Assembly (NCBI RefSeq): GCF_009936135.1 | Contig: NZ_CP047901.1 | Coordinates: 631,927 to 695,926 of the forward strand | DNA: 64,000 bases | DNA from: Candidatus Chazhemtobacterium aquaticus | GTDB lineage: Bacteria > Patescibacteriota > Microgenomatia > UBA1400 > Chazhemtobacteraceae | Reading direction: 5' to 3' | In this document: piece after piece, positions 1 through 64,000 of the stretch | How positions within the stretch are numbered: the first letter of the stretch is position 1 | Layout of the letters: each line of letters opens with the position of its first letter | Position numbers and translations under genes: made by a program | Notes under the pieces: generated by a model | The model's input: only the letters and a program-made list of their open reading frames with translations | Told to the model about the DNA's origin: nothing | The model's database searches: none

Positions 1-835
1 TTGATTTAACCTTTTCAAAATTCTCCTTTATCTCCTCGTCTGCAATTGCCTCAACATACTCCTTAGCTATACCAACTCTCACTCCCTCAAGACCTTTTTT
101 TGAAAAACCCTCAAACTCATATTTCCTAGCTGCCCGAGTGGTCGCATCCCTTTCATCAGCTCCTGCAGTTACCCCCAGAACCAAAGCCGCATCCTCAACC
201 GAGTTAGTAAAATGTCCCATACTATCAAGCGAACTAGCCATGGCAATCACCCCATAACGACTCACTCTCCCATAGCTTGGCTTAAAACCAACCACACCCA
301 CAAAGTTTGCCGGTTGCCTAATCGATCCTCCAGTATCCGTTCCCATAGCCAGGGGCACCATTCCTGCCGCTACTGCCACCGCTGAACCTGAAGAACTACC
401 CCCCGGCACATACTCCTCGTTACTAGGATTAAGACTCGGCCCAAAATCAGAGTTTTCACCACTAGCTCCATGAGCCCAGGCGTCCTGGTTTGTTTTACCC
501 ACTATCACTGCTCCAGCTTCCTCTAATTTCTCAACCACACTGGAAGAGTAGGGGGGAACATACTCCTCAAGCAACTTGGCTCCTGCTGTTGTTCTAATCC
601 CTTTTGTCAGATACATATCCTTTAACGCCACAGGCACTCCAAAAAGCGGCAGACTCCGATCTCCATTTTTCTCAAGCCACGCGGCTCTCTTTAATGCCTC
701 ATCCTCAACTAGAGTAATAAAGGCATTAAGTTTTTCTTTGTCCTTGATTATCTTCAAGCTCTCGCTCACCACCTCGGTCACTGACTTTGTACCATCCACC
801 AACTCCTTTCGAGTTTCTACAATTGTCTTACTCAT
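1..835 (-). CDS. gatA: Glutamyl-tRNA(Gln)/aspartyl-tRNA(Asn) amidotransferase subunit A (GatA), partial: N-terminus at 835, C-terminus beyond the window edge
   Basis: Minus-strand translation from the ATG at 835 reads MSKTIVETRKELVDG...GGSSSGSAVAVAAGMVPLAMGTDTGGSIRQPA, which carries the amidase signature GGSSGG plus the Ser-cisSer-Lys region. It overlaps gatC by 8 nt, the usual gatCA arrangement. It is absent from the ORF track because it runs off the window edge. Confidence 0.85.
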   Translation of the reverse strand, partial: MSKTIVETRKELVDGTKSVTEVVSESLKIIKDKEKLNAFITLVEDEALKRAAWLEKNGDRSLPLFGVPVALKDMYLTKGIRTTAGAKLLEEYVPPYSSSVVEKLEEAGAVIVGKTNQDAWAHGASGENSDFGPSLNPSNEEYVPGGSSSGSAVAVAAGMVPLAMGTDTGGSIRQPANFVGVVGFKPSYGRVSRYGVIAMASSLDSMGHFTNSVEDAALVLGVTAGADERDATTRAARKYEFEGFSKKGLEGVRVGIAKEYVEAIADEEIKENFEKVKS

Positions 836-1136
836 CGCCACCTCCCAACACTGCTTTTACCATTACATAACCATCTTTTTTTACGGGTACCTGACTCATC
901 GCCTCACTATGATCAAGACCTTCTCTTGTATTATCTTCATCAAATACATTCACCAAACCAGTTACCTGATTAGTTTCCTCAACCTCATCAAGCTCTAAGC
1001 TAGAAAGCTGGCCCACGTAATTAAGAATCTCGCCTAACTGGGTTGCGTATTCATCTGCCTCACCTTCAGCCAATTCAAGCTTGCTCAACTCAAACAAATG
1101 CGCTAGTTCCTTTTCCGATAATTTCTTCTGCTTCAC
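828..1136 (-). CDS. gatC: Asp-tRNA(Asn)/Glu-tRNA(Gln) amidotransferase subunit C
   Basis: A 102 aa acidic protein (MKQKKLSEKELAHLFELSKLELAEGE...) of typical GatC size, sitting directly upstream of and overlapping gatA. Confidence 0.8.
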   Translation of the reverse strand: MKQKKLSEKELAHLFELSKLELAEGEADEYATQLGEILNYVGQLSSLELDEVEETNQVTGLVNVFDEDNTREGLDHSEAMSQVPVKKDGYVMVKAVLGGGDE

Positions 1137-1146
1137 AGCAGTTATT

Positions 1147-3309
1147 TTACCCTACTTTTATCTCCACTCCATCACCCACAACCTCTATTCTCACCTTACT
1201 CCCCGGCATTATCTTATCCTCCAGTAAATTCATAGCCAACTCATCCTCAATTTGACTCTGAATCAATCTCTTTAAAGGTCTGGCTCCAAAGTTTCGGTCA
1301 TAGCCTTTACGAGCCAAAAAAGCTACTAGAGACTCACCGTACTCAATCTCAATCTCTTGCTGCTCAAGCCGCCCCTCCAACCGCTTAAGCTGGATTGTGA
1401 CCACCTTCTCCATGTCCTTCTCACTTAAAGGCTCAAATATAATCATCTGATCCAATCTGTTGATAAACTCAGGTCGGAAATGACTTTGTACCTTAGCCCA
1501 AACCTTCTCCTCCATCTCCTTGTCATAATCTTCATTCATCCTCGCAATCTCCTCACTAGCCAAATTGCTGGTCATTACCAACACTGTATTGCGAAAATCA
1601 ACTGTTCTTCCCTTACCATCAGTCAGTCTACCCTCATCAAATACCTGCAACAACACGTTATATACCTGATCATGGGCTTTCTCAATCTCATCAAACAACA
1701 CCACACTATATGGCCTTCTTCGTACTGCCTCAGTCAGCTGTCCACCCTCGTCATAGCCAATATAACCGGGAGGGGCGCCAATCAACCGAGCCACCGAATG
1801 CTGCTCCATATACTCACTCATATCAATCCTTACCATAGCTGACTCATCATTAAACAAAGCAGCAGCCAAAGCCTTAGCCGTCTCGGTCTTACCCACACCC
1901 GTTGGGCCCAAAAACAAAAAGCTAGCAATTGGTCTGTTTTCATCTGCAATTCCAGCCCTAGATCTGCGCACCGCTCTAGCTACCGCCGATACCGCCTCAT
2001 CCTGACCCACCACCCGTTTTGACATCTCATTTTCCAAATCAATCAATCTTTCTTGTTCACTCTTAATCAATCGAGTAACCGGAATACCAGTCCAGCGTGA
2101 CACCACCAAGGCTACATCCTCCTCGCTTACCTCAAGTCGCAAGACTCGATCCTCAACCGGGATCTTTAACCACTCATCTTGGCTTTCCTTCAACTCCTTC
2201 TCCAGTCTAGGTAACTCGCCATACTTAATCTCAGCCGCCTTATCCAAATTAACCTCCCGTTCTGCCTTTTCTAGCCTCGCCCTAGCCTCATCAATCTTAC
2301 CCTGCAACTCACTTACCTTCTCAACCAAGGTCTTCTGTTCCTGCCACTTTGCTTCCATCTCCTTTTCTTCTTTCTTTTTCTCCTCAATATCCTTTTGCAA
2401 CTGCTCAGCTCGCTGCTTAGCCGACTCCGATTTTTCCTTTTTTAAAGCCTGCAACTCAATCTCCATCTGAGTGATCTTGCGTTTAAGCAAATCAAGCTCA
2501 GCTGGCATCGACTCAATCTCGATTTTAAGACCAGAAGCCGCCTCATCAATCAAATCAATAGCTTTATCCGGCAAAAACCGGTCTGCAATATACCTAACCG
2601 ACAATCTACCAGCCGCAATCAAAGCATCATCTGAAATTCTAAGTCCATGATGAACCTCATACTTCTCCTTTAAACCTCGCAGAATTGCGATCGTATCCTC
2701 CAAACTCGGCTCATCCACCATCACTGGCTGGAATCTTCTCTCCAAAGCCGCATCCTTCTCAATATATTTCCGATACTCATTAATGGTCGTTGCTCCAATC
2801 ATATGAAGAGCTCCTCTTGCCAACGCCGGCTTTAATATATTGGCTGCATCAACCGAACCTTCAGCCGAACCTGCCCCCACCAAGGTGTGCAGCTCATCGA
2901 TAAATAACACATACTGACCAGCCGCATCCTCAACCTTCTTAACAATAGCCTTCAATCTCTCCTCAAACTCGCCTCTGAACTTAGCTCCTGCCAACACCGA
3001 TGCGATATCAAGCATCAAAAGATCCTTATTCTTCAGGCTCTCAGGCACATCACCGGCCGCAATTCTTATAGCCAATCCCTCTACCAAAGCCGTCTTACCC
3101 ACACCAGGATCACCCACCAATACCGGATTATTCTTCGTTCTTCTACTTAAAACCTGCATCATCCGCCTAATCTCCTTATCTCTTCCAATCACCGGGTCAA
3201 GCCTTGACTCTCTCGCTTTCTCAGTCAAGTTAATGGTGAACTTCTCCAGTGCCTTTTCAGGATCAACTGGCTTTAAAAAATCAGGCAAGTTATTGTTATC
3301 CATAACCAA
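1147..3309 (-). CDS. clpB: ClpB-type AAA+ disaggregase (two nucleotide-binding domains plus a coiled-coil middle domain), lacking the canonical N-terminal domain
   Basis: 720 aa with two Walker A motifs (GDPGVGKT and GPTGVGKT) and a long coiled-coil M-domain ([43 protein letters not shown]) between them. The protein starts near the NBD1 linker, so the N-domain is missing. Confidence 0.85.
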
Positions 3310-3358
3310 TATTTAACCTCTAGTTAGCAATCATGTCAACCGTCTGCTAACCATTCAG

Positions 3359-3934
3359 CTAGTCACTAAGTACAAAACCCTTAGCCTGACCAAGACTCAC
3401 AAACCCGCTCATATCAAGAACCGTCTTATCAATCCTACTTCCTTCAAAATTAACTCCTGCAAGTTGCGCTTCGCTAAAATTGGCCTCACTTAAATCACAA
3501 CCCTCAAACACACACCTCTCCAACTTAGCTCCTCTAAAATCAGCTTCGTTAAGCCTGCACTTCATAAATATTGCCGAAGACAGATCAGCCTTCACAAAGC
3601 TTGTTTTGCGCATATCCATCCACTCAAGTTTCTCATCACTTTTTCTAAGTTGCCTAAATACCGTACCCTCAGCCACCACCTCGTCAAACTTAACACCCTT
3701 AAAATATCCCACCGACAAATCAAGGTTACTAATCCGACTACCCTGAAAATCAACATCAATAAAGCCACTGTCCTGAATTATCACACCGCTAAAATCACAC
3801 TCTTTAAACAAACATTTCTCAAAACTACTTAGCTTCAACTCAACCCCAGCAAACCGCAAATTCAAGAATGAATCATTCACCAACCTGACCCCAACAAGCT
3901 GTTTCTCTCCTATATGTTTAGACTTCCAGATCAC
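3359..3934 (-). CDS. Pentapeptide-repeat protein
   Basis: 191 aa built from repeated A(D/N)(L/F)xx pentapeptides, for example ADFRGAKLERCVFEGCDLSEANFSEAQLAGVNFEGSRID. Confidence 0.75.
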   Translation of the reverse strand: MIWKSKHIGEKQLVGVRLVNDSFLNLRFAGVELKLSSFEKCLFKECDFSGVIIQDSGFIDVDFQGSRISNLDLSVGYFKGVKFDEVVAEGTVFRQLRKSDEKLEWMDMRKTSFVKADLSSAIFMKCRLNEADFRGAKLERCVFEGCDLSEANFSEAQLAGVNFEGSRIDKTVLDMSGFVSLGQAKGFVLSD

Positions 3935-4836
3935 GCCCGTAATGCTGCAATTCGCTCCTCCACTGGTGGGTGAGTGTTAAACAAACCTGCAAACCAACCT
4001 ATAGCATCATGACGGTTCTTTAATGGATCACTAATATACAAATGAGCCGTTGCCTTATTAGCTGCTTCCAACGGTTCACTGTCTTTAGATATTTTCTCCA
4101 ATGCTCTAGCTAAGCCCTCAGGATATCTAGTTAGCTTAGCCGCCTCAGCATCAGCCAAAAACTCTCTTCTTCGTGAGATAGCTAACTTGATCAAGTTAGC
4201 AACCAAGGGAGCCAGTAGTGCCAGCAAAATACCCACAATCATTAATATCGCCTGCAGCTGATTATTCCCCTCATTATCTCTCTTTCTGCCCCCACCCCAA
4301 GCACTAATTCGTAAAAACCAATCAGCTAATAAGGCTACCAAACCTACTAAAATAGCCACCACTCCCATCAATCTAATGTCATAGTTCTTAACATGTGCCA
4401 ACTCATGAGCTACCACCCCCTCCAGTTCTGATCTATCAAGCCGGTCAAGCAAACCTGTTGTGGCTACTACCACCGCATGGTCAGGGTCTCTTCCCGTGGC
4501 AAAGGCGTTCATAGCCGTATCCTCGATCACATATAGCCTTGGCTTGGGTAATCTAGCCGCCATAGCCAAGTTCTCAGCCACGGTATAGAACTCAAAGTCC
4601 CTGTCCCGGTCAGCCTCTCTTGCTCCAGATAAAGACAAGATAATCTTGTCAGACCAGTAATACGAAGCAAAACTCATCACTCCAGACAGAATCAAGGCTA
4701 TCCCAACCATATCCAGACCATAACCTAATGCCTGGCTAAACACATACGCCACTGCCGCCACAAAAACAATAAACCCGAGCACAACCAGAGCACTCTTCCG
4801 CTTATTTACCTCAACTCTTTCGTAGACGTTAATCAT
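3931..4836 (-). CDS. htpX: Zinc metalloprotease HtpX (M48 family)
   Basis: N-terminal transmembrane helices and the HEXXH motif (HELAHVKNYD); the layout and size match HtpX. Adjacent to lemA, as is common. Confidence 0.8.
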   Translation of the reverse strand: MINVYERVEVNKRKSALVVLGFIVFVAAVAYVFSQALGYGLDMVGIALILSGVMSFASYYWSDKIILSLSGAREADRDRDFEFYTVAENLAMAARLPKPRLYVIEDTAMNAFATGRDPDHAVVVATTGLLDRLDRSELEGVVAHELAHVKNYDIRLMGVVAILVGLVALLADWFLRISAWGGGRKRDNEGNNQLQAILMIVGILLALLAPLVANLIKLAISRRREFLADAEAAKLTRYPEGLARALEKISKDSEPLEAANKATAHLYISDPLKNRHDAIGWFAGLFNTHPPVEERIAALRA

Positions 4837-4870
4837 TTACCTAAAACCAGACTAGGTTTAAAAACAAAAA

Positions 4871-5473
4871 TTACAAGCTAATCTTTGGCCCCTTAGTCTC
4901 AGCCTCACTCACAGACAAGTGAGCTCCCTTATCAGGTGTGGTTAAACCAGCCTGTTTAGCCATGCCAAACAGCTTGGCTACCATATTTGATGGGAAACTT
5001 ACCACCATCTGATTAAAGTCCTGAACCAGGTCAATAAGAGTTCTTCTTGAGTACATCACTTTGTCAGCCGTATCTCGAAGTTCGTTCATGAGCTTGGTTA
5101 CCACCTCAGCTCCCTTAATCTCAGGGTTACTCTCAACCAACACCTGTAATTTGGGCAAAACCTGGCTCAACTTACTCTGAGCTGACTCAATCGCTTTAGC
5201 GGAGTTAGACTTCACTGCTTCATCCACCGCTTTTCTAGCATCCGTTAGCTGCTCAAAAATCTTAGTCTCATGCTTTAAATATCCCTTAGCTGATGCCTCC
5301 AGGTTGGGGATCATCTCAGCTTGTCTCTTTAGCTGGTTACCAATTTCCTGGATACTAGCCTCAATCTGGGTTCTCATACCCACAAACCGGTTATATGTCG
5401 AAATCAAATACAAACCAAGTAATAATCCACCACCAAGCAAAATGTATAGCACAGGCATGTTTACATAAATCAA
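4871..5473 (-). CDS. lemA: LemA family membrane protein
   Basis: N-terminal transmembrane helix followed by the YNRFVGMRTQIEASIQEIGNQLKRQAEMIPNL motif characteristic of LemA. Confidence 0.75.
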   Translation of the reverse strand: MIYVNMPVLYILLGGGLLLGLYLISTYNRFVGMRTQIEASIQEIGNQLKRQAEMIPNLEASAKGYLKHETKIFEQLTDARKAVDEAVKSNSAKAIESAQSKLSQVLPKLQVLVESNPEIKGAEVVTKLMNELRDTADKVMYSRRTLIDLVQDFNQMVVSFPSNMVAKLFGMAKQAGLTTPDKGAHLSVSEAETKGPKISL

Positions 5474-5503
5474 TTACTAACCATAAACATCATACCACCA
5501 ACC

Positions 5504-7270
5504 TCAAGACTCAATCCATTTTTCTACTCTCTTATATGGCCAGGTATTGATGATGTTACTAGCCTCAGCCCAACCACGTCTTGCCACACCCACACCGTAC
5601 CTCATACCCTTCATAGAGCTTGCTTCATGAGCATCTGTGTTAATCACTAGCAAAACCCCCGTCTTTACTGCCTGACGTACCAACATATCCGGTAAATCCA
5701 GTCTCTCAGGGCTCGAGTTTATCTCAACCGCAATCCTTTTTCTTCTACACTCCTCGAAGACTCTCTCCCAGTCATAATCCAAACCCTCACGCTTATTAAG
5801 CATCCTTCCCGTCGGATGACCAAAAATTTTAACCCTAGGATGATCAAAGGCTCTAAGCACTCTTTCCGTCGCCTCCTCTTTGCTTTGTCTAAAACTGGCA
5901 TGAATCGAGACCACTGCATAATCAAGTAAACCCAAAACCTCATCACTCACTGCCAGTCGTCCATCAGGCCGGATATCTACCTCCATTCCTTTAAATATTT
6001 TCACACTACTTTCACTTGAAGCTATTTCTTTATCAATAGCCTCATTTCTTTTCTTAACTACCTTAACTCGAGCAGATTCGCTTAATCCCTTCATTTTTGG
6101 GTTATGGTCACTCAAACCAATATACTCATAACCCAAACTTTCAGCCATGTTAAGAAGTTCACTAACACTGCTCATACCCATATCATGGCTAGTTTCGATC
6201 TCAATATTAGTATGCATATGAAGGTCACCTTTGATATCTTTTAATTCAACTAAATCAGGTAACCCACCCTTAATCGAAGCCTCAATCTCACCACTGTCTT
6301 CTCTTAACTCAGGGGGAATATATTTTAAGCCCAAGGCCTCGTAGAACTCGTTCTCACCAGCATACTTAAATAACTTGCCACCCTTTTTGATTCCATGCTC
6401 AGACAAAGACATTTTTTTCTCAAGCGCCAGTTTACGCAAATGGATGTTGTGTAACTTACTACCCGTGTAGTGCTGCAACATCGACCCCCAGCGATCCTTA
6501 CTCTGAGTCTTTACATCCACCTGCCGACCAGAGGAATGGATAAACATGGTCGTTTTTGAACCAGTCGAGAGTACCTTCTTAATACCTTTAAACTTAAGTA
6601 AGTACTCCATTAACTCAGTTGGCTTATCTGTCATCACTGCCAAGTCAATATCTCCAACAGTCGCAGCCCTCCTTCGCAAACTTCCCAACACCTCAATCTT
6701 TTCACACAGTCCGCTCGATCTTAAATACTCAACCACCTCCTCAGCAATTGCTTCAGCCTCAGGTAGCAACAACCTATCTGATCCACTCTGTACCGAGCCA
6801 ATCGCTTTAAGTAGTTCATCCTCAGTCTTTTCTCCAAACCCTTGAAGTTCCTTAATTTTTCCTGCCAATATCTGTCTCCTCAACCTATCTATAGCCGTCT
6901 TTTCATCTTTAAGATCAAACTCACTCGCCAGTTTATATGCTGTCTTAGCTCCTACTCCCTCAAGTTTCATCAACTCAAACATACCCAGAGGCAAGCCCTT
7001 TACCTCTTGCTCAAAATGTTTAACCCTACCGGTTCTAATCAATTCATCCAGATGTTGTGCCAAACTTGGTCCCACACCTGGAATCTCCTCCAATTTGTCT
7101 GCGTCCCAAACATCCTTTAATTGACTGCTCAAATGTTCAATACTTGCCGCTGCATTCTTATATGCTCTTACTCTGAAAAAATCCTCATCCTTGATCTCAA
7201 AGGCTGCCGCCACCATCTCCAACAAATCAGCCACCTCCTTGTTACTCATCCCTTTCTTCATCCCCAACAT
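5504..7270 (-). CDS. polX: DNA polymerase X family protein (Pol beta-like nucleotidyltransferase plus PHP phosphoesterase domain)
   Basis: 588 aa. N-terminal HhH region (GVGPSLAQHLDE, EGVGAKTAYKL) and a Pol beta palm (DIDLAV), followed by a C-terminal PHP domain with His-rich motifs (DLHMHTN, HNP). Confidence 0.75.
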   Translation of the reverse strand: MLGMKKGMSNKEVADLLEMVAAAFEIKDEDFFRVRAYKNAAASIEHLSSQLKDVWDADKLEEIPGVGPSLAQHLDELIRTGRVKHFEQEVKGLPLGMFELMKLEGVGAKTAYKLASEFDLKDEKTAIDRLRRQILAGKIKELQGFGEKTEDELLKAIGSVQSGSDRLLLPEAEAIAEEVVEYLRSSGLCEKIEVLGSLRRRAATVGDIDLAVMTDKPTELMEYLLKFKGIKKVLSTGSKTTMFIHSSGRQVDVKTQSKDRWGSMLQHYTGSKLHNIHLRKLALEKKMSLSEHGIKKGGKLFKYAGENEFYEALGLKYIPPELREDSGEIEASIKGGLPDLVELKDIKGDLHMHTNIEIETSHDMGMSSVSELLNMAESLGYEYIGLSDHNPKMKGLSESARVKVVKKRNEAIDKEIASSESSVKIFKGMEVDIRPDGRLAVSDEVLGLLDYAVVSIHASFRQSKEEATERVLRAFDHPRVKIFGHPTGRMLNKREGLDYDWERVFEECRRKRIAVEINSSPERLDLPDMLVRQAVKTGVLLVINTDAHEASSMKGMRYGVGVARRGWAEASNIINTWPYKRVEKWIES

Positions 7271-7322
7271 ATACTGATCATACCAACATCACCAAACAAA
7301 CCAACCAAACTAGAAATCTCTG

Positions 7323-7397
7323 CGGGGCTGACGGGGCTCGAACCCGCGACCTTCTCCGTGACAGGGAGACACTCTGACCAAACTGAGCTACAGCCCC
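7323..7397 (-). tRNA. tRNA-Asp (anticodon GTC)
   Basis: Reverse complement GGGGCTGTAGCTCAGTTTGGTCAGAGTGTCTCCCTGTCACGGAGAAGGTCGCGGGTTCGAGCCCCGTCAGCCCCG folds as a cloverleaf with anticodon loop CTGTCAC. CCA is not encoded. Confidence 0.9.
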
Positions 7398-7539
7398 AGA
7401 CTAGCCATATTTTACCAGATTTATTCCCAAAAGAGATATCTTTTTCAAGCCATATTATTAATCAAAACTTGAAATTTACACTATTCTATCCTATAGCACA
7501 TACATTGCTCGTTGCATATATTCCGAAAGGAAAAACAGA

Positions 7540-7791
7540 ATGGCAATCACCATCACGGGGGCAATGCTTTTCATTATTGCTCTCGCCATCTACCGTTTGA
7601 CCGTGACTGACTGGGCGATACAGCGCCTTTCCAAAAATGGCGTTGTCCAAGGAACCTTTAACGCAATCCTTGTGACTCTCATCTCCATCGCTCTCGGAGT
7701 CCTCGGCCTGCTCGTTCTGTTTGTCGGCCTCGTGTCGAAGTCCTGCTTTATTCAGACAGCCAAGCCAATTGGCGACCCAATTATACTCTAA
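7540..7791 (+). CDS. Small hydrophobic membrane protein (two predicted transmembrane helices), hypothetical
   Basis: 83 aa ORF with its own TTGAAA-N17-TATAGC promoter (7467-7500), a moderate SD (aaagga) and a downstream hairpin ggcgac/gtcgcc followed by T8 (7770-7812). Its GC content and G/C-ending codons are atypical for this genome. Confidence 0.5.
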   Translation: MAITITGAMLFIIALAIYRLTVTDWAIQRLSKNGVVQGTFNAILVTLISIALGVLGLLVLFVGLVSKSCFIQTAKPIGDPIIL

Positions 7792-7894
7792 AAGAGTCGC
7801 CTTTTTTTTACCAAAATCCTTACTTGACTAGCAATAATTTTCTGTATAGGATGACTTGTAAATAATCTAAACAAGATATCAATTAGCTTTATCT

Positions 7895-8512
7895 ATGGAC
7901 AGCCGACTAAAAAACACTCTCAAGACACTTAAATTAAACGAAGACACCATCAGCACCTTACTCGGCGCCATTGTAGTAGTCGTTATCGGCCTTCTTGTTT
8001 TCAACTATTTCCGTTCCCTTAATCCTCAAGGACAAATCACTGACCAAGCAGCTCTGGAAGACGATGGTCAAACTGCTACTCCAGGCCAAGTCAAGTTAGT
8101 CGAAGAAGAAGATGGACAGATGGTTCCCGAAGGTCTTCCCACCACCTACACCGTCAAACAAGGTGACCACCTCTGGAGCATTGCCGAAAGCTTTTACAAC
8201 TCCGGTTACAACTGGACTGATATCGCTTCTGTTAACCATCTAGACAACCCCGGCCAGATTGAGGTTGGTCAGCAGCTTACTATCCCCAAAGTAGCCGTCA
8301 AGGTCGCCACCGTTTCTCAAGAGCAAACGACCAACAATACCATTGAAGGGAACACCTACACCGTTGTTAAGGGTGATCACCTCTGGGACATTGCCCTACG
8401 CGCTTACGGTGATGGTTTCCGCTGGACTGACATCTATCAAGCCAACCAAGACCTCATCGGCCCTAATCCCGGTCTAATCGAGGTCGACATGAATCTCACT
8501 ATTCCTCGCTAA
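7895..8512 (+). CDS. LysM-domain protein (two LysM repeats) with N-terminal membrane anchor
   Basis: Two copies of the LysM consensus: TYTVKQGDHLWSIAESFYNSGYNWTDIASVNHLDNPGQIEVGQQLTIP and TYTVVKGDHLWDIALRAYGDGFRWTDIYQANQDLIGPNPGLIEVDMNLTIP. Confidence 0.85.
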   Translation: MDSRLKNTLKTLKLNEDTISTLLGAIVVVVIGLLVFNYFRSLNPQGQITDQAALEDDGQTATPGQVKLVEEEDGQMVPEGLPTTYTVKQGDHLWSIAESFYNSGYNWTDIASVNHLDNPGQIEVGQQLTIPKVAVKVATVSQEQTTNNTIEGNTYTVVKGDHLWDIALRAYGDGFRWTDIYQANQDLIGPNPGLIEVDMNLTIPR

Positions 8513-8568
8513 CCCCTTTTTCTTCCCCACCAGGTAAAATATCCATATATTAAGACGTTTGTCTTGCT

Positions 8569-8640
8569 GCCTCCTTAGCTTAGTGGCAAAGCAGCGGTAT
8601 CGTAAACCGCGGACGTCAGTTCGATTCTGACAGGGGGCTC
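8569..8640 (+). tRNA. tRNA-Thr (anticodon CGT)
   Basis: GCCTCCTTAGCTTAGTGGCAAAGCAGCGGTATCGTAAACCGCGGACGTCAGTTCGATTCTGACAGGGGGCT. The acceptor stem GCCTCCT/AGGGGGC pairs, and the anticodon loop is ATCGTAA. Confidence 0.85.
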
Positions 8641-9091
8641 AAACCACACTTTGCATTCTTCTCTCTGCCTCTGACTTACCATACAACTGGCTTAACACCT
8701 CCATCTCGTCCGTCTCATCCAAAACCCTGATACCCCGATCCTTTAACTCCACTATCTCTTCAGCGCTTAACTTCATACACTCCCTATACAAACACTCAAT
8801 CGCTTTTACATCATCATCTCCCGCAACCCGGTTCTTCTTTACCTCACCGCAAACCATACATTTATGTATGATCATCAACTCGCCAGTCTTATCCTGTTCC
8901 TGTTTAAAGGTCAATCCAACCGGTTTCATCATTCCACCACACGAAGCGGCTCTATCTCCTGGTGTCTGACCATCCAAGTGCTTTGACCATAGACAAAACG
9001 GGCAATGATTTCGGTGGGCTGTTCCCAGACTCTCTCCCTTAATCTCTTTGCCACACTGCTCACACACAAAGTTTTGTTCGTTCATATCCAA
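8639..9091 (-). CDS. RNHCP-domain zinc-finger protein, hypothetical
   Basis: 150 aa with multiple CxxC pairs and the literal RNHCPFC motif (…TAHRNHCPFCLWSKH…). The stop codon abuts the tRNA-Thr 3' end. Confidence 0.7.
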   Translation of the reverse strand: MDMNEQNFVCEQCGKEIKGESLGTAHRNHCPFCLWSKHLDGQTPGDRAASCGGMMKPVGLTFKQEQDKTGELMIIHKCMVCGEVKKNRVAGDDDVKAIECLYRECMKLSAEEIVELKDRGIRVLDETDEMEVLSQLYGKSEAERRMQSVV

Positions 9092-9156
9092 CTTTTATTA
9101 TACCCATTTATACAAACAAGCCATCAAATTATCAAAATTAGTGTATAATCCTGGCC

Positions 9157-10053
9157 ATGACTGAAAAGACGGCCATTGCGCTTAAAACCGAATCCCACCA
9201 AGACAGCACTATCGTTATTACTGCAACGATTGATGCCAATCTAGTTGCCAAACACCAAAATGACTCCATGCTTCACTTAGGTCACGATCTTACCATCAAG
9301 GGTTTTCGTCGTGGCAAAGCTCCTTTAAACGTCCTAAAAGAACACCTCGATCCTCAAAAGGTCACCAACCACACCCTTGAACACATTTTTCCAGAAATTA
9401 TCAAGGAGGTTTTCAAACAGCATCAACTAAAAATCATTGGCAACCCCACCTTAACCGCCGTGACCACTCCAGACCAAGCCCCCTGGACCGTTACTCTTTC
9501 TTTTCCTCTTCTTCCAGAGTTTGAAATCAAAGGATACCAGGACAAACTTAAAAAAGCCTTCAAAGACCTTGAAGCCAAAACTAAAAAGGATGCCAACTCT
9601 AAAACTAAATCCGATGACAAAACTCAAACTCCAAAAGATCCTCAATCAGAAAAACTCACCGCCTTACTCGATACCCTACTTAAGGAAATCGAGCTAACCG
9701 TTCCCGAGTCTCTTATAACCCAAGAAGTTAACCAGTCCTTGGTTCGTCTTTATGACCACACTCAGGCTCTGGGAATCACCGTCGACCAGTACCTAAAATC
9801 ACTTGGTAAAACTGCCGAGCAGATCAAACAAGACTATCACCAAGCCGCAACCGAAAATCTAAAAATCGAGTTTATCCTAGACCGCATTGCCACCGATCTT
9901 GATATTGCAGTAAATGACGACGAAATCACTGACATGATCAATGCCTCCGGTGATCAACAGGCCAAAGACCAACTCAATCATCCCGAACAAAGAGCCTACG
10001 TCAAGGGTATTATCAAGAAACGAAAAACCATTGACGCTCTTCTCAATCTTTAG
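9157..10053 (+). CDS. tig: Trigger factor-like chaperone (short form, ribosome-binding N-domain, no PPIase domain)
   Basis: The N-terminal region carries the TF signature GFRRGKAP (compare GFRxGKxP in the ribosome-binding domain). An extended -10 (tgtgtataat, 9137-9145) lies about 12 nt upstream of the ATG, and there is no SD. Confidence 0.6.
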   Translation: MTEKTAIALKTESHQDSTIVITATIDANLVAKHQNDSMLHLGHDLTIKGFRRGKAPLNVLKEHLDPQKVTNHTLEHIFPEIIKEVFKQHQLKIIGNPTLTAVTTPDQAPWTVTLSFPLLPEFEIKGYQDKLKKAFKDLEAKTKKDANSKTKSDDKTQTPKDPQSEKLTALLDTLLKEIELTVPESLITQEVNQSLVRLYDHTQALGITVDQYLKSLGKTAEQIKQDYHQAATENLKIEFILDRIATDLDIAVNDDEITDMINASGDQQAKDQLNHPEQRAYVKGIIKKRKTIDALLNL

Positions 10054-10115
10054 TAACATACAGCCAGCCCTATAACCCTATATAACAAAGGCCTGTCTGT
10101 TATCTTACTTAAGAT

Positions 10116-10652
10116 ATGCAACCCACCAACAAACCCATCAATCCCAAGATCCAAAGCTTTCTTGAGTCTCTCCGTCAGCGATCCCAAACTCCCAAGTCCA
10201 GTACTGAAACAAACAAGCCTCGCTTCCCGGCTTACGAGAACTATCAAGAAAAACAAAGACTCGAACAACTTCGCAAACAAGAGTTCTTTCGCTCTCGTAG
10301 TCGCGAGTTCAAAGAAGTCTACTCGCTCAACAAACGTCAGGAACAAGAGCGCATCAATCAGATCATTGTCGAACTTCACTCACTTGCCAAGTCCATCAAA
10401 AATCTAAAAAAAGAAGTTGATGTAGCCGTTCAACAAACACCCATCGAGGCCAGTCAATACCAATTCTCTTTCCTAGAACACCTCAAAAAAACTCTAAAAC
10501 TCCTAAGAGAAGATGTTGAGTCAGCCTCATCCTGGCTCCACTTATTCAACTCTCGTCGCCAGCAACAAAGTTTCTACTGGTCTATGGCCAAATCAAAAGG
10601 CACCAAATTTACCCTCTCTGAGGAACGCTCAATCTCTACTAGTATTGGATAA
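10116..10652 (+). CDS. Hypothetical charged/coiled-coil protein
   Basis: 178 aa ORF rich in K/R/E/Q with predicted coiled coil. I see no recognisable motif. Confidence 0.45.
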   Translation: MQPTNKPINPKIQSFLESLRQRSQTPKSSTETNKPRFPAYENYQEKQRLEQLRKQEFFRSRSREFKEVYSLNKRQEQERINQIIVELHSLAKSIKNLKKEVDVAVQQTPIEASQYQFSFLEHLKKTLKLLREDVESASSWLHLFNSRRQQQSFYWSMAKSKGTKFTLSEERSISTSIG

Positions 10653-10657
10653 CTTTG

Positions 10658-10731
10658 TGGACCCGCCTGGAATCGAACCAGGGACCTCTGCAATGTCAAT
10701 GCAGCGCTCTAACCGACTGAGCTACGAGTCC
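10658..10731 (-). tRNA. tRNA-Val (anticodon GAC)
   Basis: Reverse complement GGACTCGTAGCTCAGTCGGTTAGAGCGCTGCATTGACATTGCAGAGGTCCCTGGTTCGATTCCAGGCGGGTCCA, 74 nt, anticodon loop TTGACAT. Confidence 0.9.
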
Positions 10732-10771
10732 AGCATATATAATTCTACCAAATAGCCTCCGATATCACCAC

Positions 10772-11470
10772 ATGAACGGTATTCTTCTCCTCAACAAACC
10801 AACCGGTCTCTCTACCTTTGACTTAATTAGAGTATTTAAAAAAGCAATCAAGCCTGACTTCAAGGTGGGGCATGCCGGTACATTGGATGTATTTGCCAAC
10901 GGTCTAAGCATCCTTCTACTTGGCTCAGCTACGAAAAACTTTAGTCTTTTCCAGACACTACCCAAAACCTACCTTGCCACTGCGCGACTGGGTTACTCAT
11001 CTCCTACCCTGGACATTGAAGGCGATCTTACTCCCCAAACCAATCCGCCATCAGTTGGTAGGGAAAAAATAGAAATATTGTTTAACAACTTTCCTCGTCA
11101 GTACCATCAATCAGTCCCGGCTTACTCAGCCGCCAAACATCAAGGTCAACCACTCTATCGCCATGCTCGAAAAGGTAATGCTATTACCAGCAAAACCAAA
11201 CCCGTTACTATTCATCAACTTGATTTAATAACCTATCGTTCACCTTTGGTTACCTTTAACACCAGTGTCTCCTCAGGCACCTATATCCGTCAACTTAGCT
11301 GTGATCTCTTTACCCAGTTAAAACTAGACAGCTTCTTATCATCACTAACCCGAACCCATATCGGTCCTTACCAGCTTAAAGATGCAATTAATCTAGATAC
11401 TCTTTATAATAAAAACTGGCATCAACATTTAATTACCAAATATGACCCACAAAATCAAATACAACAATGA
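10772..11470 (+). CDS. truB: tRNA pseudouridine(55) synthase TruB
   Basis: N-terminus GILLLNKPTGLSTFDLIRVFKK...GHAGTLD contains the catalytic Asp motif (HAGTLD) of TruB. Confidence 0.85.
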   Translation: MNGILLLNKPTGLSTFDLIRVFKKAIKPDFKVGHAGTLDVFANGLSILLLGSATKNFSLFQTLPKTYLATARLGYSSPTLDIEGDLTPQTNPPSVGREKIEILFNNFPRQYHQSVPAYSAAKHQGQPLYRHARKGNAITSKTKPVTIHQLDLITYRSPLVTFNTSVSSGTYIRQLSCDLFTQLKLDSFLSSLTRTHIGPYQLKDAINLDTLYNKNWHQHLITKYDPQNQIQQ

Positions 11471-11547
11471 CAGCCTAGAGCTTCTTGGTCGAGGCATCCT
11501 TTGGTTTTTTGGTTTCATGTTTATCCTACCCATTCCCTGGGTAATCA

Positions 11548-11835
11548 ATGACCAAATCAGCTACTTCTCCAAAGGCTTTACGGTTACAAGCCAAAAGTCC
11601 AAATAACGTGCGTGTTAACGACGAACAACAACGGCTTTCTTACAACAGAGCTTTTTTCTTGAATCTAGTCGGTGGTATCGGCTGGGCATTAGGTATGACC
11701 GTCGGCTTTGCCCTTTTAGTTTCTCTCATCTCGCTTGTCTTCTCTTACCTTGGCGGTCTACCCTTAATCGGCAACTTCTTCGCCACCATCATCAACCACA
11801 CCCTTACCGCTATTGAAAGCAGACCTAGCCTATAA
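11548..11835 (+). CDS. Hypothetical small membrane protein
   Basis: 95 aa ORF with a C-terminal hydrophobic segment (two transmembrane helices). No recognisable motif. Confidence 0.4.
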   Translation: MTKSATSPKALRLQAKSPNNVRVNDEQQRLSYNRAFFLNLVGGIGWALGMTVGFALLVSLISLVFSYLGGLPLIGNFFATIINHTLTAIESRPSL

Positions 11836-11840
11836 TCACT

Positions 11841-11869
11841 TTGACAAAATTATTAAGCAGATCTAAAAT
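11841..11869 (+). promoter_or_regulatory. Sigma70-type promoter TTGACA-N17-TAAAAT driving the thrS leader
   Basis: Consensus -35 at 11841-11846 and -10 at 11864-11869. The predicted start site coincides with the leader ATG at 11876, giving a leaderless transcript. Confidence 0.55.
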
Positions 11870-11875
11870 CAGCCT

Positions 11876-11920
11876 ATGTCTACCACTACCCGCACCACTA
11901 CTACCATCCTCCCGCTTTAA
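11876..11920 (+). CDS. Thr-rich leader peptide MSTTTRTTTTILPL (attenuator leader of thrS)
   Basis: 14-codon ORF with 8 Thr codons (ACC/ACT), located between the promoter and the terminator hairpin directly upstream of thrS. Confidence 0.6.
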   Translation: MSTTTRTTTTILPL

Positions 11921-11944
11921 TCGGGTTGGTTAGACTGCTTAACT

Positions 11945-11970
11945 AACCTCCCGATAGGGAGGTTTTTTTA
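11945..11970 (+). terminator. Intrinsic terminator/attenuator hairpin AACCTCCC-GATA-GGGAGGTT followed by T7
   Basis: An 8 bp GC-rich stem plus a U-tract, 45 nt upstream of the thrS ATG. A second copy of CCTCCCG lies inside the leader ORF at 11908-11914. Confidence 0.65.
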
Positions 11971-12014
11971 TACCTACAACCAAGCAGCAATATAAAGTAA
12001 TATACAAACAGACC

Positions 12015-13820
12015 ATGTCAAACAATAACTCAAAATTCAATCAGCTCTCACCAGAAGATCAACATCTATATCAAATCCGTCACACCGCCGAACATGTCTT
12101 AACTCAAGCCATGATTAATCTCTATGGACCAGACAAGATCATTATGGCCATGGGTCCAGCTACAGAAGACGGTTTCTACTTCGATTTTGACTCACCTCAA
12201 GACTTTAAACTATCTGAGTCAGATTTCCCCGTCATTGAAAAGGAAATGCAACGCCTTATCGATCTTGACCTTAAGCTTGAATCAATTACCGTCTCGGCTG
12301 ATCAAGCCAGAGACCTGTTTAAAAAAAACCCCTACAAGCAAGACTGGATTACTCAAGCCGAAAGCAACCAGCTACCCATTACCCTCTACTACACTGGTAA
12401 GGACAGCGAAAATGAGTTTGTTGATCTTTGTTCCGGCCCCCATGCCGATAGTACTGGACAGATTGGAGCTTTCAAACTACTTTCGCTAGCTGGCGCCTAC
12501 TGGCATGGTGATTCCAATAACAAAATGCTAACCCGTGTTTATGGCACCGCCTTTTCATCTCAAGAAGAACTAGAACAGTTCATCGAAAAACGTCAGGAAG
12601 CTGAAAAACGAGACCATCGAAAGTTAGGGCTTAAATTTGATCTCTTCACCTTCTCCGATCTTATCGGCCCAGGTTTTCCCCTGTACACCCCCAAGGGCTG
12701 CCTACTTCGTCAACTCATTAATGGATATGTTGAACAACTCCAAACTCAACAAGACTACCAACAAGTCTGGACTCCCCAGGTAGCCAAAGCCGAGCTGTTC
12801 GAAACCTCTGGACACTACGACAAATACAAAGACGACATGTTTACCATTCACTCTCACTACAGCGACGATGAGCTGTTCTTAAAACCAATGAACTGTCCTC
12901 AACACACCCAAATCTTTGCTAGCAAACCCAGAAGCTATCGTGACCTACCCATTCGTTACACCGACTTCGCCATGCTCTATCGTGACGAAAAACCAGGAGA
13001 GCTCTCAGGGCTAGCCCGAGTTAGAGCTTTCTCCCAAGACGACTGCCATGTTTTTTGCAGCGAAGAACAGGTCGATGACGAAGTAGATGTCATGCTTTCC
13101 ATGACTAAAGAGGTCATGCGCACCTTCGGACTTAAATATCGCTACCGTCTTTCCACCAGAGACCCAAACACCCCAGAAAAATACTTAGGTGATCCCAAAA
13201 TCTGGGACAAAGTAGAAAAATGGGCCGTCAAAATCATGGAAAGAAACCACATCGAATACTACGATGGAGTAGGGGAGGCCGCCTTTTATGCTCCTAAAAT
13301 GGACTTAATGGCTACCGATGCCTTAGGTCGAGAGTGGCAACTTTCCACCGTTCAGATTGACTATGTTCAACCACAGCGTTTTGGTCTTAAATACACCGCC
13401 GCTGACGGTAGTGATCAAACCCCAATCATGGTTCATAGAGCCATCATTGGCTCCTTCGAGCGCTTCCTTATGATTCTAATCGAGCACTTCTCAGGCGCTT
13501 TCCCAGTCTGGCTCTCACCAGTTCAGGTAGCTGTCCTACCCGTTTCTGACAAGTCCAATGACTATGCCCAAGAAGTCTTCTATGAGCTTAAGAACAACGG
13601 TATAAGGGTCGAGTTTGACCAATCCGACCAATCATTGGGCAAAAAAATCAGAAATGCTGAGGATCAAAAATACCCCTACATGGTTATAGTCGGTGAAAAA
13701 GAAGCCAAAGATAGCACTATCTCTGTTCGCCAAAGAGGTGAACAAGACCTGGGTAGTATGGATCTGACTCATTTTTTGTCCCTCTTGAAGGAAAAAATTG
13801 AATCTAAAGCTTTAAATTGA
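12015..13820 (+). CDS. thrS: Threonyl-tRNA synthetase (lacks the N-terminal TGS domain; editing, catalytic and anticodon-binding domains present)
   Basis: 601 aa. The N-terminus aligns with the ThrRS editing domain (HTAEHVLTQAM), and class II motifs and the zinc site (CPQH) are present. Followed by infC-rpmI-rplT as in the classic operon. Confidence 0.9.
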   Translation: MSNNNSKFNQLSPEDQHLYQIRHTAEHVLTQAMINLYGPDKIIMAMGPATEDGFYFDFDSPQDFKLSESDFPVIEKEMQRLIDLDLKLESITVSADQARDLFKKNPYKQDWITQAESNQLPITLYYTGKDSENEFVDLCSGPHADSTGQIGAFKLLSLAGAYWHGDSNNKMLTRVYGTAFSSQEELEQFIEKRQEAEKRDHRKLGLKFDLFTFSDLIGPGFPLYTPKGCLLRQLINGYVEQLQTQQDYQQVWTPQVAKAELFETSGHYDKYKDDMFTIHSHYSDDELFLKPMNCPQHTQIFASKPRSYRDLPIRYTDFAMLYRDEKPGELSGLARVRAFSQDDCHVFCSEEQVDDEVDVMLSMTKEVMRTFGLKYRYRLSTRDPNTPEKYLGDPKIWDKVEKWAVKIMERNHIEYYDGVGEAAFYAPKMDLMATDALGREWQLSTVQIDYVQPQRFGLKYTAADGSDQTPIMVHRAIIGSFERFLMILIEHFSGAFPVWLSPVQVAVLPVSDKSNDYAQEVFYELKNNGIRVEFDQSDQSLGKKIRNAEDQKYPYMVIVGEKEAKDSTISVRQRGEQDLGSMDLTHFLSLLKEKIESKALN

Positions 13821-13859
13821 TAAAATTAAAGCCTCAAGTTACCAATCACCGTCAAAACC

Positions 13860-14399
13860 ATTAATAAACATTACTCCATAAACCAGTACATTAGAGCCGA
13901 GCAATTGCGCGTTATCAAAGATGGGGGAGAACAACTAGGTGTCATGTCCAGAGACAAGGCCCTAGCTCTCGCCAGGGAACAAGGACTGGATTTAATCCTA
14001 GTTGCCGAAAAAGCCAATCCACCAGTTGCCAAAATCATCGACTTTAGCAAGTTCAAGTACCAGCAATCAAAAAAAACCAAGTCTGGTACCACCAAAACCA
14101 AAGCCACCAATGTCAAAGAAGTCCGTTTCACCCCTTTCATGGCCGAAAACGACTTCAACACCCGTCTTGAACGAGCCAGGGAATTTCTAGCCGATGGTCA
14201 CAAAGTCAAACTCGTGGTAAAATTCACCGGGCGTCAGATCACCCGTAAAGAGTTTGGTATCTCGCAGATGGACAAGGCTGTCCAAAGCCTATCCGATATC
14301 GCCAAACTAGAACAAGATCCCAAATGGCTCGGCAAACTATACGTCGGTCAAATTAAACCAACTAAACAAATTAAGAAAGATGAACAAGACCAAAACTAA
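13860..14399 (+). CDS. infC: Translation initiation factor IF-3; probable non-AUG (ATT at 13860 or ATA at 13878) start
   Basis: The reading frame is open from 13830. The stretch INQYIRAEQLRVIKDGGEQLGVMS aligns with E. coli IF3 [24 protein letters not shown] upstream of the TTG chosen by the ORF track (13905). The only in-frame candidate starts are ATT or ATA. Confidence 0.85.
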   Translation: MNKHYSINQYIRAEQLRVIKDGGEQLGVMSRDKALALAREQGLDLILVAEKANPPVAKIIDFSKFKYQQSKKTKSGTTKTKATNVKEVRFTPFMAENDFNTRLERAREFLADGHKVKLVVKFTGRQITRKEFGISQMDKAVQSLSDIAKLEQDPKWLGKLYVGQIKPTKQIKKDEQDQN

Positions 14400-14580
14400 G
14401 ACCAGACAAATTGTCGCCAAACGGTTCAAAATTACTGCTACCGGCAAAGTTCTACGACGCACTCCCAACATGCGTCACTTACGTCGTCGTAAGAGTGCCA
14501 AACAAATTCGTCGCTACCGCAACTATGTCGAGGTAAAAGGCGTCTTTGCTAAAAAAATTAAAAGAATGTTAGGAATCTAA
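14380..14580 (+). CDS. rpmI: 50S ribosomal protein L35
   Basis: 66 aa basic protein (KTRQIVAKRFKITATGKVLRR...RHLRRRK) in the conserved position between infC and rplT. Confidence 0.85.
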   Translation: MNKTKTKTRQIVAKRFKITATGKVLRRTPNMRHLRRRKSAKQIRRYRNYVEVKGVFAKKIKRMLGI

Positions 14581-14581
14581 T

Positions 14582-14932
14582 ATGCCACGCGTCTCAACTG
14601 GACCCTACCGCCGTCGTAAACATAAAAAAGTGCTCAAAGCCACCAAGGGCTTCCGCATGTCATACAACCGCCTTATCAAAAGAGCTAAAGAAGCCCTTCT
14701 TCATGCTGGTGAGTATGCCTATGCTGGCCGCAAGCAAAAAAAGCGCCAGTTCCGCACCCTCTGGATCAAGCGTATCAATGGCGGACTAGCAAGCATTGAA
14801 GATGCCCCCAGCTACAGCCAGTTTATCGGCAACCTCTCCAAGAAAAACATCAAGCTAAATCGCAAGATCTTAGCTCTACTAGCTGTCAAGCAACCATCAG
14901 TTTTCTCCCAGATCGTCAAACAGACGAAATAA
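14582..14932 (+). CDS. rplT: 50S ribosomal protein L20
   Basis: MPRVSTGPYRRRKHKKVLKATKGFRMSYNRLIKRAKEALLHAGEYAYAGRKQKKRQFRTLWIKRINGG is an unmistakable L20 sequence. Confidence 0.95.
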   Translation: MPRVSTGPYRRRKHKKVLKATKGFRMSYNRLIKRAKEALLHAGEYAYAGRKQKKRQFRTLWIKRINGGLASIEDAPSYSQFIGNLSKKNIKLNRKILALLAVKQPSVFSQIVKQTK

Positions 14933-14944
14933 CCCCTTTCTCTT

Positions 14945-14973
14945 GATTCCCCTTATTGAATAACCTATAATAC
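14945..14973 (+). promoter_or_regulatory. Consensus promoter TTGATT-N17-TATAAT
   Basis: -35 at 14945-14950, 17 nt spacer, -10 at 14968-14973, located upstream of the small gene at 15009. Confidence 0.5.
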
Positions 14974-15008
14974 TCAACACTCGTTCATTTGAGTAAGGAG
15001 ACTTACCT

Positions 15009-15227
15009 GTGGCTCGTAAAGGTTTTGTAATTGTAATAACCAGCAAAACTGACCCTGCCAAGCCAGATATGTCCTCGCACAACAGCAAGCTTGCTGAGGC
15101 AACGGAAGGTCACAAGATTGTGTCATTCTCAACCACTCAGCAGGTCGAAGTCGTGACCATGACCGGGTCCGGGATGCCCTACAAGGATGAGGTGCTCATC
15201 ATCACCACAACTCTCCATCTCGAATAG
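15009..15227 (+). CDS. Hypothetical 72 aa protein (GTG start) with a strong SD. Its GC content and codon usage are atypical and it could instead be part of an RNA element
   Basis: AAGGAG at 14994-14999 sits 9 nt upstream of the GTG, the only strong SD seen in this region. The ORF is flanked by its own promoter and a terminator. G-ending codons (AAG, CAG, GAG, GTG, GGG) contrast with the A/T-ending usage in neighbouring genes. Confidence 0.4.
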   Translation: MARKGFVIVITSKTDPAKPDMSSHNSKLAEATEGHKIVSFSTTQQVEVVTMTGSGMPYKDEVLIITTTLHLE

Positions 15228-15260
15228 GCATCACCACACCGCCGAGTCTCTCAACCCAGG

Positions 15261-15292
15261 GACGTCCTTAAACAAGACGTCCCGTCTTTTTT
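15261..15292. terminator. Intrinsic terminator GGGACGTC-CTTAAACAA-GACGTCCC followed by a T-tract; probably bidirectional
   Basis: Perfect 8 bp inverted repeat followed by GTCTTTTTTC. It sits between the convergent ORFs 15009-15227 (+) and 15302-15919 (-). Confidence 0.7.
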
Positions 15293-15301
15293 CTACTTTA
15301 T

Positions 15302-15919
15302 CTAATTACATCCAAACTGCTGTTCACAAGCAGTTTTTGCTTCACCGTCTAGCGATCCACACATAGCACACTGCTGGATCTTGACATCATCCATCATTGC
15401 CCCCAGATCTCTAAACTCAACATTACTAGGAGGAGTGAACTTAGACTGATCAGCTACCCATGGCTCACACTGATAGTTCATCTCTTCGTCCAATTTTGCA
15501 TAATCACTTGTTACTGGTGCTCCTTCAGTTTCCTGATCAACCTCATCAACTCGCTTCATTTTCAAACCCCCCTCCATCATCGAACCCCACACATAGCTAT
15601 ACTCGTCTCCGGTAATCACACTCCCGCTAAAATCTTCACCCTCAGCCGTCCTCACCGTGTAATCACTTCTACTCTTGCCTCCCGCAATATACACCTGACC
15701 TTCAGTCGCTCCTGTCTCATCCTCGTAAGAATAGGTACACTTCATCTCATCTCCCAAAGCCATTAGCCCAAGCAGTGTCTTAGGCATCGATTCTTCTCCA
15801 GCTCCATCCTGACTCACCTCTATGTTATCAGCCCTTCCTCCCAGCACCTGGTAACCCAGGATTGCCAAAATCACTATACCCAATAACCCAATCACCGCAG
15901 TCATGTTTTTATTTTTCAT
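15302..15919 (-). CDS. Hypothetical secreted or membrane-anchored acidic protein with 8 Cys
   Basis: N-terminal signal anchor (MKNKNMTAVIGLLGIVILAILGY), an acidic body, and Cys pairs near the C-terminus (QQCAMCGS...CEQQFGCN). Confidence 0.5.
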   Translation of the reverse strand: MKNKNMTAVIGLLGIVILAILGYQVLGGRADNIEVSQDGAGEESMPKTLLGLMALGDEMKCTYSYEDETGATEGQVYIAGGKSRSDYTVRTAEGEDFSGSVITGDEYSYVWGSMMEGGLKMKRVDEVDQETEGAPVTSDYAKLDEEMNYQCEPWVADQSKFTPPSNVEFRDLGAMMDDVKIQQCAMCGSLDGEAKTACEQQFGCN

Positions 15920-15992
15920 AACTTGATCCTATAAACAAAACAAACACTCGTCAAGCTCAAGTTTACTGCCATATCAAGCTTAAACAAAAAAA

Positions 15993-17345
15993 CTAGCTCT
16001 TCCAGACTGGCTTAATCTTCTTATCTGTAATCCCAACCACTCTGCCACCCACTGCCTCAATTAACTCCCGATCATGAGTAATCAGCAAAACCGAACCCTC
16101 AAACTCTTTCAAAAAATTTTCTAATGCCACAATTGATTTAATATCCAAGTGGTTAGTCGGCTCATCCAGAATCAACAAATCAGGCTTTCTGTACAAAAAC
16201 AAAGCCAGTTGCAGTCTTGCTTTCTGTCCACCTGATAACAAACCAACACGCGTTTTCATTGTTTGCTTGCTAAACAAAAACTGACGCAACACTGCCTCCA
16301 CCTCATACTCATACATGGGATAGCTATCCATAAACAGCTGCAAAGCTGATTTCTGTTCATCTAAAGCCTCAAAGTGTTCCTGGGCGTAATAGCCGACCTT
16401 AAGGCCCACTCCCACCTTAGCTACTCCCTCATCAGGTAACATATCTCCCAGTAACAATCTAATCAATGTTGTCTTACCCGATCCATTTGGAGCCACCATT
16501 AACACTTTCTCATCCACAAACATGTGAAGGTTAGCCCCTTTAAATACCAGGTCGTTACCATAACTAAAACTCATATCCTTCACCAATACCGCTGTTTTAC
16601 CCTTAATTCGTTTACCCTCAATCCTTGACTTAATAGTAATCGTCTCCCTCCGCTCCGCCGGATTTTTAATCATACCAGCTCTATGCCTCTCCAGTCGGCT
16701 CATCATTGCTCGCAAACCAGAAGGCTTCACCTTACCCTGAGCCAACCTTAATCTAAAGTCCTTGACCAACTGAATTAATCTTTTTTCCTCAGCTAGCTGT
16801 AGTGCATACAGCCTCTCCAGACTTACCTGCTCATTTTCATATACCTTCTCATATTGAGCATAACCAAAGGGAAAGGTTCTAACTTTCCTATCCTCAATCA
16901 TCCATACATACTTAGTGGTTTTGGCTAAAAAATCCCGATCGTGTGAGATCATAATCACCAAACCAGAAAAATGACTTAATGCCTCAATCAGCCAATCCTT
17001 TCCCTCGAAATCAAGATGGTTATCTGGCTCATCGAGTAGTAAAACGTCATATCCACCTCCATAAATCAACTCTGCTAGTTTTTCAATCTTTTTCTGTCCT
17101 CCTGACAATCTATCCCTGCCCACTATCTCCTGGGGCATGTATCCCACTCTTACTCCAACATTCCAATCAAACTTACCCTCATACTGATCCTCGACTCCAG
17201 CCAAAATCTTTAAAAAGGTTGATTTACCTGATCCGTTATCACCAATCAATCCCACCACCCCAACACCCCGAAACGAAAAACTTATTTCGTCTAACAACGG
17301 TTGGTTGTAATGTTTGCTGATACTTTCGCATTTTAGATTGATCAT
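15993..17345 (-). CDS. ABC-F type ATPase (tandem ABC ATP-binding domains, no membrane domain)
   Basis: Two Walker A motifs (GDNGSGKST and APNGSGKTT), two ABC signature motifs (LSGGQKK and LSGGQKARL) and two Walker B motifs (LLLDEP and LILDEP) in 450 aa. Confidence 0.8.
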   Translation of the reverse strand: MINLKCESISKHYNQPLLDEISFSFRGVGVVGLIGDNGSGKSTFLKILAGVEDQYEGKFDWNVGVRVGYMPQEIVGRDRLSGGQKKIEKLAELIYGGGYDVLLLDEPDNHLDFEGKDWLIEALSHFSGLVIMISHDRDFLAKTTKYVWMIEDRKVRTFPFGYAQYEKVYENEQVSLERLYALQLAEEKRLIQLVKDFRLRLAQGKVKPSGLRAMMSRLERHRAGMIKNPAERRETITIKSRIEGKRIKGKTAVLVKDMSFSYGNDLVFKGANLHMFVDEKVLMVAPNGSGKTTLIRLLLGDMLPDEGVAKVGVGLKVGYYAQEHFEALDEQKSALQLFMDSYPMYEYEVEAVLRQFLFSKQTMKTRVGLLSGGQKARLQLALFLYRKPDLLILDEPTNHLDIKSIVALENFLKEFEGSVLLITHDRELIEAVGGRVVGITDKKIKPVWKS

Positions 17346-17460
17346 ACATGCCTTTTGGATTATACCCCAACCGCACTTGACAATTTATAATGACAAGAAA
17401 TGGGGGTGAAAAAGAGCATTTCTTAAAGTGGCTGGTGCAAGTCCAGACGCCCCCGTATAT

Positions 17461-17682
17461 AAAATGAAAATGAAGATTTATACCACTGGGCAAATAGCCA
17501 AAAAATACCATGTTAACTTAAAACAAATTAGCAACTGGTATAAAAAACTTGTTCGCTCAAAACACATAGTATCTCTAAGAAACCCGGGTACAATCAAGAT
17601 TACAGGTGACCAACACGGTAGATACGGACTTCCCTCAAGTCTAGTCAAACATTTCCCTAATACACCACCCAAAAACTCTTGA
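17461..17682 (+). CDS. Possible small helix-turn-helix protein (low confidence)
   Basis: A 72-84 aa ORF in the ABC-F/pheS divergent intergenic region. The segment TTGQIAKKYHVNLKQISNWYKKL resembles transposase or excisionase-type HTH motifs. No SD, and the ORF could be spurious. Confidence 0.25.
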   Translation, partial: KMKMKIYTTGQIAKKYHVNLKQISNWYKKLVRSKHIVSLRNPGTIKITGDQHGRYGLPSSLVKHFPNTPPKNS

Positions 17683-17706
17683 CATTTCAGTTTGTCGTCA
17701 TATAAT
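17679..17706 (+). promoter_or_regulatory. Consensus promoter TTGACA-N16-TATAAT for the pheST leader
   Basis: -35 at 17679-17684 and -10 at 17701-17706. The leader ATG at 17717 makes the transcript near-leaderless. Confidence 0.6.
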
Positions 17707-17716
17707 CTCTCCCTAC

Positions 17717-17785
17717 ATGACAATCAAAATGTCACACGCGAGAAGCAACCACTCAACCGATCCTATCTTTTTTAATCGGCACTAG
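17717..17785 (+). CDS. pheST leader peptide MTIKMSHARSNHSTDPIFFNRH (tandem Phe codons near the 3' end)
   Basis: 22-codon ORF immediately after the promoter. TTT TTT lies at 17768-17773. The stop codon overlaps a GGGAGG (17785-17790) complementary to the terminator 5' arm. Confidence 0.5.
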   Translation: MTIKMSHARSNHSTDPIFFNRH

Positions 17786-17816
17786 GGAGGTTGCTTTTGG
17801 CGTTTTTAGACCCAAA

Positions 17817-17841
17817 CCTCCCCACAAGGGAGGATTTTTTT
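17817..17841 (+). terminator. Attenuator terminator CCTCCC-CACAA-GGGAGG followed by T7
   Basis: 6 bp GC stem plus a U-tract, 25 nt upstream of the pheS ATG. Upstream GGGAGG at 17785-17790 can pair alternatively with CCTCCC as an antiterminator. Confidence 0.65.
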
Positions 17842-17865
17842 ATTCTCTTAAGCTAGAATTCATCC

Positions 17866-18870
17866 ATGGACGATCTCGAAATCATCAAAAAACAAGCTAC
17901 TCAGCAAATCCAGTCTGCCAAGGATCTTGAAGCCTTAGACAAACTTCAAACTCAATATCTTGGCCGCAAAGGTTTAGTCAATCAATACTTAAGCTCGCTT
18001 CCTAAAGAAGCCCTAAAAAGCCAGGGTCGTCTCATCAACCAAACCAAACAATACATTGACCAGCTTATTGCCAAACGCCAAAAATCTCTTCAGCAGGTCC
18101 AACAAGAGATCGATGTCACCATACCAGGCATTCTTCCACCCATCGGCCACCTTCACTTAATTACCCAAACCATTAAAGAAATCGAGGATATCTTCACCAA
18201 ACTAGGCTTTGTCAGGCGTCGTTACCCAGAAGTAGAGACTGACTGGTACTACGCCGAAGGCCTAAACATCCCCAAAGACCACCCCGCCCGAGATGACCAA
18301 GAAACCTTCTATATCAATCCAGAAGTTGTTCTAACCGCCCATACCAGCAATGGCCAGTTACGAGAGATGGAGTTATTAAAAAAACCTCCCATCAAAATGA
18401 TTAACATTAGTAAGACCTATAGACGTCAGGCCAGTAATACCCATAGTCCCATGTTCCACCAGTTCGAGGGTTTAGTCGTAGACAAAGATATAAACATCAC
18501 TCACCTTATCGGTGTCAGCAACTTCTTTGTTCAGTCATACTTTGGCTCTGACCGTCAAGTCAGACTTCGTCCTCACCACTTTCAGTTCACCGAGCCCAGC
18601 TTCGAAGTCGACATCAACTGCCACCTTTGCAAGGGTAGGGGAGAGTTAAATGGAAAAAGCTGCCCCGTCTGTAAAGCTGGTTGGCTAGAGCTTGGCGGCG
18701 CCGGCATGGTCCACCCTCAGGTCTTAAAAAACGGTGGTATCAATCCCGATCGATTTACTGGCTTCGCTTTCGGTTGGGGGATAGAACGTCTCATCATGAT
18801 GAAACATAACGTTACCAACAACCTACGAGATCTCTATACCAGCGATCTTCGCTTTCTCAATCAGTCATAA
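17866..18870 (+). CDS. pheS: Phenylalanyl-tRNA synthetase alpha subunit
   Basis: 334 aa with class II motifs (...FRPHHFQFTEPSFEVDI..., GAGMVHPQVL), immediately followed by pheT. Confidence 0.9.
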   Translation: MDDLEIIKKQATQQIQSAKDLEALDKLQTQYLGRKGLVNQYLSSLPKEALKSQGRLINQTKQYIDQLIAKRQKSLQQVQQEIDVTIPGILPPIGHLHLITQTIKEIEDIFTKLGFVRRRYPEVETDWYYAEGLNIPKDHPARDDQETFYINPEVVLTAHTSNGQLREMELLKKPPIKMINISKTYRRQASNTHSPMFHQFEGLVVDKDINITHLIGVSNFFVQSYFGSDRQVRLRPHHFQFTEPSFEVDINCHLCKGRGELNGKSCPVCKAGWLELGGAGMVHPQVLKNGGINPDRFTGFAFGWGIERLIMMKHNVTNNLRDLYTSDLRFLNQS

Positions 18871-18877
18871 TCACTCT

Positions 18878-20860
18878 ATGGATATTAAGTTACCCCATTC
18901 ACTACTTAAAGAATTCCTAGATACCTCAGCTAAACCTGAACAAATAGCCAAGTCTCTCTCTTTATGTGGTCCCACCGTTGATCGAATCACTTCTTACAAG
19001 AACGATTACCTTTACCATATCGAGGTCATTACCAATCGCATTGACTCAGCCTCAGCCTTTGGCATAGCCAGAGAAGCAGCCACCATCCTACCTCAATTCA
19101 AATACAAGGCCAAGATTAAAAATGATCCATACCAACTAAATCTAAAACAACTAGGTGATCTACCCAAAAACTCACCACTTAATCTACAAATTCTAGACAA
19201 CTCTCTCATACCCCGCTTTACGGCTATTACTCTTACCAATACTCAAGTCAAACCCTCACCCAAACCGGTTCAAGATTGGCTCAATCTTTCAGGACTACGC
19301 CCCTTAAACAATGTTATCGACATCACCAATGAACTAACCCTTAAGTACGGTCAGCCTGTCCACGCTTTTGATTTAGACAAAATAGCCAACCAACAACTTA
19401 TATTGCGAGAGAGTAAGAAAGGGGAGTCTATCACGACTCTGGATGGTCGAGTTCACCATCTACAAGGTGGTGACATCGTCATCCAAGACGGCTCCGGTCG
19501 CCTAATTGACCTTTGTGGCATCATGGGTGGCCAACTCTCCGCCATTGACTCAAATACTAAAAATGTTCTTCTCTTTGTCCAAACTTACGAACCCAAACAC
19601 ATCAGAAAAACCTCTCTCTACACACAAGAGAGAACTCTAGCTGCCCAGATTTTTGAAAAAAAACCTGACCCCGAACTAGTTCTTCCCACTCTTATCGCCG
19701 GTGTTAAACTTCTAGAACAACGAGCCAACGCCACTATTAGTAGCAATCTCATCGACCTATACCCCAATCCAACTAAAACCAAAACCATCAATCTTGACCT
19801 AAACTGGCTTAACCAATTTGCTGGCATCAATCTAAAACCAACTCAAGTCAGCAGTATTCTAAAAAAACTTGGTTTCACCTCCAAATCAATCACTTCTCAA
19901 GTACTTCGCGTTACAGTTCCCAGCTGGCGCCACCATGATATTAATCTCACCCAAGACTTAGCCGAAGAGATTATCCGCATCCACGGCTATTTCCGCCTAC
20001 CATCTAATTTACCTTCCACCACCATCCCCCACACTCAAACCGACCCACTTCTTAAACATGAGTATCAAGCTCGTAGCTACTTAAGCAACCTAGGCTTCAC
20101 TGAAATCTACAACCTCTCTCTAGTCAGCCAAGACCTTTTCCGTCAAACCAACCATAAACTTGAACCAAAACTAAAGCTTTCCAATCCACTATCCGGAGAG
20201 TTTGAGTACCTACGCACATCTCTTATCCCCTCACTTCTCTCCAATCTGGATGCAAATCGAGGTAAAGTCGCTCCACCCCTACGCCTATTTGAACTAGCCC
20301 ACACCTACCACTCAACCAAATCCACCCTACCAGATGAAACCAGCACCTTAAGTTTTATCACCTATGGTTTAGATTTCTTTACCACCAAAGGCTATCTTGA
20401 AGCATTAGCCAAACACCTCCACCTTAACCTAAAATTCAAACCCCTGGCCAAAAAGACTCCACCCTTTATAACTAAACACTCAGCCTCAGTCTATTACCAT
20501 AACCACCATCTTGGTACCCTTGGCATCATCTCGCCCGAAGTTACTTCCAGGTTTAATCTAAACCAAACAGTCGTTTGTGCTGATCTTAACTTCGCCAAGT
20601 TAAGCCTCCAAATCAACCCTATTCTAAACTTCAAACCTATCCCGCAATATCCATCCATCTATGAAGACATAACCCTTACATCAACTAAGCCTGTAGCCGA
20701 TCTTATCACTCAGCTGGAAAATGCCCACCCCCTTATTGTCTCAGTTGAGTATCTTACCTCACATCAACACAACCACACCTTCCGCCTTGAATTCAATGAT
20801 CCTCAGGGTAATCTCACCCAAGCTAAAGTCACCCAAATCAAAAACAATCTTAAATCTTAA
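18878..20860 (+). CDS. pheT: Phenylalanyl-tRNA synthetase beta subunit (short form, 660 aa)
   Basis: Sits downstream of pheS. B3/B4 and catalytic-like domain order; shorter than the roughly 800 aa canonical form. Confidence 0.8.
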   Translation: MDIKLPHSLLKEFLDTSAKPEQIAKSLSLCGPTVDRITSYKNDYLYHIEVITNRIDSASAFGIAREAATILPQFKYKAKIKNDPYQLNLKQLGDLPKNSPLNLQILDNSLIPRFTAITLTNTQVKPSPKPVQDWLNLSGLRPLNNVIDITNELTLKYGQPVHAFDLDKIANQQLILRESKKGESITTLDGRVHHLQGGDIVIQDGSGRLIDLCGIMGGQLSAIDSNTKNVLLFVQTYEPKHIRKTSLYTQERTLAAQIFEKKPDPELVLPTLIAGVKLLEQRANATISSNLIDLYPNPTKTKTINLDLNWLNQFAGINLKPTQVSSILKKLGFTSKSITSQVLRVTVPSWRHHDINLTQDLAEEIIRIHGYFRLPSNLPSTTIPHTQTDPLLKHEYQARSYLSNLGFTEIYNLSLVSQDLFRQTNHKLEPKLKLSNPLSGEFEYLRTSLIPSLLSNLDANRGKVAPPLRLFELAHTYHSTKSTLPDETSTLSFITYGLDFFTTKGYLEALAKHLHLNLKFKPLAKKTPPFITKHSASVYYHNHHLGTLGIISPEVTSRFNLNQTVVCADLNFAKLSLQINPILNFKPIPQYPSIYEDITLTSTKPVADLITQLENAHPLIVSVEYLTSHQHNHTFRLEFNDPQGNLTQAKVTQIKNNLKS

Positions 20861-20862
20861 GC

Positions 20863-23481
20863 TTACTCCACCTCTACCGGTAGTGATGGAACCACTGTCA
20901 AGCTTGGCGTCGGTTCTGCTTCTTCATTCTCCTCTTTAGGATCTACCTTAACTCCAAACACAACATTGGCCTCATTCTGGATTCCGGCCGAGTTCCTAGC
21001 GTGAATTCTCAAATCATATACCCCTTGCTCAAGGGTAAAAGTTTTTTCATACGGACCCTCTTCCCACCGCCATTCTTTATTTCCGTTTAAATACAGATCT
21101 ACCCACTCGATTCGCTCATTTGAAAACACTTTCGCCTTAATCGTCACCTCATTACTGTCATATTTACTCTCATTTCCAGGCTCACTAATCGTCACATGCA
21201 AACCCTCGACCTGACCACAGTACTCGGTTGGCGGATGATATCTAGTATCACCCTGTGCTGCCACCCATCGATCAATGGCCTTCTGCCACAGGTTATCTCC
21301 AGTTAACGGATCGCTTTCTTTAAGGATAATAAACTCCTTGCGATCAAAGTTATTCTGCCCCACCATCACCTCCGTCGCCAACTTATCAGGCTGCCCCGGA
21401 CATACCGGCAACATTACATGAATCGGGTCCTCCGTTGTCGGCAGCGTTCCCTTAATTGCCCAGTCTGTATAGCTATCAAAGTTATCATGCGCCGGATAGC
21501 CAGAAATCCTATCCAAACTAACCTGCTCCACACCGCTTGGGGGGTCAAAAGGAGGATCACCGTAAAGGTCAATCACCTCAAGCATCTGTCTCCTCCAGAT
21601 TGGTGAGGCTCCAGACACGCCAGAAGCCACCGCCTTCATCGGCGAGTTATCATTATTTCCCACCCACACACCTACCACTACCTTTTTGGTCCATCCCACT
21701 GCCCAGTTATCCCTCATGTCATTGGTTGTTCCCGTCTTAACCGCTACGTTTGCCCCTCTAATATTAATCAAGCTGTTTGCTCCAAAAGTGATCAAGCGAG
21801 CATTATTATCACTCAAAACATTGTTAATTAAGAATGCTACCTTCTCATCCATTACCTGTTTTTTACCAGGAGCTTTGTGTTCAAACAATACCTTTCCATT
21901 TCTATCCTCTACTTTTAAGATACTCACCGGCTCAACCCGATTACCTCCATTAGCAAAACTGGCATAAGCAGAGGCCATTTCAATTAACCTAACCTCACCA
22001 CCACCTAAAGTCATGGACAGTCCTAACCGACTTAAGTTCTCCTTACTAGGTTCCAGGGTACTAAAACCCATCTTGTAAGCCATCTCCAGGTTATCTTTAA
22101 CTCCAACCAAGGCCAACAACTTCACCGCCGGAATATTAAGTGATGATCCTAATGCTTCTCGTAAATGAACCGGGCCGTGTTCTTCTCCATCATAGTTCTT
22201 CGGCTCATATTTCTCTCCATTTCCCCCCGGAAACTCAGTCACCACATCAACCAAGGTTTTTCCAGGCCAATACCCTTCAGCAAAAGCGGTTGCGTAAGTG
22301 ACTGGCTTGATCGCTGATCCCGGTTGTCTCAAGGACAAGGTCACGTTTACTTGTCCGTCGATATCTTCCGCAAAAAAATCTTTTGAGCCCACCATCGACA
22401 AGATCTCACCACTATTAGCATCAACGGCTACACTCGCCCCGTTACTGATCGCCAGCGTATCAACTACTTTCTCAATCTCCTCTGCCACTATATTTTGTGC
22501 CGCTTCCTGCAACTCCCAATTCAAACTAGTGGTTACCTTCAATCCTCCCCCCGTTACCATCTCCTCTCCATACATCTCCTCCAACTGATCCTTAACATAC
22601 ATCACGAAATGTGGCGCCTTAATCGAGCTTTTTTCAGACAAGAAACTTACCCCAGGAAGCTTATCCACCACCTCCTTCTCCTGCTCCTCACTGATAAACC
22701 CTTCCTCCCTCATTCTTCTTGCTACCGCCGTTGCTCTGGCAACATAAGCCAACGGATCCTTGCCATAAGGGGAATACCGACTAGGCGCCTGAGGCATTCC
22801 GGCCAGAATTATCGACTCAGTCAAATCAAGGTCTTTAGGCTCCTTAGCAAAATACTGCTGAGCCGCTGCCGAGATTCCCCAGGCTGTTCCTCCATAAGGA
22901 GCCTCATTCAAATACATCTGCAGAATCTCATCCTTGCTAAACTTCCTCTCTATCTGTACTGCCAACACCAATTCCTTCAACTTACGGCTAATACTCCTAT
23001 CACTAGTCAACAAAACATTTTTAACCAGCTGCTGAGTCAATGTTGATCCTCCCTGAGCTCTTCCTCTGGTAAACAACCGGCTCATACCTCGAACCATGCC
23101 TAAAACATCAAATCCTTGGTGTTTATAAAAATCCTTATCCTCAATCGCCACCGTTGCCTTCTTTAAGTCATCTGGTATCTCCTCAATCGGCGTAAACTTT
23201 CGATTCTCTTCCTCGTATACATCAAACAAAACGACTTTACCCTCACGGTCTAAAATCTGAGTAGAAAAACCCCTATCCCGTTGAATCTCATTTGGGTTGG
23301 GCAAGTCGCGCGAGTACCAAGCAAACAATCCAAACATAGCCAGTGTTCCCACCACCAAGCCCACAAACATAAGTTTGGCCAACCTCACCGGCGTTAACCA
23401 TTTCTTGAAGTTACCAATCTGTCGACCAAACCTATTTCCTCTTCTCGACCAACTACTATAACGACCATACCTGCGCATCAT
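20863..23481 (-). CDS. Class A penicillin-binding protein (glycosyltransferase plus transpeptidase) with a C-terminal extension
   Basis: N-terminal transmembrane helix, GT51 motifs (EDKDFYKHQGFD, RGAQGGSTLTQQ), the transpeptidase STLK-like region, and a C-terminal beta-rich roughly 150 aa extension. Confidence 0.85.
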   Translation of the reverse strand: MMRRYGRYSSWSRRGNRFGRQIGNFKKWLTPVRLAKLMFVGLVVGTLAMFGLFAWYSRDLPNPNEIQRDRGFSTQILDREGKVVLFDVYEEENRKFTPIEEIPDDLKKATVAIEDKDFYKHQGFDVLGMVRGMSRLFTRGRAQGGSTLTQQLVKNVLLTSDRSISRKLKELVLAVQIERKFSKDEILQMYLNEAPYGGTAWGISAAAQQYFAKEPKDLDLTESIILAGMPQAPSRYSPYGKDPLAYVARATAVARRMREEGFISEEQEKEVVDKLPGVSFLSEKSSIKAPHFVMYVKDQLEEMYGEEMVTGGGLKVTTSLNWELQEAAQNIVAEEIEKVVDTLAISNGASVAVDANSGEILSMVGSKDFFAEDIDGQVNVTLSLRQPGSAIKPVTYATAFAEGYWPGKTLVDVVTEFPGGNGEKYEPKNYDGEEHGPVHLREALGSSLNIPAVKLLALVGVKDNLEMAYKMGFSTLEPSKENLSRLGLSMTLGGGEVRLIEMASAYASFANGGNRVEPVSILKVEDRNGKVLFEHKAPGKKQVMDEKVAFLINNVLSDNNARLITFGANSLINIRGANVAVKTGTTNDMRDNWAVGWTKKVVVGVWVGNNDNSPMKAVASGVSGASPIWRRQMLEVIDLYGDPPFDPPSGVEQVSLDRISGYPAHDNFDSYTDWAIKGTLPTTEDPIHVMLPVCPGQPDKLATEVMVGQNNFDRKEFIILKESDPLTGDNLWQKAIDRWVAAQGDTRYHPPTEYCGQVEGLHVTISEPGNESKYDSNEVTIKAKVFSNERIEWVDLYLNGNKEWRWEEGPYEKTFTLEQGVYDLRIHARNSAGIQNEANVVFGVKVDPKEENEEAEPTPSLTVVPSLPVEVE

Positions 23482-23543
23482 AACTAAAATTTTATCATCT
23501 TTTTGCTTTTGAATCTCTCTAACTTCTCGCTATAATTAGCCTT

Positions 23544-23645
23544 ATGCGACTCACCAAAAAACGCAAACGTATCTTCTCCTTCATTATCGTTATCTCTAGC
23601 CTAGCTCTACTAGCCTCCTCCTTCTTACCTCTCTTTCTCTACTAA
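23544..23645 (+). CDS. Possible leaderless 33 aa hydrophobic mini-ORF (MRLTKKRKRIFSFIIVISSLALLASSFLPLFLY) abutting recG; speculative
   Basis: A TATAAT at 23531-23536 lies 7 nt upstream of the ATG, and the stop codon is 2 nt before the recG ATG. Too short for the ORF track. Confidence 0.25.
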   Translation: MRLTKKRKRIFSFIIVISSLALLASSFLPLFLY

Positions 23646-23647
23646 CC

Positions 23648-25657
23648 ATGCGGCTTAATCACTCTGTTGCCAATCTGCCCGGAGTCGGTCCAGCTTATCA
23701 AAAACGACTCCAAAAACTTAATATCAACACTATTTCTGACCTCATCAACCACTTCCCTTCCCGTTATCTTGATTACTCACACACCACCCCCATCAACAAA
23801 CTCGAACCAGACCAAGAAGTCTGCCTTAAAGCCACCCTTGTCTCACTAACTTCTGTTAGACTTCCTAATCGAAAAACACTCCAAAAAGCCACTGTTACTG
23901 ACTCAACTGGATCGCTTCAACTAACCTGGTTTAACCAACCATATCTTACTAACTCTCTTATTCCCAAACAGCAATACTATTTCACCGGCCAAGTTGATCA
24001 ATTCAGAAATCAACTAATCCTCAACTCACCAGACTTCGAACCAATTAAAAAGAAACAACTCCATACCAACCGCATCATTCCTCTCTACCCACTTACCGCC
24101 GGTATCTCCCATAAATGGCTCCGTCACAAAATCAGTCTAGTCCTCTCATCGCTCACCATCAAAGAGATTTTTCCCTCTTCTCTTAAATCAAGGCTACCCA
24201 TCGACCTTAACTCCGCCTACCATCAAGTCCACTTTCCAGACACTCAAAAGCAACTTGAGTCGGCTCAAAAACGCCTAAGCCTTAATGATCTAATCGGTAT
24301 CTATCTTAAATCCGCTCTCACTCAACTAGACTGGCAGCAACGATCTGCCACTCCCATAACCACCACCCCATCACTTCATAACCAGCTACTCAAAAAACTA
24401 GATTTCGATCTAACTCCAGACCAACAACAAGCCATCAACGATGTATTCACAGACCTTAAACAAACCATCCCCATGAACCGGCTTCTCCAAGGCGATGTTG
24501 GCTCAGGCAAAACCATTGTCGCCGTCTCGGCTGCTCTACAAGTAGTGAAACAAGGCTTTCAAACCCTTGTTCTTGCCCCCACTCAAGTCCTAGCAGAACA
24601 ACACTACCAATCCTTCTCCCAACTGCTTAAACCCTTTTCTATCAAGCCACTACTTGTCACTGGACAATCTAAAAAGAAGTTACCCACCGCCCCCCTGGTC
24701 ATCGGCACACACGCCTTATTACACCGACCAGAGCTTATCCAAAATCAAAAACTTGGTCTAGTTGTCATCGACGAACAACATCGCTTTGGTGTTCTTCAAC
24801 GCTCATCCTTCTTTAACTCTGTCTCGACACCCCACCTTCTTACCATGAGCGCTACTCCAATTCCACGAACTATCGCTCTATCTCTATATGGCCACCTTAC
24901 AATCAGCAACATCAACACTCTTCCCAAGAATCGCAAACCCATCAAAACCAAGGTTGTCTCAGAGATCAAACGGCCACAAGCATATCAATGGATCAAGCAG
25001 CAAATTACTACCAGGAAAACCCAAGCCTTCTTCATTTGTCCCCTAATTGAGGACTCATCCAGCGAAAGTCTTAAAACGGTTAAGGCAGCCACCAGTGAGT
25101 ATCAACGCCTCCAACAGGTCTTTCCCGATCTCAAAATTGCCCTTCTACATGGAAAAATGAAGCCCGAACAGAAAAACACGATCCTTAAAGAGTTTAAATC
25201 TAAAAAGTACGACATTCTAGTCAGCACCCCTGTCATCGAGGTTGGCATAGACATACCCAACGCCAATATTATGGTGATCGAAGGGGCTCAACGCTTCGGA
25301 TTATCTCAACTCCACCAACTCAGAGGTCGAGTCGGTAGGGGAGAGCACCAATCTTTTTGCCTTCTCTTTAGCTCTGAAATATCAACCACCTCGCTTCACC
25401 GTCTAAAACTTATGGAAAAGTACCAACGTGGTCTAACTCTAGCCAAACTTGACCTCCAATTAAGGGGGGCAGGGGAGATCTTTGGTACCGCCCAAAGCGG
25501 ACACCTAGACACTCAATTCCCTCAGTTTTGGAACGCAGATCTTAACAAGCAAGCTAAGCAAATTGCCCAGCAACTAGTTTTATTACCCAAACCACAACCT
25601 CAACAACTTCTTGTCTCTCTAAACCCGAATCTTGCAAAAACAACCTCACCCAACTAA
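23648..25657 (+). CDS. recG: ATP-dependent DNA helicase RecG
   Basis: 669 aa with a wedge/OB N-region and SF2 helicase motifs (GDVGSGKT, DEQHRFG, QLRGRVGRG). Confidence 0.85.
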   Translation: MRLNHSVANLPGVGPAYQKRLQKLNINTISDLINHFPSRYLDYSHTTPINKLEPDQEVCLKATLVSLTSVRLPNRKTLQKATVTDSTGSLQLTWFNQPYLTNSLIPKQQYYFTGQVDQFRNQLILNSPDFEPIKKKQLHTNRIIPLYPLTAGISHKWLRHKISLVLSSLTIKEIFPSSLKSRLPIDLNSAYHQVHFPDTQKQLESAQKRLSLNDLIGIYLKSALTQLDWQQRSATPITTTPSLHNQLLKKLDFDLTPDQQQAINDVFTDLKQTIPMNRLLQGDVGSGKTIVAVSAALQVVKQGFQTLVLAPTQVLAEQHYQSFSQLLKPFSIKPLLVTGQSKKKLPTAPLVIGTHALLHRPELIQNQKLGLVVIDEQHRFGVLQRSSFFNSVSTPHLLTMSATPIPRTIALSLYGHLTISNINTLPKNRKPIKTKVVSEIKRPQAYQWIKQQITTRKTQAFFICPLIEDSSSESLKTVKAATSEYQRLQQVFPDLKIALLHGKMKPEQKNTILKEFKSKKYDILVSTPVIEVGIDIPNANIMVIEGAQRFGLSQLHQLRGRVGRGEHQSFCLLFSSEISTTSLHRLKLMEKYQRGLTLAKLDLQLRGAGEIFGTAQSGHLDTQFPQFWNADLNKQAKQIAQQLVLLPKPQPQQLLVSLNPNLAKTTSPN

Positions 25658-25693
25658 AATACAACCAGTCTATCAATCTTATATATCCAAAAT

Positions 25694-25843
25694 ATGGCTC
25701 CTACACCTAAACGCAAACACTCAACTCGTCGCAAGGGCATTCGCCGCGCCGTACGCAAAGCAGAACACGTCACCAAACTTAAAAATCTAAATCCGGTCAA
25801 GAACAAACACCTTCGTTCCCTAAGCACTTCAAAAGAAAATTAG
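25694..25843 (+). CDS. rpmF: 50S ribosomal protein L32 (49 aa; missed by the ORF track because it is under 60 aa)
   Basis: MAPTPKRKHSTRRKGIRRAVRKAEH... matches the L32 N-terminal pattern MAVPKRKTSKSRR..RR. Confidence 0.7.
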   Translation: MAPTPKRKHSTRRKGIRRAVRKAEHVTKLKNLNPVKNKHLRSLSTSKEN

Positions 25844-25858
25844 TTCCACTTTACTAAA

Positions 25859-26299
25859 TTGAAGACTGCTCACGATCCTCGCCACCTACGCCGCATCAAA
25901 GCTGTCAAGGCTTTATTCTCTTATACCTTCCACCCAGAACAAGAAACCTCATCCAAACTTGCTCAAAAGGTCGCTTCCCAACAAGACAACATTGATCAAA
26001 TCATCACCCAGTGTGCCCCTGAATGGCCTCTTTCCCAAATCAACCGTATCGACCTGTCTGTTCTTCGCCTCGCTATTTACGAAATGTTAAACAAGAAAGA
26101 CACTCCACCCAAAGTTATCATTGACGAAGCCATTGAAATCGGTAAACGCTATGGCAGTCAATCATCTGGCAGCTTTATCAACGGAGTTCTGGCCAGTGCT
26201 CTTAAAGCCACCAACAGAGATCAAGATATCGATCAATCTTCCAACTCGGAAAAATTATCCGATGAATCAACTCAAGACCATGACGAACCCCAATCTTAA
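25859..26299 (+). CDS. nusB: Transcription antitermination factor NusB
   Basis: 146 aa, TTG start. The RRIKAVKALFSY...LRLAIYEML stretch is NusB-like and the gene is upstream of rnc. Confidence 0.7.
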   Translation: MKTAHDPRHLRRIKAVKALFSYTFHPEQETSSKLAQKVASQQDNIDQIITQCAPEWPLSQINRIDLSVLRLAIYEMLNKKDTPPKVIIDEAIEIGKRYGSQSSGSFINGVLASALKATNRDQDIDQSSNSEKLSDESTQDHDEPQS

Positions 26300-26984
26300 C
26301 CAACTCCAAAGCTCACTTGGTCATCACTACCAAGATATACAACTTCTTAAAACCGCACTTAGTCACCGTTCGTACCTAAACGAATCCAACCAGTCAGTTT
26401 CTAACGAAAGGCTAGAGTTTCTCGGCGACGCTGTTCTAGAACTTGTTATCTCAGAGTACCTATACCTTCAAAAACCTGACGAACCGGAAGGCACTCTTAC
26501 TGCTGCTCGCTCTGCCATCGTTCGTACTGAATCTCTAGCCAAGGTGGCCACTCAACTAAATTTAGGTGAGTATCTTTTTATGAGCAAAGGCGAAGAGAAG
26601 TCTGGTGGCCGCCACAACATCTCCTTACTTGCCAATACCACCGAAGCCATCATCGGCTCTATCTACCTTGATGGGGGATTACAGTCAGCCCAAGACTTCA
26701 TCCACCGCCACATTCTACCTTTAGCTGAAAATATTCTTGACAGCGATAACCTCAAAGATCCCAAGAGCTTACTTCAAGAAAAGGTTCAGGAGTTAGGCTT
26801 CACCTCACCAGTCTACACCACTGATAGTGAAACTGGTCCAGATCATAATAAGACCTTTACTGTCACTGTCAGTGTTAACCATCAGCCTCTTGCTACCGGC
26901 AAGGGTAAAAACAAGCAAGCCGCCCAACAAGACGCCGCCCGTCAAGCTCTCAACAATACTCAACGTCTTGCTCCAAAAACGTAA
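26280..26984 (+). CDS. rnc: Ribonuclease III
   Basis: RNase III signature ERLEFLGDAVLELVISEYLY plus a C-terminal dsRBD. The start at MTNPNLNQLQSSLG aligns with the E. coli Rnc N-terminus; the longer ORF-track start at 26121 overlaps nusB. Confidence 0.85.
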   Translation: MTNPNLNQLQSSLGHHYQDIQLLKTALSHRSYLNESNQSVSNERLEFLGDAVLELVISEYLYLQKPDEPEGTLTAARSAIVRTESLAKVATQLNLGEYLFMSKGEEKSGGRHNISLLANTTEAIIGSIYLDGGLQSAQDFIHRHILPLAENILDSDNLKDPKSLLQEKVQELGFTSPVYTTDSETGPDHNKTFTVTVSVNHQPLATGKGKNKQAAQQDAARQALNNTQRLAPKT

Positions 26985-27057
26985 ATTTGATATAATTCAA
27001 TCCACTAAACACCAATCACTTGAATACACTTACAAACCACTACTCATCCTTTTATCC

Positions 27058-27291
27058 GTGCTAAAAATAAAACTTTCCCGTACCGGCAAACGCAATCAAC
27101 CTTACTACCGAGTAGTTGTGGCCGAAAAACGATCCAAGCTAACTGGTCAATACATTGACCTTCTTGGTAACTATGATCCCAATGACCCTAAAAATAAATT
27201 AACAATTGATAAAAAACGCTACGCCGACTGGATCACCAAAGGTGCCAAACCCACCGACACTGTCCGTCAATTAGTAGCCAAACAAAAATGA
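27058..27291 (+). CDS. rpsP: 30S ribosomal protein S16 (GTG start)
   Basis: (M)LKIKLSRTGKRNQPYYRVVVAEKRSKLTGQYIDLLGNYDP matches S16. The ORF-track start at 26827 is probably an over-extension. Confidence 0.85.
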   Translation: MLKIKLSRTGKRNQPYYRVVVAEKRSKLTGQYIDLLGNYDPNDPKNKLTIDKKRYADWITKGAKPTDTVRQLVAKQK

Positions 27292-27674
27292 AACAACTCC
27301 TTGAGTACATCATCCCAAATATTGTTAATCATCCCGAAGAAGTCAAAATCGAAGAGACCAATCAAGACGGTCTCGTCAATGTCACCATCCAGACCCATCC
27401 AGAAGATGTCGGACGCGTTATTGGTAAAAGCGGTAAAGTCATCAAATCAATTCGTCAGATTGCCCGAATCATTGCTATTAAGCAAGGTGTCAGAGTCAAC
27501 ATCGATGTCCTCGATAGTGGTGACAAACCAGTCAACACCTCAGAAGAAACCGCTTCAGATTTAAATCAGGAAGACGAGTTTACTACCCCAGATATCCCTG
27601 AAACTCAACCAGAAGAAACCACATCTACTCAAGAATCTACTCCTGAAGAGGGTATCGACCTTCAAACTGAATAA
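27288..27674 (+). CDS. KH-domain RNA-binding protein (YlqC/UPF0109-like) with an acidic tail
   Basis: KH motif VIGKSGKVIKSIRQIARI, in the conserved position after rpsP. Confidence 0.75.
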   Translation: MKQLLEYIIPNIVNHPEEVKIEETNQDGLVNVTIQTHPEDVGRVIGKSGKVIKSIRQIARIIAIKQGVRVNIDVLDSGDKPVNTSEETASDLNQEDEFTTPDIPETQPEETTSTQESTPEEGIDLQTE

Positions 27675-27748
27675 GCAACGAAGTCCTAAGGCTCAAACCA
27701 ACCAGCGGTTTAGGTTAAAAGGTATCTCGCTAAAAAGTACCTTAGGTT

Positions 27749-28609
27749 CTATTCTCCAAATAAATTCTGGTTACCCAGTGGCACAGTCTCTCCATCTCCG
27801 GAAACTCCTGTATCTACCCCTCTATAACCACGTATTGTCTCAATTGTTTCTATTTCCTCATCCTTTAATGCCCTTAAAATCCCAGTAGGATTAGCCTTAG
27901 ACGTCATCGGCAAATAATAGTTTCTTATCTCCAGCCTCATCTCAAGTATTTCTCCCGATTCTTGCTTAACCTCCTCACCTCGTGCAATAACCACATTCTC
28001 CACCACCTTAAGCGGCAGTGATCGCCCGACTCTGTCCAAGAAATCCTGAATTGCTAAAGCACTTCCTGAAATCGTCACCTCCATCATAAACCCTTCTGCC
28101 TTTGCTTCACTTTTAGCTGGCATTCCACTACTAGGTAATGCCACTGCTGGTGTTGGTGCTGCCGTTAAACCTTGACTTGAAGGCTTGTCATTTTCATCTT
28201 CTTCAATCATTACTGGATCAACCCTATATCCAACTATCTCAATACGCGCATCATTAGCCAATGTTCTAAGCGATCTTAAAGCAGTTCCCACATCCTTATT
28301 AAGTGGAAAAGCCATACCTAAAACTGTCTCATAGCCAGTTCGTTCCACCTCAAACTGTTCAAGAATTGCTAGTTTATTACGCAAACCTCTAAGCTGCTCT
28401 TGTTGTTTACTTAAATTATTTCTCATCTTAACCACTTCATTCCACTTTGGAACCAAGAACATTAACCCAATAGCCACCATTACCCCCAATTCCAACACCA
28501 ATACCATAACCGACTTAAGCACCCTTTTATCAACATCAATACCCAGCTCCATCCCCAAAATCGTTGACTGCTGCTTCCCGTCCTTACTGCTTACCTTTGA
28601 CTCTCTCAT
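27749..28609 (-). CDS. pilO: Type IV pilus assembly protein PilO-like
   Basis: N-terminal transmembrane helix, a coiled coil, and a C-terminal beta domain, located downstream of pilM and pilN. Confidence 0.55.
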   Translation of the reverse strand: MRESKVSSKDGKQQSTILGMELGIDVDKRVLKSVMVLVLELGVMVAIGLMFLVPKWNEVVKMRNNLSKQQEQLRGLRNKLAILEQFEVERTGYETVLGMAFPLNKDVGTALRSLRTLANDARIEIVGYRVDPVMIEEDENDKPSSQGLTAAPTPAVALPSSGMPAKSEAKAEGFMMEVTISGSALAIQDFLDRVGRSLPLKVVENVVIARGEEVKQESGEILEMRLEIRNYYLPMTSKANPTGILRALKDEEIETIETIRGYRGVDTGVSGDGETVPLGNQNLFGE

Positions 28610-29154
28610 ATTGCCTCCCTCAAACCTAACTCAATTCTTAATATATACAAGCCCTGGTCATTTCTCCTAACCGAACTTAACGCCACTTCATCAAACCTAG
28701 CGCTATCTTGAACCGTTACGGTAGACAATACCGCCAAAGCCCTACTCATCGCCTGCACTCCATTTGTCATTACCTCAACTACCACCACATCTCCCTCAAA
28801 TCTAACCGCCTCAATCATCACCTCATCAGGTAACAAATCATAAACATCAAGCAGCACCCCCGCAAAATCCTTACGCAAACCCACTAATCGATCTGCCTCC
28901 TCCGCTACAGACAATAATCTCCTATACCACAACTCAGTCTCTGCCATTTGAGTAATCTGCCCACTTACCACCTCAATATCGCTACTAACCGAAGCCACCT
29001 GTCTATTAGTTAGGAAGAAGTATCCATAATCTGCTCCAACAATGATCACAAAAACTACTACAGCTAATACCGACGCTAACTTAAGCCGATCAATTAACTG
29101 ATTAGCCTTAGCAATCTTTAATACCTCTTTTGATGCTAAGTTAACACTAATCAT
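28606..29154 (-). CDS. pilN: Type IV pilus assembly protein PilN-like
   Basis: 182 aa, single transmembrane helix (LASVLAVVVFVIIVGADYGYFFL) plus a periplasmic-type domain, directly after pilM. Confidence 0.6.
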   Translation of the reverse strand: MISVNLASKEVLKIAKANQLIDRLKLASVLAVVVFVIIVGADYGYFFLTNRQVASVSSDIEVVSGQITQMAETELWYRRLLSVAEEADRLVGLRKDFAGVLLDVYDLLPDEVMIEAVRFEGDVVVVEVMTNGVQAMSRALAVLSTVTVQDSARFDEVALSSVRRNDQGLYILRIELGLREAI

Positions 29155-29159
29155 CTTGA

Positions 29160-30164
29160 CTATCCTCGAGCCGTTGCCCCAATTACCGGCGCATATACTG
29201 CCCCTAATTTTGATTGATCACCTGTTACCTCTAAACCCTCAAATGGGTTACCAATAGCTACCTCAACACCCAACTGGGCCGTCATCCACTGAACCAATCC
29301 GGGAGTCAATGCCACACCTCCAGCAATAATAACCCTAGCCATCTGCCCACCTGGAAAACTCTGAGTATAATAACTTACCGCTCGCTTCATCTCACCAATT
29401 ACACCATCAAGCACTGGCTTCATCGCCAAGAGTAACTTACCCTCCAAAACATTACTCTGTACTCCATACGTTCTCTTGTACTCCTCAGCCTGCTGCAGTG
29501 TTAACTGCAAACTTGCTGTGATCGACCTGGTCAAAGCTACTCCTCCCGAACCAAACTTATATACAAACAAAAGTTGATCGTTTTCAAAAACTCCAATTCC
29601 CATTCCAGTCGCTCCCATAATAGCTACCATGGTCGCCCCTGTTAGCTTTCTCTCCAATGCTATCGCCCGTGAGGTCGTCACTAGTTCCGGTTCAATCCGC
29701 TCCGGCTCCAAACCAATCTCTGCAAACACCTCCATTAAACCATTGACTAACTTTTTATCTGCGGCCGCTAAATAAACCCTCATTTTTTCTCCCCCCGTCC
29801 TCTTAACTGGCCGATCAACCACTTCCCAAGACAGCTCAACCTCATCAAGAGGTACTGGAATATACTGTTCTGCCTCCCACCTGATCGCACTCGACAACTC
29901 TGCGTCCGACAACACTGGTAAATTTATTACTCTCGAATAAACCACACTTTCTGGTACTACAATCCTAAAACGCCTCTCACTAATCTTATACTCAACCACC
30001 ATCCGTTTAATTACCTCAGCCAAAGCATCTCTCTCCTTCTCTGTCTCCACCATTACCTTACCCACCGGGTTGCTAATCATTCCCAGAACCTCAACTTTTT
30101 TCCCGTTAACCTTAGCTAACTTAATACTAGAACTCCCTAGATCAATTCCCAAACGAGCAGGCAT
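29160..30164 (-). CDS. pilM: Type IV pilus assembly ATPase-like protein PilM (actin/HSP70 fold)
   Basis: 334 aa. The N-terminal GIDLGSSSIKLA phosphate-1 motif and overall layout are those of PilM. Confidence 0.75.
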   Translation of the reverse strand: MPARLGIDLGSSSIKLAKVNGKKVEVLGMISNPVGKVMVETEKERDALAEVIKRMVVEYKISERRFRIVVPESVVYSRVINLPVLSDAELSSAIRWEAEQYIPVPLDEVELSWEVVDRPVKRTGGEKMRVYLAAADKKLVNGLMEVFAEIGLEPERIEPELVTTSRAIALERKLTGATMVAIMGATGMGIGVFENDQLLFVYKFGSGGVALTRSITASLQLTLQQAEEYKRTYGVQSNVLEGKLLLAMKPVLDGVIGEMKRAVSYYTQSFPGGQMARVIIAGGVALTPGLVQWMTAQLGVEVAIGNPFEGLEVTGDQSKLGAVYAPVIGATARG

Positions 30165-30208
30165 ACCCTTATCATAACATCATCAGCATCTACAACACAC
30201 TAGAAATC

Positions 30209-31057
30209 TTAATCAGTCTGAGTTAACTGACCACCCGAATACAAGGCTGCATCAAACACAACTGGTAACACCGGTAACGTTCTTATCGCCTCAACTTTTC
30301 GAACCACACCATCCGCCGTTGACCCCGTAGAGACAATCCTATATGCCTGATCAGGTAACAGCGACCCAACAGGCAAGGGAGACACTCCAATTTTTCCTCG
30401 GTTATACAACATTCTCACTCTAACAATCACATCCTCAGCCACAATTGGTACATTAGCTCTAGCTCCAAAACTAACACCCATAAAACTTCCTGGATTCACC
30501 GTTGCTGTATCAAAATTGTTCGAAGCTCTCCTGGTTGCATCTGGATCGAAAGCATAATGCACTGTTCGATAATCACTATCAGAAAACTGCTGATATTTAA
30601 TTACCTCCACTGCTCCAGTAGGGGACTCATTCGACTCACCCCGGTCTGCCCAATATATATCCAAACTTGTAGGTGGACTTGCCGAACCTGTCACATTAAC
30701 CTCAACCACCTCTCCAGTTTCGATTGCTACATTTGTCACCTGACCATCCGCTCCCTCACTTTGGGCATCAGTTTCAAAACTTGCCTCATTCACCGTCCCC
30801 TCAAAAGATCCACCGATACTAATATTCCTCAATGCTTCCTCAATACCCGCCTCTGCAGCCTTCAAGGCCTGAGATGAACTCTGTTCAACTCCTGCCAATC
30901 TCAAATCAGAAACTGATCGACTTACTACTGACAACACAATCACCCCCATCACCACCAATACCAATACCACTATCAACGCCACCTGACCTTGCTGATCTCG
31001 CACACCATTCTTCATAAACCCATTCTGACCAATTCTTCTTTTAGAGTCAAACATCAA
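30209..31057 (-). CDS. PilX-like pilus assembly/minor pilin protein
   Basis: The N-terminus QQGQVALIVVLVLVVMGVIVL resembles the PilX_N hydrophobic segment, and the rest is a beta-rich body. It lies within the pilin block. Confidence 0.5.
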   Translation of the reverse strand: MMFDSKRRIGQNGFMKNGVRDQQGQVALIVVLVLVVMGVIVLSVVSRSVSDLRLAGVEQSSSQALKAAEAGIEEALRNISIGGSFEGTVNEASFETDAQSEGADGQVTNVAIETGEVVEVNVTGSASPPTSLDIYWADRGESNESPTGAVEVIKYQQFSDSDYRTVHYAFDPDATRRASNNFDTATVNPGSFMGVSFGARANVPIVAEDVIVRVRMLYNRGKIGVSPLPVGSLLPDQAYRIVSTGSTADGVVRKVEAIRTLPVLPVVFDAALYSGGQLTQTD

Positions 31058-31566
31058 TAGTTCCTCAAATTAATCACTGATTCATAACTAGCCTCCGTTT
31101 CAGCTCCTCCACCGGCATCTGTTCTTACTGCATTAAACCTAACCGTCACCTGATCCGGAATTCCCTGCGACCTGACACACTCAAAAACCAAGTCAGAGAT
31201 CACCACCGCCTCTCCACTTATAACCGCCCCATTAGATGCCAATTGGCCGTTATCCAATGAAAAAACAGTGGACCTGCCATCCCAACTCTCCACCGTCAAA
31301 CTATCGCTTGTAGCCGGACAATCTCCACCACCAACACTAACCGATTGTGCATTCCTAACAAATCTTTCTAAGATAGACAAACTCATCTGAGCATTCTGAT
31401 CTAGAGTCATAATCGTATCCGCCTTAGTTCCACCCCTAAATGACCTAAAAAACATCCCCATAATCGTCACAATAATCATCCCCAAAATCCCTACTGTCAC
31501 CATTAACTCCATTAACGTAAATCCTTTTATCTTATGACCATTTCTTTTCATCATCTTACCTCCCAC
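31054..31566 (-). CDS. Prepilin-type pseudopilin (minor pilin)
   Basis: Class III signal KG/FTLMELMV (G-F-T-L-x-E) followed by a hydrophobic helix. Confidence 0.7.
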   Translation of the reverse strand: MGGKMMKRNGHKIKGFTLMELMVTVGILGMIIVTIMGMFFRSFRGGTKADTIMTLDQNAQMSLSILERFVRNAQSVSVGGGDCPATSDSLTVESWDGRSTVFSLDNGQLASNGAVISGEAVVISDLVFECVRSQGIPDQVTVRFNAVRTDAGGGAETEASYESVINLRNY

Positions 31567-31964
31567 TTACTTAAATAAGTACTCCCCGACACCGCATAAT
31601 CATTTGCTCCATCTACCCATGTTACCTCAACCTCAATCTCAATCTGCTCCCCAGGAACAATCTCGGTATACGAGGTTGTCAAGCTGTACACCGGATTAGT
31701 TCCGACCTGTTCGGTCGGATCAGTCCGGTTTCCCAATCCAAAAAAACCGTCAGGATCAGTGTCGCGCTCTCTTCTTGCCTCTTCCAACCTATTTTCAATC
31801 AAGTGCCTTGCTTCCACCCTTTCCTTGGCTACTCTGGTTGTCTTGATTCCGATTGTTACTGCCATCACCATACTAGTTAACACTAAACCCATCACTCCAA
31901 TCGCTACCACAATCTCAACCAATGACTGCCCTTGTTTCTTGTTGTGATTAATCATACTTTTCAT
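31551..31964 (-). CDS. Prepilin-type pseudopilin (PilV-like)
   Basis: KKQG/QSLVEIVVAIGVMGLVL prepilin-like N-terminus. Confidence 0.6.
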   Translation of the reverse strand: MKSMINHNKKQGQSLVEIVVAIGVMGLVLTSMVMAVTIGIKTTRVAKERVEARHLIENRLEEARRERDTDPDGFFGLGNRTDPTEQVGTNPVYSLTTSYTEIVPGEQIEIEVEVTWVDGANDYAVSGSTYLSKWEVR

Positions 31965-31965
31965 A

Positions 31966-32454
31966 TCAACAACCTCCGGGTAACTCGTCGCTCACCTCAA
32001 TCGAGCCAGCACTCCCAACCTCAACTTGATAATGATAGTTTATCTCAGGCACACATACCGTAATTGTCGCCGCCGTTGCTCCACCTTTTACCGAACCAAA
32101 AACAATCGTCCCTAAAGTACTACTTAACGTCACATCATTCATCTCAACCCTGGTTTCTGGAGGAACTGCCCCCAAACAAACAGCCGACATCACCACCGCA
32201 TCACTCTCAACAACTACCTGATAACCACTTAATGGAAAACTACCGCACTCAACCGGCCTCTCACCCGCCAACGCCTTTCTTTGTGCCTCACGTAATGTCT
32301 GCTCAACTACCTTCATATCCGCAATTCCCACTCGCTTATCTCTAAAATCTAAAAAAACCGCCATCCCCATACCCGACAACAAAGCAATTATCCCCACCGC
32401 CACAACCAACTCCACCATTGTAAAACCAGCTATACCAACTCTTCGACCTATCAT
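31966..32454 (-). CDS. Prepilin-type pseudopilin
   Basis: AG/FTMVELVVAVGIIALL prepilin motif. Confidence 0.7.
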   Translation of the reverse strand: MIGRRVGIAGFTMVELVVAVGIIALLSGMGMAVFLDFRDKRVGIADMKVVEQTLREAQRKALAGERPVECGSFPLSGYQVVVESDAVVMSAVCLGAVPPETRVEMNDVTLSSTLGTIVFGSVKGGATAATITVCVPEINYHYQVEVGSAGSIEVSDELPGGC

Positions 32455-32834
32455 GGATTATTCAAGCAATATGGACTGGTCTCACCACTTCCCTCCATAG
32501 TTGTAGCACACAAGGTGTACTGGGTAGGGGACACGTATGTATAACTATATCCAAAACCCGTCTGACCATCCTTTGGATCAGTTGGCACCGGGTCAAGATA
32601 AGTTTGTCCATCACAAACAATTGCGGTACCCAAAGAAGCTGGATACGCCCCACTTTCAGCTCGACATATCTCCAAAGCTGCCCTTATCTGTTCCAAGTCA
32701 CCTTTACGTTTACTGTCTCTGGCATTTGCATTTGTTGATGAGAAACTAGCCATCGCAATGCCTGAGATAACTGCAATAATCGTAATAACCACCAACAACT
32801 CAACAAAAGTAAAACCTGCTTCCTTTATTCTCAT
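32451..32834 (-). CDS. Type IV pilin / GspG-like pseudopilin (paralog 1 of 5 in tandem)
   Basis: EAG/FTFVELLVVITIIAVISGIAMASF plus the conserved RDSKRKGDLEQIRAALE block. Confidence 0.8.
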   Translation of the reverse strand: MRIKEAGFTFVELLVVITIIAVISGIAMASFSSTNANARDSKRKGDLEQIRAALEICRAESGAYPASLGTAIVCDGQTYLDPVPTDPKDGQTGFGYSYTYVSPTQYTLCATTMEGSGETSPYCLNNP

Positions 32835-33295
32835 TGTTTGTTTTGTACACAGAAATAATTCTTATCTCCCGTTCCAGTCCAGGTACAATCAGTTCCTGAT
32901 CGACCATATGCATTACCACCCCCAGCTGCCTCCATCTCCACACAAATACAGTACTCAGTTGCCGCACAGAATGCCCCTGATCCACCACTCCTCGTGTTAC
33001 CAGTCGGATCAGTGTACTCAAAACCCCACTTGGGATCAGTTGGTATCCCGGCTGATAAATAATCCTCATAACCAGTACAATCCGCCGCGCTCGGGTATGA
33101 ATACTTCGCTACCGCATTGTCTGCGTAATAGGCTTCCAAAGCATTAGCAATCGCCTCCAGATCTTGTCTTCGCCTCGAATCGCGACTCCGATTCTGTGCC
33201 GAACTATAAGAAACCGTTCCAATAGCCACCAAGATTCCAATAATACCAATCACAACCAACAGCTCAAGCAATGTAAAACCTTTTCTATCTTTCAT
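32831..33295 (-). CDS. Type IV pilin paralog 2
   Basis: KG/FTLLELLVVIGIIGILVAIG plus RDSRRRQDLEAIANALEAYY. Confidence 0.8.
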   Translation of the reverse strand: MKDRKGFTLLELLVVIGIIGILVAIGTVSYSSAQNRSRDSRRRQDLEAIANALEAYYADNAVAKYSYPSAADCTGYEDYLSAGIPTDPKWGFEYTDPTGNTRSGGSGAFCAATEYCICVEMEAAGGGNAYGRSGTDCTWTGTGDKNYFCVQNKQ

Positions 33296-33297
33296 AT

Positions 33298-33762
33298 TTA
33301 TGGCTCAGTTAAAGTATAACTATATCCATTAGTACACACCGAAGAGTTATTTGATCCACCTGGCTTATTCTTGTCAGCATCAGGATCAGCTGCGTTTTCA
33401 AGACAGGCAATCAAAAAATATTCCAATGGATCAACTGCTAAGTCGGCGTAATACCAATAATCTGGCCACTCATCAACCTGTCTATGTGTTGGGTCAATTG
33501 GAAACTCCTTCATGTACCCTCCGCTTACAATGACAGTTTGATAATCAATTCTTGATGGATACGTCTGAGGATTTTGATCATTCTTATACAACTCCAAGGC
33601 TTTCTGCACTTGATCCAAATCACCCTTTCTCTGAGCATCTCTTGCCCTCTCCCTGGCCCCTTGCAAGTTTACCGTCACCAAAGCCGTTAAAATGCCGATT
33701 ATCCCCACCACCACCAACAACTCAATCAACGTAAAACCTTTTTCGTTATTCTTGTTTAGCAT
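33298..33762 (-). CDS. Type IV pilin paralog 3
   Basis: KG/FTLIELLVVVGIIGILTAL plus RDAQRKGDLDQVQKALELY. Confidence 0.8.
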   Translation of the reverse strand: MLNKNNEKGFTLIELLVVVGIIGILTALVTVNLQGARERARDAQRKGDLDQVQKALELYKNDQNPQTYPSRIDYQTVIVSGGYMKEFPIDPTHRQVDEWPDYWYYADLAVDPLEYFLIACLENAADPDADKNKPGGSNNSSVCTNGYSYTLTEP

Positions 33763-34268
33763 GGCTCTGTACTTAATGGTGGTTCTAAATCAACATTAGC
33801 ACTACTCATACCATAAGTACACGCCTCACCAATAGCGGTACAGCTTTGCGTATACTCAACCCAGTTTGGATCTCGCTCATTCTCAAGCCGAGTATACAAC
33901 TGATAGCTTCTCTGATCAGTGCTGGTCAAGTATATATATGTCCAATCATTCTTTGGATCTACCGGCAACTGCTTCATGTATATCTTGTCAGTCGTCTCAA
34001 ACGCTTCACCCCACGCACAAGCATCATCGCCATCATTACATCCCCCCACCACACCACCGGTACATGCTCTTGGATACACTCCATAATCATTGTTATACGC
34101 CTCCAAAGCCCTGGCAATCTGCGACAAATCAGATTTTCTACCGGCATCTCTTGATTTCTCAAGACTAACTGCATAGGCAGCATAACCAACACTCGCCAAA
34201 ATACCCATAATCGCCATTGCTACCAAAATCTCCATTAACGTAAAACCCTTCACATCCTTAAACCTCAT
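33756..34268 (-). CDS. Type IV pilin paralog 4
   Basis: KG/FTLMEILVAMAIMGILASVG plus RDAGRKSDLSQIARALEAY. Confidence 0.8.
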   Translation of the reverse strand: MRFKDVKGFTLMEILVAMAIMGILASVGYAAYAVSLEKSRDAGRKSDLSQIARALEAYNNDYGVYPRACTGGVVGGCNDGDDACAWGEAFETTDKIYMKQLPVDPKNDWTYIYLTSTDQRSYQLYTRLENERDPNWVEYTQSCTAIGEACTYGMSSANVDLEPPLSTEPC

Positions 34269-34281
34269 ATCTTCAACTATA

Positions 34282-34872
34282 TTAGTTTATACAGCTTGGA
34301 TCAACTATACATCTATCCCCAGCCGCATTACATCGATAACCGGCTCCCGGACAACACGCACTACACTGCATCGGGAAACAATATTTAGTCAATGTTCCGC
34401 AAGTCGGATCAGCTCCGGTATCGATCACTACCTCGGCATCGCCATTGGTTACATAATAATTAAAACTCATGTCCCCCCCGGGACCACAACCATCACTGCA
34501 ACCGACTCGCTGAATAATCGGATCATTTGTCGCCTCAAGCCGCGCATAAATGTAAATCAAATTACACCCCAATTTTTCGTAAACGTAATAATGAACACTG
34601 TTATCTAAAGGATCACAGGGTACTCGGTCAAGATATGGCCTTAAAGACTCACTGCCACACTGCATTACATCCTCCTCAGGAAAACACAACGTATCATCGT
34701 AATAACCATACAAACCTCTCATCCACTCATTCATATCTGCCTTCCTCTGAGCATCTCTAGATTTCTTTAACTGATGGTCCCAAGCCGCGTATGACAAAAT
34801 GGCAAACATTGCCAGCAATGCTACTACTACCAACAGCTCAACCGTCGTTAAACCCTTCACTCCCTTCCTCAT
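34282..34872 (-). CDS. Type IV pilin paralog 5 with Cys-rich C-terminal domain (18 Cys)
   Basis: KG/LTTVELLVVVALLAMFAIL plus RDAQRKADMNEW, and a C-terminus full of Cys (CSACCPGAGYRCNAAGDRCIVDPSC). Confidence 0.7.
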   Translation of the reverse strand: MRKGVKGLTTVELLVVVALLAMFAILSYAAWDHQLKKSRDAQRKADMNEWMRGLYGYYDDTLCFPEEDVMQCGSESLRPYLDRVPCDPLDNSVHYYVYEKLGCNLIYIYARLEATNDPIIQRVGCSDGCGPGGDMSFNYYVTNGDAEVVIDTGADPTCGTLTKYCFPMQCSACCPGAGYRCNAAGDRCIVDPSCIN

Positions 34873-34929
34873 ACCTTAAGCGTATCACAAACATTACTAT
34901 CAACAGACTCTGATCAAAGACATTTTTCT

Positions 34930-35736
34930 TTATCGCAACAAGCCAAAGTACCACTCCCAGATTAACTCATGCCACAACAAGGCCATCACCGTCCCTAATA
35001 CCAAGAAGGGGCCAAAAGGTATAGTTTGACCAAATCTCTTTCTCCCCAAAGCCAGCAACACCACAGCCACTACAGCTCCGCTCATAAACGACAACATTGT
35101 CGCCACAATAGTCCCCCTCAATCCCAATAACAATCCCAAGCTTGGTGCCAGCTTCACATCACCTAAACCAAACCCCTTTCTCTTCGTCAATAAATATAAC
35201 CCATAGAAAAATAACGCCAAGCCAATTCCTGCGACCACCGCCATCCAAAAATCCTGCGGTCTCATAATACCCATCACTACCAATGCCACCCTATAACCTA
35301 AAACTAAGACCAATAACAACATATTCACCGCATTAGGAATCACTCCATACCATAGATCAAAGACTAAAACTAACAGAAGTAATACTCCTACCATTAGCCA
35401 AAAATATGGCTGGACGAGTTCTAGTGGAGTGTTAACGAGTAGGAAAAATCCTTTACCCATCACATACCACCAAACAAACAACAACGCAGTCAATCCCTCA
35501 ACCACGGGATACTGCCAAGATATTCTTTTCTTACAATGCGCACATTTACCCCGAAGAAATAAAAAAGAGAGTAGGGGAATGTTGTGCTTCCACGAAATCT
35601 GCTTTTTACAGTGAGGGCAAACTGATCTACCCTTCAAAGGCGACTCACCATAGATAGTTCGATATACCACCACATTAAGAAAACTTCCAATCACCAAACC
35701 AAATATAAAAAGCCAAAACACCCAGTACCAAAACAT
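34930..35736 (-). CDS. pilD: Prepilin peptidase (A24 family) PilD
   Basis: N-terminal zinc-binding CPHC...CAHC tetrad, polytopic membrane domain with the catalytic-Asp motif region (GLGDVKL). Confidence 0.85.
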   Translation of the reverse strand: MFWYWVFWLFIFGLVIGSFLNVVVYRTIYGESPLKGRSVCPHCKKQISWKHNIPLLSFLFLRGKCAHCKKRISWQYPVVEGLTALLFVWWYVMGKGFFLLVNTPLELVQPYFWLMVGVLLLLVLVFDLWYGVIPNAVNMLLLVLVLGYRVALVVMGIMRPQDFWMAVVAGIGLALFFYGLYLLTKRKGFGLGDVKLAPSLGLLLGLRGTIVATMLSFMSGAVVAVVLLALGRKRFGQTIPFGPFLVLGTVMALLWHELIWEWYFGLLR

Positions 35737-35866
35737 GCCCTCAACTATACAATCTCTCCATCAAACATTAAACCCCTAATCAAACACCAACCAAATAATG
35801 GATACCTTTAACTAAAATACCCACCGGAAGGTGGGTATTCCCAATTCAATTTAAAAACTTTTGGTA

Positions 35867-36430
35867 TTACTTAGCACACCAGTAACAAGCGGCAGTTCCT
35901 GGACCAATAGTTGCCTTGTTCTCAGTGGTGCAGGTCGTAGCAGATAAATCAGTCTGACCATCCTGACTGTATCGAGTACCTGCATCAGCAAACACGGACT
36001 TGCTAGTTGGCTCAAAACAGATCGACAGAGACACTGCGGAAGGCGAGTTTATATATATGTTACCAGCCGTGCCACTTCCCACTGCAGACATAAAGTCAGG
36101 CTTAAGCTCTCCATCAGTAATCAGCGGATCAATACACCCAGCTGTGTTTAAAGCACTCAAAGCCAGAGGCCCACCAGAGAAATCAGCCACACAAGCATCA
36201 TCATTCCAGGGCAAGTCACCATGAGTAGCGTAGTACCTGATAAATCCGTTGTGCAACTCAACTACTTGGTTACGAGTATTGCTGTCTCGACCTTTCTTAA
36301 GCTGTTCAAATGGGTCTACTGCCGCCAACAAACCAGCTGCCAAGATTCCCAAAACTCCGATAACAATAAGTAGCTCAATTAATGTAAAACCTTGGGGTTG
36401 GTTGTGTCTTATCATGATTTTCATTTTCAA
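35867..36430 (-). CDS. Type IV pilin (candidate major pilin, adjacent to pilC and pilD)
   Basis: QG/FTLIELLIVIGVLGILAAGLLAAV prepilin N-terminus; 187 aa with C-terminal Cys pairs. Confidence 0.75.
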   Translation of the reverse strand: MKMKIMIRHNQPQGFTLIELLIVIGVLGILAAGLLAAVDPFEQLKKGRDSNTRNQVVELHNGFIRYYATHGDLPWNDDACVADFSGGPLALSALNTAGCIDPLITDGELKPDFMSAVGSGTAGNIYINSPSAVSLSICFEPTSKSVFADAGTRYSQDGQTDLSATTCTTENKATIGPGTAACYWCAK

Positions 36431-36543
36431 ATAAATAATTATCCCTTGTCAAGTACCACTCTACCAATCCCTAAAAACAAATGCAACACAAGCTTTTTCC
36501 TGATAGTTTCAAGCCTGTGATTACTAATTTACTAATTAACACG

Positions 36544-37752
36544 CTAAAACTGACTAGTCAAATTATAAATTGGCATAATTACTGCCATCACCAAAAATCC
36601 TACTCCCACACCCATCACCGCCATAATCATCGGTTCTATGGCTGTAGTTAAGTTCTTCACTGCCTGTTCTGACTCACCCTCAAAATAATCTGCCAACTTA
36701 TCAAGAATCTCATCCATCTTTCCCGTTTGCTCACCCACCGCAATCATTTGAGGGACAATCGGCGGAAACTCACCCAGCTCTGCCAAAACCAGACCCAATG
36801 ACTGACCTTTCTCGACTTTTGAGGCCGCCATCATCATCTTCGCTCCAATTATCTTACTTCCCACTGCAGCTGAAGTAATCCTCAAAGCATCCAAAATAGA
36901 AATACCTGCACTAATCAACAAGCTCATTGTTCTGGCAAACTCTGTCATTACCATCTTCAATCTAAGCTCTCCTACCACCGGCATCTTCATTAAAGTCTCC
37001 TCAATCATCACACTCCCCACGTCAGTTCTCGACCACTTAAGAAACACATACCCAATCGCACCAAAAATTAACAACAACAAATACCAGAACTTAACCGCAA
37101 AATCACTCGCCCCAATCAATATCTGAGTAGGTAGAGGTAGTTCTGCCCCAAAATCCTTATACATCTCAGTCATCCTCGGCACCACAAAGATCATCATAAT
37201 TACCGCCACAATCACCATACCAATAATAATGATCATCGGATAAACCATGGCCCCTTTAGTCTTGCTTCTAAAATCTCTTTGCTTCTCCATTGTCTCAGCC
37301 AATCGCTTCAACACTTCATCAAGAACACCAGCCGCCTCACCTGCCTTTACCAAAGCGATGTATATATCATCAAACACTCCATCGCCAGACTCCTCCATAG
37401 CTATTGCCAAAGTTTTACCGCCCTCTACTTCCTCTAAAACTTTTGACACCACCCGACTCATCGCTGGGGGACTCTGTACTCGCAAGATAGACAATGACTC
37501 AGTTAGCGGCAAACCAGCCGACACCATCGTCGACAACTGGCGAGTAAAGTTAACCACATCATCCACCTTCACCCGCTCAAAGCGACGCATAATCTCCTTA
37601 ATCTCACTCTCTTTTTCTTCCTCTACCTTGATAATTAAATAACCTCTACCCCTAAGCAGTTTAGAAGCATGGTCCAAACTCGACGCCTCAAGTACTCCAT
37701 CCAATGTCTTACCTTCTTCATTCTTTACTCTATAACCAAACTGCTTAGCCAT
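36544..37752 (-). CDS. pilC: Type IV pilus platform protein PilC (GspF family)
   Basis: 402 aa with two GspF-type repeats and three transmembrane segments; typical PilC N-terminus and layout. Confidence 0.85.
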   Translation of the reverse strand: MAKQFGYRVKNEEGKTLDGVLEASSLDHASKLLRGRGYLIIKVEEEKESEIKEIMRRFERVKVDDVVNFTRQLSTMVSAGLPLTESLSILRVQSPPAMSRVVSKVLEEVEGGKTLAIAMEESGDGVFDDIYIALVKAGEAAGVLDEVLKRLAETMEKQRDFRSKTKGAMVYPMIIIIGMVIVAVIMMIFVVPRMTEMYKDFGAELPLPTQILIGASDFAVKFWYLLLLIFGAIGYVFLKWSRTDVGSVMIEETLMKMPVVGELRLKMVMTEFARTMSLLISAGISILDALRITSAAVGSKIIGAKMMMAASKVEKGQSLGLVLAELGEFPPIVPQMIAVGEQTGKMDEILDKLADYFEGESEQAVKNLTTAIEPMIMAVMGVGVGFLVMAVIMPIYNLTSQF

Positions 37753-37758
37753 ATATCT

Positions 37759-38847
37759 CTACCTTCCTCTAATCAGTCTTGATAAATCAGCTGGTCGTAA
37801 ACTAAATTCTCTAGCTTTCTCAAAACTGACCACACCCTGATTTACCCAGTTAGCCAGTGAACTCTCCAAAGTCATCATCCCGAGTTCCGAGGAAGTCTGG
37901 ATAATACTATCCAACTGGTGACTCTTACCCTCTCTAATATTGTTTCTAACTGCTGGTGTTGCTACTAGCACTTCAGCTGCTGGCACCCGACCCGTACCAT
38001 CAGCCGTTGGTACTAATCGCTGCGAAAAAACAGCCTCAAGTGAGTTAGACAGCTGCATCATTACCTGGTTCTGCTGATCCTCTGGGAAACTGTCTACAAT
38101 TCGATCTATCGTTTGGGCCGCACTGTTAGTATGCAAAGTAGCAAACACCAAATGACCCGTCTCGGCCACTGTCATCGCCGCCGCAATCGTCTCTGGGTCA
38201 CGCATCTCTCCCACCAAAACCACATCCGGGTCTTCTCGCAACACACTCCGCAACGCCCCCGACCAGGTTAGAGTATCATCACCCATCTCTCTCTGAGAAA
38301 TCAGTGAACCTCTATTGCTATACACATACTCAACCGGATCCTCAATTGTCACAATATGTTCCGTCCGGTTTTGATTTATCTCCTCAATTACAGCCGCCAA
38401 GGTTGTACTTTTTCCATGGCCGGTCGGACCAGTCACCAACACAAACCCCTGGCGCAATCTGGCAAACTGGTGACAAACAGCTGGCAACTTCAGTTCATCA
38501 ATACTAGGTATCCTCTCAGCTATAGCTCGAAGCGCCAAAGCCAAACTTTGTTTCTGCCAATAAGCATTGGCTCGAAACCTTCCCACTCCCTCCAAAGCCA
38601 CCGAAAAATCAAGCTCGCGAAACTTAACCAATTTATGCTGTTGCTCCTCACTCAAAATTGAAAAAACCAGCTGTTCAACCTGTTTTGAATTCAATACCTC
38701 CATGTTCTCTATTGACCTCAAGGTCCCGTGAACCCTAATCGTTGGTGGAGATCCAACAATCAAATGCAAATCAGACGCCCCCATCTTAAATGTGGTCGTC
38801 ATCAAGTTATGCATTATCGTTTTATATGTCGCGCTGTTATTTTCCAT
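37759..38847 (-). CDS. pilT: Twitching-motility/retraction ATPase PilT
   Basis: 362 aa with GPTGHGKSTT Walker A, Asp box, and His box ATLHTNSAAQTIDRI; about 360 aa is diagnostic of PilT rather than PilB. Confidence 0.85.
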   Translation of the reverse strand: MENNSATYKTIMHNLMTTTFKMGASDLHLIVGSPPTIRVHGTLRSIENMEVLNSKQVEQLVFSILSEEQQHKLVKFRELDFSVALEGVGRFRANAYWQKQSLALALRAIAERIPSIDELKLPAVCHQFARLRQGFVLVTGPTGHGKSTTLAAVIEEINQNRTEHIVTIEDPVEYVYSNRGSLISQREMGDDTLTWSGALRSVLREDPDVVLVGEMRDPETIAAAMTVAETGHLVFATLHTNSAAQTIDRIVDSFPEDQQNQVMMQLSNSLEAVFSQRLVPTADGTGRVPAAEVLVATPAVRNNIREGKSHQLDSIIQTSSELGMMTLESSLANWVNQGVVSFEKAREFSLRPADLSRLIRGR

Positions 38848-38851
38848 ATGT

Positions 38852-40660
38852 TTAAGTTCTTGAAACCCTTAATACTTCATCAATAGTAGTCGATCCATCC
38901 AATGCTTTCATATAACCATCCTGAGTCATTAAAATCATCCCTTCGACCACTGCTTGTTTCTCGATATCCGAAGAGGTTGCTCTCTGCATGATTAATTGTC
39001 CAATCTTTGTAGTGATTGGCATTACCTCAAAAATACCAATTCTTCCTTTGTACCCACTCCCGCCACAAACCTTACAACTATCACCCTGTCCACGGCTTAA
39101 CAACAACTCAACATTCTTCTCAGCCGCTTTCGCCACCATCTCAGGGTGCGACTGCCGCCATGCTTCGTACAAAGGACCCAACACTCTCTTGATATCCTCA
39201 ACCACCTCAGGCTCTGGCACATAATCCACCCGACAAGCACTGCAGTTCTGCCTTACCACCCTCTGAGCCACCACTGCCGTAATTGAGCTAGCCAATAGAT
39301 ATGGCTCCGCTTTCATATCCAATAACCTAGGCAAAGCACCAGCTGCATCATTAGTGTGCAAGGTCGCATAAACCATATGTCCCGTCAACGAAGCCTGAAT
39401 AGCCAGATCTGCTGTTTCCTCATCACGAATCTCACCCACCATGATAATGTTAGGATCTTGCCTCAAAAAGCTTCGCAGCCCAGAGGCAAAAGTTAAACCT
39501 GCCCCAGGATTCACCTGAACTTGATTGACCCCTTCAATCTGATACTCTACCGGATCCTCAAGCGTCACCACGTTCACTTTAGTTGTACTTACTATCGACA
39601 AAATTGAATACAAAGTGGTCGTTTTACCTGAACCTGTCGGACCAGTAATCAAGATAATACCGTGAGGCATCCGCACCGCATCCTGCAAATTAGCCAGGGC
39701 CTTACCTCTTAATCCCAGTTCCGGCAAAGTCAAAGCCTGACCAGTTTTTTTAAGCAACCTCATCACGATTTTTTCACCATTTACTGTAGGCAAGGAAGAC
39801 ACACGCAAGTCCACCTCTTCCTCACCCATCACATAATTAAACCGACCATCCTGGGGCAATCTTTTCTCATCAATCTTCATACCCGCCAAGATCTTGATTC
39901 TTGAGATCACCGCGTCATGAACTGACTTCGGCAACACCAACTTTTCTTGTAAAATTCCATCAATTCTGTATCTGATCCTCGTCCGATTCACCTGTGGTTC
40001 AATGTGCACGTCGCTGGCTCTAGCTTTGATAGCAAACTCCAACACTGTACTTACAATCTTGGCGATCGGTGCTTCCTTGATCAACTCACCTAAATTCTTA
40101 GCATCAACCGTCGTTACTCCAGTCTGTGTCACTCCACCCTCTTCGAGAGCCTGGGTCACTTCTCCCGACAAACTCTCTGTGTATCGCTGTTCAATCGCCG
40201 CCTTCAAATCCGCTGCCACAGCCATAAACGGCTGTATCTTCATCCCAGACTTAGCCTGCACAAAATCAGTTACAGTCAAATCAGCTGGATTAGCCATCGC
40301 CACCGACAATATTCCTTCTGCTTTATCAAGCGCAAAAGGCAACACCTGATACCGTTTTGCCACCGACTCTGGAATCAACCCCAACGCCTCAGGAGAAGCG
40401 CCTAAGTTTGATACATCCACAAAACCAACACCCATCACCTCAGCACGGGCCTTGACCACTGCCTTCTCAGTCGCATAGTTATGCTCCAAAATCAACTGAT
40501 CCGCCTTCTTACCCTTGTTGACCACCTCCAACCTTACCTTATCAAACTGTTCCTGAGTAATCTCACCTCTAGCCAGTAAAATTTCCTCCACACTCGACAA
40601 ACCAGCAGTTACTGGCGCACCACTCAACGTGTTATTAGTACCCGGGGCAGGCATATTCAT
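38852..40660 (-). CDS. pilB: Type IV pilus extension ATPase PilB (GspE family)
   Basis: 602 aa with GPTGSGKTTT Walker A and a tetracysteine zinc motif (CSAC...CKVCGGSG) with GspE domains. Confidence 0.85.
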   Translation of the reverse strand: MNMPAPGTNNTLSGAPVTAGLSSVEEILLARGEITQEQFDKVRLEVVNKGKKADQLILEHNYATEKAVVKARAEVMGVGFVDVSNLGASPEALGLIPESVAKRYQVLPFALDKAEGILSVAMANPADLTVTDFVQAKSGMKIQPFMAVAADLKAAIEQRYTESLSGEVTQALEEGGVTQTGVTTVDAKNLGELIKEAPIAKIVSTVLEFAIKARASDVHIEPQVNRTRIRYRIDGILQEKLVLPKSVHDAVISRIKILAGMKIDEKRLPQDGRFNYVMGEEEVDLRVSSLPTVNGEKIVMRLLKKTGQALTLPELGLRGKALANLQDAVRMPHGIILITGPTGSGKTTTLYSILSIVSTTKVNVVTLEDPVEYQIEGVNQVQVNPGAGLTFASGLRSFLRQDPNIIMVGEIRDEETADLAIQASLTGHMVYATLHTNDAAGALPRLLDMKAEPYLLASSITAVVAQRVVRQNCSACRVDYVPEPEVVEDIKRVLGPLYEAWRQSHPEMVAKAAEKNVELLLSRGQGDSCKVCGGSGYKGRIGIFEVMPITTKIGQLIMQRATSSDIEKQAVVEGMILMTQDGYMKALDGSTTIDEVLRVSRT

Positions 40661-40742
40661 AATTTACTTTAGTTTAACAACCTTACCAATCAAAGTATAG
40701 TTTGACACTCTCCATCTCTGGTTATCTGGTTATAATGACTCC

Positions 40743-41390
40743 ATGAGTACTCTTAGTACCTTAATCACCGGCGGTAATCACAAAAAAAGATTAAACAAGA
40801 TTGAGTCTTTTCAGCAAAACTTACCCTTACCACCACAAGTCATTGATGGTCACCAACAGCCCATCACCATCAAAACCATTCGCCAGTTCCAAAAAGACAT
40901 CAATTTATCGACAGAATTAAATCAACTTCAACGCCATTTTATTTTGGAAGCTCAAAATCTCACCTTACCTGCCCAACACGCCCTCTTAAAAACCCTTGAA
41001 GAGCCACCTCCCCGTACTCAAATCATTCTCACTGCCGACCAACCAAGTTCCTTACTTGATACTATTCTTTCCCGCTGCCATCACCTTCCCTTAAACTCAC
41101 ATAAATCAACCCACACCAAGTTAGCCAAAGACTTGCTTAAGAATATAACTAGTAACAACTATGCTCAATTAATTAGTTTGGCAGCCAAAACAGACGCCAA
41201 AACTGCCCAAAAACAGCTTCATTCTCTACTTTTGTTCTTAAAACAAAATCTTCATTCCAAACCAACCAAAGCCCGTCTAGTTGCCATCAAATCCACCACC
41301 CAGGCTCTTGGTAACCTCAAAACCAACATTAATAAACAATTAACCCTAGAACATCTCTATTTTACCCTCAAGCGATTGTCTCATCGTTGA
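40743..41390 (+). CDS. DNA polymerase III delta-prime-like protein (C-terminal part only, no ATPase Walker motifs)
   Basis: ALLKTLEEPPPRTQIILTADQPSSLLDTILSRCHHL matches the sensor/box VII region of HolB/DnaX. Only 215 aa. Confidence 0.5.
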   Translation: MSTLSTLITGGNHKKRLNKIESFQQNLPLPPQVIDGHQQPITIKTIRQFQKDINLSTELNQLQRHFILEAQNLTLPAQHALLKTLEEPPPRTQIILTADQPSSLLDTILSRCHHLPLNSHKSTHTKLAKDLLKNITSNNYAQLISLAAKTDAKTAQKQLHSLLLFLKQNLHSKPTKARLVAIKSTTQALGNLKTNINKQLTLEHLYFTLKRLSHR

Positions 41391-41395
41391 ATTAG

Positions 41396-43441
<2,046 letters not shown>

Positions 43442-43459
43442 AAATTAGACTTTAATTAA

Positions 43460-44404
43460 ATGAAGCACTACATCATTGGTCACCAAAAACCCGATCTCGA
43501 CTCAGTCGTCGCCGCCATCTCTTTAGCTGACTTTTTCAAGCAAATTGGCGATCCCACCGGAACTCCAGTCATCGCTGACCCCATCAATCCAGAGACCGAG
43601 TATGTCCTTAACAAATTTAATCAAACACCACCACCAATCATTAGTGCCAAAGATATCAAACAAGAAGATCAAATCCTTTTAGTAGACCATAATGAAGAAG
43701 ACCAAAGACTACCTGGAATCGATCCAGATCAAATCTCAGGTGTCATCGACCATCACAAGCTTAACCTAAATCTAAACCAACCCATCTCGGTCACTACCAA
43801 GCCCTGGGGATCAACCAATACCATCATCTATTACAAATTTACTCGCTACAATCTTTCCATCTCTCCAACCTTGGCTGCACTCATGCTCTCAGCAATCCTC
43901 TCCGACACCGTTGGCCTAAAGTCTGCTACTACCACCAATAAAGACAGACATGCTGCCCGGAAATTAGCCAAGCTGGCAAACATTGAAAATCTAGACTCCC
44001 TCACCCTAGAAATTTTTAAAGCCAAATCAAACTTAGATAGTCTTGACGCCATATCTATTGTTAAAAATGACTACAAGGTGTTTGATTTCGCCAAACGAAC
44101 TTTCATCGGCCAAATTGAAACCGTTGAACAACAAGAACTAATCTCCAAAAGGTTACCTGAGTTACTTGCCGCCCTTAAACAAGTCAAACAAGAGCAACAT
44201 GTTGACCTTGCATTTCTTGCCATCAGCGATATCTTAAACGCCAACACCAAACTACTCTTGGCTTCAGACGAAGAGAATAATGTTGCCCAATCAGCCTTTT
44301 CCTCATCTGTAGACAACAACCTTATAGACATCGGTCCCAAACTATCTCGCAAGAAAGAAATTGCCCCCGCCATCGAAAAGGCGCTAGACAACACCAATAA
44401 ATAA
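43460..44404 (+). CDS. ppaC: Manganese-dependent inorganic pyrophosphatase (family II, DHH-DHHA2)
   Basis: MKHYIIGHQKPDLDSVVAAI...LVDHNE...DHHKL..SDT match the family II PPase DHH motifs. 314 aa. Confidence 0.8.
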   Translation: MKHYIIGHQKPDLDSVVAAISLADFFKQIGDPTGTPVIADPINPETEYVLNKFNQTPPPIISAKDIKQEDQILLVDHNEEDQRLPGIDPDQISGVIDHHKLNLNLNQPISVTTKPWGSTNTIIYYKFTRYNLSISPTLAALMLSAILSDTVGLKSATTTNKDRHAARKLAKLANIENLDSLTLEIFKAKSNLDSLDAISIVKNDYKVFDFAKRTFIGQIETVEQQELISKRLPELLAALKQVKQEQHVDLAFLAISDILNANTKLLLASDEENNVAQSAFSSSVDNNLIDIGPKLSRKKEIAPAIEKALDNTNK

Positions 44405-44420
44405 CTAAATTACCATCAAT

Positions 44421-47063
44421 ATGGCCAAAGAAAACCAAGATATCAGATCAAATCTTCCCCCAATAACTAACGGTGACCAAATCGATACCATCACCCAAAC
44501 TGAGTATGGTCAGATCAAAACTGTTGGCTTAGTCAAAGAAGTTGAACAAGCGTACGTCGACTATGCCATGAGTGTTATCGTCTCCCGCGCCCTCCCAGAT
44601 GTTCGAGATGGCCTAAAGCCAGTTCACCGCCGCATTCTTTATGCCATGCACGACGCTGGTATTTCTCACAAAAGTCCATACAAAAAATCTGCCCGCGTTG
44701 TCGGTGAGGTCTTAGGTAAGTTCCACCCCCATGGTGACTCCTCAGTTTACGATGCCATGGTTAGGCTCGCTCAAGACTTTTCCATGCGCTATCCATTAGT
44801 CGACGGTCAAGGAAACTTTGGCTCTATCGATGGTGACCCTCCAGCCCAGATGCGTTACACCGAGGCTCGTCTTACCAAAATCTCTCAAGAGTTACTTAAG
44901 GATATTGAAAAAGAAACTGTTCCCTTCGCCGACAACTTCGATGCCTCACAGCAAGAGCCCACTGTCATGCCAGCCTTACTTCCAAATCTTTTGCTAATGG
45001 GCGCTGATGGTATTGCCGTCGGCATGGCCACCAAGATTCCTCCCCATAACCTTAAAGAAGTGGCCGCTGCCATCACCTCCTTAATCAAAAAAGGCAAATC
45101 TCCCATCTCACAGCAAACCCAAAAACAACTTAACAACCCGGAAACTGATGATGCCCGCCTCTTGATTGGCGATTTCGAGTCCGAAGCCACTATCGACGAT
45201 CTACTAGAACACATTAAAGGACCTGACTTTCCCACTGGGGGCGAAATCTTTGACATCAATGCCATCAGAGAGGTATATACCACCGGTCGAGGCCGCATCA
45301 TCATTCGCGCCGTTGCCCAAATTGTTGAAAAAAAGAATCACTACGCCATCCAAGTTACCGAACTACCATTCCAGGTTAATAAAGCGAACTTAATCGCCAA
45401 GATAGCTGACCTTGTCCGCAAAAAGAAAATTGATGGTATCTCAGACATTCGCGACGAATCCGATCGAAGAGGCTTAACCATAGCTATTGAGTTGAAGAAA
45501 GACGCCGTTCCTAAAAAGGTCTTAAACAATCTCTACAAACAAACCGAACTACAAACCTCCTTCCCCGCCAATTTTGTTGCTTTAGCCAGCGACATGCACC
45601 CCCGGTTAATGACTCTTAAGCAGATTCTTAATGAATATGTCCAACATCGCCAACTCGTCATCGTTCGCCGCTCCCAGTACGAACTAAGATCAGCCAGGGC
45701 TAGAGCCCACATTCTTGAAGGACTTCTTAAAGCTCTTGACCATATTGACGAAATCATCCAGACCATCAAGAAAAGCCCTGACTCAGAAACAGCCAAGACC
45801 AACCTTATGGACAAATTTGGCTTCACCGAAATCCAAGCCCAAGCCATTCTCGACATGCAGCTTCGCAAACTAGCTGCCCTCGAACGCCAAAAGATTCAAG
45901 ATGAATATGACGAGCTCATGAAACGAATTGACACCCTCCTTAAACTCATCACCAACACTGGAAATATCTTAAACACCATTATCAGCGAGCTAAACGAATT
46001 AGTCACCACCTATGGCGATGACCGAAGAACCATTGTTCACAAGAACGCTGTCGACGAATTTAGCGATGAAGACTTAATTGCCAAGGAAGAAACCATCGTT
46101 ACACTAACCAAAACTGGTTACATCAAGCGCATGCCCCCCGCTACCTTCAGAAGCCAACGTCGTGGTGGTAAAGGTGTCGCTGGTATGACCAAAAAAGAAG
46201 AAGACGAGATGCACCTGCTGTTAGCCGCCAGTACTCACGACCACCTGCTTGTTTTCACCAACAAAGGTCAGGTTCACTTACTCCGTGTCTGGGATGTTCC
46301 CGAAGGCAGCCGTACCTCAAAAGGACAAGCTGTTGTTAATCTAATTAACATCAATCCGGAGGAAAAAATCCAAGCTATTCTAGCCGTTCCTGAAAAAATC
46401 GAAGATCTAGGCGACCAGTTCTTCTTCTTCACCACTCGCTCAGGACTGGTCAAACGCACCTCAATCAAACAGTTCAAAAACATCAAAAGCAACGGTCTTA
46501 TAGCCATTAGCCTAAAAAACAATGATGAGTTAGTCTGGGTTAAACAAACCCTAGGCTCCGACCATATTCTTTTAGTCACCAAGCACGGCAAATCCATCCG
46601 CTTCCCAGAAACTGACGTTAGACCCACAGGTCGAGACACCATGGGAGTTCGCGGTATTACTCTCCACCAAGATGACTATGTTCTTGGTATGGAAACCTTT
46701 GCCCCCACCTTCACTCCTCCTCAAGACAAGCGCCGCAAATACTTCAGAGACTTGCTCATCGTCACCAGCCATGGCATTGGTAAACGTACTCCACTTGAGG
46801 AATACCCAACCCAGAAACGTGGCGGCCAAGGGGTCAAAGTCGCTACTCTTAACAACAAAACTGGTGACATAGCCGGAGCTATGATGGTCACCCAGACTGC
46901 CGAGTATCTCATCATTACGACCAAGGAGGCCCAGGCCATCAAGTTACCTATCAAAAACATCCCTCAACTTAAACGGCCTACTCAGGGCGTGATCTTAATG
47001 CGCCCCAAATCAGGCGATGCCGTGGCCGCTACCACTATCATCGACCAAACGACCACCGAGTAG
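44421..47063 (+). CDS. gyrA: DNA gyrase subunit A
   Basis: [28 protein letters not shown] and active-site Tyr region, 880 aa, with a C-terminal beta-pinwheel. Confidence 0.9.
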
Positions 47064-47124
47064 TAACCTGGTTTACTCCTGATTTTTAGTACAACTGATA
47101 AGCGGAACTAAAACCCTATAATAT

Positions 47125-48087
47125 ATGATTACCATCAAAACTCTTAAAGCCGGAACCTATATTACCGACCATCCATTCGCCATCACTAATGTCACTCAAA
47201 AAACCACCAAAAACAACACCCCATATCTTCAAGTCACCCTAAGCGACCCAACTGGTCAACTAGAAGCCAAAGTCTGGAACGATGCCTTTGATGATGTTAC
47301 TCTTGAAGTTGGCAAAATTGCCCTTGTCACCGGTCGAGTAGGGGAGTACCAGGGCAAAATCGACCTCAATATCCAAAAAGCCAGCATCGACTCTTCATTA
47401 AACTTCACCGACCATCTCTCCACCATTCCCACCATGATCTTCGACATCGAAACAGTCGGCAAGCCTTTTGATGAACTAGAGGCCTGGGACCAAGACTATT
47501 TTCTAAACCGCATCGAGGGCCAAACTGATGAGGAGGAAGCCAAAACCAAAACCGGCCTGTATTCCCTCTATGGGTTTGTTCAGGCTATTGGCCTGATCAA
47601 TCAAGAGGGTAGGGGAGAGGTCCTTGCCTTAACTGACCAAAAACTCAAAAACTCCAATCCCAGCTTTACCTACTCAACCTTTGCCAATGAAAAAGACTTA
47701 CTTACCAAATTCTGGGGCCTTACCCAAGAATATCAGCGCTTCGTCACCTACAACGGTAGGGGATTCGACTGGCCTTTTTTAATCATTCGCTCAGGTATTA
47801 ACCGCGTCAAAGTCCCCATGGAAATCGACCACTACAATAAGCATAAATTCATTGATTTAGCTGACCATCTTCGCCAAGGAGGTAGACAATTTAAACTAGA
47901 AGCCTTTTGCCGAGCCTTTGGCATCACTAATCCTAAGGAAAAAGGTGTCTCGGGTTTACTGGTCAGCCAACTCTATTACGAAAAAAACCATCAAGCCATC
48001 GCTGACTATGTTTCCCGCGACGTTATCTCCACCAAAGAACTCTACGATATCTGGCATCAATATCTCTCCGGTCATCTAAATTTTTAA
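47125..48087 (+). CDS. OB-fold plus RNase H-like (DEDD-type) 3'-5' exonuclease fusion protein, hypothetical
   Basis: N-terminal roughly 90 aa OB-fold-like segment (...QLEAKVWNDAFDDVTLEVGKIALVTGRVGEYQGKIDL), then FDIETVG (Exo I), YNGRGFDWPFL (Exo II) and a later H...D (Exo III-like). Confidence 0.5.
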   Translation: MITIKTLKAGTYITDHPFAITNVTQKTTKNNTPYLQVTLSDPTGQLEAKVWNDAFDDVTLEVGKIALVTGRVGEYQGKIDLNIQKASIDSSLNFTDHLSTIPTMIFDIETVGKPFDELEAWDQDYFLNRIEGQTDEEEAKTKTGLYSLYGFVQAIGLINQEGRGEVLALTDQKLKNSNPSFTYSTFANEKDLLTKFWGLTQEYQRFVTYNGRGFDWPFLIIRSGINRVKVPMEIDHYNKHKFIDLADHLRQGGRQFKLEAFCRAFGITNPKEKGVSGLLVSQLYYEKNHQAIADYVSRDVISTKELYDIWHQYLSGHLNF

Positions 48088-48106
48088 CAAATATCTTCTC
48101 TACTCA

Positions 48107-49414
48107 ATGAGCGACACAGTTAGCATCATCGGGGGTAAACCTTTAATCGGCACCGTCACCCCCATACCCAACAAAAATAGCCTCATACCAGCCCTCCCAG
48201 CTGCTCTTCTAACCGACCAGCCAGTTGTCTACCATCATGTTCCCGCCACCAGTGACGTTGAAAAAATCCTTGAGATCCTCAAGCTTCTAGGTGTAAAAGT
48301 CACCCGCCAACTAGACACAGTTACACTACAAGCCAAAAACTTAAAAACCCACAAGGTTGACCGCCAGCTAGGTGAGCAATTTCGTGGATCGCTCATGTTT
48401 GCCGGCCCCTTGCTTGCCCGTTTGGGCAAAGCTCAGATTCCACTTCCTGGTGGCTGTCTGCTTGGTTTCCGTTCCATCACCACTCACCTTGATGCCTTTA
48501 AAGCAGCTGGAGTCAAGATCAAACTAGCCGACAATCATGTCATCCTAACTGCACCCAAAAAACCATCCCCCCATTTACGTATCTGGCAAATGGAAGCCAG
48601 TGTTACCGCTACTGAAAATCTCTTAATGTATCTCTCAGGTCTATCTACTCAAACAGAACTTATTGAGGCTGCCTGCGAACCACATGTAACCGATCTTGAA
48701 AATCTACTTGTTAACATGGGTGCCAAAATCCAAGGAATCGGCTCAAATCGTCTTGTTATCAAAGGCTCACCCAAACTAAATGGAGCCCAGTTCACTCCCA
48801 GTCCTGACTTTGTTGATATTGCTGGATACATGGTAGCTGCAGGTATAACCGACGGACGCATTACCATCAAAAACGCCAACCTGCCTGATATCGTCGACGG
48901 ACTCATCCGTTGGATGTCTGCCTTTGGCATCAAAGTTACCCGCCAAAACAAGGATCTTGTTGTCTCGCTTAACAAACATGGTTTGGCTCTTGACCCAGAA
49001 TCCAACCTACCCTTATCAGCCCCCCAACTACCCAAATTAAGCCCCAGGCCCTGGCCAGGCTTTCCTGTTGATGTCATCCCTGTTATGGCCACTTTAGCCA
49101 GCAAAACTAAAGGGCGTCTACTTCTTCAAAACTGGATGTATGAAAATGGTTTTGAGTTCGTCAGAGAACTAAATAGCCTTGGTGCCGACATCTTTATCAG
49201 CGACCCCCAACGACTTATCATCACCGGACCAGTTACCTTCAAAGGTGGGGAGGTCAGTCCTCCCTCAGTCATCCAAGCCACCAAGGCTATCTTTCTAGCT
49301 GCTCTAGCCGATCCTGTCACCACTACCATTCACGGAGTAGACATACTTCGCCGGCGCTATCCTGATATATTCTCAGTTTACCGTCAGCTTGGTGCATCAA
49401 TCACTACAGTCTAA
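48107..49414 (+). CDS. murA: UDP-N-acetylglucosamine 1-carboxyvinyltransferase
   Basis: 435 aa EPT-fold. The N-terminus resembles MurA (GGKPLIGTVTPIPNKNSLIPALPAALLTDQPVVYHHVP) and the active-site loop region is present. Confidence 0.8.
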   Translation: MSDTVSIIGGKPLIGTVTPIPNKNSLIPALPAALLTDQPVVYHHVPATSDVEKILEILKLLGVKVTRQLDTVTLQAKNLKTHKVDRQLGEQFRGSLMFAGPLLARLGKAQIPLPGGCLLGFRSITTHLDAFKAAGVKIKLADNHVILTAPKKPSPHLRIWQMEASVTATENLLMYLSGLSTQTELIEAACEPHVTDLENLLVNMGAKIQGIGSNRLVIKGSPKLNGAQFTPSPDFVDIAGYMVAAGITDGRITIKNANLPDIVDGLIRWMSAFGIKVTRQNKDLVVSLNKHGLALDPESNLPLSAPQLPKLSPRPWPGFPVDVIPVMATLASKTKGRLLLQNWMYENGFEFVRELNSLGADIFISDPQRLIITGPVTFKGGEVSPPSVIQATKAIFLAALADPVTTTIHGVDILRRRYPDIFSVYRQLGASITTV

Positions 49415-49439
49415 GATTCTTTCATTCAAACCATTTTCC

Positions 49440-50393
49440 CTACTTCAAAAAGCGTTCGTGCACCTTGCGCAGTTGTGGATTAGTCACATGGGTATATACC
49501 TGAGTCGTGCTTACATTCTTGTGTCCCAACATCTCCTGAACCGAACGCAAATCTGCTCCGTTTTGCAGCAAGGTTGTCGCAAAAGAGTGCCTAACCACAT
49601 GAGGGCTTACTTTAATCGGTAACTTTGCCGACCTTCGATACTTCTCAACAATTCTCTGTATAGTCCTAACCGATAACCTCATCTGTTCACCAGCAGTCGC
49701 TGGATCCGCCTTAGTTCCCGAATACCGAATCCACACCGGCCGCCAATGATCGTCTCTAGCCACTAAAAATCTCTCTAACCACTTAGCTGCTCGTTCACTT
49801 AAAAAAACCACTCTTACTCTTCTTCCTTTACCCACCACCCCAAACTCTCGACTCTTAATATCAATATCCTCTCTATTTAATTTAGCCAGTTCACTAACCC
49901 GCAAACCAGTTGAAAACAACACCTCCAGTATCGCCTTATCTCGCAATCCTTCAGGCTCTGATGTCAGCGGCTGGTCAAGCAGTCTCTCAATCTGTTCACG
50001 GCTCAAAAACCTAATTCTTCGACCCTCAGCCTTAGGCAGCTCTACCTTCTCAGGAGACAAGCTCTTAATCCCTTTCTTACTTAAGTACTTTAAAAAAGCT
50101 CGTAGAGCAATTACGTGATAACTCTGCGTTGTTCTTGACAAGGTCTGGCCCTTCTCATCCTCATAACGACTCAACCACAATCGATAGCTTCTAACCATCT
50201 CAGCCGTTAAGCGATTAACATATTCCTGCTCGTATTTTTTTTCAAACCACTTCCTAAATCGAGTCAAGTAAAACCTATAGTTTCTTAACGTATATTTTGA
50301 GTAATTCCGTTCAACCTCAAGGTGGGCGATAAACCGATTAATTAATTTTTTTAATTCAAAATCTTCTTTTGTTTTCTTTGTCTGTTTCATCAC
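49440..50393 (-). CDS. xerC: Tyrosine recombinase, XerC/XerD family
   Basis: The C-terminal catalytic region HVVRHSFATTLLQNGADLRSVQEMLGHKNVSTTQVYTHV is the R-H-R-Y tyrosine recombinase signature, with an N-terminal core-binding domain. Confidence 0.85.
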   Translation of the reverse strand: MMKQTKKTKEDFELKKLINRFIAHLEVERNYSKYTLRNYRFYLTRFRKWFEKKYEQEYVNRLTAEMVRSYRLWLSRYEDEKGQTLSRTTQSYHVIALRAFLKYLSKKGIKSLSPEKVELPKAEGRRIRFLSREQIERLLDQPLTSEPEGLRDKAILEVLFSTGLRVSELAKLNREDIDIKSREFGVVGKGRRVRVVFLSERAAKWLERFLVARDDHWRPVWIRYSGTKADPATAGEQMRLSVRTIQRIVEKYRRSAKLPIKVSPHVVRHSFATTLLQNGADLRSVQEMLGHKNVSTTQVYTHVTNPQLRKVHERFLK

Positions 50394-50504
50394 TAGGGTA
50401 GGGGAGACCCTTGATAATTTCTAGCACACCTGTCGCCACAAATCAACAATGTGCGACACTATGCTTGGTTACAAACAGCAGCTTGAGGCATATAATCTTT
50501 ATTT

Positions 50505-51371
50505 ATGAAAACAAAACTACTAGGCTTCTACAAACTCACCCGTGTCAATGATTTTTTTGCCCAATCATTCGCCACTGTCAGCTTAATGACTACTTTTATT
50601 GAGGGGACCATCAACCCTTTTACCTTTACCCACCTTTTTTTAACAAATCTCTTTATCACTGCTTTTTCCTTCGCTATCAATGATCTTGAGGATGCACCCG
50701 ATGACGCTCTAGACCCCAAAAAACGCTTAAGAAACCCCATCAGCGCAAAACTAATCACCCGCTCTCAAGGTCTTGTTTTTACCACTCTTCTAGCTATTAT
50801 CTCAATTCTCCTAGTCTGGCCATTTGGCAAACTAGCCAGAATAATTGCACTGACCTGCCTCCTATTGGGCTTTCTATACTCATATAAATCAGTCAGGCTT
50901 AAATCCATGCCTATCATTGACCTAGTCTCCCACGGTCTCTTTTTAGGTACAGCCCAGATCCTCATTACCGCCATTGGCTTTGGCCTTGAACTAAATCCCA
51001 AGATCTACCTGGTAGCTCTAATCGCCTTTAGTTTCTCCGTTCTTTCCGATTTCTACAGCGAAATCAGAGACTACAAGGTCGATCGCCTTTCAAACATCAA
51101 CAATACTGCCTCCATCGTTAATGTCGACGGTATAAAAAACAAAACTCATTACTTCCATGTCATCCCCGCCATCCTTATTACCCTCCTCTTACTATCCAAT
51201 TTCTCAGGACAATTCCAAATCATCCTGCTAGGATTAGCCTTAATCTTCGCCTTTTTCTACCTTATTTCCTCTGAACAATTCAGGCACAAGATTGCCCACC
51301 AGTACTTCAAGGTCGTACTAGTAGCTACAGGCACCATTCTGATTGCAGTCCACAGCTTCCAATATTTCTAA
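50505..51371 (+). CDS. UbiA-family prenyltransferase (membrane)
   Basis: Polytopic membrane protein with the first Asp-rich motif NDLEDAPDDALD (NDxxDxxxD). Confidence 0.7.
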   Translation: MKTKLLGFYKLTRVNDFFAQSFATVSLMTTFIEGTINPFTFTHLFLTNLFITAFSFAINDLEDAPDDALDPKKRLRNPISAKLITRSQGLVFTTLLAIISILLVWPFGKLARIIALTCLLLGFLYSYKSVRLKSMPIIDLVSHGLFLGTAQILITAIGFGLELNPKIYLVALIAFSFSVLSDFYSEIRDYKVDRLSNINNTASIVNVDGIKNKTHYFHVIPAILITLLLLSNFSGQFQIILLGLALIFAFFYLISSEQFRHKIAHQYFKVVLVATGTILIAVHSFQYF

Positions 51372-51470
51372 TTTTTTATTTTCTAAGTCGTCAAAATTCT
51401 CCCTATCTTCAATAGGGGAGAGGGGAGTCTTCTGCCCATATTCCCTTTAAATATCCAATAAAGACTCAAA

Positions 51471-51498
51471 GGGTTATATATCCCATAATATATAAACG
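51471..51498. other. Candidate dif-like Xer recombination site: GGGTTATATAT-CCCATA-ATATATAAACG, an 11-6-11 imperfect palindrome
   Basis: The arms match 9/11 as inverted repeats around a 6 bp spacer. It is 1 kb from xerC, inside a gene-free AT-rich segment where the polarised G-rich motif flips strand. Confidence 0.3.
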
Positions 51499-51963
51499 AT
51501 ATTTTTCGCCTATGTGGTTAAAGAAACAAGAAAATTAAAAACTAACTAATCATTTATCCACCATAAATTACATAAACAATCCTTACTTACCTAGTTTGCC
51601 TATCTATATCATTAATATCTAAGCGTTCACATTTCCAAATCATATCTATAGTCGAATAGGCTAGTCATGAAATTAAGAAGGATATGATCAAGACAACAGC
51701 CAACACTCCTTATCATCCGCACACAAACGACCTTAAAGCCACCACTACACTCGACAACCACACTCTGGCAATAAACAACACAACTCGTACAGTCCTAGCC
51801 TCAAAAAGCATGGCCTACATGCCTACGACCGCTTCTAATGCCTTCAGAAGGCTTTCCAGACACATGCAAGCTATCTCATTACCTCGAGAATACATTGATA
51901 TATAGGCATTTTAGGCAAAATGGCTTAATCAGATAATATCCAATTACTGATGTAAGAAAACTC

Positions 51964-51989
51964 AAAAATCCTTTCGGGTTTTTATTCAA
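51964..51989. repeat. Direct repeat copy A: AAAAATCCTTTCGGGTTTTTATTCAA, a hairpin-forming element
   Basis: A near-identical copy (23/25 nt) lies 98 nt downstream; AAAAAUCC/GGGUUUUU can form a hairpin. Confidence 0.6.
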
Positions 51990-52061
51990 AAAGGCGAACC
52001 AGGCACAAAGCCATAACTAGTGGCACAAAAACCGGGGAGTATAGTCATGCTTGTTAAGACC

Positions 52062-52086
52062 GAAAATCTTTCGGGTTTTTATTCAA
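52062..52086. repeat. Direct repeat copy B: GAAAATCTTTCGGGTTTTTATTCAA, with terminator-like CCGAAA/TTTCGG hairpin plus T5
   Basis: See copy A. The CCGAAA-ATC-TTTCGG stem is followed by GTTTTT. Confidence 0.6.
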
Positions 52087-52574
52087 TCCATCGTTGGGGA
52101 CTACTTGGCACTTCTCCACCACCTTTGCACCACACCATGTCGTAAAAGTAACATTGTACGACACAATCTCCTAGTCCGAAACGACTCTCGAACAAGTAGG
52201 GAAGTGAAGATGTATGTCCATCAAAAATATCCACGACACAAACCAACAACTAAATATTTATCTAACAAAACAAGGCTAATCTCCCCCCAGATGACCTAAG
52301 GCTCTTACCTTCTATATCCCGTGGAAATCGTGAAAAAATACCTATAGTTTTCCACATATCGATCAAACTGTATCAATTAAGGCTAAATTATCTACCCTTA
52401 GACTCCTCTCTCCCCCTCAAGATCTAGTGCCATAAATTTTTTGTATTGCTAGCCTCAAATCATGGCTAAATCAACAAGACCGGACAAGCCTGCTGTACTG
52501 TAATGTTATAGGATAATTACAATTCCCGCATAGACTATAGGTCTTCCCTACTCCATACCCGCGTCCTAAAAAAA

Positions 52575-53396
52575 TTAACGCCAACTTGTAATATAAAAAC
52601 TTGCCAAAAGCACCATCACCGCCACAGCCACATACTCATTCATTTGATTTTTAAACAACCTCCCCGAAAGGTACTGCTGTGACAAACCTAACACCACATA
52701 CATCACTGTCACCAGCATTAAGGCCGCCGTCAATCCCTCAACCGGCCAGAAAGCAAGAGCCAAAGCCGCCTCAGCCACGATTAATGCGCCGACCAATGAA
52801 TAAAGCCAAACCCGTCTACTTAACCCTTCCTTTAGTTGCATCGACCAGTTGCCCTGCAAGAAAAGAGGCAGAGACATACCACCCGCCAACAACGACAAAG
52901 CCCAGAATGGCAACTTAAATGAAACCAACGCATGAAACAAAAACAATCCCACTAACAAGGTCAACAAAAAACCTACCGCATGAGCTGCTCTCAACAGCTG
53001 AATCGTCCGTATTGCCGCCACACTAAAAATATTCTCAGTTAAATAAATAGCATAGTAACCCAGGCCAAATCCGACCCAAAACAACGCCCGAATCAAACTC
53101 GCCACCAACCTCGCTACATCAGCCTCAAGTCGTTGACCCAAAATCCGTGGTACCGACTCAGGCAAAAACAAAGAAAACAAACCCGCCCCAAGGGTGTAAA
53201 ACACCGGCAAAATAATAATCGTAATCCACTCAACCCCTTTTAAATCTTCAAAAAGCACCCACACAGACAACAAATAAGACAAAACCACTGCCACAATAAT
53301 TACCTGCAACCTATGTTCTGGCACTACAAACTGCATTGCCCACAATAACAACGCCATCAAACCAGAAGCTAAAACAAACTTAAACCGTTTAGTCAT
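52575..53396 (-). CDS. Polytopic integral membrane protein, hypothetical (about 8 predicted transmembrane helices)
   Basis: 273 aa, highly hydrophobic with regularly spaced helices. No catalytic motif recognised. Confidence 0.5.
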   Translation of the reverse strand: MTKRFKFVLASGLMALLLWAMQFVVPEHRLQVIIVAVVLSYLLSVWVLFEDLKGVEWITIIILPVFYTLGAGLFSLFLPESVPRILGQRLEADVARLVASLIRALFWVGFGLGYYAIYLTENIFSVAAIRTIQLLRAAHAVGFLLTLLVGLFLFHALVSFKLPFWALSLLAGGMSLPLFLQGNWSMQLKEGLSRRVWLYSLVGALIVAEAALALAFWPVEGLTAALMLVTVMYVVLGLSQQYLSGRLFKNQMNEYVAVAVMVLLASFYITSWR

Positions 53397-53410
53397 TACT
53401 ACCCTCTAGC

Positions 53411-53935
53411 TTAAGCCAAATTACTCCAGACCTCAACCACATCATCATGTTCATCCAAAGTCTCAATCAGTCTCTCAGCTGCATCCTTATCCTTACCCTC
53501 AAGCGTTATCTTAGGTGTTGGCTCAATTGTTTTTAAATAAGCAACCGACCCAGGCGCACCCAAACTTCCCCCATTCTTATCAAATATATTTTTAATCTCT
53601 GCTGATGTCCTGTTCCGATTATCAGTTAATACCTTCACAATCACTCCTACACCACCCACTCCATAACCCTCATACACAATCTCCTCCATCTTCCCCTCAC
53701 TCCCCTTTCCCAATCCCCGATCAATCGCTCTTCTAATGTTGTCATTGGGCATATTAGCTTCCCTAGCTTTATCAATTGCCAATCGCAGCGTCGGATTAAT
53801 CGCAGGATCACCACTGTTTCCTTCCTTTACCGCAATCGTGATCATTCGAGCAACTTTTGTGAACGTTTTACCTCTCTTGGCATCAACAACTGCCTTCTTG
53901 TGTTTAATAGTTGACCATTTACTGTGTCCTGACAT
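53411..53935 (-). CDS. YebC/PmpR-family protein (short form)
   Basis: [39 protein letters not shown] is the hallmark YebC N-terminus. 174 aa rather than the usual roughly 240. Confidence 0.8.
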
Positions 53936-54716
53936 GCCCAGTATTATAGCACCTCAACAATTAACCCTTGACGTCATCTCCACAATCATTTACATTTTCC
54001 TTCAGCTTATGAATCCTAACCTGCCAGACCTTATCAACAAATCTATCAAGGCAGCCCTTTCTCAATCCTGGACCGAAGCCATCGATCTCAATCTTCACAT
54101 TCTCCAGCACAAACCCAACGACATCCCCACCCTTAATCGTTTAGCCAAAGCCTACGAAAAATCATATGAGCCAGACAAGGCTAAAAAAACCTACCAAAAA
54201 GTCCTAAAACTTGACCGCTTTAACAACATTGCCATCTCCAACCTCTCTCGTATTAAAAAGTCTCCACCTCGTACTCCATCATCAGACATCACCAACTCAC
54301 ATCCTCAAAAAACATTCAGCTTCATTGAGGAACCAGGTAAAACGAAAACTGCTTCATTAACCAAACTAGCCCCAAAGCAAGTCATCAACTCTCTTGATAC
54401 TTCACAGGTAGTCATTTTAAAGCCTTACAGGCGCCGTATCAGTGTTTTCACTACGCAAGGCACCTGCATCGGCTCACTTCCTGACGATCTATCCCGCTAT
54501 TTACTCCGCCTTATCAAACTCGGCAACAAATACGAAGCTGCCATCAGAAATATCTCCCGCTCTCAAATAGAAATCTTTATCAGAGAAATCCATAAATCAA
54601 AACGTCTCAAAGGTCTTCCCTCATTTCCTTTAAAAGACACCAAAAACTATTTTGCTCTTCTCCCCACTGACCCCATCGCCGAAGTTCCTCTCGAACTACC
54701 CGAGTCAGAGACTTAA
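53934..54716 (+). CDS. TPR-like repeat protein, hypothetical (start uncertain: 53934 or 54012)
   Basis: TPR-like helices ([41 protein letters not shown]). The ORF-track start at 53736 would overlap yebC in antisense, so I place the start later. Confidence 0.45.
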
Positions 54717-54743
54717 AAAAACCTCCCCGTTTCATCACTATCC

Positions 54744-55640
54744 CTATCTGTACCTTTCCGCCCACTCCTTTCCTATTACCACCCTCACATCACCACCCAC
54801 CCTATTCCCAGTTCTCTCTCCACAACCCATCTGTCTTTCAAGCCAATCAATACTCACAGACTCACTCTCACCCCCGCTCTCGTACCAACACAAACCATCC
54901 TCAACCTCAGCCGTATCTACCAACACCACCACTCCTCCAGCCGACTTAATCATCTGCTCCACCAATCTAGCCATACCCGGCTCACCGCTTGCGTTTATCA
55001 CCTCAAAACTTAAACTTTCAGCCAGTATCGCCGGACTTGCCCATAACCCTTCCATCCATGCCCATAATCCTCCTTTATCTACCCTTACCTCAGTCTGGCC
55101 ATCTGGAGTTACCTTCATACTTGTCAATCTCGACGGGATCCGCAAACTCTCCCTTTGATCATCTCTTAACTCGTTCCATGCCTTAACTGTACTAAAACTA
55201 TCCCACTTGCTCTCCGCCATTCCAGACCAAACTCTACTCCATTCAAAAGCTGCATCACCTCGCCAAACCGCATCAATCTTAACCCCCATCCAACTCTCTA
55301 AACTTCGCCTTACCATCTCCTCCGGTCTTCCCTCACTCTCACCAAATCGCCATAAAGATTTTACCTTTAACTCACCCTGGGTACCCACCAAAGGAACCAT
55401 CACCTCGCCAGGAATGACCACCTCAACCGCTCTCTTAGCCCTTGAATTAACCCCTACCACCCTTATCCACTCATCCTCAACTACTGCAGTAATATAAAAA
55501 CGATTCTCACCCCACTTTGACCTACCCTTCTCAAACACCAACCACCCAAACACTAGTATCGACAATATCAATACGGTAGCCATCAACCACCACCCACTCC
55601 TTCCTGAATTACTCTTTCCCCTACCATAATCACGCCTCAT
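54744..55640 (-). CDS. Membrane-anchored protein with C-terminal LytR_C-like domain, hypothetical
   Basis: N-terminal transmembrane helix (WWLMATVLILSILVFGWLVF). The C-terminal stretch FEVINASGEPGMARLVEQMIKSAGGVVVLVDTA resembles the LytR/CpsA/Psr C-terminal domain. The protein is Trp-rich. Confidence 0.45.
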   Translation of the reverse strand: MRRDYGRGKSNSGRSGWWLMATVLILSILVFGWLVFEKGRSKWGENRFYITAVVEDEWIRVVGVNSRAKRAVEVVIPGEVMVPLVGTQGELKVKSLWRFGESEGRPEEMVRRSLESWMGVKIDAVWRGDAAFEWSRVWSGMAESKWDSFSTVKAWNELRDDQRESLRIPSRLTSMKVTPDGQTEVRVDKGGLWAWMEGLWASPAILAESLSFEVINASGEPGMARLVEQMIKSAGGVVVLVDTAEVEDGLCWYESGGESESVSIDWLERQMGCGERTGNRVGGDVRVVIGKEWAERYR

Positions 55641-55672
55641 CCTTTCACTCTACCAGAACCTACACCCCTCTA

Positions 55673-56392
55673 TCAAACCATATCAAAATCTACCAACACT
55701 TTCTCAAGATCAGCGGGTAATTCAGCCTTAATCACCATTCTCTCTCCACTTCGCGGATGGTTAAACTCAATTATTTCCGCATGCAAAAAATGTCGAGACA
55801 ATATCTCGCGATCAACCTTTGCTTTCTTACCCAAATACATCAAATCGGCAAATAAAGGATGTTTCAAGTGCTTCATATGAACTCGTATCTGATGTGTTCG
55901 ACCAGTTTTCGGCCACAATCTCACTAAGCTATATCTACCACCCTCTTTAGTTAGCAGTTTTATCACCTGCCACCTCGTCTCCGCCTGCTTACCCTCATAA
56001 TTCACCTTCCTTTTTTCTCGACAAAGCGCATCTCTGGCAATTGGTAGTCGTATCACCCCCTCATTTGGTTCCAGCCAACCGTGTACTAAAGCCACGTAAC
56101 TTTTTTTTGTTTCTCTAGCCTTAAATTGGCGCATCAATTCCTTTAAACTCTCCTCATTTTTAGCTATCAACAAACAACCACTTGTCTCCTTATCCAATCG
56201 ATGTGCTAATCCACCCCTAGCCCGCATCAACTCACCCGTAGCCTCACCAATCCCTAGTTTATCTACTGCCCAATCCTGCACTGTTGTTCCAGCCGTCTCA
56301 CTCCTATTTACCACGATTCCCGCCGGCTTGTTTATCACCAGCAAATCATTATCCTCATACAAAACCGGAATCTCAAGCTTCTTTATTTTCAT
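55673..56392 (-). CDS. RluA-family pseudouridine synthase
   Basis: LVINKPAGIVV...HRLDKETSGCLLIAK contains the catalytic HRLD motif of the RluA/RluD family. Confidence 0.85.
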   Translation of the reverse strand: MKIKKLEIPVLYEDNDLLVINKPAGIVVNRSETAGTTVQDWAVDKLGIGEATGELMRARGGLAHRLDKETSGCLLIAKNEESLKELMRQFKARETKKSYVALVHGWLEPNEGVIRLPIARDALCREKRKVNYEGKQAETRWQVIKLLTKEGGRYSLVRLWPKTGRTHQIRVHMKHLKHPLFADLMYLGKKAKVDREILSRHFLHAEIIEFNHPRSGERMVIKAELPADLEKVLVDFDMV

Positions 56393-56801
56393 TAACCTGC
56401 TTATTTCTAAATCGCCAATAATCCATCAGCATTATCCCAAGCCCAGCGCTAATATACAAATCAGCCAGGTTAATCCACAAACCCACAAACTCCAAGTTTA
56501 TCCAATCAATCACCCGTCCATAAGCAAAACGATCAATCAGGTTAGCCACTCCACCCAAAATTATCACTCTCTCCCCTACCCGACTCTCATCTTTAAGTCT
56601 CAGCCACCACCAACATAAACAGACAAATACCAATATCCACCACCAATCAGTCCCAAACTGCCACCCAAAAGACACCCCCGTATTTTCAACATACTCTCCC
56701 CTACTCCAAAACCAACGCTTGCTTAAAAAATCAACCAGCAACAATACCAAACCAAAACTATTTAAGCTTAGCAGACTCCATTTTTTTCTCACACTCAACA
56801 C
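56373..56801 (-). CDS. lspA: Lipoprotein signal peptidase II
   Basis: Motifs NTGVSFG, GGVANLIDR and VIDWI with four transmembrane segments, adjacent to lgt. Confidence 0.8.
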   Translation of the reverse strand: MLSVRKKWSLLSLNSFGLVLLLVDFLSKRWFWSRGEYVENTGVSFGWQFGTDWWWILVFVCLCWWWLRLKDESRVGERVIILGGVANLIDRFAYGRVIDWINLEFVGLWINLADLYISAGLGIMLMDYWRFRNKQVNENKEA

Positions 56802-57162
56802 AATACTCAGCTGTTGGATTAATAGCTAACCTATCAGTATCAATAAGCTTGCCACATCTAGCACAAGTACCATAACTACCCACCTTAATCCTTGTTAAAG
56901 CCTTCCTGATATTAATCAAGCCCTTATCCACCTCCAGCTTAATTGCCTGGACTCGCTCATGCCCCATCTGTTCAGCTACCTCAGTATCAACTGCTGCATT
57001 GTTATCAACCCTATCTGTATCAGAAAACGGATCCTCCTTTGTCAACGATTTCTTCTGCCTCTTTAATCTCTTTTCCTCATTAAGAAGATAGTCCTTAATT
57101 GGTTTTAACACCCACGAAGGAAACCTAACCACTTGTCTAACCTTGCTTTTAATTTCAGCCAT
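56758..57162 (-). CDS. DksA/TraR-family C4 zinc-finger protein
   Basis: The C-terminal CARCGKLIDTDRLAINPTAEYCVEC is the DksA/TraR C4 finger; 134 aa. Confidence 0.7.
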   Translation of the reverse strand: MAEIKSKVRQVVRFPSWVLKPIKDYLLNEEKRLKRQKKSLTKEDPFSDTDRVDNNAAVDTEVAEQMGHERVQAIKLEVDKGLINIRKALTRIKVGSYGTCARCGKLIDTDRLAINPTAEYCVECEKKMESAKLK

Positions 57163-57184
57163 TATCCTAGTTTACACCACCCTC

Positions 57185-58033
57185 CTACTTTTTAAAAGTT
57201 TCTTGCCTACCCTTTCTTCGCTTTAACCTTGATATATCCTCCCAAAATCTTCTTCCTGATCTTTGATATATTCCTACCACTCCAATGCCTATTAATAATA
57301 ACCCCATGACCATATCTAAGGCCACTCCAAACACCTGGGTCTGCTCACCCCTAAACAAACTCGCCATAGAAAAACTCAAACCCAAAAACACCAACCAACC
57401 AAACCATAGAAATCCAGTTCTGGCCGCAACCCTTCCCGCTCGATACCATGACAAAGTCCTGTACTCTCCCTCCATCCTCCACCACCACAAGAAAAAGACG
57501 CTGCTAATAACTAACATGATCAGTTGAACCGGTACCAATTTCATTTCATAACCCGGAAAATTAACACCCCACCAACCCTGTGTCTCAGCCCCTAAATAAC
57601 TTCCGTTCAAAAATGCCGCTAAAAAACCCCACGGCAAAGCTGCCGCCACACCCAAACTTACATAATCAAGCCACAAAAAAACATCCTCTTCACTGTCTCT
57701 CAATCTCCACCACAGATACCCTACCCCCGCAATCAACCCACCCCACCAACACAACCCCACATAATTACTCAGCCACAACCACTTAAGTAAGCTAAAACCA
57801 AACTCACCAAAATGAGTCAGGATGTACCCAACTCTAGCCCCCACCAAACCCCAAAACAAACTCATAAATGCACTGTCCAGAAAAAACTTATCCTCAACAT
57901 GAGACTCCTTCGCCTTTTTCCACGCCACGAACAGACCCATCAGTACACCAATCACTAGCATCAATCCCATACTAGATATCTCAACTCTTCCTACTTTAAG
58001 TATCACTGGTAGCATGTTCCTATCATAAAACAC
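57185..58033 (-). CDS. lgt: Prolipoprotein diacylglyceryl transferase
   Basis: 282 aa polytopic membrane protein. The N-terminal MLPVILKVGRVEISSMGLMLVIGVLMG and the GARVGYIL region resemble the Lgt signature (G..R.G). Gene order lgt-dksA-like-lspA. Confidence 0.65.
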   Translation of the reverse strand: MFYDRNMLPVILKVGRVEISSMGLMLVIGVLMGLFVAWKKAKESHVEDKFFLDSAFMSLFWGLVGARVGYILTHFGEFGFSLLKWLWLSNYVGLCWWGGLIAGVGYLWWRLRDSEEDVFLWLDYVSLGVAAALPWGFLAAFLNGSYLGAETQGWWGVNFPGYEMKLVPVQLIMLVISSVFFLWWWRMEGEYRTLSWYRAGRVAARTGFLWFGWLVFLGLSFSMASLFRGEQTQVFGVALDMVMGLLLIGIGVVGIYQRSGRRFWEDISRLKRRKGRQETFKK

Positions 58034-58109
58034 CCAGCCAATAAAACCAAATCACTCCCCTACTCTATTTCATCACTATTTTGCTATACTCGAAAAAGAC
58101 CCTCAAGTT

Positions 58110-58556
58110 ATGTTATCCGTTACCCACGCCACCACAGCCGCCTTTATTACCACCAAGATTCCCTATCCTATTATCTCCATTCCCCTTGCCCTAGGCTCAC
58201 ATTATCTTGAAGACTATATTAAACACTGGGATGTTGGTCAGGGTATCAGTAATGGCCACAAAACCAAAAAAAACGCCTTCTATCAAGAACTTTTTCTAGA
58301 TTTTCCTCTCTCTATTCTCATCGTCTACCTTTTTTTCCAATATGGTCAGCCTTTCAGTATCTGGCCATGGGTTGGCTGGTTTATTGGCCTCCTTCCCGAT
58401 TTTGTAGAATTCCCAAGAAACTTTCTTAACTTTGAACCAGTCTTCTTAAAACCCTTCAACAACTTTCATCACCGCTTCCACAACTCAATCCCAGATAAAC
58501 TACCAGGCCTTATCCCTCAAATTCTCATCATCATCGCCATCTACTTCTTACGATAG
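58110..58556 (+). CDS. Hypothetical membrane protein (possibly DUF457/YdjM-like membrane-bound hydrolase)
   Basis: 148 aa with three to four hydrophobic segments and His residues near the helix ends (THATTA, GSHYLED). The family call is a weak guess. Confidence 0.35.
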   Translation: MLSVTHATTAAFITTKIPYPIISIPLALGSHYLEDYIKHWDVGQGISNGHKTKKNAFYQELFLDFPLSILIVYLFFQYGQPFSIWPWVGWFIGLLPDFVEFPRNFLNFEPVFLKPFNNFHHRFHNSIPDKLPGLIPQILIIIAIYFLR

Positions 58557-58593
58557 TCCCCTTCTCTAGAAAAAACTTTTTTCAAAGCTATCC

Positions 58594-59169
58594 TTAACTA
58601 ACCCTGGACACATAGCTAGTGGTTGCTGTATTTACCTTGACGGTGTCTCCGGTCTTGATAAACAAGGGTACCTGGATTACCAACCCGCTTTCCAACGTCG
58701 CCGGCTTGTATACATTGGTAGCACTATTCCCCTTAATCCAAGGCTCAGTCTCGACCACCTTCATCTCCACTGACGGCGGTAACTCTACTCCCAAAACTTT
58801 CTCCTCCCAGCTCACCATCCATACATTCTTACCCTCCACCAAATACTCTAGATCATCGCCCAACACCTCTTTTTTAATCTCAATCTGCTCATAACTAGAA
58901 GGATCCATAAAGTAAGCTTTTTCCTCGTCGCTGTACAAATACTGCATCTCGGTTTTGGTTAAATCAGCGCTCTCTACCCTTCCCCCTGACAAGTATGATT
59001 TATTAATAATCGCCCCAGTCATCAAGTTTCTCGCTTTCACCTTGATATTAGCCTTCCCTCTTCCCATTTTATGAAAATCAAAACTCATCACCCTATACGG
59101 CTGACCATCATCATCTACATAAGTCACCCCCATCTTTAATTTGTTTACATCGATTGTTGCCATAGCCAT
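58594..59169 (-). CDS. efp: Elongation factor P
   Basis: 191 aa; KPGKGxA-equivalent region (HKMGRGKANIKVKARNL) and the three-domain EF-P layout. Confidence 0.85.
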   Translation of the reverse strand: MAMATIDVNKLKMGVTYVDDDGQPYRVMSFDFHKMGRGKANIKVKARNLMTGAIINKSYLSGGRVESADLTKTEMQYLYSDEEKAYFMDPSSYEQIEIKKEVLGDDLEYLVEGKNVWMVSWEEKVLGVELPPSVEMKVVETEPWIKGNSATNVYKPATLESGLVIQVPLFIKTGDTVKVNTATTSYVSRVS

Positions 59170-59191
59170 TCAATATGCTAATCAATAATAG

Positions 59192-59275
59192 TGCCTGGAG
59201 TGGGAATCGAACCCACAAGGAGTTGCCTCCACAGGTTTTTGAGACCTGCGCGTATACCGGTTCCGCCATCCAGGC
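59192..59275 (-). tRNA. tRNA-Leu (anticodon CAA), long variable arm
   Basis: Reverse complement GCCTGGATGGCGGAACCGGTATACGCGCAGGTCTCAAAACCTGTGGAGGCAACTCCTTGTGGGTTCGATTCCCACTCCAGGCA, 84 nt, anticodon loop CTCAAAA. Confidence 0.85.
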
Positions 59276-59362
59276 AGACTAAAAAGACTTAAAGGTTGTT
59301 AAAAAAACCAAAAGCACTTTTACTCACCCCCCAATTTTAACTCAAAAATCAATCTTTAGCCA

Positions 59363-60694
59363 TCAATTGGACCTTTTTCTATCCACCCCAAAAAAGCTGA
59401 TCCGATCACCTCTAAATCTTAAGTCAATCGTTTTTAATGGACCATTCCTGTGTTTGGCAATATTTAACTTGTAAGTTTCCAGATCCTCATCACTTTCCCT
59501 ATATAAGAACATCACCACATCAGCATCCTGCTCAATGCTTCCAGACTCCCTCAAATCAGATAGTTGAGGTACCTTAGTTCCTCTCTGCTCAATTGCCCTA
59601 GACAACTGGGATAACGCTACTACAGGTACCTTTAACTCTCTAGCTAGATTCTTTAATCCTTGTGAAATCGCCTGTACCTCCTGCACTCTACCATCAAAAC
59701 GTCCTGACGCTGTCGCCAACTGCAAATAGTCCATCATTATCATCTTCACTCCATACTCCACCTGCAACCTTCTTGCCTTTGTTCTCATCTCCAGAATAGA
59801 TATACCAGGCGTATCGTCAATAAACAAAGGACTATCGGCCAATACTCCCATTGCCTCAGACAATCTCGTAAACTCATCTGCCTTTAAGTTCCCTGTCTTC
59901 ATCTTCCACGCATCAATATCAGCCTGCGCAACCAGCAAGCGATCCACCAACTCAAGATTACTCATCTCCAATGAGAAGAACCCAACCGGTATCTTTAAAT
60001 CAACCGCTACGTGTCTGGCCATATTCAAAGCCAAAGAGGTTTTACCCATGCCCGGCCTGGCTGCTAAGATAAGCAAGTTGCTCTCCTGCATTCCCGCCAA
60101 GGCCGAGTCCAAGTCCTTAAAACCAGTCGGCACCCCCCTTATCCCCCCCGCTGCTTTGTGTAGCTCGTCAAGTCTGTCAAAACTCTCCGCCAAAGCATCC
60201 TTTACGTGAACAAAACCTCTCTTTACATTTCTCTGACTAAGTGAAAAAACAGCTTGCTCTGCTTGATCAAGCACGTTCTCTGTCTCACTTCCCTCATCAA
60301 AAGCTAGCGTCACCAACTCAGAAGCAGCTTCAATCATCTGCCTTTTTACATAATGATCCTTGACGATCTTGGCATACCCTGCCGCATGAGCCGCCGTCGG
60401 CACACTGTTAACCAACTCAGTTAAATAACTCACCCCCCCCACGCCCTTTAACCATTTCTTGCGCTTCAACCACTCAGATACCGTCACGACATCAATCGGA
60501 TCTCGATTCTCATAAAGCGTGCTCATCGCCTCATAGATATGCTGGTGTGCATCCTCATAAAACATGTCCTCCTTAAGCAACTCAGCCACCTCAATCATTG
60601 CATCCTTAGACATCAACAAAGAACCCAATACTGACCTCTCGGCATCTTTGGAATGTGGGGGTACTCTGACATCATTACTCATCTTAAACACCAA
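59363..60694 (-). CDS. dnaB: Replicative DNA helicase DnaB
   Basis: 443 aa with an N-terminal DnaB domain and a RecA-like C-terminus with Walker A GMGKTS (ARPGMGKTSLAL) and H4 motifs. Confidence 0.9.
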   Translation of the reverse strand: MVFKMSNDVRVPPHSKDAERSVLGSLLMSKDAMIEVAELLKEDMFYEDAHQHIYEAMSTLYENRDPIDVVTVSEWLKRKKWLKGVGGVSYLTELVNSVPTAAHAAGYAKIVKDHYVKRQMIEAASELVTLAFDEGSETENVLDQAEQAVFSLSQRNVKRGFVHVKDALAESFDRLDELHKAAGGIRGVPTGFKDLDSALAGMQESNLLILAARPGMGKTSLALNMARHVAVDLKIPVGFFSLEMSNLELVDRLLVAQADIDAWKMKTGNLKADEFTRLSEAMGVLADSPLFIDDTPGISILEMRTKARRLQVEYGVKMIMMDYLQLATASGRFDGRVQEVQAISQGLKNLARELKVPVVALSQLSRAIEQRGTKVPQLSDLRESGSIEQDADVVMFLYRESDEDLETYKLNIAKHRNGPLKTIDLRFRGDRISFFGVDRKRSN

Positions 60695-60743
60695 TCTACA
60701 CTATTTTTGCCACTACACAACTTTATAATCCACAAAAATACAA

Positions 60744-61436
60744 CTAAACCTCCAAAACCACTATCTCAGTCTCTTCCGGCAAACTCGTCTTACTCAATGA
60801 CAGCTTTTCCTCTCTCCTTACACCACCATAATCTGCCTTCTCTAAAAACTCATCCACCGTTACCAAGTCTTTAAAGGACTCAGTCGAGCTCTTCACTCTA
60901 TAATGCATCGGCACCACAATTGATGGTGACAGCTGTTCAATCACTTTAACAGCATCACCAGGTCCCAGCGTGTACGTACCTCCCACCGGCAACAACAATA
61001 CATCAACCGGACCAATCGTTGACACCTGCTTATCACTCAACACATGGCCCAAATCACCCAAATGAGCCACAATCACTCCCTCTATTTGTATTACATAAAT
61101 AATGTTCTCACCTCTTTTTGATCCTTCCTCATCATCATGCCAACTTTTTACCCCGATCACTCCGATCCCGCTTGCCTCATACTCACCCACTCTATCAATC
61201 ACAAATGGTTCACTCCTATTAGATGTTCCACTAACCTTACTTACCTGATTATGATCCTCATGATTATGAGACACCGTCACAATCTCTGCCGATACTCTCG
61301 GGAAATCCACCCCTACCATCTTGCTATCAAAAGGATCAGTTACCACACTCCCTGACTTGCCTCTGATCTTAAAACTGGAGTGGCCCAAATACTTAATATC
61401 CATCCCAATCAATATATCACACTTAAAATTGACCAA
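60744..61436 (-). CDS. MBL-fold metallo-hydrolase
   Basis: HxHxDH motif (VSHNHEDHN) and downstream His/Asp ligands; about 220 aa core. Confidence 0.7.
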   Translation of the reverse strand: MVNFKCDILIGMDIKYLGHSSFKIRGKSGSVVTDPFDSKMVGVDFPRVSAEIVTVSHNHEDHNQVSKVSGTSNRSEPFVIDRVGEYEASGIGVIGVKSWHDDEEGSKRGENIIYVIQIEGVIVAHLGDLGHVLSDKQVSTIGPVDVLLLPVGGTYTLGPGDAVKVIEQLSPSIVVPMHYRVKSSTESFKDLVTVDEFLEKADYGGVRREEKLSLSKTSLPEETEIVVLEV

Positions 61437-61480
61437 TCAGCTTGCACCTCAACCCCGAAGCTTGTATACTCTGGCCTGCT

Positions 61481-61948
61481 ATGCGCAAGGAAGTCCTCAT
61501 TGCCATCATACTTGGCCTTATTTTAGGCTCTATCCTTGTTTACGGTATTTACACCGCCAACCAAGCCTCCTCCACCTATACTGATAGCCCGACTGAAGAA
61601 ACCAATCAAAGCCAAACTGAAAACTCCCCGTCAAACAACCAGGCCCTAACCGTCAGTTCTCCCCAAGATGGAGATATCTTCTATACTCCCCAAGCTACCA
61701 TCAGTGGTCAAACTGATCCCCAAAACGCCCTTGTTATCATCACTGAAGATGACCATCTAGTTCCAGACATCAACGAAGACGGCTCCTTTTCTCAATCCAT
61801 TACTCTAATCCGCGGCGGAAACTTAATTCAAGTAACCTCAATTACCCCATCAGGCCAACGCCAAGACTCGTATCTCAATCTGGTTTATACCTCGCCTCCT
61901 ACTGAGTCAGATAGCGACGATGACACTCAATCAAATGACGAAAACTAA
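61481..61948 (+). CDS. Hypothetical membrane-anchored Ser/Thr/Asp-rich protein
   Basis: The start is placed at MRKEVLIAIILGLILGSILVYGIY (transmembrane anchor). The rest is low-complexity acidic sequence. Confidence 0.45.
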   Translation: MRKEVLIAIILGLILGSILVYGIYTANQASSTYTDSPTEETNQSQTENSPSNNQALTVSSPQDGDIFYTPQATISGQTDPQNALVIITEDDHLVPDINEDGSFSQSITLIRGGNLIQVTSITPSGQRQDSYLNLVYTSPPTESDSDDDTQSNDEN

Positions 61949-62801
61949 CATGAACCATAACCCGATCAAAACCTTAACAATCCTTCTTCTTCTCATTATC
62001 ACCCTCGCTCTGCTGCCACTCAACCTAACTCTTGCTCAAGAAGACGAAGCTACCTCTTCAAGCACCAAAGAAGAAATCGAGAAATCTCTCCAAGACCGTA
62101 TTAAAAAAGCTCTGGACGAAAATCTTGACACAGCTCAGGAGGTCGTTGAACAAAGTCAGCTTAAAGCCGTAGTTGGAGTAATAGACTCACTCACCCAGTC
62201 CCAAATCACTGTCAGAGTCAACCCAGACACTACCGCCGAATATCTTCACCAGGTTAGCTTCACCAGTGAAACACAACTTACTAAGTCTGGCAAATCCATA
62301 GACTCTGATGACCTTGAGATAAACAGCTACATTATCGCCATCGGCCAACCCAGCTCCTCTACTTTACTTCAAGCCGACCGCATTATCTTAGACACCTATA
62401 CCAAACCCAGTATTTACGTCCAAGTAGCTTACGCAACCATAACCGATATTGACCTAGACAACGACACCATTACCCTACTAAACTCCCACCCAGAACTTGA
62501 AGAACCTCTTGATATTACCTCAAAAACTAACATCCTTCTTAATGGTCAAGCTCAAGAGATTTCTGATTTACAGCCCAACCAAAGAACCACCGTCATCTTC
62601 ACTGTCAACGAATCAAGAGACACCGTTACCCTAAACACCCTTATTGTCTTCCCTCTTGATCCCAACAACCCGACTCAAACACCAACCGAAGAACAAGCCT
62701 CCACTTGCGGCGACGGCATTTGCCAGAATGTTGCTTGTTTTGGCATGGACTGTCCCGATCCAGAAACACCCGAAACTTGTCCAGCCGACTGTGCTGAATA
62801 A
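61920..62801 (+). CDS. Hypothetical secreted protein with C-terminal Cys-rich module
   Basis: N-terminal signal-like segment (TLTILLLLIITLALLPLNLTLAQ) and a C-terminal CGDGICQNVACFGMDCPDPETPETCPADC. Confidence 0.5.
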   Translation: MTLNQMTKTNMNHNPIKTLTILLLLIITLALLPLNLTLAQEDEATSSSTKEEIEKSLQDRIKKALDENLDTAQEVVEQSQLKAVVGVIDSLTQSQITVRVNPDTTAEYLHQVSFTSETQLTKSGKSIDSDDLEINSYIIAIGQPSSSTLLQADRIILDTYTKPSIYVQVAYATITDIDLDNDTITLLNSHPELEEPLDITSKTNILLNGQAQEISDLQPNQRTTVIFTVNESRDTVTLNTLIVFPLDPNNPTQTPTEEQASTCGDGICQNVACFGMDCPDPETPETCPADCAE

Positions 62802-62835
62802 CCACAATTCTTGACATTCCCTCTTTATTCATTTA

Positions 62836-63028
62836 AACTTACAACCACTTTAACAGATAGTCTATAAAGCGCTAAGTGAGAGTCACGCCTCACAAGCTGC
62901 TGGCCAAATACCAGACGGAAGTCATCGCCGTACAAAGGATCACACCTGATGTCACCCAGTTGGGTAACCGAGTCGGGACCAAGAGCTGCCATGCTCATAA
63001 CTTGGCAGAATGAAGATGGGACCGCGGG
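62836..63028 (+). ncRNA. Candidate small non-coding RNA (unclassified), bounded by a promoter and an intrinsic terminator
   Basis: A TTGACA at 62801-62806 with TAAACT about 17 nt downstream. The following roughly 190 nt GC-enriched segment has no ORF of 60 aa or more on either strand and ends in the hairpin GGACC-GCGG-GGTCC followed by T6 (63009-63028). Tested against SRP, RNase P and tmRNA consensus and not matched. Confidence 0.35.
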
Positions 63029-63123
63029 GTCCTTTTTTGTTGGTCAAAATCCAACAAGATAGCCCTCGTTCTTCACTTACTACGCACGTAGTAGGTGGAA
63101 AACGGGGGCTTTTTTGTCCTCAT

Positions 63124-63199
63124 GGTGGGTGTAGCTCAACCTGGTCAGAGCACATGCCTGTGGAGCATGAGGCTGGGGGTTCAACTCCCCTCACCCACC
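63124..63199 (+). tRNA. tRNA-His (anticodon GTG) with genomically encoded G-1
   Basis: GGTGGGTGTAGCTCAACCTGGTCAGAGCACATGCCTGTGGAGCATGAGGCTGGGGGTTCAACTCCCCTCACCCACC. Anticodon loop CTGTGGA. The extra 5' G pairs with the discriminator C, the bacterial tRNA-His hallmark. Confidence 0.9.
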
Positions 63200-63335
63200 C
63201 CTAGTCTGACAGTTGATGTCAGACATAGATAGAAAGGAGGTCATCACCATGTTCGGTGATCACTAACTTCTAACCGATAAGGAGTGGTGTAATACCACAT
63301 CACTCCTTATCCAACTACCAATTACATACAAAAAA

Positions 63336-64000
63336 ATGAATGCAGTTGACCTAACTAAAAAACTAATTTCCATTCCCTCTTACGTCGACAGCTCGACCAA
63401 CGAACGGGAAATTGCCGAATATGTCTACCAATACTTATCCAAGATCTCCTGGTTAACCACTGTTAAACAAAATGTAGAAAATAACCGATTCAACGTTATC
63501 GCCTACTCATCTATGTCTCCAAAACTACTACTTGTCGGCCACCTAGACACTGTCCAACCATCAGCCAACTGGCAGACATCACCAACTCAACCAATCCAAA
63601 AAAACAATACCATTATTGGCCTTGGCTCTAGTGACATGAAATCAGGCCTTGCCGCCATATTAAGTAGTCTGCCAAAGAAAAAACCAGCTACCGAACTAAT
63701 GATTCTATTCTATGTTGACGAAGAATATGATTTTGCCGGCATGCAGCGGTTCACCCAAGAGTACCAAAACAAAATACAACCCCAGTTAATCGTCTCGGCT
63801 GATGGTGATGATTGTGCTTTTGGTTACGCCTGCCGAGGCCTCATCGAGTTTTCCGCCATCATTAAAGGTAAATCTGGTCATGCAGCCAACCCCGACTCAG
63901 GTATCAACGCTATCACTAACACCACTACAGCTATAAAACAACTAACCAGAAAAATTAAAACCTACTCATCGCCAGAATTAGGTGCATCTACACTTAATCT
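63336..64000 (+). CDS. M20-family metallopeptidase (ArgE/DapE-like deacylase), partial: continues past the window end
   Basis: LLLVGHLDTVQP...GSSDMKSGLAA...YVDEE contain the M20 zinc-ligand motifs (H-x-D and D-x-K/E). Absent from the ORF track because it has no stop within the window. Confidence 0.7.
   Translation, partial: MNAVDLTKKLISIPSYVDSSTNEREIAEYVYQYLSKISWLTTVKQNVENNRFNVIAYSSMSPKLLLVGHLDTVQPSANWQTSPTQPIQKNNTIIGLGSSDMKSGLAAILSSLPKKKPATELMILFYVDEEYDFAGMQRFTQEYQNKIQPQLIVSADGDDCAFGYACRGLIEFSAIIKGKSGHAANPDSGINAITNTTTAIKQLTRKIKTYSSPELGASTLN

Follow-up and report, generated by a model that had tools for sequence, protein, structure and literature searches.

Results

A threonine-rich reading frame lies upstream of thrS

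We analysed the DNA upstream of thrS in Candidatus Chazhemtobacterium aquaticus, an ultra-small member of the Microgenomates (candidate phyla radiation, CPR) with an 801-kb genome (PMC7143001), within a stretch of 64,000 nucleotides that is hereafter called the window. The genes around thrS are arranged in the order tig, DUF5660, tRNA-Val (minus strand), truB, DUF5665, the leader, thrS, infC, rpmI and rplT, with pheS-pheT lying farther downstream. Threonyl-tRNA synthetase (ThrRS) has the Pfam domains tRNA_SAD, tRNA-synt_2b and HGTP_anticodon and is 100% identical to QHO63637.1 of strain Ch65, and the genes following thrS encode IF3, L35 and L20. The organism has been described as having neither complete amino-acid biosynthesis pathways nor recognisable amino-acid transporters (PMC7143001). 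Its extreme GC skew, which we had considered as a new observation, is already on record in the same paper and was dropped. The features discussed below are as follows.

11548–11835: DUF5665 gene, upstream of the leader
11841–11869, plus strand: sigma-70-type promoter, TTGACA (11841–11846), 17-nt spacer, TAAAAT (11864–11869)
11876–11920, plus strand: leader ORF, MSTTTRTTTTILPL followed by TAA; ATG at 11876, stop codon at 11918–11920
11878–11892, plus strand: region 1a, GUCUACCA and CCCGC within the Thr-codon stretch, taken from the minimum-energy fold of 11876–11975
11882–11905, plus strand: putative regulatory Thr codons, ACC ACT ACC (11882–11890), CGC, ACC ACT ACT ACC (11894–11905)
11908–11914, plus strand: region 1b, CCUCCCG at the end of the leader ORF, a copy of the 5' arm of the terminator
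11920–11935, plus strand: region 2, AUCGGGUUGGUUAGAC, beginning at the last base of UAA; partner of region 1 or region 3
11943–11955, plus strand: region 3, CUAACCUCCCGAU, partner of region 2 in the antiterminator
11945–11969, plus strand: intrinsic terminator (regions 3 and 4), AACCUCCC-GAUA-GGGAGGUU plus T7; hairpin 11945–11964, T7 11963–11969
12015–13820, plus strand: thrS (ThrRS, 601 aa), ATG at 12015; opens thrS-infC-rpmI-rplT

The leader ORF reads ATG TCT ACC ACT ACC CGC ACC ACT ACT ACC ATC CTC CCG CTT TAA. The initial annotation of this DNA, made from the sequence alone, had pointed to a Thr-rich ORF of 14 codons at this place; the ORF and its length are as described there, while Thr accounts for seven of the 14 codons and not for eight. 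The stretch of 7 Thr in 9 codons is the only one of its kind in the six frames of the window. The second copy of CCUCCCG that the same annotation had placed inside the leader ORF is indeed found there, at 11908–11914.

A promoter of the form TTGACA-N17-TAAAAT, with transcription starting at the ATG of the mini-ORF, had also been proposed. The hexamers are present where they had been located and match the consensus at 11 of 12 positions; the leader ATG lies 6 nt past the end of the -10 hexamer, and the transcript is accordingly predicted, from this spacing, to be leaderless, with its start on the ATG or right beside it. The window contains only two promoters that fit the consensus at 11 or more of the 12 positions, one before the thrS leader and the other before the pheS leader, a number that is not above the shuffle expectation (1.8). 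Among the 54 genes in the window, 13 carry a hexamer with 5 or 6 matches to TATAAT that ends 5–8 nt 5' of the start codon, as compared with about 1.6 such hexamers in each of the other 5-nt bins, and the hexamer ends peak 6–7 nt ahead of the start codons. An SD-like 4-mer was detected upstream of just 13 of the 54 genes. This peak and the rarity of SD motifs, which are in keeping with the earlier suggestion of a leaderless mRNA in a genome that seemed to lack SD sequences, indicate that a leaderless leader ORF would suit the apparent initiation mode of the genome. We also considered a bypass promoter downstream of the terminator; between the terminator and thrS, there are only poor -10-like hexamers (TAATAT, ending 11 nt 5' of the ATG), which do not support it.

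The leader RNA is predicted to adopt mutually exclusive folds

The terminator consists of an 8-bp GC-rich hairpin followed by U7 and lies 45–50 nt ahead of the thrS ATG, in agreement with the strong terminator that had been noticed 45 nt before thrS. A strict scan of the window for a hairpin plus a T-run returned seven sites, and those at thrS and pheS were the only ones lying purely in a 5' leader (20–55 nt before the gene start). The complementarity between AUCGGG (11920–11925) and CCCGAU in the terminator, also recognised in the initial annotation, is present, with the partner at 11950–11955, and it forms one part of a longer antiterminator in which region 2 pairs with region 3: 11920–11925 with 11950–11955 (AUCGGG/CCCGAU) and 11928–11933 with 11943–11948 (GGUUAG/CUAACC). 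In silico, this antiterminator has an energy of -16.1 kcal/mol. When the upstream half was shuffled 300 times, no shuffle matched it (z = -4.4). The comparison of the two free energies, which had been suggested as a check, sets the antiterminator of -16.1 kcal/mol against a less stable terminator of about -13.9 kcal/mol, the two being mutually exclusive, and a barrier of about 12 kcal/mol lies on the direct path leading from the former to the latter.

When folded without constraint, the RNA from 11876 to 11975 reaches a minimum energy of -27.5 kcal/mol (z = -3.65 against shuffles), and in this fold the Thr-codon region 11878–11892 pairs with 11922–11935 while the terminator is formed. Like the single Thr-dense stretch and the two hairpins confined to 5' leaders, this z score indicates an arrangement beyond chance. 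Region 1a acts here as a predicted anti-antiterminator, the 1:2 helix having an energy of -13.3 kcal/mol; region 1b could pair either with CGGG of region 2 or with GGGAGG in the 3' arm of the terminator.

We then represented the ribosome by masking the mRNA that it would cover and computed the terminator probability for several ribosome positions. The probability was 0.94 without a ribosome and 0.95 with the ribosome at the stop codon, and it fell to 0.02 for a stall at the first Thr codon. For a stall at codon 9, the penultimate Thr of the second run, it was 0.49. With the ribosome stalled at codon 10, the minimum-energy fold contains the 2:3 hairpin and lacks the terminator; with the ribosome at codon 10 or later, the terminator is favoured at equilibrium (P about 0.8). 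For stalls at codons 1–7, the equilibrium fold is an extended hairpin of -24.9 kcal/mol in which CCUCCC is paired with the terminator 3' arm GGGAGG. The pairings named in the initial annotation (CCUCCC/GGGAGG and AUCGGG/CCCGAU) both occur in the minimum-energy fold predicted with the ribosome on the early Thr codons. This extended fold keeps a GC helix next to the U tract and might itself terminate transcription. Because of the extended fold at codons 1–7 and the equilibrium preference for the terminator from codon 10 onwards, the model suggests that the effective sensor codons would be the last Thr codons, where a stall would hide CCUCCCG and leave region 2 free, and that read-through would require the 2:3 hairpin to be trapped kinetically.

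Close relatives retain the Thr codons and pairing segments

The strain-level set comprised ten sequences (L081 and L161–L169), which all fall with the window into a single ThrRS cluster at 90% identity. All Thr codons and pairing segments are retained in 10 of 10, and the variation falls in the -10 box (TAAAAT/TAGAAT), the spacer, codon 2 (Ser/Phe) and codon 6 (Arg/His), together with one synonymous change from ACT to ACC and a change in the last pair of the terminator. The more distant L082, whose ThrRS is 77% identical, has TTGACA-N17-TAGAAT followed after 8 nt by the leader ORF MKLIVRTTTTTLPR, with the codons ATG AAA CTA ATC GTC CGC ACC ACC ACT ACC ACC CTC CCG CGA TAG. This ORF ends in CUCCCG, the motif found in region 1b of the window, and the terminator, which is conserved in both L081 and L082, is the same in L082 as in the window (ACCUCCCGACAGGGAGG followed by a U run), with an additional hairpin of roughly 100 nt separating it from the leader ORF. 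In the comparison with relatives that had been proposed as a test of the initial reading, the Thr run and the pairing segments are conserved in the ten strains and in L082.

Threonine leaders recur before thrS in Patescibacteria

We extended the survey to thrS loci of species-representative genomes and metagenomes, of which 139 were usable. At 24 of the 139 loci, the sense strand carries a mini-ORF in which 4 or more of 6 codons are Thr, and the antisense strand carries one at none, and Thr was the residue most enriched in the mini-ORFs upstream of thrS across these loci. Five more Thr-leader loci were recognised by eye. After removal of duplicates, Thr-run mini-ORFs are found in about 25 of 120 distinct thrS upstream regions of Patescibacteria; the Thr leader is absent from about 80% of the sampled relatives. 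A count that is independent of ORFs gave a similar picture: runs of at least 4 consecutive ACN codons occurred 18 times on the sense strand and 0 times on the antisense strand, and 16 of the 18 runs have an in-frame ATG upstream. The third positions in these runs are C (27), T (21), A (10) and G (1). A stop codon usually follows 1–5 codons past the run, most often 2, and C-rich ends of the leader ORF, Pro-stop among them, are frequent in the relatives. A -10-like hexamer whose end lies 6–9 nt ahead of the leader ATG was seen at about 15 of the loci that bear a leader.

The RNA elements recur together with the reading frame. A terminator-like hairpin lies between the mini-ORF and thrS in 20 of the 24 loci, typically 35–55 nt before the gene, and an antiterminator between the segment directly behind the stop codon and the 5' arm of the terminator beats shuffles at P <= 0.02 in 16 of the 22 loci analysed (z from -2.4 to -5.3). 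Pairs could not be counted in a MAFFT alignment of the 17 leader types because of its poor registration, and we used a subfamily of six sequences instead. In this small sample, 90.9% of the cells in the antiterminator helix are paired, as compared with 41–60% when the partner is slid; compensatory changes occur at two pairs, and the covariation score was reached by none of 500 shuffles. A covariance model built from these six sequences, with the window excluded, matches the window element over its full length (11882–11971) with a score of 30.9 bits (E = 3.5e-4 for a search of 718 kb), and it also finds the other Thr leaders.

Other thrS loci carry a different motif. The T-box-like core RUGGNACCNC was found at 21 thrS loci and at none on the antisense strand. 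T-box-like cores and Thr leaders are mutually exclusive among the surveyed loci, and about 89 remaining loci have neither. The T-box-like class in relatives has to be regarded as tentative because the tests gave mixed results: at locus L113, the T-box model was matched with E = 5e-9, a hit that stays under the gathering score, and ACC-A was recognised by eye at the specifier position; L088 gave no match to the model although the core motif is present; and none of 20 loci scanned contained a T-box at the gathering score. In the window, the thrS leader has no T-box match at E <= 10 (Rfam, 11700–12100) and neither a UGGNACC core nor a Stem I. Across the whole window, Rfam returned only tRNAs at the gathering score, and over 11700–12100 at E <= 10 just weak Phe_leader and RNAI matches, both driven by the terminator (for Phe_leader, 18 bits where the gathering score is 55). 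RF00506, the Thr_leader family, was not matched at E <= 10 in 11700–12100 or at the gathering score in the window.

Phe-rich leaders were found before pheS within Patescibacteria. In the window itself, a mini-ORF with two Phe codons (17717–17785) precedes pheS; its reading as a Phe leader peptide is doubtful because it overlaps a conserved RNA motif (17738–17801) and its reading frame is not conserved on comparison.

Discussion

The thrS leader is very probably a classical ribosome-mediated attenuator, which we infer to sense the charging of Thr-tRNA on a leaderless transcript. This is the mechanism that the initial annotation had put forward, and it is supported by the masked folding, the z score of the antiterminator, the conservation, the recurrence at about 25 other Patescibacteria loci and the preferred spacing of -10 hexamers together with the low number of SD motifs. 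Transcription would begin on the ATG at 11876 or immediately beside it, and a ribosome would load directly onto the leaderless mRNA. With ample Thr-tRNA, the ribosome would reach the UAA at 11918–11920, where its footprint would cover region 2 (11920–11935); region 3 would then pair with region 4, the hairpin and U7 would form, and the polymerase would terminate some 45 nt short of thrS. Under a shortage of Thr-tRNA, the ribosome would stall within the Thr codons, with the greatest effect at the final ones (11897–11905), hiding region 1 including CCUCCCG and leaving region 2 exposed. The exposed region 2 would pair with region 3, and the antiterminator, forming first, would allow the polymerase to read through into thrS. 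Without a ribosome, region 1 would pair with region 2 and the terminator would form, making off the default state. The downstream genes infC-rpmI-rplT are probably under the same attenuator as thrS.

Several other explanations can be considered. The hairpin, which lies 110 nt downstream of the DUF5665 gene, could be the terminator of that gene, with the Thr mini-ORF arising by chance on a plus strand that is A- and C-rich and thus favours ACN triplets, and with thrS transcribed from elsewhere. However, the 11/12 promoter is located between the DUF5665 stop codon and the hairpin, no second stretch of 9 codons in the window contains 7 Thr, and the Thr codons are kept in frame in the strains and in L082 while neighbouring codons change. 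In addition, in-frame Thr runs with a stop codon 1–5 codons farther on are found ahead of thrS in numerous lineages whose upstream genes differ, with none on the antisense strand, and the complementarity of regions 2 and 3 is far above that of shuffles. We therefore give this explanation almost no credence. Slightly likelier, and still very unlikely in our judgement, is the idea that the ORF is translated and senses the general speed of translation or the availability of ribosomes, not Thr-tRNA specifically. Any suitably placed stall would have an equal structural effect, termination can be slowed by Pro-stop or other C-rich codons such as close many of the related leaders, and the operon also encodes the general translation factors IF3, L35 and L20. 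On the other hand, the recurrent feature before thrS is a run of Thr itself, the top-enriched residue, seen at 24 loci in the sense direction and at none in the antisense direction, and Phe-rich leaders precede pheS in the same phylum; these two observations argue for cognate specificity.

The leader might instead work as an untranslated RNA switch, in which the ACC/ACU repeats pair with tRNA-Thr or bind ThrRS and the ORF is incidental. In its favour, other Patescibacteria thrS leaders have a T-box-like core, with the E value of 5e-9 at L113, and thrS of E. coli is controlled translationally, ThrRS autoregulating its own synthesis by binding an operator of tRNA-like hairpins. In the window, however, T-box and other Rfam matches are lacking beyond the weak, terminator-driven ones at E <= 10, there is no UGGNACC core, and Thr leaders and T-box-like motifs exclude each other among the relatives. 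Moreover, the Thr triplets share the reading frame of an ATG that coincides with the predicted start site, the stop codon abuts region 2, and the third codon positions vary synonymously, as is expected of a coding constraint and not of a pairing constraint. An untranslated switch is thus extremely improbable, and attenuation by a translating ribosome remains our preferred reading.

The element inferred here resembles E. coli thrL (RF00506) in having a short ORF with a dense Thr run, four regions whose 1:2, 2:3 and 3:4 pairings exclude one another, and an intrinsic terminator before the regulated gene, and in both, charged tRNA-Thr would be sensed through the position of the ribosome. E. coli thrL, however, is SD-led and regulates the Thr biosynthetic operon, whereas the ORF in the window is predicted to be leaderless and precedes the synthetase gene. 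Since the family model was unmatched at E <= 10, the element should not be regarded as a homologue of RF00506, although it is thrL-like in its working. In E. coli, pheST is a synthetase operon under leader-peptide attenuation, and pheM-pheST shares with the window an attenuator placed before a synthetase operon within the conserved thrS-infC-rpmI-rplT-pheST cluster; pheM senses Phe and depends on an SD sequence, whereas the window leader has Thr codons and is predicted to be leaderless. The T-box is the usual control of thrS in Firmicutes. A T-box (RF00230) and the window leader would serve the same goal, namely more transcription of thrS when tRNA-Thr is uncharged, through competition between a terminator and an antiterminator, but the T-box binds uncharged tRNA directly and does not need translation, and the window leader lacks its core and Stem I.

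Attenuation of a synthetase gene had been called an unusual regulatory solution in the initial annotation, and in this respect the leader is less exceptional than supposed, since such attenuators are known or proposed in E. coli, Streptomyces, Bacillus and Deinococcus. Leader-peptide attenuators are known or proposed for trpS and leuS of Streptomyces (PMC1262725), and hisS paralogues of Bacillus are preceded by His leaders (PMC2965389). For Deinococcus deserti, fourteen leaderless leader peptides are described before synthetase genes (e.g. cysS) and biosynthesis genes (PMC4007540), and in S. lividans leaderless leaders precede alaS, leuS, trpS and thrS. The thrS one, already proposed as a Thr leader (thrL), is MKRVRPFLETTPGFVPAR, which contains two Thr and lacks a clear intrinsic terminator (PMC8079986). 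The leaderless leaders of Actinobacteria and Deinococcus are like the predicted one in the window in that the ORF lies at the 5' end of the transcript, contains cognate codons and precedes the matching synthetase gene. Compared with the two Thr codons of S. lividans thrL, the window leader has seven, together with a canonical hairpin and U7, a supported antiterminator and conservation in many genomes, and it belongs to another phylum, Patescibacteria/CPR.

Our full-text literature searches found no prior description of synthetase leader peptides or of T-box riboswitches in CPR/Patescibacteria, and the genome paper of Ca. Chazhemtobacterium aquaticus mentions neither attenuators nor Shine-Dalgarno motifs nor leaderless mRNAs (PMC7143001). 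This type of Thr attenuator is apparently unreported in CPR, yet it is recurrent there. The textbook picture of attenuation is unchanged by it; what the locus adds is a very clear case from a phylum that is still poorly understood. CPR/Patescibacteria are uncultivated bacteria with very small genomes from which most biosynthesis is missing. To our knowledge, almost nothing is known of how their genes are regulated, and we know of no studies of RNA polymerase-ribosome coupling or of leaderless initiation in CPR bacteria. A Thr-sensing attenuator on thrS, if true, would mean that CPR cells monitor the charging of tRNA, that their transcription is coupled to translation and that leaderless initiation is used for regulation. 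That Thr leaders alternate with T-box-like leaders at the same locus would likewise represent a clean natural case in which the sensor is swapped on a retained terminator.

A broader reading, which we offer tentatively and hold to be possible without being the likelier case, is that leaderless leader peptides with cognate codons are a general and repeatedly reinvented control of the tRNA synthetase genes of Patescibacteria. They may interchange with T-box-like leaders at the same loci, sensing Thr at thrS and Phe at pheS. In some lineages, the sensor ORF may start 1–2 nt after a tRNA-Val gene, so that 3' processing of the tRNA could yield the leaderless mRNA, and elsewhere the sensor may be the Thr-rich C-terminal tail of an upstream ORF of 102 aa. 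If this is true, such leaders would constitute the main amino-acid-sensing circuitry of organisms that lack amino-acid biosynthesis, and they would provide direct evidence of tight coupling between transcription and translation in CPR cells.

Strand composition and gene starts

Base counts of the forward strand revealed an extreme G/C strand disparity over the whole window (1-64000), with 19,033 C against 9,363 G. All 4-kb bins had a GC skew between -0.20 and -0.47. An extreme GC skew of Ca. Chazhemtobacterium aquaticus has been published previously (PMC7143001). The skew is tied to the DNA strand and not to the coding strand, because its sign on the coding strand flips between forward-strand genes (-0.27) and reverse-strand genes (+0.40).

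When the gene starts of the window were analyzed, a TATAAT-like hexamer ending 5-8 nt upstream of the start codon was found for 13 of the 54 genes, the spacing being exactly 6-7 nt in 11 of them, while such hexamers occurred at about 1.6 per 5-nt bin at other distances. Examples of this leaderless-type spacing are the genes at 9157, 40743 and 50505, and at 53935 and 7270 on the reverse strand. SD-like 4-mers preceded just 13 of the 54 genes. Judged from these start regions, leaderless transcripts seem to be common among the window genes.

Variants of the Thr leader in relatives

The Thr leader, a Thr-codon mini-ORF followed by an antiterminator and a terminator, takes several forms among the Patescibacteria thrS loci compared with the window (L-numbers). 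In L038 (2761-2839) and L067 (2778-2854), a tRNA-Val(GAC) gene stops 1-2 nt short of the leader ATG with no -10 box between the two, and tRNA 3' processing might give the leader mRNA its leaderless 5' end. The same tRNA-Val is present in the window at 10657-10731, on the opposite strand. In L035 (120-428) and L145 (2116-2424) there is no separate mini-ORF, and a conserved ORF of 102 aa has the Thr run at its C terminus (…KVFTTTTI* and …KIFTTTTV*), with the antiterminator and then the terminator downstream. This ORF had no Pfam match at the curated threshold, its sub-threshold matches being weak and chiefly to helical families. In these two loci, the end of a protein gene lying upstream may act as the sensor.

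In L082, the leader ORF is separated from the antiterminator/terminator by an inserted long hairpin, nearly perfect and about 100 nt in length (2278-2375; GCUUGUGAUUUUUUAACGAAAAA...UUUUUUGCAGUUAAAAUCACAAGC), of which the Thr leader of the window has no counterpart. In many relatives (L006, L007, L038, L067, L096, L101, L135 and L151), the leader peptide ends in Pro-stop (…TNP*, …TTP*, …TYP*), and the C-rich last codons pair with G-rich bases after the stop, giving a small hairpin whose loop holds the stop codon, as in CCC-GUAA-GGG. This hairpin may follow from the pairing requirement as a by-product, or it may be a slow-termination signal.

T-box-like thrS leaders

A core RUGGNACCNC together with a terminator was found 5' of thrS in L113 (2344-2472) and about 20 other Patescibacteria loci, including L003, L019, L028, L042, L084, L088, L112, L114 and L152. 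These T-box-like leaders and the Thr leader ORFs were mutually exclusive among the thrS loci. L113 matched the Rfam T-box model with E = 5e-9, under the gathering score, and L088 gave no match to the model despite its T-box-like core. Such leaders may be reduced or divergent T-boxes.

Leaders of pheS

Phe-rich mini-ORFs, with peptides including MKLFTFTSFFFRI, MQLFTFTSFFFRI, MILTIFSTNFFFRV and MLHISIQSVVFFFTFN, were found about 50-160 nt 5' of pheS in L088, L107, L117, L005, L017, L070, L069 and L137, and every one of them has a G-rich segment and a terminator after it. Some of them were weakly matched by the Thr-leader covariance model, which was built from six relatives' loci with the window excluded. 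The Phe-rich mini-ORFs look like Phe leader-peptide attenuators acting on pheST in other Patescibacteria.

The pheS gene of the window (ATG 17866) is preceded by the following features.

17679-17865: whole upstream region (promoter, RNA motif and terminator)
17679-17706: perfect promoter, TTGACA-N16-TATAAT
17738-17801: conserved RNA motif
17817-17840: terminator, CCUCCCCACAAGGGAGG then U7

A -10-like TAGAAT is also seen at 17854-17859, past the terminator and ending 6 nt 5' of the pheS ATG. Because this spacing is typical of leaderless genes here, a second pheS promoter that would bypass the attenuator is possible at this site.

The RNA motif was found at 11 distinct Patescibacteria loci, where it lies 5' of pheS itself or of a gene-pheS operon. 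Its 13-bp helix, in which GCGAGAAGCAACC is paired with GGUUGCUUUUGGC, is invariant, and its inner helices show covariation. A mini-ORF overlapping the motif, MTIKMSHARSNHSTDPIFFNRH, did not have a reading frame conserved among the relatives, and a search of Rfam gave no match for the motif. The motif may represent a cis-regulatory RNA for pheST of a kind not described before.

Follow-up and report, generated by a model that had tools for sequence, protein, structure and literature searches.

A G-rich word, probably dif-directed, switches strand at a dif-like site of a Microgenomates chromosome where GC skew does not

The chromosome of Candidatus Chazhemtobacterium aquaticus (Ch65) carries a short polar word, (G)TAGGGGAG, with the clade-wide core N-AGGGGAG, which is in all probability a dif-directed chromosome word of the KOPS or architecture-imparting-sequence type. 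In the stretch of 64,000 nucleotides analysed (contig NZ_CP047901.1, positions 631,927 to 695,926; hereafter the window) the word lies on the top strand to the left of a conserved 28-bp dif-like site and on the bottom strand to its right. The polarity switches without a switch of GC skew; thus, the word follows dif rather than a compositional (presumably replication-linked) strand asymmetry. The word, the site, the surrounding gene order and the switch are conserved across a broad clade of Microgenomates.

Sequence and over-representation of the polar word

The best core in the window is GTAGGGGA, which ranks first in over-representation among all 8-mers tested on the G-poor top strand. Ten top-strand copies (starting at 13269, 18635, 25335, 30618, 32524, 35571, 47338, 47609, 47756 and 50398) were found against 0.07–0.14 expected under strand-specific Markov models of orders 0–3 (P ~5e-16). 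The four bottom-strand copies (55617, 56572, 56697 and 58056) are weaker evidence, as they lie on the G-rich strand where 1–3 copies are expected window-wide, with a local post hoc P of ~3e-4. The 12-mer GGTAGGGGAGAG is present exactly four times, at 18634, 25334 and 47608 on the top strand and at 56569 on the bottom strand (0.04 expected in the window), just as a sequence-only reading of this DNA had reported. The flanks of the copies in the window are unrelated to one another, so we are dealing with a short word and not with a repeat element. Its density is about 1 per 4.6 kb.

Close variants of the 12-mer had been listed as well. Those at 13266, 25464, 50396, 51412, 56694 and 58054 are real, while two had been slightly misplaced (GGTAGGGGA starts at 47755, not 47766, and GGTAGGGGAAAG at 55614, not 55609) and two are weak (GTAGGGGGGAAC at 548 and GGGGAGGTC at 49250). 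Four top-strand GTAGGGGA copies, at 30618, 32524, 35571 and 47338, had been overlooked; each of the first three is antisense to a minus-strand gene. On the whole, the reported pattern is real and stronger than originally stated.

Polarity in the window and in a sibling strain

Copies of the left arm, all on the top strand, begin with GTAGGGGA(G) at 13269–13276 (sense in thrS), GGTAGGGGAGAG at 18634–18645, an AGGGGAG core at 19420–19426, GGTAGGGGAGAG at 25334–25345 (sense in recG) and a further AGGGGAG core (GGCAGGGGAGAT) at 25471–25477. They continue with three antisense copies, GTAGGGGA at 30618–30625, GGTAGGGGA at 32523–32531 and GTAGGGGA at 35571–35578, the last of them opposite a pilD-like gene, and with GTAGGGGAG at 47338–47346 (within an exonuclease gene), GGTAGGGGAGAG at 47608–47619 and GGTAGGGGA at 47755–47763. 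Closest to the site are GGTAGGGGAGA at 50397–50407, intergenic and immediately upstream of the xer start, and TAGGGGAGAGGGGAG at 51413–51427, whose two overlapping cores end the left arm's series of copies 0.7 kb short of dif. On the right arm the bottom strand carries GGGGAGAG at 52408–52415, the first motif-like copy, ~250 bp from dif, followed by an AGGGGAG core at 53700–53706, GGTAGGGGAAAG at 55614–55625, GGTAGGGGAGAG at 56569–56580 and AGTAGGGGAGAG at 56694–56705 (both in lspA), AGTAGGGGAGTG at 58053–58064 (upstream of lgt) and an AGGGGAG core at 63185–63191 within tRNA-His (63125–63201).

All 10 top-strand copies of GTAGGGGA in the window lie left of 50.4 kb and all 4 bottom-strand copies right of 55.6 kb; for AGGGGAG the top:bottom count is 10:0 on the left of the dif-like site (52137–52164) and 0:5 on its right. 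The proposal that the word keeps to the top strand on the left and to the bottom strand on the right whatever the gene orientation is borne out, including by the antisense copies at 30618, 32524 and 35571, and genes on both sides are indeed directed towards the site. A contig from a sibling strain (L087) carries the right arm to 72.8 kb and has bottom-strand copies at 64992, 68102 and 72040 and no top-strand copies; the one at 64992 is antisense to a plus-strand gene. The polarity was followed over ~73 kb of the 801-kb Ch65 chromosome, where the farthest copy lies 39 kb from dif, and over ±10 kb in relatives.

The dif-like site and the xer gene

The polarity switch point is a dif-like site at 52137–52164 that reads GTGTCGTACAA-TGTTAC-TTTTACGACAT (11+6+11) on the bottom strand and occurs once in the 64-kb window, with up to 8 mismatches allowed. 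It lies in a 1.2-kb gene-free gap (51372–52574) together with DnaA-box-like elements. The sequence-only reading had placed a replication terminus between 51.4 and 55.6 kb, and the conserved site that carries the switch falls within this interval; the AT-rich palindrome at 51469–51498 is not conserved, and was rejected as dif. Across the clade (60 loci) the 28-bp site has the consensus ATGTCGCACAA-TAATAC-TTTTGCGACGT, with two 11-bp imperfect inverted arms and a 6-bp spacer. It is located 0.4–8.5 kb upstream of xer, always in the same orientation to it; its arm cores are 96–100% conserved and the spacer centre 64–66%. The dif-like site has only 13–18 of 28 positions in common with canonical dif of E. 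coli, B. subtilis and H. influenzae, the common part being an inner CGCA.AA element.

A single Xer-family tyrosine recombinase gene is present in the window (49440–50393, minus strand), and its product has a Pfam Phage_integrase domain and a SAM-like N-terminus. By sequence this recombinase is an Xer-family protein. It is left unassigned as to XerC or XerD, as it scores below every curated NCBIfam cut-off, that of XerA included (XerC, 247.7 versus 335 bits; XerD, 240.1 versus 329.6 bits; XerA, 210.4 versus 220 bits).

Conservation of the polarity switch in related loci

In 55 related metagenome loci AGGGGAG is convergent in 96.5% of cases (219:8), on either gene strand. Anchored on dif, with the window left out, the counts are 100:1 upstream and 7:119 downstream. 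An unbiased scan of 75 xer-centred metagenome loci returned AGGGGAG as the most convergent 7-mer (114:13), and GTAGGGGA gave 37:1 in the same loci. The word family of the clade has convergent-to-divergent counts of 90:1 for TAGGGGAG, 60:4 for AAGGGGAG, 36:2 for CAGGGGAG and 33:1 for GAGGGGAG. The gene order pil-holB-gyrB-gyrA...xer-gap-DUF5656-yebC is kept out to WWE3, where the word flips at xer too. The switch stays on the 28-bp site even when it is 2–8 kb away from xer (L097, L099, L139 and L152), and in four loci (L100, L102, L103 and L104) dif is tightly flanked by inverted copies, with distances of ~330 and ~110 bp on its two sides. In two unplaced loci from relatives the word stays one-sided.

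GC skew keeps its sign across the site

A dif site normally sits at the GC-skew switch. The region had been read as a replication terminus, with a V-shaped inflection of GC skew predicted at the site and an oriC implied roughly opposite. The KOPS/dif part of that reading stands, given the polarity switch at a 28-bp site near xer, but the GC-skew part does not. GC3 skew (top-strand reference) is –0.57 to –0.71, and intergenic skew –0.30, on either side of the dif-like site, and the sign of GC3 skew is identical in 71 of 71 genes over 72.8 kb (mean –0.59). Likewise, there is no GC3-skew sign switch at dif in 34 of 35 loci of relatives, while the same method picks up the sign flip at Firmicute origins. 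Neither in the window nor in those 34 loci, then, does a GC-skew switch coincide with the dif-like site. The sequence-only reading had itself named a GC-skew switch mapping elsewhere as evidence against an ordinary terminus, which we reject or which, at least, is not demonstrable from skew; since the skew gives no switch, an oriC opposite is not supported either.

According to Kadnikov et al. (PMC7143001), cumulative GC skew of Ch65 (CP047901) is linear over the whole chromosome; its single sign was ascribed there to one-directional replication, a hypothesis made from skew alone, and no dif, ori or polar motifs were located in that study. Both in the window and in that report (PMC7143001), the skew comes without the matching AT skew that simple C-to-T deamination would produce.

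DnaA-box-like elements beside dif

A conserved module adjoining dif (52320–52378) comprises the near-box ATTTCCACG (52320–52328, bottom strand), the relaxed DnaA boxes TTTTTCACG (52329–52337, bottom strand) and TTTTCCACA (52348–52356), and the conserved block ATATCGATCAAACTGTATCAAT. Across the clade the module next to dif is ordered and contains CCTATAAT repeats. In 846 kb scanned, 46 of 52 perfect DnaA boxes are found at most 1.25 kb from dif, and relaxed DnaA boxes are ~20-fold enriched at –400 to –100 relative to dif. Exact relaxed boxes number at most two in any clade locus, and dnaA was not found near dif in the window or the clade loci. A group of DnaA-box-like elements 100–400 bp from dif hints that origin and dif may be adjacent. 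With both in one ~1-kb gap, Ch65 and its relatives would be replicated essentially one way, a scenario that we advance tentatively but regard as a reasonable possibility. If it is true, the words would be on the leading strand in one chromosome half and on the lagging strand in the other, segregation polarity would be naturally uncoupled from replication polarity, and there would be a fork barrier or one-sided helicase loading right beside dif. Existing genome and metagenome data make the hypothesis of one-directional replication directly testable.

Alternative explanations

The strand pattern might be seen as a by-product of gene orientation or of codon and amino-acid usage (Gly-Arg-Gly-Glu, for example), given that genes on both sides face the gap, that most copies in the window are sense within genes, and that three of the four exact 12-mers are in the same reading frame. 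However, the copies at 30618, 32524, 35571 and 64992 are in antisense orientation within genes, and polarity in the clade tracks the side of dif and not the gene strand: AGGGGAG counts are 12:0 inside minus-strand genes upstream of dif and 4:40 inside plus-strand genes downstream of it, and the polarity is unchanged between minus-strand genes, plus-strand genes and intergenic DNA (12:0, 4:40, 36:0 and 2:29). Frame sharing carries little weight, since one of the three sense frames has a TAG stop; for the same reason there is little force in the earlier argument that occurrence in two reading frames reveals a DNA-level signal. We consider a by-product of this kind vanishingly improbable. It is also very improbable that we are observing a DNA-uptake-type sequence, or another abundant protein-binding word, with an accidental strand distribution. 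The word is short and strongly over-represented, pilB/T/C/D genes are located within the window, and genes for type IV pili and competence are present in the lineage; yet a polarity of ~96% with a switch at dif is not expected of an uptake sequence, and convergence of 219:8 over 55 independent loci excludes accident.

The remaining alternative, which we judge unlikely, is a replication-directed word (a Chi-like hotspot or a generic leading-strand word) at an ordinary bidirectional terminus, the skew having a non-replicative cause. In ordinary bacteria the terminus is where both Chi and KOPS change strand, and the flip alone cannot tell one from the other; moreover, E. coli Chi has a density similar to the ~1 per 4.6 kb seen here, the site is also a point of gene convergence, and the missing AT skew makes the cause of the skew unusual. 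Against this stands the constant sign of GC3 skew across dif in 34 of 35 loci, obtained with a method that does detect Firmicute origin flips. The skew would then need a non-replicative origin, and, other than replication asymmetry, we know of no mechanism for a chromosome-wide, transcription-independent G/C bias of one strand. In addition, polarity of 96.5% and inverted copies hugging dif are more KOPS-like than E. coli Chi with its ~75% bias, and a switch that falls exactly on the 28-bp site, wherever this is placed with respect to xer, indicates that the word takes its reference from dif.

The data support the KOPS/dif reading. Under it, selection would keep the word on the strand that reads 5′→3′ towards the 28-bp dif site. 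Most probably, a translocase of the FtsK/SpoIIIE family would read the word via its gamma winged-helix domain and would thereby be steered along either arm to dif, where Xer would resolve chromosome dimers during division. Other Patescibacteria commonly have an FtsK that includes the gamma domain (PF09397). No ftsK gene was found in the window or the clade loci; we infer that a translocase of this family would be the reader protein in Ch65.

The textbook bacterial chromosome has two inversion points shared by the direction of replication, GC skew, gene orientation, KOPS polarity and dif, which makes it hard to tell which constraint shapes which feature. In the Ch65 lineage the skew never inverts, yet the KOPS-like word still inverts sharply at the dif-like site. 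Two kinds of chromosome polarity, the dif-directed word and the skew, are naturally uncoupled here, and this indicates that selection places the word with reference to dif and that the word is no passive leading-strand feature. A practical use of the word and of the dif consensus could be in orienting and checking Microgenomates assemblies, for which skew plots are uninformative.

Comparison with known systems

KOPS and SRS words are G/A-rich 7–8-mers, such as GGGNAGGG and GAGAAGGG. In E. coli the FtsK gamma domain reads the KOPS GGGNAGGG; like it, the word described here is a G-rich 8-mer that is strongly over-represented, points to dif from both arms with >90% polarity, and inverts at dif. 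It differs in its sequence, (G)TAGGGGAG, and in being located on the G-poor strand of one arm, a consequence of GC skew keeping its sign across dif. The fit to the E. coli consensus noted in the sequence-only reading proved superficial and coincidental: GGGNAGGG is neither enriched nor polar in the window (11 copies versus 12.8 expected, those at 17114 and 23755 pointing the wrong way), and only some copies of the word happen to contain GGGTAGGG. The B. subtilis SRS (GAGAAGGG, SpoIIIE) and the L. lactis KOPS apply the same guiding principle with purine-rich words particular to their lineages, evidence that word and translocase co-evolve; in contrast to them, the core here is AGGGGAG and the lineage is Patescibacteria/Microgenomates, for which our literature search found no described motif. 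The atypical L. lactis KOPS is given as GAAGAAG (PMC3384302). Chi (RecBCD/AddAB) is likewise an over-represented, polar, G-rich short word with a density of ~1 per 5 kb, but Chi follows replication direction, whereas our word inverts where skew does not and has a much purer polarity. Architecture imparting sequences (AIMS) are leading-strand-biased on both replichores, while for the bias observed here the reference is dif, with no coupling to the compositional strand. What the two have in common is a skewed octamer, the orientation of which mirrors chromosome architecture (described for AIMS in PMC5993296).

The xer locus resembles single-recombinase Xer systems in having one xer gene with a near-palindromic 28-bp (11+6+11) site upstream, in fixed orientation. 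Such systems with dif near the gene include XerH/difH and archaeal XerA/dif. XerS/difSL has also been described as a single-recombinase system with this arrangement (PMC2731167); for a general review, see PMC5357621. Compared with these, the protein encoded here scores equally as XerC, XerD and XerA, under all cut-offs, and the sequence of the dif-like site is new.

A G-rich word enriched and strand-polarized in the window

The 8-mer GTAGGGGA, core of what we call the polar word (another written form is GTAGGGGAG), heads the over-representation ranking of all 8-mers in the window, as do its 7-mer and 9-mer derivatives in their own length classes. Because the composition of the window is so asymmetric (19,033 C and 9,363 G on the top strand, C being about twice as frequent as G), expectations were computed per strand, using strand-specific Markov models of order 0–3. 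The top strand carries 10 copies of GTAGGGGA (13269, 18635, 25335, 30618, 32524, 35571, 47338, 47609, 47756 and 50398) against 0.07–0.14 expected (P ~5e-16), and the bottom strand carries four (55617, 56572, 56697 and 58056). Since 1–3 copies are expected by chance window-wide on this G-rich strand, the latter four are by themselves only moderately significant.

An earlier, sequence-only reading of the window had counted four exact copies of the 12-mer GGTAGGGGAGAG, three on the top strand (18634, 25334 and 47608) and one on the bottom strand (56569). A recount gave the same four, against 0.04 expected. Its wider list of close copies was mostly real, but it had missed four copies, misplaced two by about 5–11 bases and included weak variants at 548 and 49250. 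The proposed fit to E. coli KOPS via GGGNAGGG did not hold: there are 11 copies of this sequence versus 12.8 expected, two of those in the left arm point the wrong way, and GGGNAGGG, being neither enriched nor polar, was ruled out as the motif.

The word converges on a conserved 28-bp site in related genomes

Scanning metagenomes around the Xer protein yielded 80 loci with up to 10 kb per side. All 7-mers and 8-mers were ranked without bias for convergent polarity over 75 xer-centred loci. AGGGGAG ranked first (114:13), with each side supporting it separately; the corresponding ratios were 37:1 for GTAGGGGA and 45:4 for TAGGGGAG. The remaining high-ranking words are A-rich and polar on one side only, and we therefore attribute them to gene orientation.

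The search for words conserved upstream of xer uncovered an element of 28 bp, ATGTCGCACAA-TAATAC-TTTTGCGACGT, made of two 11-bp inverted arms with a 6-bp spacer between them. It is present in 60 loci in a constant orientation relative to xer, with invariant arm cores and a variable spacer centre. The window has a single copy within its 64 kb, at 52137–52164, upstream of the window's single xer gene (49440–50393, minus strand); we refer to this dif-like site as dif, and to the DNA on either side as the left and right arms. The polarity switch coincides exactly with this element, even where it lies 2–8 kb from xer (metagenome loci L097, L099, L139 and L152), and inverted copies of the polar word often flank it within ~110 and ~330 bp. 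With the 28-bp site as anchor and the window excluded, the strand counts of AGGGGAG on its two sides are 100:1 and 7:119. Across the clade the word takes the form N-AGGGGAG, most commonly TAGGGGAG (90:1). Another candidate for dif, the AT-rich palindrome at 51469–51498, was ruled out because it is not conserved (3 marginal matches in 55 loci), and for canonical dif consensus sequences every match had at least 10 mismatches.

Bacterial housekeeping genes make up the window: clpB/C, polX, thrS, pheT, a class A PBP, recG, pilBTCD, holB, gyrB, gyrA, a Xer-type recombinase, lspA, lgt, efp and dnaB. Its GyrA has the same sequence as QHO63675.1 of Candidatus Chazhemtobacterium aquaticus, encoded in the closed genome of Ch65 (CP047901, 801,504 bp). 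The order pil-holB-gyrB-gyrA...xer-gap-DUF5656-yebC is kept in Microgenomates/Woesebacteria MAGs and as far away as candidate division WWE3. In loci with this order, the polar word left of xer lies exclusively on the gyrA-sense strand; right of xer, in WWE3, it lies on the opposite strand. The recombinase belongs to the Xer family and scores below the curated cut-offs of XerC, XerD and XerA alike. In four loci of relatives (L007, L008, L009 and L018) a GTAGGGGA copy occurs at one and the same position, 12351, towards the 3′ end of gyrA; Ch65 lacks it. Single copies can be kept within sub-clades, yet turn over between them.

Polarity inverts at dif in Ch65 and a sibling strain

The Ch65 sequence covered amounts to ~9% of the chromosome. 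L087, a contig of a near-identical strain, extends the view of the right arm to 72.8 kb and adds three bottom-strand copies (64992, 68102 and 72040) and none on the top strand. The copy at 64992 is antisense to a plus-strand gene, and three left-arm copies are antisense to minus-strand genes. Together with the comparative data, these right-arm and antisense copies make the flip convincing. In two loci of relatives that have a different gene neighbourhood and are unplaced relative to dif, the word is still one-sided.

Other sources of the pattern were ruled out. Chance is incompatible with the strand-specific Markov expectations combined with the clade data. A repeat element or mobile DNA is excluded because the sequences flanking the copies are unrelated; the polar word is therefore a short word. 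An artefact of gene orientation is excluded in turn, as AGGGGAG in the clade loci keeps the same polarity whether it lies between genes or within them, and whichever way the genes point.

GC skew keeps one sign across dif

The sequence-only reading had predicted a replication terminus, and with it a GC-skew inflection, in this region. The data do not support this: over 2-kb bins, GC skew ranges from –0.13 to –0.55, with constant sign. With the top strand as reference, skew at third codon positions (GC3 skew) is –0.57 in plus-strand and –0.58 in minus-strand genes left of dif, and –0.71 and –0.68, respectively, to its right; between genes, skew is –0.30 on either side. Over 72.8 kb, 71 of 71 genes have the same sign of GC3 skew whatever their orientation (mean –0.59, range –0.11 to –0.82), which leaves no short hidden segment of reversed skew near dif. 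In relatives, orientation-corrected GC3 skew has the same sign on both sides of dif in 34 out of 35 loci. As a positive control, in Firmicute loci the same method picks up the sign change that is expected at dnaA/oriC. The sole gene of near-zero GC3 skew (–0.11) is a pilin-like (N_methyl) gene at 35867–36430 on the minus strand, which suggests that it was recently acquired or is turning over rapidly.

These results agree with the published description of Ch65, in which cumulative GC skew falls linearly round the entire chromosome and one strand contains 14.97% G and 29.83% C (PMC7143001). Collierbacteria and Beckwithbacteria genomes have the same linear skew, and the authors proposed either neighbouring positions for origin and terminus or unidirectional replication (PMC7143001). 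One-signed skew is found in Ca. Collierbacteria MFAS01000001 and Ca. Beckwithbacteria CP011210; CP011212 has a normal skew. No AT skew matches the one-signed GC skew in the window and L087, which speaks against simple C-to-T deamination as the source of the GC skew. In most bacteria, rRNA operons are co-directional with replication. In Ch65, most genes (449 versus 389) and the rRNA genes are on the C-rich strand (PMC7143001); if its rRNA operons follow the direction of replication, the C-rich strand would be the leading one, contrary to the usual rule.

The polar word as a probable dif-directed guide

A KOPS-type word and its dif site are defined by over-representation, an orientation that points to dif from both arms, a reversal of that orientation at dif itself and a Xer gene nearby. 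The polar word is over-represented, ~96% polar towards dif from either side and inverted at dif, which has a Xer gene beside it, and on these grounds we take it as a probable dif-directed guide. Strong comparative evidence supports this reading, as it does the earlier suggestion of a KOPS-type word converging on a dif beside xer. An FtsK-family translocase would most probably be what the word guides to dif. FtsK probes gave no tblastn match in the window and clade loci, and a database search seeded with Jorgensenbacteria FtsK returned Parcubacteria-type proteins only; other Patescibacteria commonly encode an FtsK with a gamma domain (PF09397). The Kadnikov paper on Ch65 and its supplements (PMC7143001) make no mention of FtsK, DnaA/dnaA, Xer or dif, and we found no follow-up literature on dnaA, FtsK, Xer or dif in this organism.

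A Chi-like word would also be polar, being directed by replication. If skew marks fork direction, such a word should not invert here, while a dif-directed word should, and in this lineage the polar word inverts where compositional asymmetry does not. This is the main argument for preferring a KOPS-type over a Chi-type reading. Its main rival holds that the skew has a non-replicative cause, the one case in which this argument would fail. On the preferred KOPS-type reading, the data describe a chromosome of one-signed skew with a KOPS-like word particular to this lineage and a dif/Xer pair that is new.

A DnaA-box-like module beside dif

Perfect DnaA boxes number 52 in 846 kb of clade loci, compared with ~6.5 expected by chance, and 46 of them lie within 1.25 kb of dif. 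Typically there is one perfect box, in fixed orientation, 130–365 bp from dif. Relaxed boxes are ~20-fold enriched at 100–400 bp from dif; the window has three in all, two of them at 52329 and 52348. In an alignment of the clade loci, a conserved module with its elements in a set order lies on the DUF5656 side of dif: the polar word, two to three (TAT)CCTATAAT repeats, two TTTTCACR, TGTGGATAAC and a TGATATAGTT block, with dif 150–250 bp beyond the latter. The window copy occupies 52320–52378, a non-promoter position. The closest relatives have an AT-rich stretch and a further box between dif and xer.

The module may be oriC or another DnaA-binding region. It is what an origin beside dif, as required by the one-directional replication model, would predict. 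Against this, boxes are few (exact relaxed ones number fewer than three at every locus), neither the window nor the clade loci have a dnaA gene near dif, and DnaA boxes have other roles. We therefore hold an origin beside dif to be a tentative proposal, at somewhat under an even chance, and the module as a hint, open to testing, that origin and dif lie side by side.

Further features of the region

The gene-free gap immediately left of dif contains two 23-nt elements consisting of a hairpin and a T-run, AATCCTTTCGGGTTTTTATTCAA (51967–51989) and AAATCTTTCGGGTTTTTATTCAA (52064–52086), 97 bp apart. They look like terminators or small-transcript ends and have no Rfam match; an Rfam scan of the window for structured RNA found only five tRNAs, all outside the gap. 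Right of dif, the YebC/TACO1 homologue (53411–53935, minus strand) is merely 174 aa long, its second domain matching only the first 52 of 160 profile positions, and is followed by ~0.8 kb (53936–54743) devoid of long minus-strand ORFs. Relatives' YebC likewise aligns over only ~177 aa; the short form of the protein may hence be typical of the clade.

A second skewed word, TAACCGA (often CTAACCGA), has 16 top-strand copies (2595, 10710, 22024, 28507, 28668, 28986, 31338, 42205, 48210, 48687, 48846, 49667, 62440, 62965, 63271 and 63482) versus 3–4 expected, and one on the bottom strand. Unlike the polar word, it stays on the same strand across dif, with no inversion, and in relatives it is neither clearly conserved nor polar. 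The copy at about 10710 (10709) lies inside tRNA-Val.

Follow-up and report, generated by a model that had tools for sequence, protein, structure and literature searches.

A probable Phe leader-peptide attenuator upstream of pheST in a CPR bacterium, and its sister element at thrS

In the window (the whole 64-kb stretch of DNA that was analysed), the pheST genes are preceded by a promoter, a short open reading frame (ORF) with two Phe codons, and a terminator. This arrangement raises the question of whether transcription of the phenylalanyl-tRNA synthetase genes is set by a ribosome on the short ORF. It had been read in the initial annotation as a pheM-like Phe attenuator whose antiterminator arm is masked once a ribosome reaches the stop codon. 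The TTGACA-N16-TATAAT promoter, the 22-codon ORF, the UUU UUU codons and the terminator that it described are all present (Table 1), and the comparative tests below support its reading, as the module, the ORF and the pairing are conserved. Judging from sequence and from analogy with classical systems, it is likely that the locus encodes a ribosome-mediated leader-peptide attenuator of pheST which senses charged tRNA-Phe.

Table 1. Features of the pheST leader, the pheST genes and the thrS leader, in positions of the window.
Feature	Position	Strand	Description
pheST leader promoter	17679..17706	+	-35 TTGACA 17679-17684, 16-nt spacer, -10 TATAAT 17701-17706
Leader ORF (pheL/pheM-like)	17717..17785	+	ATG 17717, 22 codons, MTIKMSHARSNHSTDPIFFNRH-stop, TAG 17783-17785
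Segment 1 (anti-antiterminator 5' arm)	17736..17754	+	3' end CCACUC (17749-17754) pairs with GGGAGG (17785-17790) of segment 2
Small apical hairpin CCGAU/AUCGG	17757..17779	+	Phe codons in loop; 3' half belongs to the 9-mer TTTAATCGG
Control codons UUU UUU	17768..17773	+	Phe at -5/-4 relative to stop
Segment 2	17785..17803	+	GGGAGGUU (17785-17792) is the antiterminator arm; remainder pairs with segment 1
U-run	17803-17807	+	Follows the 1:2 hairpin
Segment 3	17815..17822	+	AACCUCCC; terminator 5' arm and partner of segment 2
Segment 4	17828..17841	+	GGGAGG 17828-17833, A, U7 17835-17841; intrinsic terminator with segment 3
pheS	17866..18870	+	TIGR00468, E 6e-79
pheT	18878..20860	+	TIGR00472, E 4e-127
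thrS leader (sister element)	11841..11969	+	Promoter TTGACA-N17-TAAAAT 11841-11869; thrS starts at 12015
thrS leader ORF	11876-11920	+	MSTTTRTTTTILPL-stop, 7 Thr in 14 codons, TAA 11918-11920
thrS arm 2	11921-11933	+	TCGGGUUGGUUAG, directly after TAA; pairs with arm 3
thrS arm 3	11943-11954	+	CUAACCUCCCGA
thrS terminator	11945-11964	+	AACCUCCC-GAUA-GGGAGGUU, U7 ending at 11969; overlapped by arm 3

NCBIfam assignments give the gene order thrS (12015-13820), infC, rpmI, rplT, and then pheST. In the window, an insert of about 2.7 kb lies between rplT and the pheS leader, and the rplT-pheS interval is a variable insert. An 84-codon ORF (17428-17682) ends just 5' of the leader; neither it nor the 205- and 72-codon ORFs upstream of the leader had a Pfam match. 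The pheST promoter is the sole 12/12 match to the sigma-70 consensus on either strand of the whole window, where the only other match of at least 11/12 is the promoter of the thrS leader. It is kept in the related loci L081, L161, L162, L083 and L166. Transcription is predicted to start at about 17713-17715, which would leave a 5' UTR of 2-4 nt. The leader ORF has no Shine-Dalgarno sequence, and because the -10 element lies 10 nt 5' of the ATG, the message is not strictly leaderless. Two other candidates for function in this region were rejected: a second small ORF (17797-17856) with GGGAGG as its Shine-Dalgarno sequence, which meets a stop after five codons in L083, and GGGAGG at 17828-17833 as the ribosome-binding site of pheS, which is 32 nt from the ATG.

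Two tandem Phe codons among 22 are not significant by themselves, and the loop in which they lie is U-rich anyway. The initial annotation had regarded the presence of only two Phe codons as a departure from the pheM model. The control codons of E. coli trpL are likewise just two in tandem, at -5/-4 from the stop (WWRTS-stop), and because the window's codons match them in number and position, the low Phe count is no disqualification.

The leader RNA contains more structure than the antiterminator/terminator pair first described. That pair is there: GGGAGG shares its first G with the TAG stop codon and is complementary to the 5' arm of the terminator, and the pairing is longer than had been claimed, extending over 8 bp between GGGAGGTT (17785-92) and AACCTCCC (17815-22). 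The terminator consists of CCTCCC (17817-17822), the loop CACAA, GGGAGG, A and T7, and ends 24 nt 5' of the pheS ATG. What had been overlooked is segment 1, which forms with segment 2 a hairpin of about -27 kcal/mol. The computed free energies are -27.2 kcal/mol for the 1:2 hairpin, -16.5 for the 2:3 hairpin and -10.8 for the 3:4 terminator. The minimum-energy fold of the leader is dominated by 1:2 (17736-54 with 17785-17803), with the Phe codons in its apical loop. The leader RNA has a folding z-score of -5.0 against dinucleotide shuffles, and when the upstream sequence was shuffled 300 times, the native 2:3 duplex energy was never reached. The pheST leader thus has the full trp-type four-segment attenuator layout (1:2, 2:3, 3:4), because the 1:2 hairpin sequesters GGGAGG when nothing translates. 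RNAalifold applied to six leaders of the window's own type (type I, below) returned 1:2 plus 3:4. The 1:2 core is invariant among them, with zero covariation, and therefore its support is conservation and energy rather than covariation. The small apical hairpin carries one compensatory pair in L166, with some other pairs broken.

The following scheme combines the anatomy with the classical attenuation model; for it we infer that the ORF is translated, where the ribosome footprint lies, that polymerase pauses at the U-run, and how the element responds to Phe. RNA polymerase would initiate a few bases 5' of the AUG at 17717, and the 22-codon ORF would be translated from a near-leaderless message. 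On a leader without a ribosome, 1:2 would hide GGGAGG, 3:4 would form, and RNA polymerase would stop at U7 (17835-41). The U-run at 17803-17807 may be a pause site. When Phe-tRNA is plentiful, a ribosome at the UAG would cover about 17768-17798 and mask GGGAGGUU, so that 3:4 would again form and transcription terminate. When Phe-tRNA is scarce, the ribosome would stall with UUU UUU in its A and P sites, covering about 17753-17783; its trailing edge would lie on CCACUC (17749-54), and its leading edge, near 17783, would fall just short of 17785. The freed GGGAGGUU could then pair with AACCUCCC, the terminator would be blocked, and pheST would be transcribed. Segment 1 lies within the ORF and arm 2 overlaps the stop codon, while the Phe codons are in the 1:2 loop, outside segment 1. 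Under a strict stalled-ribosome constraint, 2:3 forms in silico. If the constraint is confined to the footprint and steric effects are left aside, 1:2 forms again, and therefore the model needs a helix that is unable to close tightly around the ribosome.

For the window, it is mainly the relatives that speak for Phe specificity. Collections of genomes and metagenomes, together with exact-protein look-ups, yielded 169 loci (L numbers); the informative relatives are metagenome contigs and products of the exact-protein look-ups. By its PheS relatives, the uncultured host of the window belongs to CPR/Patescibacteria and is nearest to Candidatus Collierbacteria of Microgenomates. Leaders marked by GCGAGRRGCAACC and GGTTGCTTTTGGC are designated type I; they comprise those of the window, L081, L082, L161, L162/L163, L083, L166 and L164. 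The peptide of the window, MTIKMSHARSNHSTDPIFFNRH, is identical in L081, L082 and L162/L163, whose PheS proteins are 92-98% identical to that of the window. In L161 (PheS 93%), a 6-nt in-frame insertion yields the 24-codon MTIKMSHANARSNHSTDPIFSNRL with one Phe. The leader of L083 (PheS 80%) encodes MNKHMSTARSNHSTEFFFINRL, which has 22 codons and three Phe (FFF). That of L166 (PheS 68%) encodes MTNYMQIARSNHPASLFKILT, which has 21 codons and one Phe, at -5, and its TGA abuts GGGAGG. Each of these peptides ends at a stop codon. The initial annotation had set conservation of the mini-ORF beforehand as a test of its reading, and in these relatives the start, the frame and the stop junction are kept. 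All four distinct type I versions have an open frame 0, the ATG and the stop-to-arm junction persist despite divergence, and both length changes are in frame. A promoter and a short ORF predicted to be translatable precede pheS, with the ATG 10-11 nt past the -10 element in the window and in L081, L082, L161, L162/L163, L083 and L166. The promoter-ORF-terminator module also stays with pheS in L081, where the upstream DNA is different, and in L166, where it directly follows rplT with its own promoter.

Conservation is not universal. In L164 (PheS 72%) the 1:2 hairpin is still present, whereas the ORF frame and the 3:4 terminator are gone, and no attenuator was found in L001-L004, the nearest GTDB relatives (PheS 67-72% identical). 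The attenuator is thus dispensable, because several relatives at 67-72% PheS identity do without one.

Leaders unrelated to type I were found in the same position, after rplT. These type II leaders encode MQHQLRSTFFFFTYHIK in L088 and MTQINNKFFFFTYHIR in L167, each with FFFF, and a peptide ending in EGFFTYHIK-stop, with FF, in L168. In all three, the TAG shares nucleotides with GGGGAGUUU, the pairing partner of the terminator arm AAACUCCCC. The initial annotation had considered the design possibly lineage-specific, but CPR loci with a PheS only 51-55% identical to that of the window have it too. At 53-55% identity, the pheS leaders encode MKSFFFASFFG, MKVFFFASFFGYI, MRLFFFTSFYFRIS, MKNFFSTSFCFRIK, MKNFFSISFYFRMK, MNLFTFTGFRFRLN, MKNFTFTGFSFTLS and MNLVIFFNFNLE, each followed by a stop codon, with a terminator-complementary segment 3-9 nt after each stop. 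Four or five Phe codons among 11-14 precede pheS in L129, L132, L148, L026 and L034. Phe at -5 is invariant in the type I and type III leaders, while the neighbouring residues vary.

The second test that had been proposed was whether an alternative pairing is conserved in related pheS upstream regions. For 36 distinct pheS-upstream terminators, the best duplex of the upstream 62 nt with the 5' arm of the terminator was determined. A MAFFT alignment of 34 stop-to-terminator segments was out of structural register, and therefore shuffles, junction distances and a swap matrix were used instead of column-wise pair counts. The median energy of the arm 2:arm 3 duplex is -12.1 kcal/mol, against -4.7 for shuffles. 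The native duplex beats its shuffles at p<=0.05 in 31 of the 36 and at p<=0.01 in 25. In 35/36, the pairing of arm 2 begins at -1 to +5 nt relative to the end of a stop codon. In the swap matrix, arm 2 tracks arm 3 over five stems (CCTCCC, CTCCCC, CCCGCC, CCGCAG and TTCCCGCGAA), and cross-class combinations of arms are much weaker. The alternative pairing is conserved in these regions, arm 2 co-varying with arm 3.

The other synthetase gene of the window, thrS, has a leader of the same design. Its ORF is leaderless, because the ATG at 11876 is exactly 7 nt past the -10 element, and its sequence reads as an unmistakable Thr leader. It has a 1:2/2:3/3:4 set of pairings, with the Thr codons inside segment 1. 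The thrS leaders of five relatives contain runs of four to six Thr: MFTTTHTTTTILPL (L081), MKLIVRTTTTTLPR (L083), MIKQISTTATTTT (L164), MNSFSLTTTTTTIH (L165) and MKIFTTTTTSC (L067), each ending at a stop codon. Both synthetase loci in the window therefore bear cognate-codon leaders of one design; the window carries no synthetase genes beyond thrS and pheST. CCTCCC-N3-6-GGGAGG occurs at just two sites in the 64 kb, in the pheS and thrS leaders, and the terminators of both are among the five strong intrinsic terminators returned by a stringent scan of the window. The earlier statements that the two leaders share a CCTCCC/GGGAGG-T7 terminator, and that one attenuator design is reused for different amino acids, thus agree with these data, as the thrS leader has seven Thr in 14 codons under the same logic.

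The 9-mer TTTAATCGG, to which the initial annotation had drawn attention, is indeed present in both leaders, at 11916 and 17771 (P ~0.016, dinucleotide shuffles), and also at two further sites in the window. As a shared functional motif it was rejected. In thrS it is made up of the stop codon with arm 2. Its copy in the pheS leader is three sense codons, which form the 3' half of the apical hairpin, and relatives of neither leader keep it. It may be left over from a common ancestor.

The gene immediately before pheS is rplT in most Collierbacteria, and there the rplT stop codon abuts arm 2. Phe is found at -5 of L20 in 23/23 such junctions (...VSF[T/S]xKK-stop, ...VFKFTTSK-stop), an association confounded by shared ancestry. 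The L20 tails outside this clade read ...TFKKIVxxxK-stop, and those genomes use separate Phe mini-ORFs. This pattern suggests that the 3' end of rplT may serve as the leader peptide, with the mini-ORF dispensed with; the rplT end would act as a leader because its stop codon directly abuts the pheST antiterminator arm. The wider proposal, that leader-peptide attenuation is general for the CPR synthetase genes thrS and pheST and that the rplT end is the leader in most Collierbacteria, is offered tentatively, the balance leaning slightly against it.

Several other explanations of the locus were weighed. The attenuator could be coupled to translation without being specific for Phe, so that the position of any ribosome would report ribosome availability or translation capacity in general, the Phe codons being incidental. 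The single Phe codons of L161 and L166 fit such a reading, as does the single Phe of the rplT 3' end that would stand in for a leader in most Collierbacteria, and no feature is more conserved than the stop-to-arm-2 geometry. It is nevertheless unlikely, given that FFF, FFFF or four to five Phe in 11-14 codons stand upstream of pheS in several independent leader types, that Thr runs stand upstream of thrS, and that the Phe at -5 does not change in types I and III when the adjoining residues do. More improbable still is that the 1:2 hairpin is an operator for a trans-acting factor (PheRS in feedback, L20 or RNase III) and the ORF a by-product of the structure. In its favour, relatives with only 68-80% PheS identity have identical segments 1 and 2, which goes beyond the needs of pairing, L164 has the hairpin without the ORF, and in E. 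coli RNase III acts on the pheM RNA (PMC5371410). Against this, type II and the distant leaders lack the hairpin sequence yet retain an ORF, a Phe run and an arm 2 next to the stop; the ATG, frame and stop junction persist, the changes in length preserve the frame, and the element matches no Rfam family.

It is barely conceivable that the arrangement is unregulated, a constitutive terminator of an upstream transcript next to an unrelated promoter and a chance ORF. Although the 84-codon ORF does end just upstream and the rplT-pheS region is variable, a consensus promoter is placed between that ORF and the terminator and fires straight into the latter. The module is also kept in L081, with its different upstream DNA, and in L166, and the conservation of the antiterminator complementarity and the stop junction is well beyond chance. 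The attenuator that senses tRNA-Phe charging is thus the preferred reading.

CPR/Patescibacteria make few or no amino acids themselves, and we know of hardly any experimental study of their gene regulation. If the preferred reading is correct, these bacteria set synthetase levels by monitoring tRNA charging, they translate leaderless or near-leaderless mini-ORFs, and their transcription and translation are coupled closely enough for ribosome-mediated attenuation. If the rplT reading also holds, the 3' end of a protein-coding gene doubles as an amino-acid sensor. An evolutionary series is raised, from a dedicated Phe-rich leader through a Phe-poor leader to the rplT end as leader. The pheS and thrS leaders, of several types and with no Rfam match, form a compact family for covariance models and for the annotation of CPR genomes.

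Among known systems, E. coli trpL shares the four-segment design; FFNRH-stop of the window corresponds to WWRTS-stop of trpL, and in both a ribosome at the stop would cover segment 2. The trp operon is biosynthetic, the trpL ORF is led by a Shine-Dalgarno sequence, and its Trp codons are within segment 1; the window differs in all three respects. T-box riboswitches are the usual control of thrS and pheS in Firmicutes. They act on the same genes, with the same terminator-versus-antiterminator output and the same tRNA-charging signal, but the window has no specifier stem or T-box sequence and sensing would proceed via the translating ribosome. No T-box match was found with Rfam in the window or in six related loci. 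With Rfam, there was also no leader or attenuator match at gathering thresholds in the window, and no relevant match (T-box, L20 leader, Phe or Thr leaders) with E<=10 in 11400-18000.

The closest functional parallel is E. coli pheM-pheST. Five of the 14 residues of the E. coli pheM leader are Phe, against two Phe codons in the window, and the peptides of the distant CPR leaders strongly resemble PheM. A Phe-rich leader ORF is located between rplT and pheS in E. coli and belongs to the attenuator of pheST (PMC5371410, PMC1262725). The regulated operon and its thrS-infC-rpmI-rplT ... pheST neighbourhood are the same, as are the presence of a dedicated promoter, a short Phe-containing ORF, and a terminator competing with an antiterminator; the proposed response, more synthetase at low Phe-tRNA, is also that of E. 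coli (PMC5371410, PMC1262725). The differences are that no relationship is detectable in sequence or by Rfam, that the host is a CPR bacterium, and that the window's control codons are in the 1:2 apical loop of a near-leaderless message without a Shine-Dalgarno sequence.

In Streptomyces, leaderless leader peptides precede leuS, trpS, alaS and thrS (PMC8079986), and a thrL-thrS pair is reported to have two Thr codons (PMC8079986, PMC1262725). Those elements likewise are leaderless or nearly leaderless mini-ORFs that contain few cognate codons and immediately precede synthetase genes. They belong to Actinobacteria and several lack a clear U-tract terminator, whereas in the CPR elements the terminators are canonical, with a hairpin and U7, and the junction of stop codon and arm 2 is fixed. 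The literature searched contained nothing relevant on leader-peptide attenuation in CPR or Patescibacteria. Within that literature, the mechanism is already known and the host group is new; the new details are the near-leaderless message, the control codons in the 1:2 loop, and the stop codon fused to arm 2.

The thrS leader of the window is, judged from its sequence, a textbook Thr leader-peptide attenuator (coordinates in the table below). Its promoter matches at 11 of 12 positions, and the leader ORF starts at an ATG at position 11876, making it truly leaderless. The encoded peptide is MSTTTRTTTTILPL, and the antiterminator arm (arm 2) is fused to its stop codon, while segment 1, the pairing partner of that arm, contains the Thr codons. 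Runs of four to six Thr residues are observed in the thrS leaders of five relatives.

In L083, a related locus, the thrS leader (L083 4600-4830) retains both the Thr ORF, encoding MKLIVRTTTTTLPR, and the terminator, with an insertion of ~215 nt separating the leader stop codon from arm 2. This insertion has long inverted repeats (AAGCTTGTGATTTT and AAAATCACAAGCTT) with ACTC at its flanks, and may be a small mobile element which uncouples the attenuator. The regions upstream of thrS in three other Microgenomates loci (L044, L064, and L143) appeared T-box-like by eye, with GGAACCAC-type motifs followed by a terminator; an Rfam search of these regions at the gathering thresholds revealed no T-box.

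Phe-rich mini-ORFs were found 100-200 nt upstream of pheS at nine loci from distant Patescibacteria (L129, L132, L135, L148, L026, L034, L142, L139, and L031), with peptides such as MKSFFFASFFG and MRLFFFTSFYFRIS, each ending at a stop codon. At these loci, arm 2 adjoins the stop codon and a terminator comes next, and thus the leader-peptide design of pheS extends well past the lineage of the window. At L164 (7860-8000), the pheS leader, of the same type as that of the window, is degenerate. The 1:2 hairpin is retained, save for a single A-U pair that is now G-U, and UUUU comes after it; the ATG frame is disrupted (MSV, then stop), and the 3:4 terminator is absent from this region. It may represent a decayed or rewired variant.

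In most Collierbacteria (rplT-pheS intergenic regions of L006-L021, L089, L090, L093, L098, L099, L103-L113, and L169), the antiterminator arm of the terminator upstream of pheS directly adjoins the rplT stop codon, and all 23 of these encode Phe at position -5 of L20, the rplT product. The 3' end of rplT may serve as the leader ORF for pheS, although the association of this Phe with the stop-adjacent arm is confounded by phylogeny.

In the window, rplT and the pheS leader are separated by a variable insert. Its 72-codon ORF comes with a promoter-like site (14943) and a terminator (15274-88) of its own, and the TGA stop codon of an 84-codon ORF, also in the insert, falls within the -35 hexamer of the pheS leader. 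Pfam gave no match for any of the three unnamed ORFs (72, 205, and 84 codons). The junction at the insert site differs in L081, whose PheS is 98% identical.

Features of the thrS leader and the variable insert (window positions)
Feature	Position	Strand	Description
thrS leader	11841-11969		Promoter, leaderless ORF, stop-fused arm 2, terminator
Variable insert	14933-17680		Between rplT and pheS leader
72-codon ORF	15009-15227		In variable insert
205-codon ORF			In variable insert
ABC-F protein, 450 aa		minus	In variable insert

The infC gene most likely starts at ATT 13863 (NKHYSINQYIRAEQLRVI...), 14 codons 5' of the TTG assigned by the ORF tool (window 13863-13905); the NCBIfam profile is matched from its position 16 onwards. 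Starting there, infC would have the unusual AUU start codon that is typical of this gene.

Follow-up and report, generated by a model that had tools for sequence, protein, structure and literature searches.

Five consecutive GspG-like prepilin genes in the type IV pilus operon of Candidatus Chazhemtobacterium aquaticus: a fixed set of four and a lineage-limited fifth

Ultrasmall Patescibacteria are believed to rely chiefly on type IV pili for host attachment and DNA uptake, and what is known of the roles of pilus subunits in this group comes almost entirely from Saccharibacteria. In the published genome of Candidatus Chazhemtobacterium aquaticus, a member of the Microgenomates, five prepilin genes follow one another within a stretch of 64,000 nucleotides (NZ_CP047901.1:631927-695926, hereafter the window). 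The question raised by this locus is whether the five encode a variable repertoire of alternative subunits or tip adhesins, or a set of fixed minor pilins. Both readings were offered in a preliminary description of this DNA. The bacterium is ultrasmall and comes from groundwater.

The operon and the position of the five genes

The five genes belong to a complete type IV pilus operon on the minus strand, with the order pilB-pilT-pilC-pilin-pilD, the five genes, four more pilin-like genes and pilM-N-O. All 10 prepilin-like genes of the window are found inside this operon. The extension ATPase PilB (38852-40660), a PilT-like ATPase (37759-38847) and the platform protein PilC (36544-37752), which agrees at 100% identity with the NCBI entry for Ca. 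Chazhemtobacterium aquaticus, form a block (36544..40660) with the domain set PF00482, PF00437 and PF05157. The prepilin peptidase PilD (34930..35736) matches PF06750 (3.3e-32) and PF01478 (4.4e-11). At the other end of the operon, PilM (29160-30164) matches PF11104 (1.8e-45), and the genes in the PilN (28606-29154) and PilO (27749-28609) positions are named by position and a weak T2SSM_b match, the three spanning 27749..30164. The genome paper reports a type IV pilus encoded at a single locus, with major and minor pilins and with PilQ/secretin absent (PMC7143001).

In terms of the five ORFs, their existence is confirmed: all are on the minus strand between 32451 and 34872, and all are real genes with orthologs under purifying selection. 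In the order of the operon they encode A196 (34282..34872, 196 aa), B170 (33756..34268, 170 aa), C154 (33298..33762, 154 aa), D154 (32831..33295, 154 aa) and E127 (32451..32834, 127 aa, the smallest). The small overlaps that had been noticed are also there, with 7 nt at 33756-33762 and 4 nt at 32831-32834. The five-gene array is not self-contained, as the tight spacing continues through the four further pilin-like genes. From A196 through X282, the last of these, the spacing is 13, -7, 2, -4, -4, 1, -16 and -4 nt, with every gap being of 13 nt or less, or an overlap.

A different picture is seen with the candidate major pilin (35867..36430, minus strand), a protein of 187 aa (182 aa according to the gene callers) with six Cys, a C-terminal CYWCAK and orthologs in all relatives. 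Its gene stands alone, with intergenic regions of 113 and 130 nt on either side. Direct folding reveals a GC-rich 12-bp hairpin (35814..35841, minus strand) located 26 nt past the stop codon and followed by UUUUAGUU, which resembles an intrinsic terminator, and comparable hairpins with T-runs are present at the same place in two related loci (L011 and L014). A scan for promoter and terminator consensus sequences performed no better than on shuffled sequence, and missed this hairpin.

Shared signatures and a common GspG-like core

All five proteins have basic leaders of 6-9 residues with Gly at the end, followed by a hydrophobic helix with Glu at position +5. Mature residue 1 is Phe in four of them and Leu in A196 (mature N-terminus LTTVE). 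The leader KG/FTLxELLVV, which had been ascribed to the whole array, is exact in the two 154-aa proteins only, the other three having variants of it. As for the N_methyl domain (PF07963), B170, C154, D154 and E127 score 29.3-36.3 bits against a cut-off of 21.2, while A196 stays below it with 14.2 bits and is recognised as a type IV pilin by its motif and not by its score. PilD, PilB and PilC share the operon with the five, and the class III signal peptides together with the PilD neighbourhood identify these as real type IV prepilin genes.

The block RD-x2-R-x2-DL...ALE is exact in four of the proteins, with A196 deviating from it and reading RDAQRKADMNEWMRGLY. It corresponds to the alpha1-C helix that GspG-like pilins normally have. 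The regions past it were described as unrelated in sequence, and this turned out to be wrong. A GspG-like core is common to all five, with the shared motifs YP, (Y)(L/M)xx(V/I)PxDP, YxY and LE, and profiles made from the heads only match each other with high probability (hhalign: A-B 95%, B-C 96%, B-E 89%, C-E 82%, D-E 78%). The best NCBIfam match of every one of the five is TIGR01710 (GspG), with B170 reaching 53.8 bits over residues 7-126, and the head profile of B170 matches GspG crystal structures.

The five differ in Cys content and in C-terminal motifs. B170 has six Cys, and PF08334 is found in 6/6 of its orthologs. C154 has two Cys and a conserved C-terminal GYSYTLTxP (PF08334 in 4/6 orthologs), D154 has six conserved Cys and a conserved C-terminal YFCVQNQQ (1/6 orthologs), and E127 has four conserved Cys and a C-terminal CxxNP, with weak PF16732 and PF08334 matches in its orthologs (5/6 for PF08334). 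A196 contains 14 Cys, and not 18 as first counted. The AF2 model of D154 is a pilin lollipop (pLDDT 76.7) whose top Foldseek match is TcpA, with a probability of 0.96. The matches of the A196 and D154 models to solved pilins are weak in terms of E-value (E >= 0.08).

The likeness to GspG/PulG of type II secretion covers the alpha1-C block, in the form RD-x2-R-x2-DL...AL-x-Y, and the PxDP-YxY core of the head. However, the five window proteins score below both curated cut-offs (TIGR01710 21.7-53.8 bits against 88.85, PF08334 at most 19.7 bits against 21) and have extra head disulfides, and their operon contains a second, PilT-like ATPase and PilM, with no secretin and no GspL, which is not a type II secretion context. 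We reject the identity as GspG for the five and retain a GspG-like fold.

E127 was also considered as a ComP DNA-uptake receptor. It scores 18.3 bits against PF16732 (ComP), with a cut-off of 27.3, and 6/6 orthologs of its group match at E <= 0.1, the best at 5.9e-7. The profile search of this group among solved structures did not find ComP. The head of E127 has a calculated pI of 4.5, with one Lys after alpha1, and a crude sequence-based test for an electropositive surface is negative. With consistent but weak Pfam matches, no ComP structure matched and an acidic head, ComP was rejected as an assignment for E127.

Conservation among relatives and the exception of A196

The relatives were gathered by exact-protein look-ups of PilD and PilC homologs, a single-sequence PilD scan of genome contigs having found no close relatives. 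Five loci with DNA (L011-L015) were compared, with PilC 57-75% identical, together with a sixth locus available as gene calls only. Gene order is identical in all six. B170, C154, D154 and E127 have one positional ortholog each, in the same order, in 5/5 related loci, and gene sizes agree in the sixth. Head identity is 35-67% among orthologs (E 1e-11 to 1e-53; 37-63% for B170), compared with 26-36% among paralogs, and the four ortholog groups can each be told apart by a Cys pattern and a C-terminal motif conserved within the group. An apparent truncation of the E127 ortholog in L012 was rejected, as it corresponds to a 100-N scaffold gap with duplicated flanks, and the gene is intact.

Variation between strains is low. 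Strain-level pN/pS is between 0.02 and 0.11, close to the 0.02-0.08 of the machinery (PilB, PilT, PilC, PilD, PilM, PilN and PilO), and the nine strain loci covering E127 all have the same DNA sequence for it (100% identity). The search for gene-conversion tracts among the five genes found none. Their N-terminal cassettes have only 60-76% DNA identity over the best 88 nt, which leaves gene conversion nothing to act on, and no inverted repeats or long DNA identity tracts that would permit switching were found among them. B170, C154, D154 and E127 are a fixed set across an order-level Microgenomates clade, and purifying selection constrains them as strongly as it does the machinery. The comparison of copy number and sequence across relatives, which the preliminary description had proposed as a check, favours fixed pilins, with four of the five genes one-to-one in all.

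As with pilE/pilS of Neisseria, there are several pilin-related sequences whose N-terminal part is conserved while their C-terminal parts diverge. Unlike in that system, all copies here are complete and expressed-looking, with start codons and leaders in one coupled operon, and neither silent cassettes nor identity tracts, strain hypervariability or positive selection are seen.

A196 is the exception. Orthologs are present in L012 and L013 only (2/5 relatives), its next-best match is the B170 group, and A196 is a lineage-specific duplicate of its neighbour B170. The protein consists of a GspG-like pilin module (approximately residues 1-145), a linker and a C-terminal module (residues 156-196, 34285..34407, minus strand) with the consensus PTCG-x4-5-C-x5-C-x2-CCPG-x4-C-x7-C-x5-C. 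Among the five, only A196 has this architecture. In its AF2 model (mean pLDDT 85.7), the linker residues 146-151 have low confidence and the tail has a pLDDT of 76-84. Eight Cys are invariant in the alignment of the tail (A5). The tail is kept in one of the two A196 orthologs, the one in L012 being without it.

A first search with the single protein gave 4 clusters, and the alignment search gave 525 matches for the A196 family, whose members across Patescibacteria have differing Cys-rich tails. The profile of the tail itself finds approximately 20 representative clusters, all of proteins about as long as a pilin that end in the module, preceded by linkers of widely different length. The module has no Pfam match, and Foldseek relates it to spider cystine-knot toxins only weakly and without significance (E > 1). 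Because within Patescibacteria the 8-Cys module is found only on this pilin family, A196 is, by its architecture, a modular pilin, and possibly an adhesin.

The modular-pilin concept and the distinction between core and system-specific minor pilins come from earlier work (PMC8179133, PMC10191384). The modular pilins PilB and PilC of Streptococcus sanguinis (Raynaud et al. 2021, PMC8179133) also have a pilin module, a linker and a C-terminal module, and are encoded in a monoderm-type operon. There the additional module is a vWA or lectin domain several hundred residues long, whereas that of A196 has about 41 residues and 8 Cys, and is absent from Pfam.

The limited distribution of A196, the missing tail in one ortholog and the several different Cys-rich tails of related pilins elsewhere in Patescibacteria are what speaks for a variable repertoire serving host range or antigenic diversity; this reading is already largely refuted for the four genes with one-to-one orthologs, low pN/pS and no switching substrate, it is highly improbable for the array as a whole, and the idea of a variable tip adhesin survives as a remnant for A196 only.

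Possible roles in the pilus

The four downstream genes, all on the minus strand, are a candidate initiation set. F162 (31966..32454) is GspH/FimU-like and a candidate core minor pilin (PF12019 GspH, E = 0.0024, with weak matches in 4/6 orthologs). G137 (31551..31964, 137 aa, mature N-terminus QSLVE) is a GspI-like candidate (TIGR01707 gspI, E = 5.6e-4, below cut-off), and H170 (31054..31566) is placed in the GspJ position by gene order only, with N_methyl in 6/6 orthologs and no specific family; both have orthologs in all relatives. Lastly, X282 (30209..31057) is a large, PilX_N-like protein (PF14341, E = 3.3e-4) with Ile instead of Glu at residue 5, which makes it a candidate tip cap. Profile searches of the PDB with these four groups gave matches to the N-terminal helix or nothing, so the assignment to GspH/I/J/K, suggested by sub-threshold matches and gene order, stays weak.

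Considering all of these observations, the five are probably old paralogs from a single family of GspG-like pilins that have diverged in function and act as low-abundance accessory pilins in a filament of the separately terminated 187-aa pilin, with F162, G137, H170 and X282 as initiation set. Their operon is the only type IV pilus operon of a cell that has no outer-membrane secretin. PilD would cleave and N-methylate all five. Their expression from a translationally coupled string of nine genes, downstream of the terminator behind the 187-aa pilin gene, would keep them at low and roughly matched levels, and their alpha1 helices would insert them into a filament whose main subunit is the 187-aa pilin. 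The five would then be accessory (non-core) minor pilins with non-redundant roles, while initiation of assembly and capping of the tip would fall to a GspH/I/J/K-like complex of F162, G137, H170 and the Glu5-less X282. The disulfide-rich module of A196 would be exposed on or close to the pilus surface and serve in binding, making this protein a modular pilin. It is from gene position, spacing and the terminator only that we infer the “minor” status of the five.

The five could instead be alternative or co-major pilins, forming distinct filaments from one machinery or a heteropolymer with the 187-aa pilin. Glu5 is retained in all five, their GspG-like heads resemble those of major pilins, and their depth of conservation equals that of the candidate major pilin (35-44% identity of the heads to L015, against 35% for the 187-aa pilin). 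Distinct filaments built by one machinery are found in Thermus, with its wide and narrow pili. Filaments with two major pilins are also known, such as the heteropolymer of PilE1 and PilE2 in Streptococcus sanguinis (PMC10191384). However, the five sit downstream of the terminator-like hairpin, closely packed and coupled with the GspH/I/J/K-like genes, while the 187-aa pilin gene is alone between long intergenic regions. In addition, five heads differing in size and Cys pattern would be hard to fit into one regular lattice. We regard co-major pilins as unlikely.

Even less likely is that the five are the initiation or tip complex, or part of a nine-subunit complex with the four downstream pilins. 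The tight spacing and overlaps that run through all nine genes, and the fixed order conserved in all relatives, would suit such a complex, and a precedent exists in Pseudomonas PilE, a major-pilin-like minor pilin that joins the tip complex to the filament. On the other hand, none of the five is closer to GspH, GspI, GspJ or GspK than to GspG, their GspH, GspI and GspJ matches being limited to the N-terminal helix. Glu5 is present in all of them, and GspH-like, GspI-like and Glu5-less PilX_N-like proteins are already supplied by the downstream genes. The preliminary description had joined fixed stoichiometric minor pilins and a priming complex in one proposal. The first part is favoured, with four genes one-to-one, and the second fits F162, G137, H170 and X282 better than the five.

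The reading as accessory pilins has its closest parallel in the extra pilins of PMC10191384, which also have Glu5 and a major-pilin-like head, occur beside a PilH/I/J/K-type set and a distinct major pilin, and have each its own conserved function. The present proteins differ from these in being four to five members of a single GspG-like paralog family with putative roles only, in fixed order inside the main operon, and in being shared throughout an order-level clade rather than specific to one species. Four or five deeply conserved extra GspG-like pilins are more than the number in the model systems compared, and for this reason a structural role, for example in a heteropolymeric filament, is kept in view.

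[quoted passage not shown] They differ in having two systems in four loci and beta-jelly-roll and beta-propeller modules, and no four-gene GspG-like set is described in that study.

A more speculative, and in our view doubtful, extension is an unusual fixed pilus architecture of Microgenomates. Four GspG-like accessory pilins would occupy defined places, in a tip-proximal segment or a heteropolymer, and with the GspH/I/J/K-like cap would give nine accessory subunits. Some lineages would add a fifth, modular pilin bearing an interchangeable disulfide-rich mini-domain, a new family found on pilins of Patescibacteria only, for host or surface recognition by episymbionts.

The current understanding of type IV pili is unchanged by these results, and the finding is mostly ordinary. 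What appeared as a repertoire becomes a fixed, deeply conserved set, and a concrete parts list for the Microgenomates pilus is obtained, with one likely major pilin, four conserved GspG-like accessory pilins, a GspH/I/J/K-like set and a lineage-limited modular pilin. In this list, the 8-Cys module is the sole element that could be a lineage-specific binding determinant.

The five prepilins and their fold

Five consecutive pilin ORFs lie at 32451-34872 on the minus strand. They are lettered here in transcription order, with length in amino acids, as A196, B170, C154, D154 and E127 (196, 170, 154, 154 and 127 aa). All five proteins have the short basic leader with a terminal Gly, the hydrophobic helix and the mature Glu5. 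Four of them (B170, C154, D154 and E127) pass the PF07963 threshold. A196 falls under it, and its mature N-terminus is LTTVE, not FTLxE. The RD..R..DL...ALE block, assigned to all five in the preliminary description, is exact in the same four and not in A196, and the 18 Cys reported for A196 are 14 when counted.

The heads had been taken as unrelated, and this does not hold. In a plain alignment, the motifs YP, (Y)(L/M)xx(V/I)PxDP, YxY and LE are common to them downstream of the conserved block. Ortholog-group profiles restricted to that downstream region were compared by hhalign, with probabilities of 95% for A-B (E 3e-8), 96% for B-C (5e-9), 89% for B-E, 82% for C-E and 78% for D-E, so that the five heads are chained together.

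In terms of families, the best NCBIfam match is GspG (TIGR01710) for all five, each with a score under the cut-off. PF08334 is matched, at E 0.1 or better, by 6/6 B, 4/6 C, 5/6 E and 1/6 D orthologs, and the match of the B-group profile to solved GspG structures extends into their heads. The AlphaFold models of A196 (pLDDT 85.7) and D154 (pLDDT 76.7) are pilin lollipops, whose best Foldseek matches in the PDB are pilins and one pseudopilin, with weak scores. Together, the families and structures indicate a GspG-like pilin fold. Taken with the head relatedness, this makes the “conserved cassette” the ordinary alpha1 helix of such pilins, and the “variable heads” diverged versions of a single fold. 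The five are nevertheless not GspG, since the cut-offs are missed and the operon is that of a pilus, not of a type II secretion system.

Operon layout and proposed roles

On both sides of the five genes lies the rest of a complete type IV pilus operon, which is encoded entirely on the minus strand. It has PilB (38852-40660), a PilT-like ATPase (37759-38847), PilC (36544-37752), a 187-aa pilin (35867-36430) and PilD (34930-35736), and after the five come four further pilin-like genes (F162, G137, H170 and X282), PilM (29160-30164) and two genes in the PilN and PilO positions. No pilin genes were found in the window outside this operon. The PilC protein does not differ from the NCBI entry of Candidatus Chazhemtobacterium aquaticus (100% identity). 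This member of the Microgenomates comes from a deep thermal aquifer, and its genome paper already describes a type IV pilus encoded at one locus, with both major and minor pilins and without the PilQ secretin (PMC7143001).

Window 1-64000 has a very strong GC skew of one sign only, from -0.15 to -0.55 in every 2-kb step, whatever the orientation of the genes. This strand disparity is known for the organism and its relatives, and is the subject of the same paper (PMC7143001). At least 77 blocks of a public assembly collection, covering many different samples, include contigs with a protein-identical PilD, so the organism or close strains are widespread in sequenced environments.

The 187-aa pilin gene is isolated from its neighbours by intergenic gaps of 113 and 130 nt. 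A terminator-like hairpin (35814-35841, minus strand) lies 26 nt past its stop codon, with a 12-bp GC-rich stem and a U-run (GGAATACCCACC-TTCC-GGTGGGTATTCC-type stem, then TTTTAGTT). Similar hairpins are at the same place in the distant loci L011 and L014; a consensus terminator scan of the window missed the one described here. From A196 to X282, nine genes follow one another with gaps of 13 nt or less, or overlaps, and the overlaps reported earlier are real. Such a layout suggests unequal output, in which the 187-aa pilin would be the highly expressed major pilin and the nine genes would have a lower, roughly matched output.

We lean towards the five being accessory minor pilins, each with a conserved role of its own, with A196 displaying a binding module. 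They would be comparable in role to ComP, PilV and PilX, accessory minor pilins of Neisseria. The assignment of E127 as a ComP-like DNA receptor was not upheld: its Pfam matches are consistent yet weak, ComP structures are unmatched and the head is acidic. It is unlikely that the five are themselves bulk or heteropolymeric structural subunits.

As for initiation, a GspH/I/J/K-type complex starts assembly and caps the tip (PMC10191384). The better candidates for it are F162, G137, H170 and X282, which would start pilus assembly and cap the tip here, with weak assignments. F162 has weak GspH matches in 4/6 orthologs, G137 one weak GspI match, and X282, which is without Glu5, a weak PilX_N match; PDB profile searches added nothing to the assignment of the four. 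That the five belong to an enlarged initiation complex is improbable.

Conservation across strains and relatives

Ten strain-level loci (L001-L010) were fetched by identity of the encoded PilD. Five distant loci were reached via PilC homologs, namely L012 (75% identity), L011 (67%), L013 (65%), L014 (61%) and the Collierbacteria locus L015 (57%). Operon order is unchanged in all these loci, and in a sixth distant locus known from gene calls alone.

In BLASTP with the signal peptide and alpha1-N removed, B, C, D and E are each 35-67% identical to the ortholog at the corresponding position in all five distant loci (E 1e-11 to 1e-53), against 26-36% between paralogs. Invariant Cys patterns and C-terminal motifs are specific to each ortholog group, for example the motifs GYSYTLTxP (C), YFCVQNQQ (D) and CxxNP (E). 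Divergence of these heads is not faster than that of the candidate major pilin and is slower than that of F, G and H. Between strains, pN/pS is 0.02-0.11 for the five genes and 0.02-0.08 for machinery genes, and E127 DNA is identical in 9/9 strain loci covering it. The N-terminal cassettes are no more than 60-76% identical over 88 nt at the DNA level, no useful inverted repeats exist, and neither comparison gives a sign of gene conversion or switching. One-to-one orthology across relatives, named in the preliminary description as the case against a variable repertoire for antigenic diversity, is found for B, C, D and E, which refutes that reading for four of the five and leaves it highly improbable overall.

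An apparent truncation of E in L012 was rejected, being a scaffold gap with the gene intact. In L013 (12010-16420), the operon stops after the third downstream minor pilin; X282 and the PilM/N/O orthologs are absent from its end, with ribosomal protein genes instead, and the PilD call is shorter (222 aa).

Within the operon, strains diverge in a mosaic pattern, as shown by comparing window 32451-33762 with L001-L009. Strain pairs with C154 at 87.5% DNA identity (50 synonymous differences, pS about 0.40) have the nearby E127 at 100% and D154 at 95.9%. Such a pattern suggests that strains recombine in blocks shorter than a gene cluster; amino-acid changes are not in excess. Furthermore, some strains and relatives have a gyrB call of only 309-353 aa, without the HATPase_c part, which is replaced by small unannotated ORFs (L001 2306-4156, L005 315-2165, L011 4355-6983). 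The full 655-aa GyrB is found in the window (41474-43441) and in L002. An insertion, gene splitting or an assembly problem could explain the short calls.

A196 and its Cys-rich tail

Considering only A196, we read it from sequence comparison as a probable duplicate of the neighbouring B gene, specific to its lineage, since its orthologs are limited to L012 and L013 among the five distant loci, the B group comes next among its matches and the hhalign probability between the A and B head profiles is 95%. As an accessory minor pilin, it would present a Cys-rich module for binding. This 8-Cys module is the last 41 residues, kept in L013 and several metagenomic relatives and missing from the L012 ortholog. 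In the A196 model it is separate (pLDDT 76-84), after a low-confidence linker. The tail has no match among Pfam families, and a Foldseek resemblance to spider cystine-knot toxins is non-significant.

A profile of the tail gave 27 matches in 1.84 billion representative proteins, around 20 of them pilin-sized proteins (175-330 aa) that end in the module. The same pilin core was present in 16/16 tail-bearing proteins examined, with differing linker length before the module. An A-type alignment search found 525 related Patescibacteria pilins, many of which have a linker rich in Pro and Thr and a Cys-rich tail, the tails being of several different kinds. In the relatives P0124-P0240, from different Patescibacteria, the pilin core shared with A196 is joined to several unrelated Cys-rich tails, for example YCxTHxCYCCANSAY...NNCDMGP...CYNETPC and IYVYACDxxGxCNxYExGHPxLxxCPxTF. 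The protein P0248 has extra Cys-rich segments upstream of an A196-type tail. A196 fits the concept of modular pilins, with a functional module grafted onto a pilin (PMC8179133), although its own module is very small and uncharacterised.

The locus is already in the published genome, described there in general terms. Two aspects are mildly new, the four-gene GspG-like set of putative accessory pilins, conserved in the related Microgenomates lineages examined, out to Collierbacteria, and the 8-Cys module family, seen on Patescibacteria pilins only. Neither alters the understanding of type IV pili.
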